64,000 nt of DNA. It comes from Carcharhinus longimanus. Taxonomy: Eukaryota. The position numbers and the translations under genes are program-made. The DNA lies in NCBI GenBank assembly GCA_030264375.1, contig JASCQW010000032.1, positions 70,508,581 through 70,572,580 on the forward strand, in the 5' to 3' direction. The notes beneath the pieces were generated by a model. It made no database searches and was not told where the DNA came from. It saw only the letters and a program-made list of their open reading frames with translations. Below, in pieces: positions 1 to 64,000 of the stretch (positions within the stretch are counted from its first letter, which is position 1; the number at the start of each line of letters is the position of its first letter).

Positions 1-304
1 AGTGTCCAGCAGCAGGCAGAAATTTTAACGTGGAATATTCCTACTCCTTCTTAAATCCATAATTGAATTCAGTTTCGGCACTGCCCTTTTCACCCAAGGC
101 ACTGAAAAGATTGTTTCTCTGCAGCCACTTTGGTTGTCTATGACCCCAAAAAGGGATTTTTAAGTGGAAAGATGTACACAAGCACCGACATGAATCATGC
201 AGGACAATGACGCCTCCATGGATCTTTGTGCCTATATTTGAAAAAGAATGCAGATAATTAATGCCGTACCATGGAGACAAAGGCTATTCAGTGAAGTCAT
301 TCCT

Positions 305-542
305 TGATGTGAAGATGCCAGTGTTGGACTGAGGTGCACACTGTAAGAAGTCTCACAACACCAGGTTAAAGTCCAACAGGTTTATTTGGAATCATGAGCT
401 TCCAGAGCACTGTTCCTTCATCAGGTGAGTGGAGAGGTAGTTTCACAAACACGGCAGATATAGGCAAAGACACAATTGCAAGATAATAGTTGGAATGTGA
501 GTTATCTGTAAAGATTTGCATTCCAACCATTACTTTCCTTGT
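305..542 (-). mobile_element. Penelope-like terminal-repeat fragment, family A, with degenerate hammerhead motif and terminal inversion
   Basis: Shared terminus GATGTG(G/A)AGATGCC...AACACCAGGTTAAAGTCCAACAGG. Direct repeat GTCATTCCTTGA at 296-307 and 543-554 (TSD, partly overlapping the terminus). Minus strand 428-392 reads TCAC CTGATGA A GGAAC AGT GCTCT GGA AGCT C ATGA. Segment ~485-503 is inverted again at ~513-532. Confidence 0.7.
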
Positions 543-781
543 GTCATTCCTTGAGGCATCCATGCACCAGTCATATCCAAACATCGAGAGTTTGTGTGAC
601 AAAGCTCAAACTCTGGAATTATCAATCATACAGTTGATGTTTTGAAGAAATGCTTGATGTGATCAAAGATAGCCCAATAGTTTAATCCATTCCCCCAGCG
701 AGGGATTTCAAAATAATTGTCATCTGCTCTACACTTCATAATCTCACCTTGCAAAGAATTCAGCATGCATTTTCTAATGAC

Positions 782-1829
782 TGTGTGAAGATGCTCACTT
801 ACCAGTTTAGGGAAAATATACTTCATTTATTTACATGGCTGCAATTAGCTCCCGCAATGACTTTGAGTACAGAAGCCCGCACTTATCAGAGTGATCCCCC
901 ATCCTGCCCCTCGATTGGTCCCCTGGATCATGTGACCTTTACTGTGCAGACTGACCCTTAAAGGAACAATCATCACATCCCTCCCCCTCTATGTCCCTTT
1001 GTACAAATGGCAGTGCTCAATTTATAGAGTCCCAGATAATTAAACATTTAATACATTTAATAGTCAATTAAAAATCAAGTCTTTCAAGATGTTTGTGAAC
1101 CCTTGTGGAGTGGCGTCACTCCTCTATCTGGGGCACTTCCACAGGTTTTTCTTCAGGCACAGGCAGTTCAGTTCTATCTGTTTCCATGGAGACATTAGTT
1201 GTCCCTGACCAGGTACTTCAGTGCTAAACCAGTCAAAAACATTCTCTGATGGCAATATACTTCCTAATAGCAAAATTGGCTGCTGGGACAACTCTTGTTT
1301 TCAGGTGATCTGTGTTTTCAGACAATCCTTCTTTCTACTTTGTCACTTGATAAAGATATGGGTCCAGTTTTAGAGACAATGATTCCAGAGACTCAACTTG
1401 ACCCACTATGACTGATGTGAATCATGGCTTGCCTTCTGACTGCTTTGACTAGCTCCTCCCTACCCCCTCGCTTCCCCTGCCCCCCCAGCAAACTTGCAAA
1501 CACAAGGCTGTCTTGTTCTGAGATAATGGTACATTAACAACTCTGCTAGCAGATCTCCCTTTATTAAATGTGAAGTGTGAGATTTTGGTCTTCAGGGTAC
1601 CTCCTGACTGCTTTTTTAAGCCAGACGTAGAAGTATGGATGGCTCGCTCAGCTAGCCCATTGGATGTCATACTCCTTCTAGATACCTTTGTGTTATTTTG
1701 GCTCTCAAGATGATTCTGAATATAGAAGCCTGTGTTTACCAGACTCATCCCCCACCCTGCCTCCCGACTGGTTCCCTGGATCATGTGACCCTTACTCTGC
1801 AGATTGATCCTTAAAGGGACAATCACCAC
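782..1829 (-). mobile_element. Internally deleted Ty3/Gypsy LTR retrotransposon relic
   Basis: ~130-bp direct repeat at ~845-977 and ~1697-1829. Putative 3' LTR 782-977 has TG...CA ends and AATAAA on the minus strand, preceded by polypurine tract AGAGGGGGAGGGA (978-990, minus). ORF 1449..1829 contains SNGLAERAIHT...GLKKQ, the end of the Gypsy integrase core (SNGxAER motif). Confidence 0.75.
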
Positions 1830-2199
1830 TGAGATAGCCAGGACATGGCAAAATAAGAAGGAGAAAGTGCCAATAATGAATTAGCAGAACTATCAGCAGT
1901 ATGGGAAGGAAGATTTGCATAACAGGAAATATTTCCCTGTGGCTTCCAGGGATTGTTACAGCTGCAACATTTCATTGGAGCAACTCAATTTGTCATGCCC
2001 AAACTAACCTTGTCATGCGTTTGCATAGTCAATTCTTACTTATTGGCATTTTATGTTGGGACCTTTCCAAATAAGAACCAAAGACAAACAAATACTCACC
2101 CAAAGTTAAAATGAAGTGTCGAGGCATTTATTTTATTTGTTTGTAGCTTGGGTTAGCGTTATGCTCCTTTGTGATATCTTTGCAGTGTTTCAGACTTGA

Positions 2200-2308
2200 G
2201 GGCTGGAACTTTACCATCCCACCCATCACAGGAATCAGAGCGGCGTGGGGTGGAGCTCAGGAGGGATTTTACAGTTTCAGGACAAGCAAGGCCATAAATT
2301 CCCTCCCC
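2200..2308 (-). mobile_element. MITE (non-autonomous TIR element), internally deleted copy of the ~125-bp family
   Basis: GGGCTGGAACTTTACC...ATAAATTCCCTCCC ends; reverse-complement similarity to 19676-19802. Confidence 0.55.
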
Positions 2309-5300
2309 TTAGCACATCTTAAAGGCTTCTCCTGTGCAGATAGTGCAAGTATTGACTGCGTCTAAGGTTTCACTGGGGGCCTGTTGAGATTCAAGGGGCT
2401 GTTACCCTCTCTGGGCTATAATATTGAGAGATTGGCCTGTGAGTTGGCTATGGCCAGGACTACAGCAATTGACCAATTTCCCCTCCAGTAAGTTTCCTGT
2501 CCCATACTTGGTGCACCAAGTGCTTATGGTGGGAAGGAAATGGAAATTAATCACTTAATTTGTGTGTCTTTCTTCCAATTCTCGTAAAACACATGCAGCT
2601 CCCGGTAAATCCAATTGATGTTTCTCTCAGAACTCAACAGCAAGTTGTTGAATAAGCATCCTCTGACCAATAGCCCAGGTTTTGAAAGATCATTGCTATT
2701 TCCTTTTCATTGACTCATCCACCATTGTGGGAAGGAATGCTTTTATTGATTGAAATTCTTGTGGACACAATAAGAAAGGCTTCCCCTGTACATTGTACAT
2801 GCTAAAATTGTAAGTGCATTTGTTAGGAACATACATACGATTTCAACGCTTCCCCTCCAGCGCTCCAGAATTTCTTTTTGAAAACCTGTTTCTTGCTGAC
2901 ATGCTGAGGACTGCAGGGCCTTATCTGCCTGCCTCAGCAGTGCCTACCGCTCCTGGTGGTCCTGTAGAGGTTGCTGAGCTGCCAGCCAGCTGATTATGTC
3001 AACAGCTGTCAGGAGGCAGGTGTGAATAGGACGTCCAGCCCAGTGACAGCCCCTAAAATGGCTGCCACTCATAAAATGACAGAAGGAACGTCTGCCATCA
3101 ATGGCACGTTTCTTTCAGACCGACAGCACAATTGGCAAAATTCAGCCCATCAATGTCTTCAAAGAACTGGATTCGTAGGTCATTGAAGTCACAAAATGTC
3201 GTAACTAGAATCAGCCATTTACAGTTGGAAATATAAGTATAGGTGTCCTCCAACATTAATGCAACTGGAAGAAAACGTTTCGACATTCCAGTCCAAAACA
3301 TAATTTTACATAATTTATCTTTCCTCTTTCAAGAGAAAAGTTTGGCTTTTAGGTACAGTGATGAAAGAATGTGATCATTAGACAGAAATGTCAACCATAT
3401 CATGAGAGTTGCATTACTTAAGGTTCGCAAGATCAAATTTGAGGGAGTTTTAAAACTGCTTTGTAGAAGGATTCAAGACAGTGGCAATGCCTGAGAAACC
3501 ACAAGATCTCTATGTTCGAAATATTATCTATTTGCTTGACTTTTTAAAATAAAACCATTTACCTGAAGAGCAACAATGACGAATGATTCAGTCTTAATGA
3601 AATCTCTTTATTCAAAATTAGTCTGTAGATCACAGTGATCAATTTTGTATACTTTTATCACAAATGGGAAGAGTTAAAGGTTTAATTTCCCCTTTCAGCA
3701 ACTGTGTAATACGTTTGGTTGTCTTGTGTTGCATAACATTCTTCTGCATGCTATTTTAATGCAATTGTTAGCCAATTAAAAATAAATAGGCCGGCAAATC
3801 GATTAAAATGATACACTACAGAGCTTAACACAAATGTGCTAGAGAAAATTAAACCCATTGGGGTAGTTTAGTAAAATAGACTTTGAAGGGTTAAATGACA
3901 ATTGCAAGATATATATTTGGCTTCAGTTAAAAAAAAACACTTAGAACGGATGACTAATTAACCTAAGTAACTTTAAACAGATATTTTATTGACTTGCCCT
4001 CTTTAATTAAGTAGATGTATTTCAACCCAGGTGAAAATTATCTTTTGAATTCACAGTTTATGGATGTATCACAGTTTGTGGATACCACATTTTAATTGCT
4101 TTTCCTTATACAGTTGCTTAACAAATGTTAACTGTGCATTTTAATCATTTCCTATATTCTTCATGCACATAACAATTTACCATGCAATAGAAGTTAAATA
4201 ATTTTCTCTGTTACAAACTTACTGCAAGTATAGCATTGCTAACAATCGCTATGGGCCATGCCTTATGAATCTATACTGTTGAACCAAAGAATCAAACCAT
4301 CAGGTTAATGACCAGTAAGTTTACGTCCTTCAAGACAAAAAAAAAACAATTTGCAAAAATAACCATATTTGGAATCTTTTAGAAGGTTAAACCTTTGTCA
4401 TTTTTGCCATTTCCCTTCCAATCTGGGAAGAAACAATAAAGAATACTATCTGACTAATTTCCATTTTATTATACAGTTTCAATCTCTAAGTGTAACACTG
4501 ACATTGTGTTGTAGAGGGGCAACACATTTATAGAACACTAGTTCTGTTCATTTTTCGATACCAACTCTGGACTGTTTAGGGCAGGAATATTTTGAAAGCC
4601 ATACTTTAAGTGGAGCATGTCCCTTTGCATCAAGTAATTTTTTTCATTCTCCAGATGTTTATCTCTGATCTGGTGTTGCCAAACTAGCAGAATTTTATGC
4701 TGAATACTCCCACTTCTGAAAGACTATATTTTGATTGCCAAAATTCATTTTATGTACAGTCGCCGATTATTGTAAGCAAGAAAAAATATTTTGTCATTCA
4801 CCCCACGGCTGGATTGAAAACATGATTTTTCTAAGTGAAGTACTGGGTCTTTGACCAATGTCTTCAGTCCACCAAATTATCTAGCCGTCAACAAGCTGCC
4901 ATTATTTTGTTTATAGGCCGGGTCCTCAGGTGGATTTAGAGAACTCCTCCATGTCTTTCCAAGCTGTTATTCTGGAAGAGAATCAAGGCAGCTGTGTTTA
5001 CTGCCTGGAACTTGGNNNNNNNNNNGGCATAAATTTACAAAAAAAAACTAGAATTTATATCATTTGGTATCACTGAGAGATCTCAAACCACCTGCCTATG
5101 TGACAAATTCACCCTATTGTGAGCTCGTTGTTAATGACATCATGCAATAAAGTCAACAATTCATGTTGATGAATTGAGGTTTTATGAGCATTGCTAAAAG
5201 ATATACCCATAAAGGAAACATCACAGTACACTGCTTTCACCAATGAATCAGTTTTTTCAGAAATTAGAATATGTGAATCCTGACCTGCAACCCTAGAAAT

Positions 5301-5916
5301 ACATCGTATGGAACACAAGCCTTATTTTCATTAACCCTTGCCTGATGAAACCGCTTAAAGGATAGCATAGCATATTCTTGGAAAACCTGATGGAAACGGA
5401 TCCATCCATTTTGCGAACTGATCTAGTTCAATAACATTGCTTCTTGTTAAGCTACTGGTTTAGGTCTGACTGCCACTGAATACAGAAGATGGTGCTTTGC
5501 TAGATTGTCCTATCTGCTGCTCAGCTTTATGGTATGAGCTGCAAAAGCAATACTGAAAAGATATTTGTGCTGCCTTGCAAAATTGAAGATTGACCAGGCA
5601 AATGAAAGACAAAACCGAATTTTCAATTTTTCAGCCTATCTCCAGTTTTCTAAGATAGAAGGTCTATAATACCATGTAATCATAGCTTGAAAATGTGTGT
5701 GTTGAAGTTCCACATTGTTTTATGTTTGAAATGTTTATTTAATCAAATCATATGCTGTTATGGCTCTGCTCTGTGGCTGAACTTATGATATCCCATCATG
5801 GCTTTCTGAAACATACTCAATCTTATCAACTGTCCTTAGCCAATGGAGTTTATTTCTGACGTTAAAATTAAATTAGATGTAACTGTTATTCCTTGCATTC
5901 TCTGGGTGTGGGCAGG

Positions 5917-6937
5917 AATAACAGCAATATGCATTTTTTTAACATCTTAATGTAGAAAGATGTCCCAAGGCACATAGACATATGGAAGAAAAACAAACAT
6001 TGAACCAAAGAAGGCAATATTAAAATAAGCGGCTAAATGTTATTTCAAAGTTGTTGTTTGCAAGAAGGGTGTTAAAAGAGGTGAGGCAGGTGGAGATGTG
6101 GGGTAGTTTAGGAAAAGAATTGTATAGTATGGGATCTAGGAGGCTGAAGACACTGTAGCCAACAGTGGGGTTATAGGAAGGAAGCCAAAGTCAGAAGAAC
6201 AGAGGGTTTGATGTTATAAGTTTTAGTATTGAAGAAGATTACAAATACAGGAAGGGATGAAGCCATAAAATAATTTAAACACAAGGAAATTAAAATTTGA
6301 GGCATAAGAAGTATGGGAACAAAAGTGGGTCAGCAAAGGTGAGGTAATGGTTGAACAGGACTTTGCACAGGATAGGAGATGAGCAGCAAGATATTGGATG
6401 AGCTGGAGTTTATGGGGAGTGGACAGTGGGAAACTAGATTGTACAGCACAGATATGATCAAGTCAGGGGATGACAAAAGTATGGATGAGGGCTTCAGTGA
6501 CATCCCCACTGAGATGGCAATGGCTAATGTTATGAAGGTGGAATGAGGCAATCTCTGGGTCAATGGGATGTTGAGGTTGCAAACAGTTTCTTCAGTTTGA
6601 CACAGTGGCCACGCAGAGCTGGTTATGGTATTTGGCTTGGTGGGCAAAGCAAGGAGGAAACAAAAGGGGAACATACAGTTATATCAAGACTTCATGAGAT
6701 TTTTGGACTTAAGATTAAAGGCAAGAGGAGAGAGATTTAAGGCAGCTATATTGGGGTTATCTTTTTTTTCATGTGATACCAGAGTAATTGCTGGTTTTGG
6801 AAGAGGAGTTAACCCTGGAAAGTTGTTATGTGTCCTAATCTGAGAATAAGTCACAAAGTCAAATGTGCATCGTAGACACATCTACCCTACACACATACAC
6901 ACATCTAAACACCCACACACACATTCATGCATGCATG

Positions 6938-6971
<34 letters not shown>

Positions 6972-7380
6972 CCTGCTGCCCATCCTATCTTGTACTCAGA
7001 GATAGAGGACAAACCAGAGGAAATAGCAGGGGTAGGCAACAATGAAGGTTTTTCATAGGACTTGGGCATCAAAGGTGGAAATGAACATGGCCAAGAAAAG
7101 CAACAGCTTTGGAGGTAGCACAAACAACCAAAGGATTGGCAGCTGAGATGGAGTAGAAAGTATTGTTACAAGTTGAGTAGACGAGGGTGTTAGACCATGG
7201 AAAAAAAATAAGTAGTCAGTGACTATGACATAACAATAAGAAAGGCTATAGGAGTTGGTAAAATTGAGGGCTTGGCCTCGTAAATGGTGGTAGCGAGATT
7301 AGGTGGAGAGAGGGAAATGAATTGAGGGGAAAGAAAGAAGGGAAGATGGAAATCTCTGAGGTTATATGTCTCCATATCAG
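5917..7380 (-). mobile_element. Decayed L2-type LINE, 3' portion
   Basis: Purine-rich + strand. Collinear similarity with 44863-45600 and 36545-36885. Minus-strand ORF 6330..6674 is a frameshifted remnant of the LINE ORF2 C-terminal region. The boundary beyond ~6620 is less certain. Confidence 0.6.
6889..6968. repeat. (CA)n microsatellite
   Basis: Pure CA run 6940-6968 with a degenerate CA-rich flank. Confidence 0.95.
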
Positions 7381-10300
7381 AGGGTGATCTTTACCAATAT
7401 AATGCTTAACTTCTTACACCGCTTAGTTGCAACGAATTAGTCATACTATTTACAGTGAATAGTAATGCAAATGTTTTCATGAGAATGGATAGAAATGATC
7501 AAAAAATGTAGTTAAGTTATACAAAGTAAACCTTCCCTAAAGTCACAGATATCATGAGCCACTTTTGAAATTTCTCACAGTTTCTGATCCTTTTCGCTAT
7601 TTGACAAACATCTTTTAAAATGTAATGGCTCTCTCAAAATATATACACACCATCTTTGCTTTCACGAAAATAACATCTTCTGGATGTAAAAATAAATAAC
7701 CGCCACAAGAATACAATGTAGGAAACAATGTGCTGGACCTTTTAAAATAGGAAGTGTACAATGCCAGGATGTCATAGACCAGTGATAAAGTGGTTGCTGT
7801 GTTTTTATTCTGTGTCCTCATATTTACTTTATTTGTTGAAAAAGTAACTCTTCATTGGTCCCATTGGGATATAACTTATCGGAATTTGGCACTTAGATTG
7901 GGAAACAGCTGTTCTCCAACTAATGGCAGGTGTCCTATACTGGTGCAGTTTGTTATTACCTAAACACTATTCATCTGCAATAATCTGTTTTCCTATAACA
8001 AGACAGTTCATTTTTTGCAGCTAGTATTAACTATATGTTGAAATGGTCACAATGTGAACATACACTTATGCTGAAAACACTTTTTTAATCCTTGGCTATG
8101 CTACACATGTACAGTGAGCGTGCATTCTGTATGTAATGTGACAGTCACGTGATTATGCCTGGAATGGAGAATAATAAGAAATCTGCTGTACAACTGTTCC
8201 CTCTTCAATGTAAGGAATTTGCTGCACAGAAAAGAGATAGGAATTGTAAAGAAATATCAACAAAAAATCCTTGGGTAACTCAATATTTCTGTTCTGTCAC
8301 GTGATCCACTGTGATTCTGTCACAGACAATTTATTCGACTCAAATGACGAAGTACCAGGAGTGGGTTGAACCCCTCACTTTTATTTCAGTTTGATGACAC
8401 TGGAAATACATTCAATTTGGAAGCTTCTTTTGACACAAATCTACTCTATCAGGAGCAATAATGTTTCAAACATTGTTATCAAGGTTTATATTTATTGTGA
8501 CCNNNNNNNNNNNNNNNNNNNNNNNNNNNNNNNNNNNNNNNNNNNNNNNNNNNNNNNNNNNNNNNNNNNNNNNNNNNNNNNNNNNNNNNNNNNNNNNNNN
8601 NNNNNNNNNNNNNNNNNNNNNNNNNNNNNNNNNNNNNNNNNNNNNNNNNNNNNNNNNNNNNNNNNNNNNNNNNNNNNNNNNNNNNNNTTCATATGTTATG
8701 TGAATTATGAACACACATGTATTATAAATTGGTATTTCATGCTCTTCCTTACCACATCATTCCAAATCAGAAGAAACAGATGTAGGACAGAGCTCCTGCT
8801 CTTAACCTCGAACACATTTCTTGTGCCACCAGAAGTTTCAATGAAATTGGATGCATCAAAACTTGTGATCAGCTTTATTTCACGATTATTACATCGTTCC
8901 AAGTGACAGGCCCTCAAAAGTGGATTAGATTTTGTCACCTTTGAGGGGCATGTCAATACAATATTGTTGTAATGAATGGGTGTGCATCACTGATACATTA
9001 ACTTTACATCTTTGGACCTGTTGGGTGTTTCTTTGTACATTAGCGCAACAATATTATTGTCTGAAACCCGTAATGCATTTTGTACATCAGTGTTTAATAT
9101 TATTGTGCATATACCAAATAAACTAATCTCACCTTTATTCTCTTATAAAGAGAATGTTGCATTCAAAAACAAAATAACAGACATTAATACTACCCAAAAT
9201 GTACTTTTTGCATCAATGCAAATGGACAAATTTGGATTTTTTTGGGTGTTGGTTACCAAAAGAACATCAAATATGCATAATTGTTGAAAGTAAGTGAGTG
9301 TACCATTTCTAAACAGGAATAGTGTAATGTGCATGGAGATAGATTTTAACAACGTATCCATAATTTATTACAATTTTTCTTTCATGTTCATCTTAGTTTG
9401 CATAAAACTAATGAGTGAATAAATGTTATTCATCTTTAAAACATGCAATGATCAGCATGAAAATTCAAACTAAAGTCTAATCTTAACGAGACTGACTTTA
9501 AATTGTAAGCATAAAGATCATGAAGCATTTTAATTGAAGACAGAGCTGTGGATTTGATACACCAGCCAGGTATCATTCTGAGAGAGAAAATAAGTCTGTT
9601 GGAAAAGAAAGGACATTGGATAAAGCAAAGTTAATTTGAAAATGTGTAAAATGAGCTGCAATTTTGTGGAGATAGAATGGACATATACTTATTGCACCAT
9701 TGTGCTATTTTCATTAATGAGTATAACATACCTGATATGTATAAAATGCAGTCATATGTGCAATGTTGTTATAATGTAGAGACAAATAGTACTGTTCATG
9801 GGATTTTCTTTTTCCAATATGACTTCAGTTTACAATTTGATTCAAGTATTCAGTATTTAAAGTACTCTGAAAACCTAATGGCCAATATATTTTTATGTGC
9901 CTATAATAAGATGGGTAAGGATCTGGATTTATGTTATGGGTATACAAATACAGCAGCAATTGTACTTAGGACTTATAATTTATACAATGCTCACTTAAAA
10001 TGACATTGATATTCCAAATAAATTACAATTTGTGGCAATGGTGAAGAGGATAGCATCTGATATAAAAAGAATAAACAATTCAGAAAACACAGAACCTAGA
10101 GAGGAGTCATTTAGAATGGGGTCGAGCTGTCCAGGGCCATTGAATGAATTCTTGTTGTATTATAAACATTGGTGTAATCAAGTAACAAAAGGTTGAAAGG
10201 TTGTAAATCAATTTAGATAGGTGACCTTTGTTGCTCATGTTTCTGACCCGACTGATATGTCAACCATGGCAACCTTAAACAGATTTTGATGGAGCCAGTC

Positions 10301-12139
10301 ACATACTTCATTTAAATTGCAGTTTAAAAGCACTTAGATTGGTCTTATTTGCATTCGACAAATGGGAATGTGATGAGCAAAATGATAAAATATCTGTAAT
10401 ATAGCATATCTGATTTTGCCAGCAAATAAGGAGCTCTTGACTATGTTAAACTGGAGGAATTTTAAGCCAGAGATTGTGTTGCATTAAATATAAATGATCA
10501 AAAGTTGCATTGCAAAGACTACGTTTGAAAATATACTGGGAAAACAACAGAGTTGCATTACTTAAATATGTAATTAACAAATTTATTACAAATTCTTTGC
10601 ACTTTTTGCGTATTCAGCTTTCTGGGAAATGAACATTAATTCACAATGGCAGAATGAAGCTAATTTCAACACTTTGGAGAAATGAATGCCTTTTTGTGCA
10701 GCATGTTACACTTATCTACATGCCGCATTATTGTAATAAGTACATTCAAGAATAATTTCTTTTCAAATATTTTTACAAATCTCTCCCTCATTTGCATGCA
10801 AGTAAGTTGTCAGCTTAAATCTTTGAAATGCAAAATGTATCTCATTTCTATATTTCATCAAGGGGTCTTTCATGTTTAATAAATTACAACTTAGATCCAC
10901 AAAGACTTTGTTTTTCCCCAACTAAAAGCAAAAGGATATGGTTAAAATCTTAATCAGAACCTGCAAGGTTATTTGCATGTTGCTGATATTTGGCTAGATG
11001 AGGTTTAATTCCAGCAGGCTTATCCTAATGGCAAGGTTAAATTGCCTGAAAGAAAATAGTAACTTTATTGTAAATTGTGGAAAAAAAACATGCATTGCTG
11101 CTCCTGTTGGGATTATAGTATTCTGATTTACTCTTAGTTCCAAACAAAATACAATAACTGTATGTGTAATGTTTGGCAGGCTAACAGGTTTTCAAATTAA
11201 GCATAGTATTGGTTACAGAGCACGGAATGAGTTATCCCAGTTACATTTGAGAAAAATGTTTCTGGATGAACAAAGCGTATTTCCATAAAAATGTGACAAG
11301 TATTGGGTGTAAACGAGAGAAGATTAGGCCATGAAAAACAAATACACTTGTCTTCTGTCACAGTCAGGATATCCTCTAAAAGGCTGAAGTCCGATCACTT
11401 TTTTTTTCAAAACTGACATGACTCATGCACAATTGGCTCAGGACAACTTGTTTAGCTAACCTGTTTATCTGCTATGTGTCAATGCAGATTAAAATTAATG
11501 AAACCTTGTGAGAGGGAGTTACTTTAATACATATTATCTAAATTATGTATATTTACAAAGCCTTTTAATAGCAAAAGACATATCGCCACACAGAATGACC
11601 AGGCTGCTAAAAAGTATCTTGGTATTTTCATTAATTATTTTAAGGATTGCAGTAGCAAGATATTGTTTGCTTAAAGAATAAAACAATTTAAATTTTGCTC
11701 TGCTTGTGTTGGTACAATATTGCACGTACAATATTATTTGTACTGAAAATAACAGTTCCTACAACAGGCAAGAGGTGTAGGATGTGTGAGGTAAAAAGAA
11801 ATAAATCATTGTAGTCACAGAAACAGTAATCCTTGTTGAGCATTTTGAACTGATTGATATAAATAACATCTTTGCAGCCATCTGTCCAAAGAGGGACCTT
11901 TCCAGGCAGTGTTAAGCTGCAACGGCAGAATAATTAATGAATGGTGTCCTTTGTACTAGTAATAAAGACAAGACAAATTATGTTATAATCCAACTGCTGG
12001 TCATTTTTCAAAGCCAACTAAAATGACAAATAAAAGTTCAGAGTACTGTATCTACTTAATATGCTGCATCTTAAATTTATTTTTAACTATACCAGTAATT
12101 TTTGTTTGAGACTGATTATTCATAAAATGGCTGGGGCTA

Positions 12140-12870
12140 AGTTTGTTCGGAAAAAAATGTAATTATGAAAGAAAGTACTTTGATGTTTGCGTATATTAAA
12201 TCATCCGCAGCATGCAGCCTGTAGTCAGCACACTGTAGTCTACATTGTGCTGAGGGACTAATGTTGGCACACTGAAGGGAGATGTCATCCAGCCCTTGAG
12301 CATGTTCAGCAAGTCCCAGTGCACACAGGTTTATGAGGGCAGAGTGTGTCTGTGCGCCTGGAGAGTACACTAACCTCGTGGGCAGACGGGCAGGGTTGTT
12401 TTGTGTCAGTCAGAGCTGGAATGAGCCACGTGTTGAAAAACGGGTCGAAATTAGTGTCTGAACTCCGTTCAGTCAGTCCCTTTTTACTACTGGACATGTT
12501 TGTGTTAAAGCTGCACCACATTCGAGGAAAACAAGGTTTCTGCTCAAATTTGAAACTGCACTTCTGCCAAGATGTCATTTAAAGATCCCATAGCAATAGC
12601 TTTTGGGTGATGTCATTGATGGTTGATGTCACCCTGTCATTTTGCATTTGGCCAATTTTGAGAGGCGAAGTGGGCAAATAACTTCCTAGCACTGCGTGAN
12701 NNNNNNNNNACAGATCCTTTGCCAATTGACCAGTTTATGCTTTTCCAGGTTGTTTTAATAATTATGTTGAAATGCCACTGATGAACAAAGCAGCAAATGG
12801 TGATCATAAAAATCAATTTGAAACTCAACTTCAGATCATTTCAGATTTTATTTCAGCTGCACCTTTAAAA
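12140..12870. promoter_or_regulatory. Candidate conserved non-coding element / enhancer
   Basis: Repeat-free, CpG-retaining, motif-dense block in a long ARHGAP15 intron. Conservation not verified. Confidence 0.35.
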
Positions 12871-12894
12871 AAGGGGTTTGTTCAGGCAAAGGGT

Positions 12895-12997
12895 AACAGA
12901 TACCAAAATAGAAAATGGTGGAAAATCTCAGCAGGTCTGTCAGTAAGGAGGGAAAACAGCTGACATTTCGAGTCCAGATGACCCTCTGTCAAAGCTA
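12895..12997 (-). mobile_element. Penelope-like terminal-repeat fragment, family B, with degenerate hammerhead motif
   Basis: AAAATGGTGGAAAATCTCAGCAGGTCTG...CATTTCGAGTCCAGATGACCC. Minus strand 12996-12958 reads AGCT TTGACAG A GGGTC ATCTG GACTC GAA ATGT C AGCT: stems I and II intact, core altered. Confidence 0.6.
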
Positions 12998-15052
12998 ACT
13001 TATAGTTTTATAATTTATAATTTTAAGCTTACTGATATAGAGCAACAGATCTCTGCGTGTGCATGTATGTTACTATTATACAGACTTCATCAAGTATTTG
13101 TCACTATGATATAACTTCATAGGTGGATTCACAGGTATTACTGGAGGCACAGTATCAAAAGTAGGTTGAGTTTGCATTTTGTTTTAGTACCTGTTTGTTT
13201 AATGTGGGAATGACAGACTGGTGAACGATATTGCTGGCAGGCCAGTCCATCTGAGGAAGACAAGAATAAGTCTTGTTTGACACTCAGTAGCAAAAGAGGG
13301 AATGTGCATCAAATTGTCTCCTATGATCATTGGGAGTAGTAATGTTTTCCATGGCTCCAGAAGACCACATATTATCTGGCAAGACCAATCTTTAGATTTG
13401 GTTCTGTAAATCTCAAGATTACAAACCACAAAAACTTCAAAAAAAATCAAAGTCAGATGTCTAGCACTCAAGTTCCTATATCCCCTAAACTATCCTACAT
13501 ACAGTTGATATCGTAGATACAATTGTAGGGACCAATCCTTACAAAGTGACAATATTGACATTCAAAGAATGTCATGGAGAGAAGAAAAAGTCCTGGATGA
13601 TGGATAATGAATTAAAAGAAATCTGTGCTGTAGACCTTGCCTGCACCTGCTTTTCTGCATTGAAGATCAAAGTACTTTATTCTATAACTTCATTTTATGG
13701 AAATAAAAATATTCCTGTTTGTGCTCAAGGTTTAAAGATACAGCATGCTTTAGAAGATTTTTTAAAAATTAAATTAAGATTTATTTCCCATAATCTACTC
13801 TGCCGTTTGAGTAACCTATTCCCATATAATCTCTTTTACTCTGAATGAAGCTAAGCCTCAGGTATATGTCTGCTGTCAGTCATTGTCAGCCAACAGGCTG
13901 TGTGGTACAGAGGCAATAAATTGGACTATGACAGCTCCCCTGGTGATATTTTGTGTATCTGAGCGCATTAGTCCAAAATAACCTTCAAGTCCCCTCATTG
14001 CAATATCCAACTGGTTCNNNNNNNNNNCAAACCTCGAGTAAGTGAATTCCAACAACAGGCAATCTTTGCACCTTGAGCCTATGACCTGGAAGGGTATTCT
14101 TTGAGCTATTACATGACCGCCTCATGTCATACAATTGACCAGAGCGTAGGATCTATGACAGATTGACCAGATGATATCACTGATATTAGTCTCCAAAATT
14201 GCTGCGAATCAAATATATTTTAAAGCTTTGAGGGCAGATCATGTTTACAGTTTGTTAACTGGGAAATCGGGCTGGAGGGAGCTGCAGGTTCTGACATGAA
14301 ATTTCACTTGAAAAGACCATAACAGCAGTGCTCTATGGGAGGTGTTGCCAGTGCAATGGCTCTTTATGCCCATGTGGGATTGAGTCAGTAGGCACAACAG
14401 CTGCACCCAAATCTGGCAGCAGGCAGCCAAGTGCCGGCTGTCGCTGCTGGAGGAAATAGGGGACTAAAGTTGGTAGGTGCGGCGTAAATGTCTTTTGAAG
14501 TTTCATGTTATTTTAAGGTGTACAATGTTTCACATCATTTTCCAGAAGTTCCATTTAACAACACATGCTCGCCACATCAACATGCATTATTATGAACTGC
14601 ATCCCTGATCTGCGCGTTCTGCCAGGAAGCTGAACAAATTCATTGACAATCTGAACAGCTGCTATCATCAGCTGTTATTATTCTACATTAAGCTGCCTTT
14701 TTTTTTTGCTATTTTTGTCAATTTTAATTGTACATTGTTTGAGATGGTGCTTGGAAGTAGCAGCATAACCCAGGTAAATTTATTTGTATGCAAAAATGAG
14801 TTAGCATTGATCAAAGTGAGAATATCAAAATACCCAAAAGAAGGAACAATATAGGTTCATTCATCGATTCCAGCATCATTTCAGCCCACATTATGATCTT
14901 TTCTGAACTTTTTTATTCCCTCTTTGCTCAATGCAACCTTCCTCCCTTCCACTCCCTGTTGAGTTAAAGATCCCTTCATTTCCTATGAAAGCCTAGGTTG
15001 AATTCCTCCTGTTTGCACTTTACTCCACAAGTTTACTAAGATGTTCCTCTGT

Positions 15053-16359
15053 GGGCCCGATTTTACTATTTAGATTCTAAGTGCTGAATCTGGGCACAAT
15101 TCAGATCCAACTTGGAAAACTGCTCTCGGGCACCCGCCCTTCCCAAATACACCCTTCGCCTGAAAAAACATCACGAGTGGCAGGGCTAATCACGCCCAAA
15201 AAGCTACAAATCTCATCGGAGCTTTGAACTGCGCATGCGCAGTGAGAAAAAAATGCACGCCTGTCACATCGCTCCCAGGCCGCAAAAATCAGACAAAACA
15301 GCCCGGGAACAATGGTCCCCACAGATATCGCCCCACCCCCACAACTAAACTGTCCTGCTTATCCAGCCNNNNNNNNNNNNNNNNNNNNNNNNNNNNNNNN
15401 NNNNNNNNNNNNNNNNNNNNNNNNNNNNNNNNNNNNNNNNNNNNNNNNNNNNNNNNNNNNNNNNNNNNNNNNNNNNNNNNNNNNNNNNNNNNNNNNNNNN
15501 NNNNNNNNNNNNNNNNNNNNNNNNNNNNNNNNNNNNNNNNNNNNNNNNNNNNNNNNNNNNNNNNNNNNNNNNNNNNNNNNNNNNNNNNNNNNNNNNNNNN
15601 NNNNNNNNNNNNNNNNNNNNNNNNNNNNNNNNNNNNNNNNNNNNNNNNNNNNNNNNNNNNNNNNNNNNNNNNNNNNNNNNNNNNNNNNNNNNNNNNNNNN
15701 NNNNNNNNNNNNNNNNNNNNNNNNNNNNNNNNNNNNNNNNNNNNNNNNNNNNNNNNNNNNNNNNNNNNNNNNNNNNNNNNNNNNNNNNNNNNNNNNNNNN
15801 NNNNNNNNNNNNNNNNNNNNNNNNNNNNNNNNNNNNNNNNNNNNNNNNNNNNNNNNNNNNNNNNNNNNNNNNNNNNNNNNNNNNNNNNNNNNNNNNNNNN
15901 NNNNNNNNNNNNNNNNNNNNNNNNNNNNNNNNNNNNNNNNNNNNNNNNNNNNNNNNNNNNNNNNNNNNNNNNNNNNNNNNNNNNNNNNNNNNNNNNNNNN
16001 NNNNNNNNNNNNNNNNNNNNNNNNNNNNNNNNNNNNNNNNNNNNNNNNNNNNNNNNNNNNNNNNNNNNNNNNNNNNNNNNNNNNNNNNNNNNNNNNNNNN
16101 NNNNNNNNNNNNNNNNNNNNNNNNNNNNNNNNNNNNNNNNNNNNNNNNNNNNNNNNNNNNNNNNNNNNNNNNNNNNNNNNNNNNNNNNNNNNNNNNNNNN
16201 NNNNNNNNNNNNNNNNNNNNNNNNNNNNNNNNNNNNNNNNNNNNNNNNNNNNNNNNNNCCGAGGCTCGAAAGATCCCACCCAAGACCAACAGAGAATGCT
16301 GTTCTGTGAGCCTCACCTGCTCTGATTCCAGGATGGGCATGCCGGTAAAACTCTGGCCC
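15053..16359. mobile_element. Probable TIR DNA transposon (PIF/Harbinger-like) spanning an assembly gap
   Basis: Left end GGGCCCGATTTTAC and right end GTAAAACTCTGGCCC are imperfect inverted repeats; interior is GC/CpG-rich. About 890 N in the middle, so the two ends may belong to different copies. Confidence 0.45.
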
Positions 16360-16405
16360 TGATGTCCCAAAGTGTTTTACAATAAATGAAGTACTTCCAA
16401 TGTGT

Positions 16406-16635
16406 GAAATGAAAGGCGCAGTTCCTGAGGACCGAGGCTGCTTTCCCCTTTTGAGGGAGAACTGACTGCTAGCGATTTAACCTGAGGGTTACCGCAGCTC
16501 AAACGAGGGGCAAGGCTGACAAGGAACATTCATAGATTACCTCAGCCAGTACGGAAATTGTACCTGCGCTGTTGGTGTGTCACTCTGCATAACAAGCCAG
16601 GCACCCAGCCAACTGAACTAACCGACCGCCCCCTG
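16406..16635 (-). mobile_element. tRNA-derived SINE with 8-bp target-site duplication
   Basis: Minus strand starts GGGGCGGTCGGTTAGTTCAGTTGG (A-box-like) with a B-box-like GGTACAATTTCC. CAATGTGT is repeated at 16398-16405 and 16636-16643. Confidence 0.7.
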
Positions 16636-16662
16636 CAATGTGTAGTTACAATTGTAATGTTT

Positions 16663-16895
16663 GAAACGGAATTAACATTTCAGGTCAATTATCTTTTTCT
16701 CTGAACTAGAGATGAACGATGTTTAAACAAGTGAGGGAAATTTGTGAGCTAAGAGAGGCAAGTGAAAATTCCATCAGTGCAAACAACAGAATTTCTCAAG
16801 CTGGCCATACCGGAAACATTCAGCAGGTCAGCCAGTATTTGCAGAGAGAGAAGCAGAATTAACATTTCAGGTCGGTGACCATTCATTTGAATTGA
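16663..16895 (-). mobile_element. Two tandem family-B Penelope-like hammerhead remnants
   Basis: GAATTAACATTTCAGGTC occurs at ~16669 and ~16856. The second copy reads on minus AATT CAAATGA A TGGTC ACC GACCT GAA ATGT T AATT (16893-16857). Confidence 0.55.
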
Positions 16896-18026
16896 AAAAT
16901 GTTCTACATTGTCCTAAATTAGCACAGATAAATGAGTCATTAGTGCCATCAGGTTAACTGGTAAACTCATCCATAATGATCCTCTTGGCATCAAATTCTC
17001 CTGTAAATTCAGAGACTGGAAATCTCTGCCGTGACTGCATACTCACATATTCTCAGCAGTTCAAAGTCATTAGGGAAGTCAATAATAGCAAACAATTCCT
17101 CTTTGTATTTTTTTGTTAGTGCTGCAGGGGCATTTGGAAGCTAAGATAATGATTTGTCATCCTCAGCCTAGCAAGGGTGAGTTGAGAAATTGTTTCAGAC
17201 ATTTCTGACTGAGTGAGGCCTGTGGTTGCTATGGCAGGGTTTGAGGTGCCAGTGGCATAGAAGGTAAGTGCAGTAGATTCCTTCACGGGCACTGACAGTA
17301 AATCTGAGATGAGACTACAATTCTTAATCCATCTTAAACTATTCAGAGGTTTGTTTATTAATCCGAGGTCTGTCCAGACATTATCATGAACTAATGCTAC
17401 ATCTATAAATATGAACGGGTATGTTATTTCACTAAATTCTAGTATATGCATATATTATGGCATCCATTTATTTGAAATCAACAAAAGCATCTAAAAGAAC
17501 CGTTATTTTACATTTCCGCTCTTTATTTTCGGAATAAAGTCTTAAGTAACAAATGAGGCAGATAAGACTTCAGCACAGAATTTTGTGAACAGACTCACAT
17601 TTTGTGCCAGAGTGTCTAATGTACACAGATATAAAATGTGTTAACACTCAAAAAAAAGTCAACAGTGCAGAGCGTGCCTGAAACAACACTTGGAGCAAAA
17701 TGTCTCCAGGCATACTGGTACAGAATTAACATGTAAGTGTGAAAAATTAAATTGCATTTAGCTCATCCTTCCCTCAGCGAGTATTTCTACTGCAAAGACA
17801 TGCGCACCCTAATCACAGATTGTCCAATGAGCAGCAGCTGGGATAGTACGTAGGCAAGGCAGTATCATTTGCTTTGATTCTTCTGTTCATCCCAATTGGA
17901 GTGCACCTGCCCACACCCACCCCTGTCATTCCAGTGCCTTTGAGTGCTTTATATAAAATTGCAATTAGTTTTATGCACCCGCTCTGTAACTATGATCCCA
18001 GGCAAAACTATAGCCAGTTTTCTATT

Positions 18027-18268
18027 ATAGAATCATTAAATCTACAATGCCCATCAAGCCTGCACTGACAACAATCCCACTCAAGTCATATACCCATAAC
18101 CCCACATATTTACCCTGCTAATCCCGCTGATACTAAGGGGCAATTCAGCATGGCCAATCAACCTAACACGCGCACCTTTGGATTGTGGGGGGAAACCAGA
18201 GCACCCGGAGGAAACCCATGCAGACACGGGGAGAATGTGCAAACTCCACACAGACAGTGACCAGAGGC
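18027..18268 (-). mobile_element. HE1-type shark V-SINE (5' head lost in gap)
   Basis: GGAAACCAGAGCACCCGGAGGAAACCCATGCAGACACGGGGAGAATGTGCAAACTCCACACAGACAGT V-domain; CR1-type tail ending in ...ATTCTA. Confidence 0.85.
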
Positions 18269-19399
18269 NNNNNNNNNNNNNNNNNNNNNNNNNNNNNNNN
18301 NNNNNNNNNNNNNNNNNNNNNNNNNNNNNNNNNNNNNNNNNNNNNNNNNNNNNNNNNNNNNNNNNNNNNNNNNNNNNNNNNNNNNNNNNNNNNNNNNNNN
18401 NNNNNNNNNNNNNNNNNNNNNNNNNNNNNNNNNNNNNNNNNNNNNNNNNNNNNNNNNNNNNNNNNNNNNNNNNNNNNNNNNNNNNNNNNNNNNNNNNNNN
18501 NNNNNNNNNNNNNNNNNNNNNNNNNNNNNNNNNNNNNNNNNNNNNNNNNNNNNNNNNNNNNNNNNNNNNNNNNNNNNNNNNNNNNNNNNNNNNNNNNNNN
18601 NNNNNNNNNNNNNNNNNNNNNNNNNNNNNNNNNNNNNNNNNNNNNNNNNNNNNNNNNNNNNNNNNNNNNNNNNNNNNNNNNNNNNNNNNNNNNNNNNNNN
18701 NNNNNNNNNNNNNNNNNNNNNNNNNNNNNNNNNNNNNNNNNNNNNNNNNNNNNNNNNNNNNNNNNNNNNNNNNNNNNNNNNNNNNNNNNNNNNNNNNNNN
18801 NNNNNNNNNNNNNNNNNNNNNNNNNNNNNNNNNNNNNNNNNNNNNNNNNNNNNNNNNNNNNNNNNNNNNNNNNNNNNNNNNNNNNNNNNNNNNNNNNNNN
18901 NNNNNNNNNNNNNNNNNNNNAAGGTCAGTTACCATTAAAATTAATTTGGTTGTTTTCCAACTGAACAAAGCTGCTGGTATTAGTTCTTCTCCACCTGGAG
19001 CAATACTAATTATCCACCCTACCTTGGAGATGTTCTCACGAACTTGCTATGGATTACTTCCTCTTTCCAGTGAGGAGTTTTCAAAATGTAATTTTTCTTT
19101 CTCTGTTAATGCTTGACTGTGATTTAGAAATAGTTGAGTGATAAGTGAATTTTGTCTACCTTGAGAAGTGATGCCAATCAATTTCTCCACACAGCCCAGA
19201 AAGAAAAATGGCTTTGTTAAAAAGCACTTTTTCTGGCATCGATGTTTTTGTTCATCTGCAGACTAATTAAAAAATCCAAGATTTACGATAGCTAATGACG
19301 AAGAATGTAAAGCTGTCTTTCACTGTTTTAGTCAAAACTCCACAGTTTTGTGTCATTCTGGGAGGAGCTTTGAAGTAAAAGAAGTTCTTTGGAGACGTG

Positions 19400-19500
19400 A
19401 TGTACCCTGTTGGATAGGTCCAGGGACACCCTTGAGAAAGATTCGGTACCCTTTGAGAGAAGTAAGGTACCCTTTTGGAGATTTAAGGTGCCCTTCTGAA
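19400..19500. repeat. Degenerate ~20-22-bp tandem repeat (about 5 units, core GGTACCCTTT.GAGA)
   Basis: GTACCCTGTTGGA / ACACCCTTGAGA / GGTACCCTTTGAGA / GGTACCCTTTTGGAGA / GGTGCCCTTCTGAA. Confidence 0.65.
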
Positions 19501-19675
19501 TTATTAATAGTAGACATGAATGTGTGTAAGAAAAGGATAAACTCAATGGAGCTAAGTTATCAAGGGAATTGTCAAGGGAGCTGTCATGCTGTCATGGAAG
19601 CTGACAAATGGGATGTTAAGCCATCAAGGAAATAATCAAAGAACTATAAGGTTGTGAAGGCATTTAGATCTCCTT

Positions 19676-19802
19676 GGGCGGGACTTTCCAGCCACGCTCA
19701 CCCCAAGACAATAAAATCCCGCCTGAGGTCAATGGACCTTTACATGTTTCATGTCCCACCCGCTATGATTCCTGTGGCGAGCAGGATGGGAAAATTCTGC
19801 CC
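19676..19802 (+). mobile_element. MITE, 127 bp, 14-bp imperfect TIRs
   Basis: GGGCGGGACTTTCC ... GGAAAATTCTGCCC. Same internal sequence (AAATCCCGCCTGAGGTCAATGGAC) recurs at 35176, 37635, 43172 and 52127. Confidence 0.75.
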
Positions 19803-22800
19803 TTGTCTTTAAATTTAAAAAGCAGCAGATAGTTTAGACAAAAATCATGCTTGCTATTTCAATCTGTTTGTTGGCACATACCTGAGGGTTATCATTCTTG
19901 GATTTGTGCTACATGACTGATATCACAACCTCACAATATCTCAGTTGGGCTCATAGCTCACAGTTTGACAACTCCAAGTGGTTAAAAGTCTTTGGCGTTA
20001 GACTATGAATACAATTGCTTGTTGTTCAAAGGGGTTAAGAAGTTGAAATGTAGTGAATGGGTTTTTATCAATGAGAGTGTGTTTTTATATAGTAAATTCA
20101 TCAACACATCTTGATTTTATTTCTTCTCAACATGGGTCCTGAGTTCTGCCCATATAGGATATGAGGTGAATTGGCATGGAGGATGAAAGAGTGGTAGGTG
20201 GGCATGTGTTGACATGCGTTGGCACTAAGTTGGCATTATGGCTATAAAGGACCTAGAGAGGTGGGTAAAAGGGCATATTTGGCATAGTTAGAGCATGGGA
20301 AATGTGTTACGGAATTGGGTGTGATGGGGTGATGACTGGAGGACTGTTTTTGTTTACCAACAAACGTCTCAGCATTCAATTTCCCTTCCTTCAGGTGAGT
20401 CACCCCTCATAGAGATGAAAGGATTTGAGTTAACAGCTGAAGAATAACTGGTTGTTCCTGTGTGGAGGCTTAATATGGCCACTAGCCTTGTTAAATGACA
20501 ATCTGGTTATAAATTTACAGGGTCCACTATAAAGTGCAAAATTCCCATCCATTTGTTCAGTCAAGTGACTGCTTACAAATCACATAGCAACCTGCACACC
20601 CTAAGCTTTTAGAAATTACTGCTCTGTACACTGCATTAAGCTCCATCTTCAAAGGAGACCTCAGGAACACTGACAGCAGCATGGTTGGTGTATTCCTCAG
20701 GAATGGTCCCACTGGAAGTTGGTGGAGCAATTAACATGACGTGTTAATGGTCAGTATCAGTAAGCTCCCAATGCCCACTGACTTTTTTGCAGCTGGGTCA
20801 CCGAGGCCGGCCTTTCACCCCCAGCATGTCTTCACACACTACAGCCCCTATGCTGCCTTCGAACTGTTTCCATGGACAGCAAGCCCGAATCCCATTATCC
20901 TCCGCAAACATCCCCACACCCCAACAGAATTAAAATCTGAATTTTCCATCTAGCTTTTCATGAATCAAGTTCATGGAGCCAGGAATTCTCCCAACTTTGC
21001 ACTCCCAAACCTAGGGTAAAACTTCAGGCATTTGTGCTCTCTCTTTCCAAAAGAAAGTGTTTTTTTTTACTTAATTTTAGAGGACAAGTGCTCTCCAAAA
21101 TAGTTCTTATTGAGACTGGAGATGAGTGAAACTCCAAGCTTAAAAATAACTGTTGGCAATGTCAGAGAACAAAAATGAGGCAAAATATTAACCCATTTAT
21201 TTTAAATAGGTTAAAACATCCCTTAAAATAACAGACAAAAATGTAATATAAATGAGTTAAGCATTCATTTACGATATAGCAAATAATACTTTCTAGGCTA
21301 TATTCACAGTGAGTGGTGCTTTGAACATAACATGAATCTAAAAGAGAATGAGTGACTCTAGTCTATTTATAGCGTAGCTTCATTAAATGGTTAAAGGATG
21401 CAATAATGAGAGTATACAAGACATTACTTCAACACAAATTAATTGACAAAAGGAGAAAAGATATGTACTAATCTTTTCATGAACTAAGGTACATTTAATC
21501 ATCTATGCACTGTTGTCTGTACGTATATTAATAGATTTGCAGATAGGGTTTTTGTGTGTAAAAAATGTCATCAGCCTTTCAAGTCTGCACTTCCAGATGA
21601 CCGGAAAAGTGACCCAATATAGTTTATAACTTCAACATGCATTGTGTGAAGGAGAGGAGAAAGGAGAAATGAGAGAAAGGAAATATCTTAAACATAACTG
21701 GACCAAACCTTAAAAAAAAGGAAAGAAAATGGGAAGAGGAAAACAGGAAGAATTATAGACCCTGCAATTGTATTAGCTTGAGAAAAACTATGAAAGTTTA
21801 CTTATTCATCTATAATTCCTTTCTTGCAGAGGTACCAAACTAATTAAATTAAATGAGTCACATCTCTGCTAAAATATCAAAGCAGGAAATTTCAGAAAAT
21901 ATGATCAGCAGTTGTGGTGTAATTTCAAAGGCAAAGTGATTATTTTTATTCATAATTAATTTTTTTATGTATCTATTTTAATAATTGAGGGTTAATATTA
22001 CAATATGAAACACTACTATTTCTAACAGTTAAGTAAGTTTATTACAGCTCTGTATTTCACTGTTTTATTGTGAGAGTTGAAAACATGTCTGCTACAGGGA
22101 CACTGTCACCTCACTGGATCTGCTGGCAATTTAAGAGTTAAAGATCTGCAAAAGCGATACCTTTTTTTGCCCTGCTTTGCAAGAAATTATTAGCTGCAGT
22201 TAATGATGATTCCACTTACATGGGAGTCATATAGAAAATTTACGGACACCTAGTTCATCGATGTGTTTGGTTTAAATAACTGGTTCACTGGATTATGTGG
22301 TATGACGGCAGAGCGTCATTTTAACACTGCTTCAGTCATCAAGATAGTGGGATATTGTCAGTAAATTCTGAAAACTAGTCAATACAATACTCATTAAATT
22401 TGTCAACATGTTGACTTCTTGTGCTAGTGTATACATGATTTAAGCAAATTATGGAAACCAAGTGTATGTTTTGATTGGCGCAATCATTTATGCACCAAAT
22501 TTTGCAGAATTATATTATCAGTTGACGTTCGATAAATTTTTACTGATTTGATAATCTCTTTGCAACCTATTGAATGCAGTAGGGGGAGAATGTTGATTAT
22601 TCATACTATGCAGTGTTAAGCAAAAAAATGTTCTAGGTTGAATATAGCAAACACTTTTAGTCAAACAACAATTAGCAAAGCGAATTCCTCGGTGAATTGA
22701 AAGATCTTAGTGAGTGAACCTTGCTAAATTTTCAGTATGCAGCTTGCTCAGGACGTCAAGCCACTTTGCTTTCTTATTTAACAAAAACTTGTCAGATGTT

Positions 22801-23149
22801 AAACAAATCAGATTGAAGTGTGGTTTGAATTCATCTGGAACTTGTCAAACCTCATAGCAGTGCAGTGGTCCATTGCAGGGATCAGAAACAAAGGCAAAGG
22901 GGATGGGAAGGGAGGGCAGTGGGTTGGGGCATGTAATGAGCAGAGTGGAGATTGGGAACATAACCAAGGTTGCGGCCGATGCCTCAGGTGTGTGCCTAGG
23001 TGTATTAAGGCACTTAAAAGGAAAGATGGTGTTCTGATTTAGAACAGGAAAATGTCTTTTGAGAATCAGCAAAGTTTGAACAGAGAAGTCTCTGCCCAGA
23101 ACGCCACATGCTCATTTCATAAAATCTAAAAACCTGGCATCCTCACAGG

Positions 23150-23460
23150 CATCTGCCACTCGATCTAATGCCAGTCTATAGTATACTTAGAAACATCTGC
23201 TTCCCTGCACAAAAGGGACAGAGTGCGCTTGACAGGTCTGTGTTAGCAAGACGTGCTCTGCCAGTTTTTTTTTATGAAAAATTCTAATGCTTCCCGTCAA
23301 ACCATTAGCAATGATACAATCAGCACAGACCCATTAGAGCATCAGTATCCACCTGTGATAAAGAAAGCCATTTGTTTTCTTAAAGCTCACTTAATGTCCA
23401 TTTAACTCAATTTGTCAGGAAATGTGCTACAATTTCCTCCCAGCCTGCAATTTTGTAGTG
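23150..23460. promoter_or_regulatory. Candidate conserved non-coding element / enhancer
   Basis: Repeat-free block with TGACAG, CATTAG x2, CACCTG, TGATAA and ACAAT motifs. Conservation not verified. Confidence 0.35.
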
Positions 23461-25041
23461 TTGTTTTTTTCCAAATCAGAGGGACAGCAGAACATGAAGT
23501 CAGAAAGTGTCTGAAAGTCAGGGCTGCGCGAGGACTGTGTGGGATTGTTGACATCTGCTGAGGTGGGAGAGATCAGTAAGCAGGAAATGGGGTGTCACTC
23601 CTCGTGGTAGTTTGCCATTATCTTGGCATTTCTAATGAAGTGTCTGCAGCGCAGAGCCTCTGGATGGCATCTTAACGCACGGATAAGCAAAAGCACTTCT
23701 CCCCCTTGTCACTGTCATCCATCTGCATGCACCCCTACTGCAGCCAATGGGATGGAACCGGGCTACTACATTCAGTAAGCCATTTAGACTTTATGCATCA
23801 CATGATCGGTCACACCAAATATGAAGGAAAAAATTGTATTNNNNNNNNNNNNNNNNNNNNNNNNNNNNNNNNNNNNNNNNNNNNNNNNNNNNNNNNNNNN
23901 NNNNNNNNNNNNNNNNNNNNNNNNNNNNNNNTGAGAAATTAAATTTTAAACTCCTTTTAATGTCTTTTTGTGAGGAATTTTATGGTGACAACTAATTTTA
24001 CAAAACATGACTACCGTCTCATTTGTAGACAGAGTATTAAATTATTCAATTAATAATGCACCATAACAAAAAGTACCTTAATATTCTGTTTGAATAATTT
24101 AATGTTCAAATTTTTTTCTTTTTTTTATTTCTATTGTTGCGGCAAATCACAGTAAATAAAAATGATTAGCTAGGTGGCGCAGTTGACTCAGACCTGGGGA
24201 GCAATCCAGCCCAGGGTAAGTACATGGAAGGCTGAGTTGCTGTTATCATTCACAAGTTGACAGGAGTTTGCCACATTGTAGTCAATCTGGATTCAGGGTC
24301 AGGTTCAGGTTCAATGTGCGACTGTTGGATTCCACGCAGACAAGTGACTATTATCTTGGTAAAATGGAAGACAGCAATGAGCAACTTAATGGATACATGC
24401 CATTACTTTTGTGGCATGTAACAGCATGTGCCCAGATGCTCATACATGGTGGCACAACAACCCCCTGCCAGCACCCAGCAATGATACTCCTCTGAGTTTA
24501 TCTCTTCAAATGAATTCAAACTGATACTCAATCATCTTCCGCGCCCACTGGAACACTACTCCAGGATTGTGAGTGAAAGTTCCCAAGATTCAGTGTGAAT
24601 TAACATGTTGTGGGCAAAACGCCAAAGCACAAATTAATTGAGTATTTCATTAAGTTGTACTGTATACCAGGTTGTGAGTCTGATGAACTGGGTGAGACCT
24701 CTCAGTTACGCCCTCAAAATAAATCTCAATGGAACACTCAGTTAGCTCTCAACGGAACGGTGCTCCTTTTGGGTGTCCAGAAATTACTGACTAATTCACA
24801 TCTTCTTCAATGTGTTCCTCCATTGGTTTGGGAGTAAGAGGTGGTATGCTGGTGTACTTCAGGCAAGGGCTCTTGAAATAGTGATGGTTACTAACCTCAG
24901 TGAGCAAGCAGAGGCGTGAGGTGACTCAACTAATACCGCACCAATCTGGTGACTGCAGGACTAGCCTGAATCTGATACCCTGTGGCATCTGTGCACTCAC
25001 TCGTTGTGGCAGCAGTTACATAATCTGTTGTCAAAGAACAA

Positions 25042-25170
25042 GATGTTGGACTGGGGTAAACACAGTAAGAAGTCTCACAAAACCAGGTTAAAGTCCAACA
25101 CGACTCACNNNNNNNNNNCGCGACCAAGTAAGCCTGTTGGACTTTAACCTAGTGTTGTGAGACTTCTTAC
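25042..25170. mobile_element. Family A Penelope-like termini in inverted orientation with 13-bp TSD
   Basis: CAGTAAGAAGTCTCACAAAACCAGGTTAAAGTCCAACA, then a short gap, then its reverse complement. TGTCAAAGAACAA at 25029-25041 and 25171-25183. Confidence 0.75.
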
Positions 25171-25310
25171 TGTCAAAGAACAACACAGGACACGAACAGG
25201 CCCTTCAGCTCACCAAGCCTATGCTGACACATGACATCTTTCTAAACTAAAGACCTGTTGCCTCTACAGGTTCCATTTCCGTCTATTCCCTGATCATTCA
25301 TGTATCATCC
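25171..25310 (-). mobile_element. CR1-type LINE 3' end
   Basis: AAAGAACAA tail followed by ACAGGCCCTTCAGCTCACCAAGCCT, the reverse complement of a CR1 3' stem-loop/tail. Confidence 0.55.
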
Positions 25311-25726
25311 AAAGAAACAGCAATACCATCCTTAACCATTCAATGTCTGCCTTATGACTCAACCTGCCCACTGATCTGGATGGTTTGTGTTTATCTAGAG
25401 AAAACAGAGAAAAACAAAGCATGGAACCATCTTTAACAGCAATTTGTTCAAATTGTATTTCACACAATGGCACAAAACTGTCCCAAGCAGGCTTCTGAAA
25501 ATGTGTAAGATAATGGACATTGTCTGGTCCTCCTCCTTTGCTGTTTTTCACCCTCTTGGTTATGAGTATTAAAGAGTTGAAAATTTATTATTGGGAAAAG
25601 GCCACTCAGGCATAATAACAGTATTACATGTCTACATTGACACAGGGATAATCAGGAAGAACAGTATTTCAAAATGTCAGGAAAGGAAGTGTTAATGCAT
25701 AATTGAAATACTATGAAGTCTTCCCT

Positions 25727-25788
25727 GGGCAAGATTTTCCAGCCACGCTCGGCTGAAGACTGATGGGCAGGTCAGGAAAATTCCTCCC
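25727..25788 (+). mobile_element. 62-bp deletion derivative of the MITE family
   Basis: GGGCAAGATTTTCCAGCCACGCTC...GGAAAATTCCTCCC; both TIRs retained. Confidence 0.6.
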
Positions 25789-26327
25789 CCCGCCCCCAAT
25801 ATATAATGGGCAAACACAGACAAATTTGTGGTACCATGGGATCTTTCACAATTGGAATATTACATCAATGTAAGGTCTCAGTAGCTGGTGCTGTGGGACT
25901 CAGTCCCACAAAGCAGATCATGGTGATCAGATTCAAAGTCCCAGGTTTTTGGAAAGAGAGGAATTGTTGACCTAGTGGGGGAAGGGTGGTGAATAGGGAG
26001 TGTTGTAAGCTAGGTTGGAGGACACTGAAGCACAAAGGGAAGATGAATGATAATGTGCGGAGGAGGGGCCATTCCCCTTATGTGTACATACAACCTCCCC
26101 AGAGATCGTATCCCCTTTCTTTCTTGTTTTTTCACCTCAGAGAAAGCAAGCTGCCCAATATCCACCATCTTCTGCTGCGCATTATGTTATAGCATTGGAG
26201 GTAGAATTAAGTCCTTAACTGCTCATGAATTGGACAGTTAAGGGCCTCAATAGGCCTCAAGGCATGTGGCTGGCTGATATATTAACTGCCCACTGTATTT
26301 TGAAGGACAGCTCGGAGGTAGGTGGGA

Positions 26328-26420
26328 AGACAGGCGCCGGAGTGTAGTGACTAGGGGATTTTCACAGTCACTTCATTGCAATGTTCATGTAAGTTTACTT
26401 ATGACATTAATAAATTACCT
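26328..26420 (+). mobile_element. Isolated SINE/LINE 3' tail (same as the tail of the 43240 SINE)
   Basis: ACAGGCGCCGGAGTGTAGTGACTAGGGGATTTTCACAGT...ACATTAATAAAT matches 43452-43540. Confidence 0.65.
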
Positions 26421-28059
26421 TAAAAAAAACTTAAGATCACATATTGCCTGCCTCTGTGGAGCGGGCAGTGAATTCATACCCTGAGAATATTCATCCAATG
26501 GGTCTACATCAGGGAGCCATCTTGCTGTATTACCATCTTACTGTCCCTCCCTCCTCATTCCTGTCACTTAGCAATTACTGGAATTCAGGCCAATCTGTTT
26601 CCAAATGTGCAAGGTCTGGATCTGGTAAAATGCATTGTTTAAGTAACATATGAGCATAGACATTTTATAGGCACACACTCTCTTTCTGTCACATACAGGG
26701 TTAATGCCAGCTTTTCCTCTCATAATGTAGCACATCTCCAACACCCCTATAATCATTTCTTACATACACATTATTCTTGTACTGCCAATGTTTGCATTAC
26801 TCTATAACAACCATCCCGGTTATAATGTTCTACTAATACAAATGATTGCATGGAAACACCTCACATGTAAATTCCACCAAAGTTATTTTGCAATATGTAA
26901 ATACAGGTCTATTAAATGAACTTCTGTTATTCTTTTCCAGTGCATCAGTATAAAGGTTAACAGGCTGCATCCTTAAGCAAGTATTAATGAGCAGTGGTAG
27001 CTCACTCCTGTGACCTTGGTCAGTCATTTTGTCACCCAGTAGAATTTTACACAATGTTGGTGTCATTTTCTTTTTTCATCAAGAAGACTTGTTCATCCAG
27101 TTGATTCTTCCTCTCAAAGCTGACTTCAGATTATAAAGTCACTAATGTGTTAAAGTCAGATTAACCCCTTTAGTCCCAAATGCTCTGGGAATAACATTCT
27201 GGATGGATTGAGCCTTGGCTCAGTGCCAGTAATCTCAGTGTATGTGATCAGGCTTCATTCCAGACACAACAGTACAGAGGCATGAGTTCCAAGCTCTGAA
27301 TACTGGGTTGACAGCCAGTGGGATGCTTGGACAAATATAGAGTTGCACCCACCCCCAACACTATCGCCACATCAAACTACTTCCGCTGGTAAGATGCTGG
27401 TATTTGTCTAACAACCTGTCCATGTAATAAATGACCTTTGTTACGGAAATAATCCAGAGCACGATCTGCTGGATGTTAAAGCTGTGGAAGAAACAATTTA
27501 CCACATGTAGCCCTTGGTACGCAAAGACAAGGAGAGTACTTTATTTGATTTCACCTGGTCTAATTGAATATGTTTTCCAAGGGCCAGCTAATCTCGCATT
27601 CTACCAGATTAATGAAAGCAATACCCGCTTAAGAAGAGGATGCCATTTTTCGTTATCCGTTGTTGTAAATGCTGACATTGTTCAGTATTGCTCTCCTGGA
27701 GGTTGAGTGCAGAAATCACATAAATAATCATTTCTTACAACTGGGAAAATAGCTTGGCAACAATCGTGTTCAGTGGTGGTAACCAAGTTATTATTATTTC
27801 CAGTTGTTAGCAGTCAACTTTTGGAATTGAAAGTGTATCAAAGGAAATACCATGAAATCCAGATTATAAATCAGATTTGTTTATGAACCATAGCCCTCCT
27901 TTTAGAACTGTCATTTTGATTCCAAAAAATTAACCAGTACTGTGTGTGTGTGTCATATAAACATAGACAATTTAATCAGAATAAGGCCATTTGGAAGTGG
28001 AATGGTGAAAAACATATAACCCATAATGAATGAAATTCAGCAAAGATATCATGAGCTGT

Positions 28060-29030
28060 GTAGTATTCGAGGGTCTGACACATAAAGGGTGTATCTGTAA
28101 AGAGTGGTGTACTGTGATGTAAAACAACACATGATCCTCACCTGATGTCAATGTAATGCTGGACAGAGCTGGGTGTAGAAGCAAGCATGGAGATAGCTCC
28201 TGGCTCAGAACTTTACTGTACTTATGTATATAGTTTCTAATCACTAATAAGTACTTACTACCAAATTATCAAAGACTACAATTACCTTAATAAGACCAAC
28301 CGAACTACACTTGTACCTTACAACATGGTGGCAGTGGATGAAACTATTTAAAACCTCGCAGGGATGGCAGAAGCAAATTAAAATCTAGGAAGGTGAAGGA
28401 CAAATCAAAAAAGCATTCTGACCTGAAGAAAAGCTCAAGAAGCGAAGATGGAGAAGGAAATCACCACTGAAAAGCACCAAAGAAAGGCTTGGATGCTGAA
28501 GGCAGAAATTAAATTCCACACTTCAGTAGAAGATTCCACTGAAACTCATGGAAGTCCAGCTTCAATACCCAGAGTGTGCAGCGTCAACAGAACTAGCAGC
28601 GGTGAGTTAAAACTTTAAAATTGCTGGACAACACAAGCCCTGAAAAGGGATAATGACTTCAATGGTCAGAAATTGCTGTTTAAATCACAGCCCAAAAAAC
28701 TCAATTCCCAAGCTCATTCTGAACAAAGAGGAAAAATATTCATTCCTTAAAAATTAATTGCAATGAAGTAGGCAACTTTAAAAACCCAACAAAGGCAAGA
28801 GTTTGATGCTTTCATCAAAGCATCAAGAAATTACATGGGAAATTAAATTATAATGTTCAATAAACATAGAAGCTGAGAGCTGAAGAAGCAGCACCACCTT
28901 TGGTTTTTGGAAGTCTCTTAAAGCTGAACCTGCAATTTACAAATCAGAAATCCACACTTTCAGACCAAGGCCCAGAAATTTGGGACATGGGAGAAAAAGA
29001 TTCCTGAGATACATGATAGCTTCAGATCTG
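28060..29030 (+). mobile_element. Gypsy-type LTR, primer-binding site and decayed gag
   Basis: TGTAGT...ACAACA (28060-28325) is immediately followed by TGGTGGCAGTGG (28326-28337), complementary to the 3' end of tRNA-Leu(AAG) with one CpG-type change. Downstream A-rich frameshifted gag-like sequence (e.g. GAGTTTGATGCTTTCATC = EFDAFI). LTR start is tentative. Confidence 0.6.
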
Positions 29031-29079
29031 GATAAAAAGACAGTGGCTAAACAACTTAACATAACACTTTATTCAGTAT

Positions 29080-29293
29080 ATCTGGGATTGAGTATCTACT
29101 GATGATTGTCGGAAAAACCCATCTGGTTCATTTATGTCCTTTCGGGAAACCTGCTGACTGTATCTGATCTGGCCTACATGTGGCCTCAGAGCCATAGCAA
29201 TGTGGTTGACTTTCAACTGCCCTCCAAGGGCAATGAGGGATGGACAATAAATGCTGGCCAACCAGTGACTCCCATGTCCTGCAAATAAAAAAA
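29080..29293 (+). mobile_element. tRNA-SINE family C, 3' part
   Basis: AAAACCCATCTGGTTCA...GGCCTACATGTG...CAATAAATGCTGGCC plus A-rich tail; same sequence at 32313, 32700, 61437 and 62898. Confidence 0.75.
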
Positions 29294-29383
29294 GGTCCAG
29301 CAGCCAAAAGGAGACAAAGAATCAACAAATCATCTGAGAGATCTGATGAATTTTTAAAATCGTTCAAGGCTTATTTTAACCTC

Positions 29384-29625
29384 GATGTGGAGATGCCGGT
29401 GTTAGACTGGGGTAGGCACAGTAAGTAGTCTCACAACACCAGGTTAAAGTCCAACAGGTTTATTTGGTAGCACAAGCCAAAAGCTTTCGGAGCACTGCCC
29501 CTTCATCAGTTGAGTCCCTTTACTAATTGAGTCCCTCACCTGATGAAGGGGCAGCACTCTGAAAGCTAATGGCTTCTGCTACCAAATAAACTTGTTGGAC
29601 TTTAACTTGGCATTGTGAGACTTCC
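29384..29625. mobile_element. Inverted pair of family A Penelope-like termini carrying two hammerhead motifs (one per strand)
   Basis: Arm ~29423-29513 is the reverse complement of 29536-29625. Minus motif: TCAA CTGATGA A GGGGC AGT GCTCC GAA AGCT TTT GGCT T GTG. Plus motif: TCAC CTGATGA A GGGGC AGC ACTCT GAA AGCT AAT GGCT T CTG. TTGAGTCCCT is duplicated in the spacer (29510, 29527). Confidence 0.8.
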
Positions 29626-29640
29626 CGCTTTAGAACAACA

Positions 29641-29951
29641 GGGGTAGCACAGTGTTACAGCAGTTAGCACAATTGCCTCACAGTGCTAGGGACCTGGGTC
29701 CAACTCCAGCCTCAGGTGACTGCCTGTTCTACCTGCGTCTGCATGGGTTTCCTCTAGGTGCCCCGGTTTCCTCCCAAACTTCAAGGATGTGCTAGTAAGG
29801 TTTGATTGGCTATGCTAAAAAGAAAATGCACCTTAGTATCAGGAAGGATTAACAGGATAAATATGAGGGGTTACAGAGATAGGTCCCTGGGTAGGATTGC
29901 TGTTGATGCAATGGGTTCAATGTCTCCTTCTTCACTGTATGGATTCTATGA
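29641..29951 (+). mobile_element. HE1-type V-SINE, full length
   Basis: tRNA-like head, V-domain (TCTGCATGGGTTTCCTCTAGGTGCCCCGGTTTCCTCCC), tail CACTGTATGGATTCTATGA. Confidence 0.85.
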
Positions 29952-32312
29952 ACAGGGTGTTCATGCAATGTCATATAAAATATATTATCAGGTTATAGAC
30001 TAGCAAAGACTGAATAAGAAAGTTGGGAGGTGCTGTGCACCAGATAGGAGCATCTAACAGGAACAAGGTGGCAAAATGTGGTCCAGAGGCATGTGGAAAA
30101 TGAGAAAACAAGAGACAGATTATCCAGCCAAAGATTCAGGCTGAAAAGAGCCAGAATGAAGCTGGGGGTCTGTCGATGACATGTGAGAGGCATTAGATGC
30201 AGAAACCCATGACCTGGGACAGAGTTGTGAAAAGGGAAGTTTTACCATTGAGTAATAGGAGATGGGTTTCGAAGTTTGGGATCACTCACACAGCTTGGTG
30301 CAAACAGAAGAGTGAGCAGCAGAATCCACAGAAGAAAACAAAGGGAAATGGCTGTTTATTTTGTTTGATTGTTTTGAGCTCTTTCTGAGGTACATATGGG
30401 GTGCAAGCTCCCCAAAATTACTCAAACTTCTCAAAACAGCTGATCTCTACATATAGACCCATTTTTTGTGGGGGATGCAGGAGGTGTGGGGGTGGGAGGG
30501 ATGTATGGGAGATGTGGGGAGGTGCAGGAGGCTCTCACCCTCTTGCAGTTGGAATTGGTGCCCATGCCCTCTGCCCTGAGAAGGGGCACATGGCAGAGGG
30601 AAGTGCTGCTGGTGTTACTCCTGAAATTTTTGGCAGAAGCGCCACCTCTGATCATGCCCGCTAGGGGTGGAAGGTAGAGCTGCCGTGGTGACAGGGAGAT
30701 GCTGCCAAAGGTGAGTTAATGGCTGGAAAGGTGAAACAGTTGGCAGTCACCCTCTCAAGTTTGGTAGCACTCTCTCAGAGAGAAAATGCTTTGAATTGTA
30801 ACTTCTCACCTGGCCACAGCCCTTCAATGTAAGTGATCCCAACCTACTCTACTTGCTAGTTTCACTGAAGGATCTCCTCCCACTGTGCACTCACCTCCAT
30901 TACTCTGACAAGTCGCAGAAGGTCAGAAAACAGATTCGCTGTTTGGGAAATCCAGCATTCAGGGTTACATCAGATCTTAATAGTCATCTTAATAACCTCA
31001 ACTCTTCCTCGATTACTTCCCCAACAGATCCAAGGACGCTCCCTGCTTGTCTGCAATCCCATCCTGGGGAATGGCAACAGTGAAGGGGATGATGTTGGGA
31101 TCCGGAGCCTAATATTAATTTCTGGGCTATCTCACCCCTTAAATTCTGCACCCAGCCTCCCCCAGGCTGGGAAAATTCAGGCTATGGAGTGTTTTGTTTT
31201 CCTCTTGTGCAACCATAAACGTGTCAAAGATTTTTAAAGCAACAGTTTCTTGGAATTGCATGAAGCTACACCACCCATTCCTTTCTGAAATAGGACTGAG
31301 GTGTTAAAAAAAAGTCTCAAGAGATCAGTAAGCACAGGTTTCTTAAGATGAAAATGTAATCGAATATAGTGAATCATAGATTTCAGAACTGGACAAATTC
31401 CAGTTAAATAAATAAGGGACTCCTACTCACGAAGTTACTTATCGATCAAGTTATCCAATCTGAAAAACATAATCTCAATTATGGATAGCGGATCTCCTTT
31501 TAACTATGTCTATATTCAGATCTTGGAAAGGGTTCAAGTATAACTCCAGGTGAGGGAAGCAGGCAGTATTGGTTAGCTGCAAGACTGGATATTATAACCT
31601 GACTGAAAAGATTAATAACCTGGGTTTAAATGCTGGGGACAAGAGATTGGGCTGCTTGAGAAGTAATAGGCTAGCAATGTTGGAAAGTTTTCAGATGTAT
31701 CGGCAGAGGTAATCATTTAGAAACTGGCAGCAAGCAATTTAACCAACTATGGATGTGAACTTTGCAGACTAAATGCTGTCTCGTCACTGAGCATTACACA
31801 GTGCGCACAAAGAGATGGGGGATTTCTCCATTTGAAACAATGAAGAACACATCTGGCATAGTAAAGATTAGCACTTTACAATCTTATTACAAACTGACAG
31901 CCACTGCAACATTTTACTTTTGGTCCGAATGACTTTGGCATACTGTGCAGTGCTCATCCACTATGATTTGTGAATTACATCTCTTTATCCACATTATTTC
32001 TCATTTTTGCTCCTCAGTTTCTCTAAGGGAGGGAGGAGGATGGAGAATCTTAATTTTGCACAGAAGGTCAAGAGAAAGAGAGGGCATTGAATTGGTGCGA
32101 TTACCAAGCTTTGAACCCACAATGGATAAATATTTAAAAAGTTACTCACCACTTGGCAATGGAGAATCTCTTAGAAACCCGCCTCCCATTAACTTTGACT
32201 CACTGAGAAATGATGCTTCGGTTTAACCAAAAAAGGAATAAAATACATCTCTGAGCAGATGGAGGAGCTGATGTGAAAGGCTAGAGATGTAATAACTCCC
32301 AAAGGATCAAGT

Positions 32313-32620
32313 GGAGGTGGTGGCATAATGGTATTGTCACTGTTCTAGTAATCTAGAGACCCAGGGCATGATCTAGGGGCCCGGGCTCAAATCTCAACAC
32401 AGCTGATGGTGAAATTTCAATTCAATTAAAAAGTGACCATGTAGTCAGTCGTAAAAACCCATCTGGTTCACGAATGTTCTTTGGGGAGGGAAATCTGCCA
32501 TTCCTGCTGGGTCTGCCCTATATGTGACTCCAGGCCCACAGGAATGTGTTTGACTCTGAAATGGGGTGGGAAATAAATGCTGGCCCAGCCAGTGATGCCC
32601 ATAAAATGAATAAAACAAAA
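32313..32620 (+). mobile_element. tRNA-SINE family C
   Basis: Head GGTGGTGGCATAATGG (A box) ... GGCTCAAATCT (B-box-like); body AAAACCCATCTGGTTCA; A-rich tail. Confidence 0.8.
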
Positions 32621-32699
32621 GGATCAAATGCAATGAACAAAAATCTAGGAAATATTGGAGATGGATCATTTGCTTCTCGTTCCCCAAGGTGGAAACAGT

Positions 32700-33057
32700 C
32701 TTTATTTTATTCACTTGTGGGACATGGGCACCGCTGGCTGGCTGGCATTTATTGCCCATTCCTAGTTGCCCTTGGAGAGCAGTTGAGAGTCAACCACATT
32801 GCTGTGATTCTGGAATCACATGTAGGCCAGACCAGATGGCAGATTTCCTTCCCGAAAGGACGTCAGTGAAGCAGATGGGTTTTTCTGATAATCAGCAATG
32901 GTTTCATGCTCATCAGTAGATTCTTAATTCCACATATTTTTTAATCGAATTCAAATTATACCAGCTGTCGAGGTGGGATTTGAACCTGGGTCCCCAGAAC
33001 ATTAGCTGAGTTCCTGGATTAATAGTCGAGTGAAAATAGCACTAGGCCATCGCCTCC
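32700..33057 (-). mobile_element. tRNA-SINE family C, inverted relative to the preceding copy
   Basis: Reverse complement of 32313-32620, with B box GGTTCAAATCC on the minus strand. Confidence 0.85.
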
Positions 33058-33166
33058 TCTCGTCACTNNNNNNNNNNNNNNNNNNNNNNNNNNNNNNNNN
33101 NNNNNNNNNNNNNNNNNNNNNNNNNNNNNNNNNNNNNNNNNNNNNNNNNNNNNNNNNNNNNNNNNN

Positions 33167-33250
33167 NTGCACCTGCAGGCTGGGTTTTTGCGACTCATGT
33201 ACAAGGACCCCGAGGTCCCTCTGCACCGTCGCCTGCTGCAGTTTTTCGCC
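33167..33250 (-). mobile_element. CR1 LINE ORF2 fragment
   Basis: Translates GEKLQQATVQRDLGVLVHESQKPSLQV, the RDLGV motif C-terminal to the CR1 RT domain. Confidence 0.75.
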
Positions 33251-33254
33251 ACGG

Positions 33255-33430
33255 AGTGGTGGATGATGCACTCTCAGACATGCTTCAAGCAAAGCAAGAT
33301 CTAACCCTTGAGAAAGCCACCCACATTGTCAGGTAACCTGAAATCCATTTGGAGCACATATCCGTATTAAGGGGAAGGAAGCAAACCACAGCAATAAGTA
33401 AACCCCGCTGTCCAACTAGTGAAACAGCAC
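33255..33430 (+). mobile_element. Gypsy gag-like fragment
   Basis: Reads SDMLQAKQDLTLEKATHIVR, resembling the LTLEKA motif of Gypsy gag. Confidence 0.4.
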
Positions 33431-35175
33431 CAAAATAGAACTGGTTGCATCAATCATTTCTTTCTCTATATTTAGAGACGGCAGATTGTCTAATGTACGA
33501 GTTGATGCCATTGGCCCATTGGAATCATCAATAAACATAGAAGCTAAGAGCTGTTGTGACCCCAAAGTCACTGGCAGTTCTTTGTGTGGATGGGTTCACC
33601 TGCAGGTCATTGCAACACAACACAACTTAGTTGCACTTTCCCTGATGTATCAGAGCTTTCACGAGCATCGTTGTTCTCAGATGGTTGTAATTTTGTGTAT
33701 TTCAGTCTTTTAACAAAGATTTAAAAACAGTGACAGATGGTGCACACCAACTCTTGTGCCCCCTTACTGCCTTTACACTTGTTTTGACCCTCACCTTCAT
33801 CCTTCAAAGAGCACAGGGAGAGAGGGGAGTCCCCAGTGAAACCTTTTGTGGTTTCTGAAAATTGTGCAACTTTGAATTCCCAAACACAGCTCAGTCCCTT
33901 GTAAACCTGCATGTCCATTTTACATAGGACTGTATGTGAATTGTGTTAGGCATAAATATACATTAGGAAATTGTACAGACATTTATTGGCAGAACAGCAA
34001 CAAGTTCACTTGGAGTTCCCACCTCCACCCATCATATACTCCACTCCAAATTCATGGAATGTTCTTAACAAACTGCTATGTGATATTATCAATTTTCACC
34101 CCTTTTCCTGTTTCAGTTGTGTTCGCATTTTACCTAAAATGAGAAAACTAGGCTGAAGAATTTCTGATAAGCATTGACCTGAATCTGTAATCTAAAATAA
34201 CCTGAACAGTTTGATTATATCTGCATTTGACTTGAGTTCAACGAGTTCACCTTTTAAAAAAGAACATTCTCGGAAAAATATAAAGACAGCTAAAATGAAC
34301 TTCCATGCATTTGTATTGCTGTTTCTCGTATCCCTTCAGTAGGATCTTGTCTTCGTACAGGACATTGTCTGTTGAAGGAAAGAATGTCGTTTTGGACGCA
34401 ATGGATCAGGAGAAGACTATAGTATTGCAAATTACTGGGGAAGTCTGATGTTCGTCAGTCTAACGTGACCTTTTTTTTTAATTGTGATTCTCCCAGGAGA
34501 TGAAATGGTTGGTGTCTGGTTTGTTTAACATTGCAGGATATGTCGGAACCTTGATTTGAGCTCCCCATGTCCGATTAGAATGAAGTGTGCGGCTTGTTGA
34601 ATCATTGGCTGTGTGGCATTCAATAAAACTGTCCATGCCATTTTTAACCAGCACAGTTTGGGCAGCCTGTGATGCCCTTATCTCCACTTCCCCACCATAC
34701 CAGCACCACCACCACCATAAAATTCTCCTTAAAATTCTGAAGTGGGAATTTAAATGTTTTTATTCAGACACCAAGCACATTTTATTTAGCAAACATCGAT
34801 TAGCCCCCTGGTACTAACCTCACCACAGATACCCACAGTCAGGAAACAGCTGACTGACAGGAGTCCAAAAGGTTGTTTTTTTTATATAGGATTCCCTGAT
34901 TTCTGCTTCGGCCTCCTCTGCCTCAGGCTTCCTATTGCCATGTGGGTCCAGGGTTGCAACTTCCTCCTGCATTCAGTCCATTCCCAGCCATTAGCTTGGT
35001 TTCATTGACACCGAGTTCAAATGGGAGTGAGGCCTGGTCTATGAGATAAATTCCAAGAATTAAAAGCATTCAGGTCTCATGTACAGTGAATCAGCATGTG
35101 TTGCTACTGATCCTGAGTTAAAATTCAGGTTCTAAACTCTGACACTGTAGCGATATTGTATGTATCTGTCCCAAA

Positions 35176-35301
35176 GCGCTGGATTTTCTAGCCGTATGCA
35201 GTCCCAAGACTAGAAAATCCCACCCAAGGTCAATGGATCTTTTGGGAGCATGTCCCACCTGCTATGATTCCCGTAGCAGATGGGATGAGAAAATTCCACC
35301 C
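35176..35301 (+). mobile_element. MITE family copy
   Basis: Collinear with 19676-19802; ends GCGCTGGATTTTCT / AGAAAATTCCACCC. Confidence 0.75.
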
Positions 35302-35352
35302 ACTGTGTTTCATTAGTGGCAGACACAGGTTCCAACATGAGATTAACTTCAG

Positions 35353-35683
35353 GAATCATAGAATCATTGAATCCCAGAATCCCTATAGTGCAGAAGGAGG
35401 CCATTTGGCCCATCGAGTCTGCACCAAACACAATCCCATCCAGCTCCTATCCCAGTATCCCACGCATTCATCATACTACTCCCCTAATACTAAGTGGCAG
35501 TTTAGTGTGGCCAATCTACCTAACTTGCATATCTTTGGACTGTGGGAGGAAACTGGAACACCCGGAAGAAACCCACACATACACGAGGAGAATGTGCAAA
35601 TTCCACACGGACAGTGACCCAAGGTGGGAATCGAACCCAGATTCCTGGCACTATGAGGCAGTAGTGCTGACCACTGTGCCATC
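35353..35683 (-). mobile_element. HE1-type V-SINE, full length
   Basis: GAATCATA-type tail repeats, GAAGGAGGCCATTTGGCCCATCGAGTCTGCAC, V-domain, B box GGTTCGATTCC on minus. Confidence 0.9.
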
Positions 35684-36544
35684 TTATAGGAAGTGCAATC
35701 ATTTAATTTGACATTTTAGTAATGATTGTTTGGTGGAAGAGAATGTGAGTATTGCTAAAAAAAAACATTTTGTTGAAGCTTTTTATCTTGCACTTATCAG
35801 GACAATTGCAAGAATGCTAATGTCAGCGGAAACTTTATACCATATGAGAAGTCAGTTCTGATTGGTTATCAAGTGGATTCTGATTGGTAGAGGCATGCTG
35901 CTGTTTATCTGTCTGATATTCAATTCTATTAATGGAAACTAGAGAAAAACGATCTGCATTTATATACAGTCTTTTAAGATCTCAGGTTGTCTCTTTTAAA
36001 GTGTAATCATTATGGTAATGCAGGAAGCATTGCAAAAACATTGCTTGCAATGGAGCAGAAATATAACAGGCAGTGGATTTAATGCTGCCTTTTGCTTCTA
36101 ATACCCAAGGTGACCTTTTACCCTGAAAATCTGGCTTATGCTTGGCAAGCCTCAGCATGTGTGTCCAAAACTCTGACCTTCCAATGTTATAGCTTGTATT
36201 CAATTTCTGATAGTGTGATGATGAATTACAGATCTAATTTTGTGTAACCTAGACTCAACACAAAATCTCTTGACTTGGCTTCAAGTCTTCAGGCTGCCCC
36301 ATGAGCCCAGCAATCCTTTTATTGGCAGGAGTCCAGTGATTGTACCAGGATTTAATGAGCACTTCTGCACTCGACCACCCAACAAACAATTCAAAGCGAA
36401 ATGAAGCGCAAGGCAGGTCGTACCACTTCCAATAGCTTTGTTGGATCTGCTTGCAGATATAATTCAGGAAATCACAGGTTGGTGTTGTGGAGCAGAGAGG
36501 CCTGACAGCCAAAGCCTTGCTTCTTTTTCTTCTATGGCTATCAC

Positions 36545-36885
36545 AGGTGAGAAAAAGCTGTCCTTTTCGAGGTGGTTCCAGAGGCAGGGAGGGATGAGGT
36601 CAAGGAGTTGAAAACACGATATGGATTTTAAAATTGAGGTGGTATTAAAATCAAGACTGGGAGTCAATATAGGTCAAGAAGGACAGGGGTAACAAGTGAA
36701 CAGGAATTGTTGCAAGTTAGTCAGCAGATAGCAGTTTTAGATGAGTTCAAGTTTACAGGTGTAGATGACCAGTTTGATGAGCATTGGAATAGTTATATCT
36801 AAAAATAACATTGACCAGAATGAGAGTTTCAGCAGCAGATGATTTCAAGCGAGGTAGAGGCAGGTGATGTTATGGACGTGGAATA
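36545..36885 (-). mobile_element. L2-type LINE fragment
   Basis: Collinear with 6230-6545 and 45330-45600. Confidence 0.55.
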
Positions 36886-37634
36886 CAAAAAGTACTTTAA
36901 GATTGTCAGAGGGCTGTCCAATGCTGTTTTAGCCAACTTATTCCATGAACCAATACCAACTTGTCGTTCAACTCACTACTGTTTACTGGGTGTTGCTAAC
37001 ACTGAATAACTCTGTGTCTGTCAATATAACCATTGCAGTACTTAAAAAAATTATTAATTAAATGTGACTTACTTTGTGTTTCAATGTGATGATGCATTTC
37101 ACATTCTTCTTTCTAAAACAGTTTATCTGAATCTTTTATATATTTTCTGCTTGTGCCCTAATTGTTCTCTCTCTCATAAGTCTAGTTATTGGCATCCCTA
37201 TTTGTGTTTCTTTTAATACATATTTAGCGCACGTCCTTCAGACATCAAGATGTCAATGTGTACATTCCTAATTCCTAATAAATCCCAGTGTAGCCATTTC
37301 CACTCATATGGGTGAGGATGCCATGTACTGATATTCAACTGACTGAACAGCAAGTGAGGAAATAGGGACAATAAGAAGATTAATTCACACAAGTCACTAC
37401 GAGGTCAATGTTGTAGTGGTTAAGGAATTTGAACCCAAACCAACAGAGGCATTGAGGGGTGGAAATGTGCCTTCGAACAGTGGTGCAAACAAGCAATATC
37501 GGATTGGCTGCCTGTTGTACCCTGATATTTAATTCCATTGCTGCCATGGAACTGAAGATCAGGAGCTGTTTGTAGCAAGCTGGCAATCCAACACTGCCTG
37601 TTTCTACCCCTGAATATTTTTGAAAGAACTTAGT

Positions 37635-37758
37635 CGGTGGGATTTTACGGCCTCACTCGAGCAAGACCAAAATTCCCGCCTGAGGTGAACGGACATTTCC
37701 ATTGTGCACCCCTTGCCCGTTCCAATTCCATGGCAGGCATGGTGGTAGAATTCTGGTG
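37635..37758 (+). mobile_element. MITE family copy
   Basis: GGTGGGATTTTACGG...AAATTCCCGCCTGAGGTGAACGGAC...GTAGAATTCTGG. Confidence 0.7.
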
Positions 37759-37794
37759 AGTGAGTCAATCTTCTACCTACTATTTTTTTGAATT

Positions 37795-38207
37795 TTCATG
37801 GCATCTCACCGAGCTTTACAGCTAATGGAGTATGTCACGAAGCGTAGTCAGTGTTATGATGCAAGAAACAGAGCCATCTTGCACACTGCAAACTCCAATG
37901 CATGGCAATTTGATACTGACCAGATAGTCTGCTTTTTGTGATTTTGATTAAGGGATGAATATTACTCGGGACACCGGAAGATAACCCCCTTGCACTTCTT
38001 TGAAATAGTTTGACGGGATTTGTTACATCCTCCCAAGCAGACAGATGGTGTATTTAACATCTCATTCAAAAGACAGCATCTTCAACAGTGCAGCACCTCA
38101 ATTCTGCATTGGAGTATCAGCCCTGATTTTTGTGCTCAAGCCCCGGAGTGGGACCATAACCTTCTGACTCAGAGGCAAGGGTACTACCAATTGAGTCATA
38201 GCTGACC
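37795..38207 (-). mobile_element. Deu-domain SINE (SacSINE1/AmnSINE1-like)
   Basis: Minus strand has a tRNA-like head, then GCTGATACTCCAATGCAGAATTGAGGTGCTGCACTGTTGAAGATGCTGTCTTTTGAATGAGATGTTAAA, matching the Deu-domain pattern as recalled. Confidence 0.7.
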
Positions 38208-41165
38208 ACAAAAAAGTACTCCTTGGAAGCACATGGACTATTCTTTTTACATAAGGACCACTATATGAACATTGGATGGTATAAAGTCAAGCAGATCAAG
38301 GAGATGCTAAGTTCCATTTTGATTGCCTCAGCCCAGACAGCATTGTATTAACCGACACAGTATTTGAACTCAGTTCAGATGCCTATGTTTGATGAGGACT
38401 GGAGAAAGTTTGGTTGCTGTGGCTAACAGACTGTCTAGATACCGAGGCGAAAGAGAGAGAAACACCAGAAGGTCGCAATTAAACAAGGAGACATACTCCA
38501 GCAGAACTCACTACCTTATGCAAAGGTTAGGGAAGACAATTTGAGGTAATGTTGGACAAGTAATGAAGGCACAAGCATGTATACAGAGTCACAATCAGCT
38601 GAGATCAATGTGGGTTTGTTAGTTCAGCACCATGGGCTAAAAGATTGCACTTGTTTTAGTTGTTATACTAGGCCGAAAAGACAAGACTGGCTGCATTTGA
38701 CCTAATGTTTTCTAGAATAAAGCTTATCAAATAAAAAAAATCACAAATACAAGCACATGGACATTATATCCCACCTTTGAAAAATTACATCCACTTGCAT
38801 TACTTAACAGATATAATGAAATAGTTGTCCAGTTAAAATAAATAAAAAATTTGATTTAAAAAAAAACTCCACGACTCCAGTAAACTGTGCAGAGTACAAG
38901 GTGAAAGTCATAGCCCAGTTACAGAGTCAGAGGTTATTGTGTGTAACCTTAGGTACTGGATGCCATTTAAATTCCAAACCTGATTTTTCATACTTCAGAC
39001 TAGTCTCCCTGAAGATGATCAATGTGTCCAGGAATAAACAATAGTCTATTTATCAGTTAAGTTGACTCCATGAGACAATTTGGAAATTTTGTAACAGATC
39101 TCCCATAGTAAGGTCTCATAGTAAGACACAGAATCTATCATTTCAAAAAGAAAAGAACATTCACCAAGTAATGGACTAGCCTGTTGCAAATTTGGAACTA
39201 GAAATAATTTGGACTATCATTTTAAGGTCACAAGGTTCAATTAGACACATTGCAAGGTTAATTAAAAACAAATGGTTGGCTCATAAACTTATCAAAAATG
39301 TGACAGAAATTTTGCACGAGGTGACAAAATGTGACATTGCAAAATGTTGGTATTTTTATAGTTTTTATCCACAATAAAGCTATTGGTTTGAACAGCATTA
39401 ATCCTTAGGAGCATAGCATTTAACTTGTGCTCTGCGTAGTCACCTCATCGAAACCAATTTGAATAAGAAGATGATGTGCGGTGGCTCCAAAGTCTCTCAC
39501 ATGGAGGGACAAGGAACATTAGGGCATAGGATCACAACTGGTCAATCCTTTGTATCCTTTGGTAGATTACCCTGGGTTATTGGTCGTGGAGTAAGCTAAG
39601 TACCCATCTTCTCAGCTGTAACAGTGTCATTTGAGGCAGTTAAACAAAGGGGTTAAATTACAGAGGGCAATAGGGTGACTGTTACTTGAAAGCTCTCCCA
39701 TAAAAAGGAAAGCTTTAAAACTCCCACTGACCTGCCAATATCAGTGCAACATAACATCCTCACAATCACTTGTGTAATAGCTTTTGTGCATTCAGGTTGA
39801 AATAAATTTGGTAGATAGCTACACTGCAAAGAAAACAGATATTTAAAATCCAAGAAATTAAAACATTATGGTGTCCTGTCACGAGTTAGAATTCAGAGCA
39901 GGTTGTTAAAAACTGAAAAAAGAGGGATAATGTGTTGAAGGAAAGGATGTAGATTTGAACAGTGAAAGCTTCTTTCTTCTCATTCTGAAAAGGAAACCCA
40001 AAGTGCTCTCCACTTTTAACACAATGTTCAGTGGTGACCTGCTGAGGTGACATCTTTAAAAATAATTGTCTACTTACCATTAGATGCAGTCGTAGAAAGT
40101 TTTACAGGAAGCACGAAAATGGTCTCTGAAAAACTGGCCTCAGCAGGATTGTGTGAAAGAACAAAACAATGTGACTGGGTGATTTATAACAAAAAAAAAG
40201 TATATAGTAAGTAGAATTTTCTACCTAGCTGCAAGCCATAATTCATACTGATCTCTTATCAAGATAAAGTACCTTTTCTCTGAATGATCTGTGTGGTTAA
40301 ATGATTTTGATAAATGCCAGTACATAACAGGTAGCTGCTTCACAAACAATCAAGATAAAGTAGGCTTACTGGGAGACGAATGGTAAATTGCATTCCTTGG
40401 CTATGTTTAAAGCTGTACAATTTCCTTATCAATGGTACAGTCTGCTGACCTCAGGTGGAGTTGTTGTAAGATGAAAGAAGCCTTGATTATTCATGCTCAA
40501 AATGCAGTCAATTTTTTTGCAGTGAATAGCAGAATTTCAGCTGCACAAATGTTCCAAAATTACTACTTTTACAGCATTTTGTAGGTTGCTGGAAGATATT
40601 AAGAGTGCTTAACTACAATGGTCATTAGCATGGAAACTTTCAATTTTGCCAATGATACTAACACCAGTTTTATCCCGACTAAGCCCTTACATCAGGAAGG
40701 GGCCAACAGTGAAAGTGACATGAAATGTGTGGACTTGAGGCCAAGCCATTCCAGCAGATTCCCAATGTAATTTCACTGGAAATCCATTAAATTGGCTGAC
40801 AACTAGGCTGGAAGCCGGTTATGCCAGATCCCAGCCGAGTGCTGAAGTTTCCAAGATAGTTTTGTGTGGGTAGAGTGAATCACATCTGTCCTGTTCAAAC
40901 TACTAAGTAGCCTAATATTGGTGTCAAACAACTACTGAGAATATTTGTAGTATGGCTCCTTTGATTTTGATGAGAAATGGATGAGGAAATAATGATTTAA
41001 TGGGACAAAGGAATGGATCAAAAAGGAGTAATCTAATTGAGGGGTTTAAAAGGCATCATGGACTATTACAGTTTCATCCTCTTAGACACATCACTGACAA
41101 ATATCTGTTCTAAATACACCAGATGATAAATGTTTATATTTGAGGGTTTTGGAAACAAAATTTTG

Positions 41166-41310
41166 TGCGGCGCGGTGGCACAGTGGTTAGCACTGCTGCA
41201 TCACAGCACCATTGACCCGGGTTCAATTCCCGGCTTGGGTCACTGTCTGTGTGAAGTTTGCACATTCTCCCTGTGTCTGCGTGGGTTTCCTCCGGGTGCT
41301 CCGGTTTCCT
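41166..41310 (+). mobile_element. V-SINE 5' half (runs into gap), little decayed
   Basis: GGCGCGGTGGCACAGTGGTTAGCAC (A box), GGTTCAATTCC (B box), V-domain; CpGs retained. Confidence 0.9.
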
Positions 41311-42069
41311 NNNNNNNNNNNNNNNNNNNNNNNNNNNNNNNNNNNNNNNNNNNNNNNNNNNNNNNNNNNNNNNNNNNNNNNNNNNNNNNNNNNNNNNNNN
41401 NNNNNNNNNNNNNNNNNNNNNNNNNNNNNNNNNNNNNNNNNNNNNNNNNNNNNNNNNNNNNNNNNNNNNNNNNNNNNNNNNNNNNNNNNNNNNNNNNNNN
41501 NNNNNNNNNNNNNNNNNNNNNNNNNNNNNNNNNNNNNNNNNNNNNNNNNNNNNNNNNNNNNNNNNNNNNNNNNNNNNNNNNNNNNNNNNNNNNNNNNNNN
41601 NNNNNNNNNNNNNNNNNNNNNNNNNNNNNNNNNNNNNNNNNNNNNNNNNNNNNNNNNNNNNNNNNNNNNNNNNNNNNNNNNNNNNNNNNNNNNNNNNNNN
41701 NNNNNNNNNNNNNNNNNNNNNNNNNNNNNNNNNNNNNNNNNNNNNNNNNNNNNNNNNNNNNNNNNNNNNNNNNNNNNNNNNNNNNNNNNNNNNNNNNNNN
41801 NNNNNNNNNNNNNNNNNNNNNNNNNNNNNNNNNNNNNNNNNNNNNNNNNNNNNNNNNNNNNNNNNNNNNNNNNNNNNNNNNNNNNNNNNNNNNNNNNNNN
41901 NNNNNNNNNNNNNNNNNNNNNNNNNNNNNNNNNNNNNNNNNNNNNNNNNNNNNNNNNNNNNNNNNNNNNNNNNCTTTCAGGTATCATGCCTTAAAAAGCT
42001 ATTGCTGGCCAGGGATCTTCATGTCTTGGTTATGCTTGGCAAGGTACAGCAGTGTTTTACAAATACCTT

Positions 42070-42272
42070 CAACAGGTTCTGGCTGACTAGGAGACTCTCC
42101 TGCTGTTACCACCTGCATAAACATATTGGAAGGATTTGTAGTTTGATATTCAACCAATTTTTCCATGTTGTGAACACATCTTCAGTGGGCACCAAGCCCT
42201 GGAGTGGGATTTGAACCCAGAGTTTCTTTTTCAAGTGTAGAGACGCCTCTACTGTGCTACAAGGCACCCCTC
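42070..42272 (-). mobile_element. tRNA-derived SINE fragment (another family)
   Basis: Minus strand B box GGTTCAAATCCCACTCCAG and A-box-like TGTAGCACAGTAG. Confidence 0.55.
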
Positions 42273-42459
42273 TGCTTAGATGCCACATCAATTATATGGG
42301 CATATATGGGAATGCCCATTGTGAATTAGTGGTAAGGGTTTCACTATGGAAGGCAGTAAGAAAAAAGACCATCCCCACCTGACAGAGCTGAAAGGCAGCT
42401 TTCAACCTCCTCTCTTAGCTGCATGGCTGAGAAAATGTTTTCTTAATTCCCTCAGTCAA

Positions 42460-42830
42460 AGCTGATGTTGTGGATATTGAAAGCCTGTGAACTCAACCAC
42501 TTCCCGCAGGTAACCTCTCTCTCTTGGAAGAGTGTAACTTCAGTAATGCGCAATACTTGTGTAAATGGCATAATTTCTGAGATCACAGCATTTATCCTGT
42601 CATGCGCGACTTTGAGAGGCGCATTGTGCATCTTCTACTACCAGCTAATTGTAGCAGAATTTAGTACATATTCTGGCTTGTCTGACTTATGCTTATAGGA
42701 ACTTCTTTGATCTTAATGATGCTGAAATTGCATTGAAATTTATGCTAATTTCTACTCTGATTTTCCTGACATATTTTATGTCAAATTTCCAGCGGAGCCC
42801 ATGTTTCTAAAGTTGCAACTTAAAAACAGC
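42460..42830. promoter_or_regulatory. Candidate conserved non-coding element about 1.6 kb upstream of the exon
   Basis: Repeat-free, several CpGs, ATTTATGCTAAT and TAATT motifs. Conservation not verified. Confidence 0.35.
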
Positions 42831-43171
42831 CATAGATGCAGCACTAGCAATAAGGGTAATAATGAGTAGGCTGTTTGCTGTATTTTGTCATCATAGTGTC
42901 GCATCCTCATCAGCTCTTCACTAACAGGAAAAGGTCACTCTAACCCTGGCAAGTGGCAGGGAAGGACAGGGGTCTGAAGTATTTTGCACGCACGGAGGCA
43001 AACAGCATTTTGGTTAAGTAGAGCATGGATGTCAATAAGAAAGATTTGAAACAAGTCTGGAAGAAAATTCCTATCAAAGTCTGCAAATCTCAGCTGCACA
43101 TTTATCAGGGGATTTGTTGGGTTACGTTGCGCCTGAATATTTGGATTCAAATCGATGTCAGTGTACTATTC

Positions 43172-43611
43172 GGAGTAAATTTTCTGATCCCACCCACGGG
43201 AATCATAGCGGATAGGAGTGAAAATTTGGCGGACCGTTTGGGCAGCACGGTGACACAGCGGTTAGCATTGCTGCCTCAAAGTGCCGGGGCACAGGTTCAA
43301 TTCCCAGCTTGGAACACTGTCTGTGCAGAATCATCACACTCTTCCTGTGTCTGCATGGGTTTCCTCTGGATGCTCCGATTTCCTCCCACAGTCCGAAAGA
43401 TGTGCTCGTTATGTGCATTGGCCATGCTAAATTCTCCCTCAGTGTACCCAAACAGGCACTGGGGTGCAGCAATTAGGGGATGTTCACAGTAATTTCATTG
43501 CAGTGTTAATGTAGGCCTACTTGCAACACTAATAAATAAACTTTAAAAGGCCTGTTGACCTCAGGCAGAAATTTCCAGTCTTGGGGTGCACGCGGCCAGG
43601 AAATCCCATCC
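43172..43611 (-). mobile_element. MITE family copy split by a SINE insertion
   Basis: 43172-43239 and 43546-43611 join into one reverse-oriented copy of 19676-19802. Confidence 0.7.
43240..43545 (+). mobile_element. V-SINE with a non-HE1 3' tail
   Basis: Same head and V-domain as the HE1 copies, but ends ...TTCATTGCAGTGTTAATGTAGGCCTACTTGCAACACTAATAAATAAA. Confidence 0.85.
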
Positions 43612-44427
43612 TTCATGTAAAGCCAGAAAAACTGCTCACTTGCATGGGGTTGGGGCTTGGAACTGATTGGCAGATGATTTTGGCAGACATATCTTGCAAC
43701 TGGAACAAAGAAATGTGGACATTTGCGCAATTCGATCGTTCAGCATAAAACTGGCATTATCAGTTACACACAAATTTCCTCACCCAATGCTTCTGCAGTG
43801 TAATTATGCCAGAAAGTTCTAGGAAATTCCAGGCTTATCAGACTGATGTTTAAGACAAGAGTATCTGATTCTGTTATTTTAATAGCCGCATGGACTAAGC
43901 AATTTAAGCTCTCAAGTTAAAATAATGGCAAGAGTTACTTAGTGCTAGTGTGTCAGGCCTACGTACAATATGTCATTTCTCTCTTACAGTTCTTTAAGAT
44001 TCAGAGCTACAACAAACAAGTTAACATCTTATGAAACCCTGCATCTAATAAACAAATTAAAATGAATGATTCCTGTTCACCTTGATCTCAAAACCTCTGT
44101 GTTTTAGACTCAAGTCTCATATTGATGTGTTACAATAGACTTACTGTTTTGATTTTAAAGGCTGAGAAACATAGCTGCGGAAAACTCAGATGGTAATCTG
44201 GGTCATGCATGCCTTCCATCACTGTCATGAATGTCTGGTATTAAGTGAACAATTGTTTAGTTAAAAGAACTAGAAGTGCATTCTGTTTCGCTCTTATTGT
44301 AGTATCTTTACTCAGCTGTCACTGCTGCGTATGTATCAGAATGCAATAAATGTGTCACAAGGGACCAGCTGAGGAGAGTTAATAGTATTCAACCAGTATC
44401 CTAACTGTGGACATTTCTCTCCCACAG

Positions 44428-44533
44428 AAAATCAGAATTACACTCAACGTGTTCAGTGTGTGAAGAGCCTGGTGAAGAAGCTTCCTAAACCTAACCATGA
44501 TACCTTGAGAGTTCTCGTTAAACATTTACAGAA
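44428..44533 (+). CDS. ARHGAP15: Internal coding exon (106 nt) of a RhoGAP-domain gene, best match ARHGAP15 (ARHGAP12/9/27 family)
   Basis: Branch-point-like CTAAC at 44401-44405, pyrimidine tract, acceptor CAG ending 44427, donor GTAAGC at 44534. Phase-1 start/phase-2 end, translating (x)-NQNYTQRVQCVKSLVKKLPKPNHDTLRVLVKHLQ-(K/N). This aligns by eye to the RhoGAP helix of human ARHGAP15 as I recall it (KQDNNTRIEAVKSLVQKLPPPNRDTMKVLFGHLTK). The very long flanking introns fit ARHGAP15 better than its paralogues. Not in the ORF track because it has no ATG. Confidence 0.88.
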
Positions 44534-44934
44534 GTAAGCACTGAAATATTTATTTCTTATTCATACATCTTAGCATGCATGCTTCATTCCACAAATTTAA
44601 ACTGTGTTACAGAAATTGCAAAATTTAGGTATTTTGTGCCTCCTATTACCATGGGAGATCTCACTGGCTCATTATGCACCAGCAGTATTCTAAATGCAGT
44701 CTTTAAAATACATTACTAGAAATAGTGAACATAAAAAATATTTCTGCTATTGTTATAATGTCATTAATACCAAGTAATCTGGAGAAGACTTCCTTCCAAA
44801 TGTTATAGTTAGTATTAAAAACAGAAAGACACTTATTCTCAGGGTGACAGTAGTGACAACAAATATCAAAAACTTGCATTTATATAGTCCCTTCAATGAA
44901 TAAAGGTATCCATAACTGTTTATAGAAAGTGTAA

Positions 44935-45061
44935 TGATGTGGAGATGCCAGCATTGGACCGGGGTAGGCACACTAAGAAGTCTCACAATACCAGGTTAAA
45001 GTCCAACAGGTTTATTTGGAATCACAAGCTTTCAGAACGCTACTGCTTCATCAGATGATTG
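44935..45061 (-). mobile_element. 127-bp family A Penelope-like terminus with hammerhead motif and 14-bp TSD
   Basis: TATAGAAAGTGTAA (44921-44934) and TATAGGAAGTGTAA (45062-45075) flank TGATGTGGAGATGCC...TCATCAGATGATTG. Confidence 0.8.
45020..45060 (-). ncRNA. Minimal type I hammerhead ribozyme motif (activity unknown)
   Basis: AAUCAU CUGAUGA A GCAGU AGC GUUCU GAA AGCU U GUGAUU. 6-bp stem I, intact CUGAUGA and GAAA, palindromic AGCU as stem III, UH cleavage site. Stem II has a C-C mismatch and wobbles. Confidence 0.6.
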
Positions 45062-45624
45062 TATAGGAAGTGTAAGACGGAATGAATACCAAGACAAGGG
45101 ATGAGTTATTAGGGGGAACAGTCAAAAAGATGCATTTTAAGGATTCTTAAAGAAAGACAGCAAAGTGGACAGGCAGAGGGATTTAGAGAAGGAGTTTTAG
45201 AACATGAAACCTTGGAAGCTGAATGCATGACAGTAAACAATGAAGCAAGTGAGGAGATGATGCACAAGTGGCTGGAGTTAAGGCAACAGATAGTTTGGAT
45301 TACTGTTGTATGATTAGAGAGTTAAAGAGATAGGAAGGGATGAGACAACAGTTGTACTCAAACAGAAGGATAAGGATTGTAAGTTTTAGGCATTGGAGAA
45401 CTGTGGAAGTTATGCAGGCCATTGATAAAGGAATTGATGAACGAGAAGCTGTAGGATAGTATGCAATCAGACTAGTTTTGGATGAGCTGAAATTTATGAT
45501 GGAGCTAGACAGTGGAGAATTAGAGTGATCGGTCCGGAGGAGACAAAGACATGAATCTGAGCATCAGTGGCAAATACGATGTGGTAGAGAATCAGACAGG
45601 TTAGGGATTCAGTGCTTCAATGCA

Positions 45625-45895
45625 AAGCTTGCATTTATATGGTGCTTTTTATTTTCCATGGTCTTTCCAAAACACTTCAGGACCAATACAGAAAGTTTGA
45701 AATTGAGCCATTTTGCAATAAAGGTAAATGCCAAACTATACACAGTAAGGTCCCACAAACAACAACGAGATAAATATATCAGATTGTTTGGTGGCATTGG
45801 TTGAAGGACAAATATTGGCCAGGACGTTGGAAGAGCCCCCAGCTCTTTATAATAGTGCCTCGGCTAGGGCAGAGGGGGCCATATTATCTCATCTA
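45625..45895 (-). mobile_element. Deu-domain SINE 3' part
   Basis: Collinear with 37795-38060 and 56080-56300. Confidence 0.55.
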
Positions 45896-46529
45896 ACCAA
45901 GAATATAGGTTTATTTCTGTTAAAAGTTGAGCCATAGTCAATTCTAAAAAGAATAATCAGACTATTAAATCGTGTAGGGATCTGAAAGGAAACACGGCAA
46001 TTCCGATTCCTCATTAAAAATGATAATTTACAGCAATTGCAAGTCAGGAATACAGGCCTGTAATTTCAAATTGGCAAATTTATATTATTCCTCCCACTCT
46101 CAGTGGATTGCTTCACTGACAAGACCTGGATTCAGTTGTGCTTTTAGCATTATCTGTTCAACATATGGCATTGTCCAGTAGAACAGTGCACGCAGAAAAA
46201 GGAATGCATCATTACTGAAACAATAACATTTAAGACATAAATTCCAAACACTGAAACTAATAAGGATCCCATTAGCTGCAGCAGTTATCAAGTATTTGCT
46301 CAGGGTGGGCACTTAGTTTCAGCTTTCTTTTTCTTTCTCAGGATTTTAGTCCACTGACATCAATGACCATAAAACTGATAAGAAAATTTGTAATGGCTTT
46401 AGTTAATGAAAGACATAGTAGTAGGTAAAACGTGACAAAGCAACATTTTATGTTAATATAATGCAACCTTCCTCAGAGAAACACTGAAGATCAACAATTT
46501 TGCAATAAAACCACAACAACAGATTTATA

Positions 46530-46622
46530 ATAACAACAGGAAATGTGGGAAAATCCCAGCAGGTCTGACAGCATCTGTGAGGAGAGAGCAGAGCCAACAT
46601 TTCAATGACCCTTCGTCAGATT
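46530..46622 (-). mobile_element. Family B Penelope-like terminus with partial hammerhead motif
   Basis: CAGCAGGTCTGACAGCATCTGTG...; minus strand reads CTGACGA A GGGTCATT GAA ATGT T GGCTC: core intact, half of stem II deleted. Confidence 0.65.
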
Positions 46623-46744
46623 TATAGACAGATTTGTAGATAAATTTATAGACAGGTTCTGAGGCATGATTCTTTGTATTAATATCAATTATCTACTTTA
46701 TTGATTATCTTGTCTACAATAAGTTGTCAGTTTGATTCTGTATC

Positions 46745-46845
46745 AGAGAATCCCGACAGCGCAGAAGAAGGCCATTTGGCCCATCGAGTCTGCACTGACT
46801 CTCTGACACAGTGTCTTACCTCACCCTACCCCTGTGACCCTTCTC
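46745..46845 (-). mobile_element. HE1/CR1 3' tail fragment
   Basis: AGAATCCC...GGCCATTTGGCCCATCGAGTCTGCAC, as at 35375-35425. Confidence 0.7.
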
Positions 46846-47295
46846 ATTGGTCCCTGGTCTTTGCTCACCTAACTGATTGCCACTGGGGTAGCAACAAGGT
46901 TCCTCCAATTGGCTTAAGTGTTCCTAAGCTACGAAACAGAGCCAAGAGCCTGTGCAAAATATTTATGGATGTCAAGTGAGGGCTGTGATGCACCTTTTAG
47001 TTAAATCTTCTGATGACACCTGCTCTTCAGACTTGCAAATGGAAAATAGTCATTTGTCTGAATTACACAAGAGCTGCTATCATTAATGTGGGCATGCCCC
47101 CAGTGTAAACTAATACATTGAGCCGAAGAACGGAGAAAATTGGATGGGTTTGTGGTGGGAGGGAGAGGAGAGAGAAGAGAGATGGCAGCACAGGAAAAGG
47201 GTTTAAATATCAAATTCTGAGATGTGTAAGTACAAGCTCAAATTTACATCACTGGTGTTTTGCTCTGGTCACAGGAAAGGTTGAGATCTACTCAT

Positions 47296-48180
47296 GCCAG
47301 GTGGATCTTCCAGTCCTGATGATAACGCATCCGCATCGTGAGTTTAGCAGTTGCATGGGGTGGATTCAGTGGGAAATTCCATTGACAGCAGCGGAACCAG
47401 AAGATCCTGCCACCGGCCAATAGGGGAGTCGCCTCCCACTGCCGAGAAACACGCCAAGGGGAGACCAGAGAATCTCACCCATGAATGAGAAAATAGAAAT
47501 GTTGGATGAAATTCTCTCATTCCCCAGCCAACAGGATCAATGGCGGGCGGGGAAGGAGAATACAGTGGGAGTTATAAAAATCGGTTTCACACTGGCATGA
47601 AATTACAGTAGGATTTTCCGATGCTGTCCACCATGGTGGATTGGAATTCCCACTCGAGGCCAGCATGAAACTGATACGCTTGTCAAAGAGCGGAGTAATC
47701 ACCCCCAATCCACCCCCCCCCGCACCCAATTCTCCATGTTGCCAAAACACACCAGTCCAGAACACCCCTGTGTCAACTTGGGATGCAAAGATTGGGGCTT
47801 TCCTGAATAAGGCCCAGAACTGCCTCCAGGGTTTGGAATGGAAGCTGCCAGCAGCACTGAACCCTGGGTCACCACAGCAGTGGGTGGGGAGGGTGTCAAT
47901 CAGATAGATCTTCCAGTTTCAATGTTCTCATGGATGTCTGCCTTCCAGCCTCAGGGTGTTCCTGGAGATTCATTGACTTTCTTCAGGAGGTTTATCTTCT
48001 TTCTCCTACAGTGAGTCAGCAGTGTTGGCCACCTTATAAAGATGGTGCAATACCCATTGTTGCACAATTAATTACATGGGGGCCAGAAGATATGGCCTAG
48101 TTCCCCATTGACTTACACAGTGGGAAATACTCCCTTTTCCCATCCCCATCACACTCCCAGATGAGAGAATTCCACCGATA
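47296..48180. mobile_element. Cluster of GC-rich TIR-element (MITE/Harbinger-like) remnants
   Basis: 47296-47480 ends AGAATCTCACCC and is reverse-similar to 50599-50795. 47503-48180 is bounded by GGATGAAATTCTCTCAT / ATGAGAGAATTCCACC inverted repeats. Confidence 0.5.
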
Positions 48181-48654
48181 GGGTACCAATGGATTGCCCT
48201 TGGAATTGTGCAAGGGGAGCAATTATAATTCAATTCACTATCACACCTTTTAATGATCACACAAACGTCAAAATTACTACTGAGGAATCAGATCAACTGT
48301 GACTGCCAGGTGAAGAAGGGTAAGAAGCCAGAGATATTTGATCCAGAGCATGCAGATATAGTTCAGTTCCCATTTCAAAGTCATACGTTCTCTCCTTACT
48401 TTAATCTGTCAGTTATAAATCCAATATCAATTTTCGATTGAAACCATCTGTAAAATTGCCCATGTTGTAATTATATCCTCCTATCAGTGATGGCACTGCA
48501 CAACGAGTTTACAAAGGCAGTTTCGATTATTAATCTGAAAATAGGAATTCATAATGAAAGCAGTTGAACTTAAGCGTGCGTATATGTAAGTTTTTTTTAA
48601 GACATTAAACTCCTATGGTGTTGATAGATAATTAAGACCAGGTATAGCTCATTT

Positions 48655-49022
48655 GACTGGCACATACATTCATTCCCTCCACCACCAACAAACATTGGCA
48701 AAAGTGTGTACCACCTACCAGATGCATTGCAGGGACTCACTAAGGCTCCTTCAGCATCACCTTCCAAATTCACGGCCATTATTATCTAGAAGGACAAGGG
48801 CAGCTGACACATGGGAACCCAATCACCTGGATGTTCCCTTTCAAATCACTCACCATTCTGACCTGGAAATACATCGCCATTCCTTTACCGTCGTTATGGG
48901 TGTACCTAAGCCATAGGAACTGCAGCAGTTGAAGAAGGCCACCACCTTCTCGAGCAATTAGAGATGGGCAATAAATGCTGTCTTAGGCACCGACATCCAC
49001 GTCCCTGAATTAATTTTAAAAA
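48655..49022 (+). mobile_element. CR1-clade (L2/Crack-like) LINE 3' end
   Basis: ORF 48653..48916 IHSLHHQQTLAKVCTTYQMHC...RRTRAA...HRHSFTV resembles a LINE ORF2 C-terminus; tail GATGGGCAATAAATGCTG; second copy at 57395-57958. Confidence 0.7.
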
Positions 49023-49038
49023 GCCTCTCGGTGAAGCA

Positions 49039-49235
49039 TGATGTGGAAATGCTGATGTTGGATTGGGGTGGACAAGATAAGAGGCACATGACACCAGGTT
49101 ATAGGTTTCTTTGAAATAACAAGCTTTCAAAGTCACTTCAGGGAACTTCACCTGACAAAGGAGCAGCACCCCAAAAGCTTATGATATCAAATAAACTTAT
49201 TGGACTTCAACCTGGTGTTGTGTGACCTCTCGTCA
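49039..49235. mobile_element. Family A Penelope-like inverted pair, older copy, 9-bp TSD
   Basis: GGTGAAGCA at 49030-49038 and 49236-49244. Plus-strand motif 49148-49184 TCAC CTGACAA A GGAGC AGC ACCCC AAA AGCT T ATGA has lost G8 and G12. Confidence 0.7.
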
Positions 49236-50598
49236 GGTGAAGCAGGGTAGGAGTGTTTGGACCAGGGCATATGGACATGAATAATTTCCTAGTTTTAGAG
49301 TATAATAGTCTTTGCTTTTATATTATTATCATCAATTAATACATTGGAAACCTCTCATGCAAAAATAATCCACATTGTGGTTACACTGTCCCACCAGTGG
49401 TGGTGCTGTACCATCTCTGCAGGAACCAGAGTACAATTCATGCATGACAATTTTATGTAAGTATTTTCCATTCTACATGTCATCTTACTCCATTTTAATT
49501 TACAGGAAGCTTGAGCTGACCTGAATATTTCAGTAAATTATAGATAGTCATAGATGAATTAAGGGTGTATTGGTAAATTGTTGCAATCCCCNNNNNNNNN
49601 NNNNNNNNNNNNNNNNNNNNNNNNNNNNNNNNNNNNNNNNNNNNNNNNNNNNNNNNNNNNNNNNNNNNNNNNNNNNNNNNNNNNNNNNNNNNNNNNNNNN
49701 NNNNNNNNNNNNNNNNNNNNNNNNNNNNNNNNNNNNNNNNNNNNNNNNNNNNNNNNNNNNNNNNNNNNNNNNNNNNNNNNNNNNNNNNNNCTCCTTGCTT
49801 ATACTGTACTCTGTACCTTAAGTGGATTCTTCATTCTCCAGAAACCAAGCTGAAATTATTCTCAGCTCCTGCTGGTTTGCTTCCTTTTTCCTTTTTCCAG
49901 ATGGATAACTTCTATTCTGTGAACTGAATCTCGGTGAAGTTTACTCTAGCTCTGGCCAAAACTAGGTGAATCTTCCAGCCTTGTTTAAATCCTCACAAAC
50001 TGGGTCCCATCTAGCTGAGGGTGAGCTCCCACCCACATTGTATGTGGTGAACTCTAGAAACTAGCTGCCTCTTTCCTCTGTTCTGTCTCTTTCTTTCTCA
50101 CTTTTAGGTCCCTGCAGGCTGACCGCTATGTGAATCTCTTCAGAAAAACTCTATAATCTGATACTGCAATGGTTGTAATGGATTCTTGCCCCCTCTAAGC
50201 CCATCGTCATATTAACAACAATCACACAGGCCTTGTTTCCAAGCAGAAATTCTAATTAGCTATCCTCTAGATCCCCAACTTTATTCCATTTTGGAATTAA
50301 ATAGTTCAAAAAACTGCTTGCAAAAGCTAACCTTCCTAACACCCCCCTATGACTTAAAGATTAACTATCTATCAGCTATTGGCACAGCATCTGGTCATTG
50401 TTTACAATGTGAATATCTCGCATCTTCTGTCCAGTAAGACAACATTGCCCCACACCCCACCTTTAACTTTTAACAACCAAACCACCCAAGCTCGTTATCG
50501 AGCAGAATTCAGAACAGGTCACATGACTCCTCCATTCCTCCATTTTATCCTAATTTAAAGAGACAATCCTACAACATAACAATCTTGCAAACTTCATG

Positions 50599-50795
50599 AG
50601 GGGGGAGGATTTTTCTCCCTCTCTGCGGCGTGTTTGGTGGTGGTGGGAGGTGGCGTGTGCTCGCTGGTGGTGAGATCTTATCAATAAAATTTCCCATTAA
50701 AGGCACCCTTCGCTGCCGGGAAGCCCACAGTGGGGATGCATCAGCAGTGGGACTGTAAGGTTCAGCTGGCATAAATGGGAGCAAGATTTCAGTTC
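50599..50795. mobile_element. MITE-like element (second family)
   Basis: GGGGGGAGGATTTTCTCC start; reverse-similar to 47296-47480. Confidence 0.5.
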
Positions 50796-52126
50796 ATATC
50801 TGGAACAAAGTGCAAAGCAAATTTTAATTCAATTATCAGAAATTATGCTGTGCTGCACTAGTTATCAGTTGCTTAGCATTTTTGTATAGGGATACATGTC
50901 ACTAATTAAAATGAATAAACAGCTTTACATTTCACAAAAGAGAAACTTGTAGAGTTTTAGAAAATTTAGAATTTTATGAAACACATCCTAAAGATACAAT
51001 ACAAACAAACATATGTAAAAGTGAAGGTCATTGCCTAATCTCACATGATAATGATGCATTGAACAGATACATTGCTGATACATTTAAGAATATTTCCTGA
51101 TAATCTTGGAAAATTATCAATCTGATGTTATCAAAACCGTGTACCTAGCAATATCTAGACTTTGTTTCATTTCCTTCTCAGATAAAGCTGTTTGTCATAG
51201 CTGTCCATGCCAGAATGTAGGTGGGGAGAATACAGGTTAAGTGGTCTTGAAGGACGAAAGCGTTCAGATAGCATCATACTCATTTCAATATCCAATTCTT
51301 TCAAGAGTCCTTCAGAGTATGAAAAATGTCAATCAGAAATACACAAGACTGCTACTGAGAAGTCAGATAGATGATGATTCAAATCAGTTCTTCCATCTAC
51401 TATGCAAAACAGACAACTCAGCTCTTACCTTTCTTAACCATTTTTTACATTAGCGTAATTACCGCTCACTCTTTGGTTTAGCCAATGTGCAATTGTGCAG
51501 TTCTTTTTATCGTCGTGCTCATTCTTTCTTTCATGTATCAACAAATTCCATAAGAATTGCACACCTGAGAAAAGGGGGTTGAGTGTCAATTAATTTCCTC
51601 AGTTAAAATCCTGGAAGCAGTGGTGGGGATTTGGTGGAATAGTGTTGTGGGTTGAATGGAGCTCTAGGACAGAAAGCCATAAGATATAGGAGCAGATTTA
51701 GGCCATTCAGCCCATTGAGTTCTGACATTGTTGGAGTCAGGGAGAACAGAAGCATTTTTTTTAATAATTCCTTTTTGAACTTGTCATTTGATGGTTACTG
51801 TGGAGGGCTGAATGCCTACTCCACTCATTGATGGCTAATTTTCTAAAGGAATCCTTGAATTATGCTTCCATTTAAGTTCCATAAGGAGCCTAATGTTCTG
51901 GTTGGTGAACAAAAGTCCCCTCCGTGCATTTAACAAAGAGATCAACATCCTTGACGATTAAGCGCGAGTTGCCAAATCGTTATGATATGCACTTCTTCTA
52001 TGCCCAAATAAACAGGCACAACAAATTCAAATTTCTCCCCTCACATAGGAATTAAGAGCCTAATGTTTGTTGAAGGGCCCCTTGGTGAAGGACCCATTAA
52101 GGCAGCAACAAAAGAAGCTAACACCA

Positions 52127-52246
52127 GCGTGGGAATTCTACCGTCCAACCCGCCGCAGAATTGGAAAGGGGCAGACAATAGAAATGTCCACTGACCTTGC
52201 ACAGGAATTTCCAGTCTCGGTCAAGTGAGGCTGTAAAATCCCACCT
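52127..52246 (-). mobile_element. MITE family copy
   Basis: Reverse complement of 37635-37758. Confidence 0.7.
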
Positions 52247-52579
52247 CTATAGATCTATCCAAATCGGGATTATTCAACTGCCCAACGGAACATAATTTTC
52301 AAAACTTCCTTGTCTTCCTGTGGAGCTTGAACGAGTAGGAGCGCTCCACTAACTCCAGAAGCATCACAATTTCTCCCCAGCCCCTACCCATAGCCCCTCC
52401 AACCTGCTTACCTGGACTTACAGCAGGCGGCCAATAATAGAGTTCTTCTACCAAGCCTGTAGATACAACCAATACAAGCAACTCATTCAGAACATATTGA
52501 TAAGGCCAATTTCCATTCATCCTCAGGCTGACTTATTTCTCCCTGACTCTTTTTAACCTCTGTTGATTCTGTCTAATGA

Positions 52580-52700
52580 AAGAAAAATACTGCAGACTTT
52601 GGGAATCTGAAACAAAACAGGAATGCTCAGTAGGTCTGACACCATCTGTGGTGAGAGAAGCAAGTTAGCATTTCAAGAGAAATGTGATTCTTCAGAATTT
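52580..52700 (-). mobile_element. Family B Penelope-like terminus with decayed hammerhead motif
   Basis: AAATACTGCAGA...CTCAGTAGGTCTGACACCATCTGTGG; minus strand 52699-52663 reads AATT CTGAAGA ...GAA ATGC T AACT. Confidence 0.6.
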
Positions 52701-53353
52701 CTTCTATTCTGGCCGAACAGCCACATGCTTTGTTTACTTGGTTTTGGGCGCAAACTGGTGGTTGGTGTGTCTAGCAGGCCTGTTTGTAGTGTCTGTGTCA
52801 TTAAACGCTTCATGTTAGTTGGACATCTACCCAGTAGTGGGAGAAATGCAGGTGGATAATTGTATAGCCAACAAGTAAGGCCTACAGAAATCTACTTGCA
52901 ATCTGTATTGATGGATAAAAATCATCAATCTGATCAGTGCTAGGATTTTTCCAACAGTATTCATTGGGGGATCAGTATCTTTGAAGGTGGCATTTATTAC
53001 CATATACAATTATATGTTGGCACAGATTTACTACAGGTATGAATGCCAATCAACTGCCCCTGTTTTATGCTCAGCTGCTCCTGCTTTACATTCAGCTGCA
53101 ATTTAGGGGCATGAACCCACAATGCCAACTTATCTGTAGGATCGTGGCACAGTGAAAACTTATGAGGCTTTTACATCACTTCATATAGTACATAGCACAG
53201 TGTCACGAGAGTTGATTTTGGCTGCAACTGAATCTCGAACTTTGGCCCAAAGGCTCCCTCACAACACTGAGAGCGTTCTTGAGGATTCCTATGCTGCAAC
53301 CCAAAGGTTTTCAAGGTCAGAGATACCGAGATCAAGATGTGCCACCATGTGGG

Positions 53354-53588
53354 TGTAATAGCTCCTCAGACGCAGAAGTCCCTTCACCAAAATCCATTTA
53401 TTTACAAACTCTAACAGCAGTACACAGAGTGCTAGCAGATAGCAGTTGATCTGTGGGGGTGTCAGAGGAACTGACACTCCCAGTTAAGTTCAAGGCAAAG
53501 ACTCCCTGATTGGCTCATCAATTGGATCCTTAACAGGGAGTTCATATTCCAGTAGGCGAACCTCAATAGCCTGATTGAAGTCATTATA
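53354..53588 (-). mobile_element. Solo LTR (235 bp) with 5-bp TSD
   Basis: TGTAAT...ATTATA termini (one change from TG...CA) flanked by GTGGG at 53349-53353 and 53589-53593; AATAAA on the minus strand near 53397-53402. Confidence 0.7.
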
Positions 53589-55653
53589 GTGGGTTTCAGA
53601 TTCATTTGGCGAAGATTACGTTATCATTACGATTATGGTGGGTTGATCTGTTGGCATAATGGAAAATTAGTTAATGAATGGGAGGTAGTGGAATCTTTTA
53701 AGTTGAAATCTAAGAATCATACCTTCTTATCAGTGTTCATATGATTGTTTCACTGATGAATCACAGGATATTTTTAAGTTTAGTTAACAAACTGCAATTT
53801 ACAGAGGAGATTGATCAGAGAAGGAAAGGTATCTGTATGAACCTAAAGGTGATTAGGAATAACTGAACATGAAAGGCACTGACACCAGTGAAAATGCCCT
53901 CTTGTTGAGCGCCTGGACTTAACAGAAAAATACTGTAAGATTCACACACATAAGCCACAGGACTGAAGATAAGCACAATAGTTTTCCTATCTTATCCTCC
54001 ACCTTTATCTGTAGACTTGTGCCAGGCACAGAAAAATGAGCTACGTTGGAATCTTTGTGATCTGTTTGCTTTCAAACCAGTGCCATTACATTATACTATG
54101 TACCTTAAACATAAAAATAGAACATCTGAGACAACACATTTTTATAACCACTCTTTGACTTTATAAGGGCAGATGTATGTCTGCCCCAAAAGACTCTGGG
54201 ATACTTTTTTTGGGAGTGTCTCCAGTATTGTGGGCGTCACACCCACACCTACTGATGTGGTTCAACTTTACCCTGGGGAGGCATGAAATTAAGCAACTCT
54301 GAATCGTTTACATAGATACGTTTGATCTAAATTGCATTGAAAACCACTCCAAATTAAAAGCATCTGTATAAATGTGAAATGTTTGTTTCCTATGTCTGGT
54401 AGAAATAGGACTGACTCTGACAGGCACATGTTCATGTGATGAGAAAGACCACATTTATACATACCTCGAGGACATTTGCTTTATATATAAGAATGTCTTA
54501 TCCTACATTAATGGCATCACTTAGTTATTTTAATTTGTACCCTTGTTTTGAATCTCAGAGTATCATACTCTCAAGAAACAATATTAAATTATGATTAATA
54601 AGGAATCTCTACTTTGATCTAATCAAAGACATTTGAAAGATTGTGCAATTAAAAATGATGTAATTCCACTTTAACATAAATATACAAGAGTGCTGGCTTA
54701 TTTTGTGTGATGTGGGAAATGGTAACAAGTAGTTGAGTCGTCCTTGAACAATCTTGGTGCTTAATTGGTTTGAGGAGAAGGTAACTTCTGGAAATGCTTT
54801 CTGCTCTGAGGATTGCTTCCCCTTTGTAAATGTGCCTATTTTAACTAAATGCTGGCTGGACACTAGGTCCACATTGTCCATTATGCAGCAGCCACAGTGT
54901 CCTGATCATCAGCAGTCGCCAGAGGCTGTGAAAAGTGTGAGGGAGATCCTCTGTGTAAAAAAAAACCCGTGTCAAAACAATCTCAAATTTATCTACTGAC
55001 CTTCAGCATACCGGTATATGCTGTACTTCTGACCCTAATGAGATGTGCCTAAGGGAGAAAAAGCATCAGTAAGCAACTGCTATATCCTGGTGTACAACGG
55101 TTCAAATTAGATAGTAATTAATTACTCACAGAATCTTCAGTGGTGACTGTTCATGTATATTGGATTATTGCCCATTTCTGTTGGTTTCTATACTGCGTCA
55201 GTGCACTTTGTTGGGCTACTAATTGTACTTGCTCCTTGGCATCAGGCTTCCTAATTCTTAGTATCTATTTCGGTTCACATTATGGCTTCCATGTTTGTCC
55301 TTTCTAACTATTGTCAATCTTGATTAATGAACCTTCATTAATAAACATCCTGCTTTTTGGTTTCCACCTACAATTGCTACATGGCGGTGCATGGAATCAA
55401 TTAGTCTGTACAATGTGATTTATTCTGCTCAGATCTTGGGAGCAGGTCAAAGTTCATTGACGCCAATTTTAGCAGTTGTGACTTTATACCAAGAATAATG
55501 GTTTGTCCTTCAAGTTTAAATTGGTGGATTTTTAAGTATTCTACAAATCTTATTATGAAATGAACTGAAATCATGAGTCATTTGATTCTTAAACTATTTT
55601 AGCTTTATAAAATCAATTGTAATTCTTCCTTAATGGTTAATAGTTAGAGTTGG

Positions 55654-55965
55654 ATAGAATCCCTGCAGTGCAGAAGGAGGCCATTTGGCCCACCAACAAT
55701 AGTCATACCCAGGCCCCATCCACATAACCCACACATTTACTCTGCTAATCTCCCTGACACCAAGGGGCAATTTAGCATGGCCAATCCACCTATCCTGCAC
55801 ATTTTTGGAGTGTGGGAGGAAACCAGAGCACCTTGACAAAATCCATGCAGATGTAGGGAGAACATGAAAACTCCACACAGACAGTCACCCAAGGCTGGAA
55901 TTGAATCCGGATCCCTAGCGCTATGAGATAGTAATGCTAACCATTGTCTAACCACCATGCCACCC
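55654..55965 (-). mobile_element. HE1-type V-SINE, full length
   Basis: Same head, V-domain and tail as 35353-35683. Confidence 0.9.
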
Positions 55966-56079
55966 ATAAAAGTGGGTGACAGAGCGGTTCGCACTGCTGT
56001 CTCACTTTAAAAATTACTGATTTTCTGAAGGGAACAGTATCTAAACTCTTTTTAAATGTAATGTGAAAAAGAAAGAGAA

Positions 56080-56520
56080 GACTTCACAACATTTCACTGT
56101 CTCAGGATGCCCCAAAGCTCTTCGTAAACATTTTTCAAAGTACTATCTTACAAGTTACTATCACCAGCACAACATAGGAAAGACACAGCAGCCAAAATTG
56201 TACACAAGGTCCCACAAATAAAAATAAGCGAAATAATCTGATAACACATATTTTTTTCTTTTGATGACTTTGACTTGAGGGATAAAACTTGGCCTGGACA
56301 ACTTTCNNNNNNNNNNNNNNNNNNNNNNNNNNNNNNNNNNNNNNNNNNNNNNNNNNNNNNNNNNNNAGTCTTGCTTTCAAATCTCATCTGAAAGCAAGTG
56401 CAGTGTTCCCTCATTAACTGCACTAGAGTGTCGTCCTACATTATCTGCTCAAATCTCAGGAGTGAGGTTTCAAAACATAACCATCTGACTCAGAGTTAAG
56501 AATGCTCCATTGAGCCAAGG
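56080..56520 (-). mobile_element. Deu-domain SINE (gap inside)
   Basis: Collinear with 37795-38207, including ATCTCATCTGAAAG...CAGTGTTCCCTCA...CTGCACTAGAGTGTC. Confidence 0.65.
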
Positions 56521-57394
56521 CTTGTTAGATTACTTTCTAGTTGGATTTAATTGCAAGCTCTAAAGGAAGGCCCAGTAACTTTCTACGGTGCTGATGTGAT
56601 CAGATTTTTGTACATATTTTCAACATGNNNNNNNNNNAATATTAGCAATTATTGGCAGTTTTAACCAGCCCAGTCAGCTACAGGGTCCTGTAATCTGCCA
56701 ACAGGAGTCAATTTTACAGCTCCAGGTCACCAATGGGGACCCTAACCCACCATCAGTGGAAATTAATAAACCTACTGACCACTGGTTGGAAAATCATGGT
56801 CTGTGAATTCCTGAGTGTCTGACGTGTGCTGCCAGCAGGTAAGGGTGTGTGTCAGCTGCATGTACTTGTAAATCTACCCCCGATGTATAATTAACAACTA
56901 CTGAAAATAAACGAAGCTGCAATACAGCCCATTAATACCTCCCTTCTTGGCACCTAATGAAGAATGATATTGCCAGTTCCCTGGACCTCACAAGTCACTC
57001 CAGCTAAAGCCAAATACGACACTGCACAGATTCATCATCATCTTGTTCTTTTTGCATGTCAGTGCCTGACATGTAACATCCCAAAATCCCATTTATCCTT
57101 CATAAGGCTTTTCCCTGCTTGAGTTGTGTTTTTAAAGATCTGAATATCTGCACCTCATTTCGTTCAGATTTTAAATCTCTGTCAACAAATGAGAGCCAAT
57201 TTTAACTCAGCCCATGGGACTGTGGTGGTATTAAAATTTCTGTGCAGCAGTTGTGGCTCCATTGTCACTAAACTGCCATGTTTACTAGAGTTTTTCATTG
57301 GATTTAGGCAAGAGTCTCATGACAACATGCAAATTAGAGCCATAAGATGTACAATTAGCACCACATTAGTGCCAAGAATTGCCATTATCTGCAG

Positions 57395-57958
57395 AAGAGA
57401 GCCTAACCACCTTCCCTTGATATTCAATGGCATTGCCATTGCAAAATCATCATGGATAAGAAGTTCAGCAGGGCCAGCATATGCCATAGATACTAGAGTA
57501 GGGCAGAAACTGGGTATTTTGTGGCAAATGACTTACCTCCAAAGTTTCTTCACTACTATTACAGTGCGTGTCATGAAGTAATGGATGTTTTCCATTTGTC
57601 TGGATGGAAGACCACACAAGTAGGTCCGCACCATCCAGGACGAGGCAATCAGCACCTCCTCCATCAGCTTAAACATTTACTCCCTCCACCACCAGTGACA
57701 TGGCTGCAGTGTGTATTGTCTGCAGGACAAGACACATGGCAAAGTCATCGCTTCCCCTAAGTCACACACAAATCCAACAGGCATCATTACCACCCCTTCA
57801 ACTCCGTTGGATTAAAACCCTGGAATTCCCTACCCAACAGTATTGTGCACATACCTTAATCCCAGTGACTTCACAGGTTTCAGAAGAAGGCCCACCACCC
57901 CTTTCCCAAGGGAAACTAAGTAAGGGCAATAAATGCCAACTTTGTCAGTGAAAAAAAT
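57395..57958 (+). mobile_element. CR1-clade (L2/Crack-like) LINE 3' portion, decayed
   Basis: Collinear with 48655-49022 (CATTTACTCCCTCCACCACC...GGGCAATAAATGCC). Confidence 0.65.
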
Positions 57959-58235
57959 TAGGACAGACACTGACGATATGTTTAGGCAGTGATCAGGGAC
58001 AGCACTTATTCTGAAAACATTCACTCTTATTATGATTGATATGACTTATTCATTCAGGCTCAGGTTAGGAAAGTTGTCAAGAAACTCCTCTGGTGGGAAG
58101 TAGCCAGTCGTATTAACAAGTCTAATGATGAATCACTGAATAGGAAATGAGTCAGAAGGACAGACCACCCACTTTCGGTGGTCAGCAGTATAAAAAGAAG
58201 AGAAACATTGATGTTGAAGGTCAATCTATCTGGTT

Positions 58236-58318
58236 GTGCCTAGGAAGGAATCCCAGTGCCTGGACGGAATCCCAGTGCCTGGGACGGAATCCCAGTGCCT
58301 AGGAAGGACTCCCAGTCT
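58236..58318. repeat. ~20-bp minisatellite (GTGCCT[A/G]GGA[A/C]GGAATCCCA), at least 4 units, runs into gap
   Basis: Directly visible tandem units of 19-21 bp. Confidence 0.9.
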
Positions 58319-60244
58319 TGNNNNNNNNNNNNNNNNNNNNNNNNNNNNNNNNNNNTCCCCAAAACAAAAGGCTAACCAGGCAAAGTTAGGTTTGCCAACA
58401 ATGTGGCATGGTTTCTCACTTCTCTTACTCATGAATGGAAGTTGAAGTTAAGTGCAGTGCCTCGTGATTATAACTGTTCTTCTGTATTTAGGCTGACTGT
58501 CTGCAAATATACTGGCTGAACCACTTATATCTGGCCTTTTCTCACTTAACTGGTTGCAGTCCGGATGCTGACAGGTTGGTGAGGCACACGTAACGGCATA
58601 TGTGAGAGCCACAGTGTCCAATTCAGACCACAAGGGGGTACTATTGTTATTCCCTCGGGATACTCTATTGTATGATTAAATATCGGGCAGTGTTGGCACA
58701 GTAAGGCGTGCGGATCACCCAGCAGAGTGTCCCGTCCCGCTGAACCCAGAAGAACATTTAATTGGGACCCGACAAAGCATTACAACAAAGAAATAGGCCC
58801 ATATAAAATCCGCATCTGTAACTTATCAAGCTGAGGAGGCAAACAGTGACTCTACCAGTTAATACGTCAACATCTCTTTTAAGCAACCTATGCACTGGAT
58901 TTTACGGTAGCAATTTCTAGGCATTCAATAAGAATCATGAATTCTAATTATTCATGCACTAATCACTAATATCAAGTATTAAACCAAAACACTTCTTTTC
59001 CATTTGTGTTTTAATATCCATTTCCCCTCTTTTCATTTCATTTTCCACGTTATTTAACAGTCAACTAGGTGGGTTGGCCAATGAAACAAAACACGAAGGG
59101 CATCAATTTAGATGGCACTATTTTGTAGTCTGACCAGTAAGGTACGTACATCAGCTCACGATTGATATTGGTGATTCTGTCTACATTGCAGCTGCTAATT
59201 TAGGCTTGTACAGATTTTACAGCTGGTCTGTATCAAAAGGCATAGTGTGGATGGTGCAAATGTGATTATGCTGCTTTTCCTGCAAAGTAAAAATGTTGCA
59301 CGGCTGGTTTTAATCTATCTGAGAATCAAAATGATTCAAATCAGACTCATCAAAAAGCCTGATTCAACTAACCATTGGACTTCCACCCCCATGCTCAAAA
59401 TAGCACATACAGCAAACTGTAATGTAATAGCTTGTGACACATATTCCACTTTTGACGGCAAGGTGCTCTTTAAATTCATGAGAGAGCACAATAAGAGAAA
59501 GAGGCCATTAGAGAGTAGTACTGAGCTTCTTTACCACAAAGGTGAGGCTGTTGAGACTTTGAAACATCAAAGAGAGGGGAAGGAAATATCCCCAATACAC
59601 CAAGGAATCATTTGACTCAAATTAAGCCAAGTAGATCATTAATCCAATCGAACCACATTCTAGCCACCAGAAGTAGTAGATATATCAAACAGTTAGGTCA
59701 CTACAGAGGTCATACAGAATGACCTGAGAGGCTGCACAGTTAAAACATTGAATTTATCCCAATACACTAGTGATTATGAAAATAATTCCAACAGCATTGC
59801 TGAGGTGGTACAACTTGGATGCGTTATCCAAGATTTCTGTGGAGACTGGATGCTAAGCCACCATAAAGATGTGTTGGATGCTTAAACCACTGTACAGTTC
59901 TCATGCTTTGGCCTATATNNNNNNNNNNNNNNNNNNNNNNNNNNNNNNNNNNNNNNNNNNNNNNNNNNNNNNNNNNNNNNNNNNNNNNNNNNNNNNNNNN
60001 NNNNNNNNNNNNNNNNNNCCTATATGCTCGACAGCACCATCGAGATTAGATAGTTAACATTTCTGTAGAAAGACACAGAGATGAGAAACTTAATTGTCAA
60101 TGAGCTCACTTGCTTAGAAAATTTGCGATACATCTGCAGAAGATAATGGAAGTAATTTTAAACTTGAAATGGATAGGGAAACTAGCAGTGGGGGAATTGG
60201 TTGCCATTCAACTAATTTCCCAGTTAGATTGTTCCCAAATCTGG

Positions 60245-60570
60245 AGAAACATAGAATCCCTACAGTACAGAAGGAGGGCACTCAGCTCATCAGGTCTGCG
60301 CTGACTCTCCAATACAGCATCCTATCCAGGCCCTATGCCTGTAACCTCATGTATTTACCCCACTAATCCCCCTAAACTGCACATCTTGGGACACTAAGAG
60401 GCAATTTAGTATGTCCAATCAATTTTGGAGTTGAAACATCTGGAAGAAACCAACACAGACACGGGGAGAACATGCAAACTCCGCACAGATAGTCACCCAA
60501 GGCCAGAATCGAACCCGGGTCCCTGGTACTGTGAGACAGCAGTGCTAACCACTGTGCCGCTGTGCTAGCC
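60245..60570 (-). mobile_element. HE1-type V-SINE, full length
   Basis: Tail AGAAACATAGAATCCCTACAGT; B box GGTTCGATTCT on minus. Confidence 0.9.
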
Positions 60571-61436
60571 TGTTTTCTCTATACATGGGAGTTCAACTTC
60601 CTTCCAGCCTCTGTTTCAGAAAACCCTACAGAAGCCCACGAGAGAGTGCCAACTCTCCTGCTGTCAGGAGCAATGCAATAGAAAGTGCGGGCAGGATGGA
60701 ACAACATGGTAGCTCGCGTTCCATGTGGAAGGCTTGTTCTTCCGGGGGAAACAGGCCACTAAAATTCAAATCAGCCTTCAATTTCCACTTTTAAAGAAAA
60801 GGACCTTTCTGTATTGATTCAAATTAAACTTCACCCTGACATTTTAACCTGCCTACGTATAGGTTCATGTGTGGCTTTAAGTAGGTACTGTGCGGAACAG
60901 TAATTACAATTTTTGCTGATACCAGTTCAATTCTTGACTGTGGGTTAGAATGAGGTATATGAAAATAACTGGGTTGGACACTAAATTTGATCAATTTTGG
61001 CTGATGTAGCTGAACCAATGCTGAGTAAACATGAAGACAAATGCGCACAGATGTAGCACAGAAGTACATCAAAGGCTTTGTGTTTGAATTTAGTCCACTG
61101 GATGTGATGTCGTATGTACTATTTCAGTAATGACTAGGTTAGGTTTGGCATGTGCGTTGCTCTTAATACTCCACTAGGATCAGGTCTGTATTCCAAATGT
61201 TAAGATGGTTTTTTTCCTGGAATAAAAGGATTTCACACAAAGAATCACTTTTATCTCTGCGTCGACTTTGTAATGCCATCTCTAACTGCAGGTTACTGAT
61301 CCACATGACTCAATTCAAACCGGTCACAATTGATACACATGTTTTGAAATTATTAATTGGCTCCATGTGATTTCAATTAAAAACAATAACTTCCGACAAA
61401 CATTAGTTTTTGTGACATTAACTGGCACCAAAGATG

Positions 61437-61653
61437 TTTTTTTTTATTTATTCATGGGATGTGGGTGTCGCTGGCTGGGTCAGCAGTTATTGCCCCCAGC
61501 CCTAATTGTCCTTGAAACGAGTGACTCGTTTAGCCATTTATAAATCAACCTCATTGCTGTAGATCTAGAGTCACATGTAGGCCAGACCGAGCAAGGACAT
61601 TAACGAACCAGATGGGTTTTTATAGCAATTGGCAATGGCTTCATGATCATCAC
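61437..61653 (-). mobile_element. tRNA-SINE family C, 3' part
   Basis: Matches 32700-32915. Confidence 0.75.
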
Positions 61654-61656
61654 TGG

Positions 61657-61940
61657 ATCACAGAATCATTGCAGAAGAAACTCTTTGGCCCATCAAATTT
61701 ACACCAACATGTGAGAGCCACGTAACCAGCCTCATTTACCAGCACTTGGTCCATAGCCTCGGATGCTATGACATTGCTAAGTGTCCATTCAAGTACTTTT
61801 TAAAGATGTGAGGCAATCTGCTTCCACCACCCTCCCAGGCAGTGCATTCCAGATGTTCAACACCCTCTGGTTAAAGAAGTTTTTCCTCACATTCCCTCTC
61901 AACCTCTTGCCCTTCACCTTGAACTTGCACCCCCTATCAC
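61657..61940 (-). mobile_element. CR1 LINE 3' end (ORF2 C-terminus plus 3' UTR)
   Basis: RGCKFKVKGKRLRGNVRKNFFNQRVLNIWNALPGRVVEADCLTSLK is the canonical CR1 ORF2 ending (FFxxRVxxxWNxLP). Confidence 0.9.
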
Positions 61941-62897
61941 TACAGGTCTTCCTCACTTCTTCCCCTCCTGTATGGTCAGGCTGCTTGGCCCTGTCTGCAC
62001 TGTCTAGAGGAACTAGCACCCTCATTAGCCTCCAAAATGAAATACCGATTTCGCGAGCGGGACCCCTTAATTATCTACCTGTTTTTCTTGGCCTGCTCGC
62101 TGGTCACCCATTCCCTCCCTTCCACAATGCTCTCAGACTCGCATTAGATCGCACTTAACATCCCACCACTCGTTCTCCTGGGTCCCTAACCTGGAATTCA
62201 GCCTGACATATGAATTAGCACATCATGTTAGAAAATAACCCCACAAAATTGGTGTCCCCTCCCACCAACCCCATCCTGGGGTGAATATTCATTATGGATA
62301 ATTGCCACTAATTGCCCCCATTTGCAGGCATTTGAGGAAGCTATGAAAATAAGCACTTTTTGATGGCACAGTACCAGGACACTAATAGGTATGTTTTAAA
62401 AGCTTCTTGAATATAATTACTTTTAAGTGAGGAAATTAATTTTTTCTGTACGGATTTAAAACAATCACTTTCAGTAATTTAAATCGGAGTACTCACGGGC
62501 ACAGGCTCAGGTTAAAAAAGCTTATTTTGGTGATAAGCCATTTCCAGCTGTATAAAAGACCTGCTTTGGTCCTTCTCAGGTTTGCAGGTGTAATGAAAAG
62601 AAAATGTGGCATCGCTTTGTGCACTTCTCCTCCTGGGGTTGGTGTCATTCCTGGTTGGAAACTGAATTGGTGTAAATTCCCACCTGCAAAGATTTAGGGG
62701 TCTTTACAAAAGCGTTCAGCTACTTTATTTTTCTGTTCCACTTGCGTCACCAATGGATTTCCCAAGAGATGTAAATCTTTTGGAGGAAGAAGAGGGGGAT
62801 GAATGGAGGGATACCAAGAATGCCTGGCTGCACCAACGGGATTGTGTACCATTCGTTGGTACCCTCAAATCCACATCTGCCATCAGAGGTTGGCATT

Positions 62898-63305
62898 TCC
62901 TTTATCCATTCACAGGATGTGGGTGTCACTAGCAATTTATTGTCTATCACTCATTACTTTTGACAAAGGTGCTGGGAAGCTGCCTTTTTGAGTAGTGCAC
63001 GGGGCCAATTCAAACAGTAGTTTTAAGTCAACCACGTTGTTATGGGTCTGGACTCACATATAGACCAGACCAGGTAAGGATAGTAGGTTTCCTTCCCTAA
63101 AGGGCATTAGTGAATCAACTGGGGGTTTGAACAACAATCTGGTAGTTTCATGGTCACTATTACTGACAGTAGATTTTTATTCCAGGTTTATTTAATTAAC
63201 TGAAGTTGAATTTCCCAGATAGAATTTCCCACCAAGGGATTTGAACTCCTGTCGCAAAATTATCAGTTTAGGCCTCTGGGACAAACCCAGTAAAATAACC
63301 AAAAT
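62898..63305 (-). mobile_element. tRNA-SINE family C, decayed full-length
   Basis: Matches 32700-33057 along its length. Confidence 0.75.
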
Positions 63306-64000
63306 ATTCTGTACCCATATTTCATTTGGGGAGCACATTAATACACACGGGGAGTTGTATTCCAAAAGGAGNNNNNNNNNNNNNNNNNNNNNNNNNNNNN
63401 NNNNNNNNNNNNNNNNNNNNNNNNNNNNAGACAATCTCTGAAAGAAAACCAATTGCAGTGTGCTGTAGTTTAAGTAATATGGATAAGAATGAAGATGCGC
63501 CATAGGCTGATTGGTCAGGTCCACATAACTAAACAGATCTGCACCAGACAACAACTGCGAATGCGGGATATTGCCTTCCCAGGTTCTGAGTTAGCAGAAG
63601 GCCAGATACACAGCCAAGCCACTTCCTGTGAGAGTACTCGGAGCTACCCTGCCATTAAATAAAGAAAGACAATTCCTCTGAAATACTGAAAGAAATTGTA
63701 GGCCATCTTGTAAAAACAAATGGAAGGAAAGATTGCAGCAAAGGAAGAAAAGAAAATAAGCTGAGTAAATTAAACAAGATGAACAGAAGGAGAGAACTAG
63801 TTCAACAGAAGTGAAAAGGAGAGAAACACAGAATTGTTTTGCTGCATTTTCAGTGTATTCAAACCTGCCTATGTGTGGTGAAGCACATAGACAGAGCAGG
63901 GAGAGAAAAACGGAATGACAGAGAATTCTGAATGCAGAATGTGGCTGAGATTTTCTGACTTTGAGATTGTTAGCCCATAATTTACTGCCTTAAATGAGCA

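Follow-up and report, generated by a model that had tools for sequence, protein, structure and literature searches.

The closest described relatives of the repeat family reported here are the EN+ Penelope-like elements (PLEs). According to the available sections of PMC8557442 and PMC3846280, the Neptune clade of these elements carries a single ORF in which a reverse transcriptase (RT) is followed by a C-terminal GIY-YIG nuclease, together with a CCHH motif and a CX2-5CxxC linker. The same sections describe insertions with 5' truncation, partial tandems and an adjoining inverted copy, a 30–40-nt tail at one end, and target-site duplications (TSDs) of variable length. The shark family resembles them in each of these respects. 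For the pseudo-LTR (pLTR) of the rotifer element Pen2a, a putative TATA box and an Inr-like word are also described there.

Minimal hammerhead ribozymes have been reported, in the portions of the minimal-hammerhead literature available, from Xena, Poseidon and Neptune elements of fishes, the coelacanth (~4,000) and Xenopus (~9,000). The known motifs have the same core boxes as those described below, with one extra nucleotide after position 9 and before 10.1, a G10.1-C11.1 pair, a palindromic 15.2-16.2 and a 4-bp helix I. They likewise form several consensus families per genome and occur mostly as single motifs in truncated copies. Both the family and the ribozyme motif presented here are of a known kind, the hammerhead being a known PLE feature. 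From their sequence, the five inserts may be regarded with good confidence as the clipped, partly inverted ends of a protein-coding shark PLE, likely of Neptune type. That confidence applies to the explanation as a whole, namely origin from the element, likely insertion by its RT and nuclease, and decaying passenger hammerheads; within it, the run-off idea set out below has about an even chance.

Five dispersed inserts in the window

The window is a 64,000-nt stretch of the Carcharhinus longimanus genome (GCA_030264375.1, JASCQW010000032.1:70,508,581-70,572,580, forward strand). The original prediction was of a repeat family with copies at 305, 25042, 29384, 44935 and 49039, numbered here 1 to 5. 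The family is real; the copies align with one another at 69–91% identity and have a common terminus. Copy 2 is shortened at that terminus as described, with ~17 nt missing rather than ~10. Neighbouring copies are at least 4 kb apart with no tandem arrangement. Their parts are as follows.

296..305, plus strand: left TSD of copy 1 (right partner 543-552)
306..503, minus strand: main arm of copy 1, a pLTR end; tail terminus at 306, continuing into the upstream pLTR for at least 76 nt beyond the hammerhead core
392..428, minus strand: minimal hammerhead of copy 1, decayed, with C3 at 424; A13 is changed and pairing in the stems partly lost
455..462, minus strand: what remains in copy 1 of a conserved TATA-like box, located 31-38 nt upstream of C3; putative promoter role
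503..545, plus strand: inverted internal pLTR piece of copy 1
25029..25041, plus strand: left TSD of copy 2, 13 nt exact (right partner 25171-25183)
25045..25101, minus strand: arm a of copy 2, a pLTR end with ~17 nt of tail missing; stops before the hammerhead
25103..25174, plus strand: inverted tail-less arm of copy 2; by eye starts 6 nt before the expected C3
29384..29515, minus strand: arm a of copy 3, a tailed pLTR end; stops 6 nt upstream of C3
29477..29513, minus strand: hammerhead of copy 3 arm a; C3 at 29509, H17 = U at 29481, core intact, both stems paired
29534..29624, plus strand: inverted tail-less arm of copy 3; starts 5 nt upstream of C3 (29540), with an intact core and damaged stems
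44921..44934, plus strand: left TSD of copy 4, 14 nt with one mismatch (right partner 45062-45075)
44936..45061, minus strand: single tailed arm of copy 4; ends 7 nt upstream of C3 (45054), right at the TSD, with an intact core and a decayed stem II
49030..49038, plus strand: left TSD of copy 5, 9 nt exact (right partner 49236-49244)
49040..49140, minus strand: arm a of copy 5, diverged and tailed; CUGAUGA box lost
49148..49232, plus strand: inverted tail-less arm of copy 5; starts 4 nt upstream of C3 (49152), G8 and G12 changed

With one mismatch allowed, TSDs were recovered for four of the five copies, in agreement with the prediction. The exception is copy 3, for which the search returned 5 nt at best and inspection by eye found none beyond the adjoining repeat. 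The TSD of copy 1 measures 14 nt (296-309 / 543-556), its left match extending 4 nt into the element, and that of copy 4 is 14 nt with one mismatch. With one mismatch allowed, those of copies 2 and 5 reach 15 nt (13 exact) and 11 nt (9 exact). As a control, 500 trials with random position pairs produced three matches of at least 11 nt. The predicted inverted second piece was also found in four copies (1, 2, 3 and 5); that of copy 1 (503-545) is internal to the pLTR and supplies no second end. In copy 2 the expected hammerhead position coincides with an N gap (25109-25118), and in copy 3 the inverted arm and arm a are predicted to pair as a single long hairpin.

A protein-coding source element

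The proposed origin from a PLE pLTR is borne out elsewhere in the genome, where copies of the same end are joined to an ORF with RT and GIY-YIG. The best genomic matches to copy 3 run, on the hammerhead-sense strand, into frames for RT (YIDD motif) and GIY-YIG. Pfam RVT_1 was identified in one of five genomic fragments (E = 1.4e-7), with one more below the cut-off and three without a match. Pfam names RVT_1 only, GIY-YIG (PF01541) appearing solely among the precomputed domains of more distant homologues. The motifs of RT (DKG, YIDD) and of a C-terminal GIY-YIG within one ORF were read by eye in loci L024, L010 and L003 and in the homologue P0003. The CCHH zinc finger, whose definition in the available part of PMC8557442 places two cysteines between GIY and YIG, is present in the alignment and in P0003. 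The CX2-5CxxC linker between RT and nuclease takes the form C-x4-C-x2-C in L003, P0003 and P0022; in L024 the final cysteine is changed. On the basis of these motifs, the element likely belongs to the Neptune clade. No reference named Neptune, Nematis or Poseidon was among the 120 homologues listed, and a PDB sequence search with P0003 gave 0 matches at E ≤ 0.01.

The end is present in 18 of 20 RT-anchored 10-kb stretches and lies directly after the ORF C-terminus in 8 of these. One locus (L101) is composed of an inverted pLTR, the ORF, a pLTR and a partial tandem. At 29 of 30 ORF-start loci the tail adjoins the start codon, and, by eye, the ORF N-terminus at those loci looks like the beginning of a full-length homologue of 881 aa. 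Read in the RNA sense, the source element runs from the stop codon through ~180 nt to the TATA-like box and the minimal hammerhead, and then, after a further ~100 nt, through the ~35-nt tail to the start codon of the ORF. The TATA-like word is readable on both strands.

By extrapolation the family is very abundant, with roughly 1.3 x 10^5 insertions dominated by a discrete ~130-nt class. Truncation and inversion, in line with the PLE habit that had been invoked, were observed both in the window copies and in the sampled genomic arms. Both orientations were detected in 17 of 51 sampled insertion groups, an undercount in which window copies 1 and 5 were missed.

Arm ends and the origin of the short class

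The starts of the arms are bimodal, 51 of 126 falling at positions 1-3 and 36 of 126 at positions 36-39; a copy thus sets out from the start codon or from a point ~35 nt ahead of it. Nucleotides matching the start codon (1-3 nt) are retained in 36 of 44 tailed arms, and inverted arms are usually devoid of the final ~35 nt, which correspond to the known PLE tail. Among sampled arms that reach the core, 20 of 38 end 0-9 nt upstream of it, compared to 24/387 in other bins (Fisher p 2e-12); the two arms of a single insertion are non-independent, and the ends of local alignments may be off by a few nt. These counts derive from 79 sampled arms, minus 5 with an alignment score <50 and 2 duplicates, with arms cut by N gaps censored. 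The clustering persists without the window arms (16/33 vs 24/355 in other bins) and among position-ordered pattern matches (5/14 vs 15/172, p 0.009; 60 pattern arms, minus 2 duplicates). A second pattern set, mostly at assembly gaps, adds little. Clustered ends occur in all subfamily classes, 16 of 25 at inversion joints and 9 as plain ends. No cluster was seen in the cleavage-site bin (1/50 and 3/90), and templates generated by cleavage were rejected on the latter count. A spliced template was also rejected, as the clustered ends have no common following sequence and no sense-strand AG.

In 38 of 50 upstream strings, a TATA-like word lies ~30 nt before the commonest ends, which are 6 nt upstream of C3. 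This spacing suggests that the short units may be run-off cDNAs of the mRNA leader. The inserts were likely written into the genome by the element's own RT and nuclease. If the related element in the available sections of PMC11167929 is a guide, the nuclease would nick the target and RT would start within the RNA at two sites, one per strand, to give one arm with the tail and a second, inverted arm without it. For the common ~130-nt class, RT would start at the start codon and run off the 5' end of an mRNA beginning ~7 nt upstream of the core. Longer copies would derive from the downstream pLTR or from read-through RNA, and the templates were likely uncut by the ribozyme. About half of the ends stop before the motif, which may well be because the element copies only a short front piece of its RNA. 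That the ~130-nt class arises by RT run-off at the mRNA 5' end is considered here to have about an even chance. The fuller version, in which members of the class are complete leader cDNAs that RT begins at the start codon and carries through to a TATA-directed transcription start ~7 nt ahead of the hammerhead, is put forward more tentatively. Should it hold, tens of thousands of shark inserts would record the PLE transcription start and both RT start sites base by base, and the ribozyme would stay uncut at the 5' tip of the mRNA during copying. A leader-sized product without cleavage-site ends would explain the abundance of single minimal hammerheads in metazoan genomes.

Given the same element origin, the cluster could instead be produced by RT stalling, or by resection or joining of cDNA, at the 5' edge of a folded or protein-bound hammerhead. 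This is a possible, if rather doubtful, account. It fits the position of the cluster on the 5' strand of helix I, the scatter of ends over about 10 nt and the share that inversion joints contribute. Further, only 2 of the 10 ORF-start loci with an upstream part reaching the core end in the 0-9 zone by eye, which is fewer than the start-site idea predicts. By reasoning, however, an RT arriving at this point would already have unwound stem II and displaced helix I. Few ends fall inside the stems (hazard 0.04-0.11 per 10 nt), and the observed end position is the one predicted by TATA spacing.

The original prediction had also raised a separate non-autonomous retrozyme or SINE-like family. The short units would then be pLTR-derived and self-propagating, mobilised in trans and possibly processed by the ribozyme or passed through circular RNA. 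The discrete size class, the two partial tandems of short units (L083, L168) and the greater frequency of short copies in subfamily class B (11/15) than in A (6/20) are compatible with such a family, as is a report, in the available part of 10.64898/2026.07.22.740005, of PLE-derived retrozymes in vertebrates including one chondrichthyan. Short copies also show some clustering on a poorly resolved tree of 97 columns and 50 rows (11 changes vs 16.8 shuffled; 2 of 500 shuffles as low). On the same tree, however, supported branches force at least 3 label changes, and a single change occurs in 0 of 200 bootstrap trees. Short arms sit beside long copies in all subfamily classes instead of forming one clade, the same end is joined to the ORF, arm ends lie away from the cleavage site, and the sequences beyond those ends are unrelated among copies. 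The window copies are dispersed. A tandem array of two or more hammerhead units was absent from the window, and the sampled loci contained only the partial tandems L083 and L168. A separate family is thus unlikely.

The hammerhead motif and its counterparts in known elements

In the source elements, exact core matches and compensatory changes in stem II bear out the predicted minimal type I hammerhead architecture. The motif is spread genome-wide, with 20,914 exact core matches compared to 2 in the control. An extra A follows A9 in 109 of 111 fetched loci, and H17 is not G in 106 of 111. The expected covariation in stem II appears as an excess of pairing over shuffles, inflated by kinship among the sequences, at pair 3 (106/111 vs 99.1 shuffled; 0/2000 shuffles) and pair 4 (91 vs 83.8; 4/2000). 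Pair 2 has no excess in the fetched loci (85 vs 85.9 shuffled); by eye, A-U replaces G-C there in 11 of 100 listed matches. The compensatory changes fall between subfamilies. Pairs 1-4 of helix I are paired in 87, 98, 99 and 78 of 111, nearly invariant and not exceeding shuffles. The A-U first helix I pair in arm a of copy 3 was considered as a compensatory change and counted as chance, because A at 2.1 is mostly unpaired elsewhere (A-G in 6/111).

Six window arms span the motif. The core is kept in three of them (both arms of copy 3 and the arm of copy 4), and both stems remain paired only in arm a of copy 3. Among sampled arms the core is intact in 16 of 32, and in 7 of 32 when G10.1-C11.1 and AGCU are included. 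Of about 32 arms, 9 have a changed G12 and 12 a changed C11.1, the essential G12 being lost at a CpG-like rate. The motifs are likely decaying passengers of the inserts. The earlier idea that the family seeds ribozymes across the genome holds for motifs and not for ribozymes proper, because copies are single or antisense-paired and G12 is lost in a CpG-like manner. In folding calculations, which take no account of tertiary contacts or protein, the double hammerhead as drawn came to -12.7 kcal/mol vs -6.7 per monomer, and the best two-strand fold (-29.0 kcal/mol) pairs the stem II strands. An Rfam scan of the whole window and of the best arm identified no hammerhead family at E ≤ 10. Rfam hammerhead models expect a stem III, and the motif here has none. 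Rfam miRNA-like matches at 25066-25169 merely reflect the inverted arms of copy 2.

It is very improbable that the inserts form a genome-wide regulatory layer whose active hammerheads cut host RNAs, since the number of exact core matches and the one window arm with both stems kept are set against CpG-type loss of G12 and C11.1, the scarcity of fully intact arms (7/32), the absence of cleavage by a lone min-HHR and little by dimers (PMC4209133), the protein requirement of the anole PLE ribozyme (PMC11167929, available sections), and the predicted pairing of the arms of an inverted insert (-144.9 kcal/mol, z -17), by which the motif would be buried.

The main gain from this study is one of annotation, a very abundant shark PLE with a motif that Rfam misses. 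The clustering of ends is weightier, as it bears on how PLEs make pLTRs, tails and inversions, and on the role of the hammerhead. Compared to the EN+ PLEs, the shark family stands out by its extrapolated ~1.3 x 10^5 insertions, mostly of the discrete ~130-nt class; the available sections of PMC8557442 and PMC3846280 describe no comparable end clustering. The count of exact core matches exceeds those published for PLE minimal hammerheads in the sources at hand, and stem II is 3-5 bp as opposed to the 7-8 bp given there for Schistosoma. No sharks are named in the available parts of the minimal-hammerhead survey or in two of its supplement files.

Animal non-LTR retrozymes (PMC7229834; bioRxiv 10.64898/2026.07.22.740005, available parts) also combine a type I hammerhead with PLE-pLTR-related sequence. 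Those retrozymes form tandem arrays of non-coding units, for which PMC7229834 (2020) gives canonical hammerheads and circular RNAs. The shark copies differ in being dispersed, bounded by TSDs, arranged head-to-head and continuous with a coding element. A further comparison is with the Poseidon element PAc of the green anole (Frangieh et al. 2024, PMC11167929). In the available sections of that study, two internal RT start sites define the tail, as proposed here, and uncleaved RNA is the main template with no reads ending at the cleavage site, a further likeness to the shark element. The PAc ORF begins within its hammerhead, and RT sets out from >110 nt past the ORF start. The shark element, by contrast, has its hammerhead ~100-125 nt upstream of the start codon, which would itself serve as the outer RT start site.

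Origin and abundance of the inserts

The five short inserts lie at 305, 25042, 29384, 44935 and 49039 of the window, as originally predicted, and align with one another at 69–91% identity. Target-site duplications (TSD) of 9–14 nt were confirmed for four of the five; random position pairs reached 11 nt or more in 3 of 500 trials. An inverted second piece is likewise present in four of five.

Beyond the hammerhead, many of the best genomic matches extend into frames encoding reverse transcriptase (RT) and GIY-YIG, in the same sense as the hammerhead. The end common to the copies, a terminus of the pseudo-LTR (pLTR), is present in 18 of 20 RT-anchored stretches, directly past the ORF C-terminus in 8, and lies directly 5' of the start codon at 29 of the 30 loci that were anchored at the ORF start. 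One genomic stretch (L101) reads inverted pLTR, ORF, pLTR and partial tandem, which is the Penelope-like element (PLE) layout as drawn in the literature. Among named proteins, the closest matches come from sharks, with 78% to a Mustelus protein. The predicted PLE origin, with its linkage to an RT and GIY-YIG ORF, is thus borne out, and the window copies almost certainly originate from a protein-coding PLE. Pieces of the element's nuclease also occur in predicted shark host proteins (P0005, P0007, P0009, P0012, P0013, P0019 and P0021; septin 5a, XRCC5, USP8 and others), and may be gene-model artefacts or exonisation.

As an alternative, the inserts had been suggested to be a non-autonomous retrozyme or SINE-like derivative. 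The short arms, units of ~130 nt ending just upstream of the hammerhead core, do cluster somewhat on the tree (11 changes versus 16.8) and are commoner in subfamily class B, but they are not one clade: at least three changes are forced, and one change sufficed in 0 of 200 bootstrap trees. With the end joined to the ORF and the copies dispersed as well, a separate family is unlikely.

Exact matches to a 24-nt piece of the PLE end number 28,755 genome-wide, and those to a variant of it 14,937, with 0 in either reversed-pattern control. The hammerhead core pattern with G10.1–C11.1 has 20,914 genomic matches versus 2 in its control. A sample of 1.064 Mb chosen without regard to the repeat comprised the window, 200 kb of neighbouring sequence and 80 stretches placed at round coordinates, with 969,705 non-N bases in all. 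It contains 51 insertion groups, or ~53 per Mb, and extrapolates to a genome total of roughly 1.3 × 10^5 insertions. For the second 24-nt variant, most copies (genomic stretches L201–L230) continue into assembly gaps, which suggests a young subfamily beyond the assembly's resolution; their stem II is unlike that of the window copies.

Other features of the window

18049–18268, 29632–29949, 35376–35681, 41162–41310, 43237–43445, 55654–55947, 60432–60578: second dispersed repeat of ~300 bp, from self-comparison
32310–33060: long decayed inverted repeat (63% self-match), with related pieces at 29100–29293, 61438–61658 and 63019–63123
42128–42200 (−): weak Rfam match to the CPEB3 ribozyme (18.8 bits, E 2.8, gathering 35)

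The ~300-bp repeat has a tRNA-like head, with a weak Rfam match at 41177–41241, and is probably a tRNA-derived SINE. The 29384 insert directly borders one of its copies, a possible reason for the lack of a visible TSD there. The inverted repeat is possibly a DNA-transposon derivative, and the CPEB3 match is probably due to chance.

Conservation and decay of the hammerhead

The predicted hammerhead is legible in the window copies but decayed, with the core kept in three of six spanning arms and both stems in 29384a only (arm a of that insert). An Rfam search did not detect the motif in these copies. Covariation, proposed as a test for both stems, was found in stem II: among 111 distinct strings with an intact core, pairs 3 and 4 have two-sided changes and are paired more often than in shuffles. 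Helix I is nearly invariant and uninformative. Pair 2 has two-sided changes only among the listed core-pattern matches (11 of 100, by eye). The stem II changes fit selection on the hammerhead in source elements.

In about 32 inserted arms, G12 is changed in 9 and C11.1 in 12, the two forming a CpG, and the hammerhead is fully intact in 7 of 32. Folding predictions give a single long hairpin for an inverted insert. Minimal hammerheads, in the portion of PMC4209133 available, did not cleave as monomers and cleaved weakly as dimers. The inserted copies are best regarded as dead passengers. On the antisense strand, the 5' edge of the hammerhead often reads like a consensus splice donor, with CAG followed by GTRAGT (window 422–430 (+), and the corresponding position in other copies); a copy antisense within an intron could affect host transcripts.

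Starts and ends of the inserts

Arms start at positions 1–3 in 51 of 126 cases and at positions 36–39 in 36 of 126; in an inverted pair, the two arms are usually of different types. In a minority layout, the tail (the last ~35 nt) is on both outer ends (genomic stretches L145:2509–2773, L159:1970–2138 and L115:8634–9857). Because 36 of 44 tailed arms retain 1–3 nt matching the start codon (all three in 10), the outer RT start site predicted by analogy for the shark element is the start codon.

Ends were counted per arm, and two arms from a single insertion do not count as independent. Of 38 arms at risk, 20 end 0–9 nt upstream of core position C3, versus 24 of 387 in the remaining 10-nt bins between −50 and +99. 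This clustering persists without the window (16/33 versus 24/355), is weaker in position-ordered pattern matches (5/14 versus 15/172) and is seen in all subfamily classes; the cleavage-site bin has 1 of 50. Inversion joints make up 16 of the 25 clustered ends and plain ends 9. Within the window, 29384a, 29384b, 44935 and 49039b end 4–7 nt upstream of C3, as apparently does 25042b (by eye).

A TATA-like word 31–39 nt upstream of C3 is conserved across subfamilies amid variable neighbours. With the usual TATA-to-start distance of about 30 nt, the predicted start is 6–8 nt upstream of C3, the commonest end position. It is proposed that the word would direct mRNA initiation there, and the short class would then consist of run-off cDNAs of that mRNA's leader. 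Such a run-off step has about an even chance of being the source of the short class; counting against it, only 2 of 10 ORF-start loci reaching the core stop in the 0–9 zone (by eye).

Earlier publications already describe hammerheads at PLE ends, as well as tails, inversions and mass single copies. No shark case of hammerhead-bearing Penelope ends was found in the literature searched; a 2026 preprint (10.64898/2026.07.22.740005), in its accessible part, describes tandem retrozymes in one chondrichthyan, and its supplements may list the present family. Clustering of insert ends upstream of the hammerhead was likewise not found in the PLE literature searched, including sections of PMC11167929, PMC8557442 and PMC3846280. 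The element protein has a DKG motif, YIDD, a C-x4-C-x2-C linker and a CCHH nuclease, a combination given for Neptune-type elements in part of PMC8557442; by these motifs the element is likely of Neptune type. The tail of the shark copies is equated with the 30–40-nt tail of an anole element, which an excerpt of PMC11167929 traces to two internal RT start sites. As for the TATA-like word, a rotifer pLTR has a putative TATA and an Inr-like word (PMC3846280, in part); the internal promoter of Drosophila Penelope is described as TATA-less in the available text of PMC2377424.
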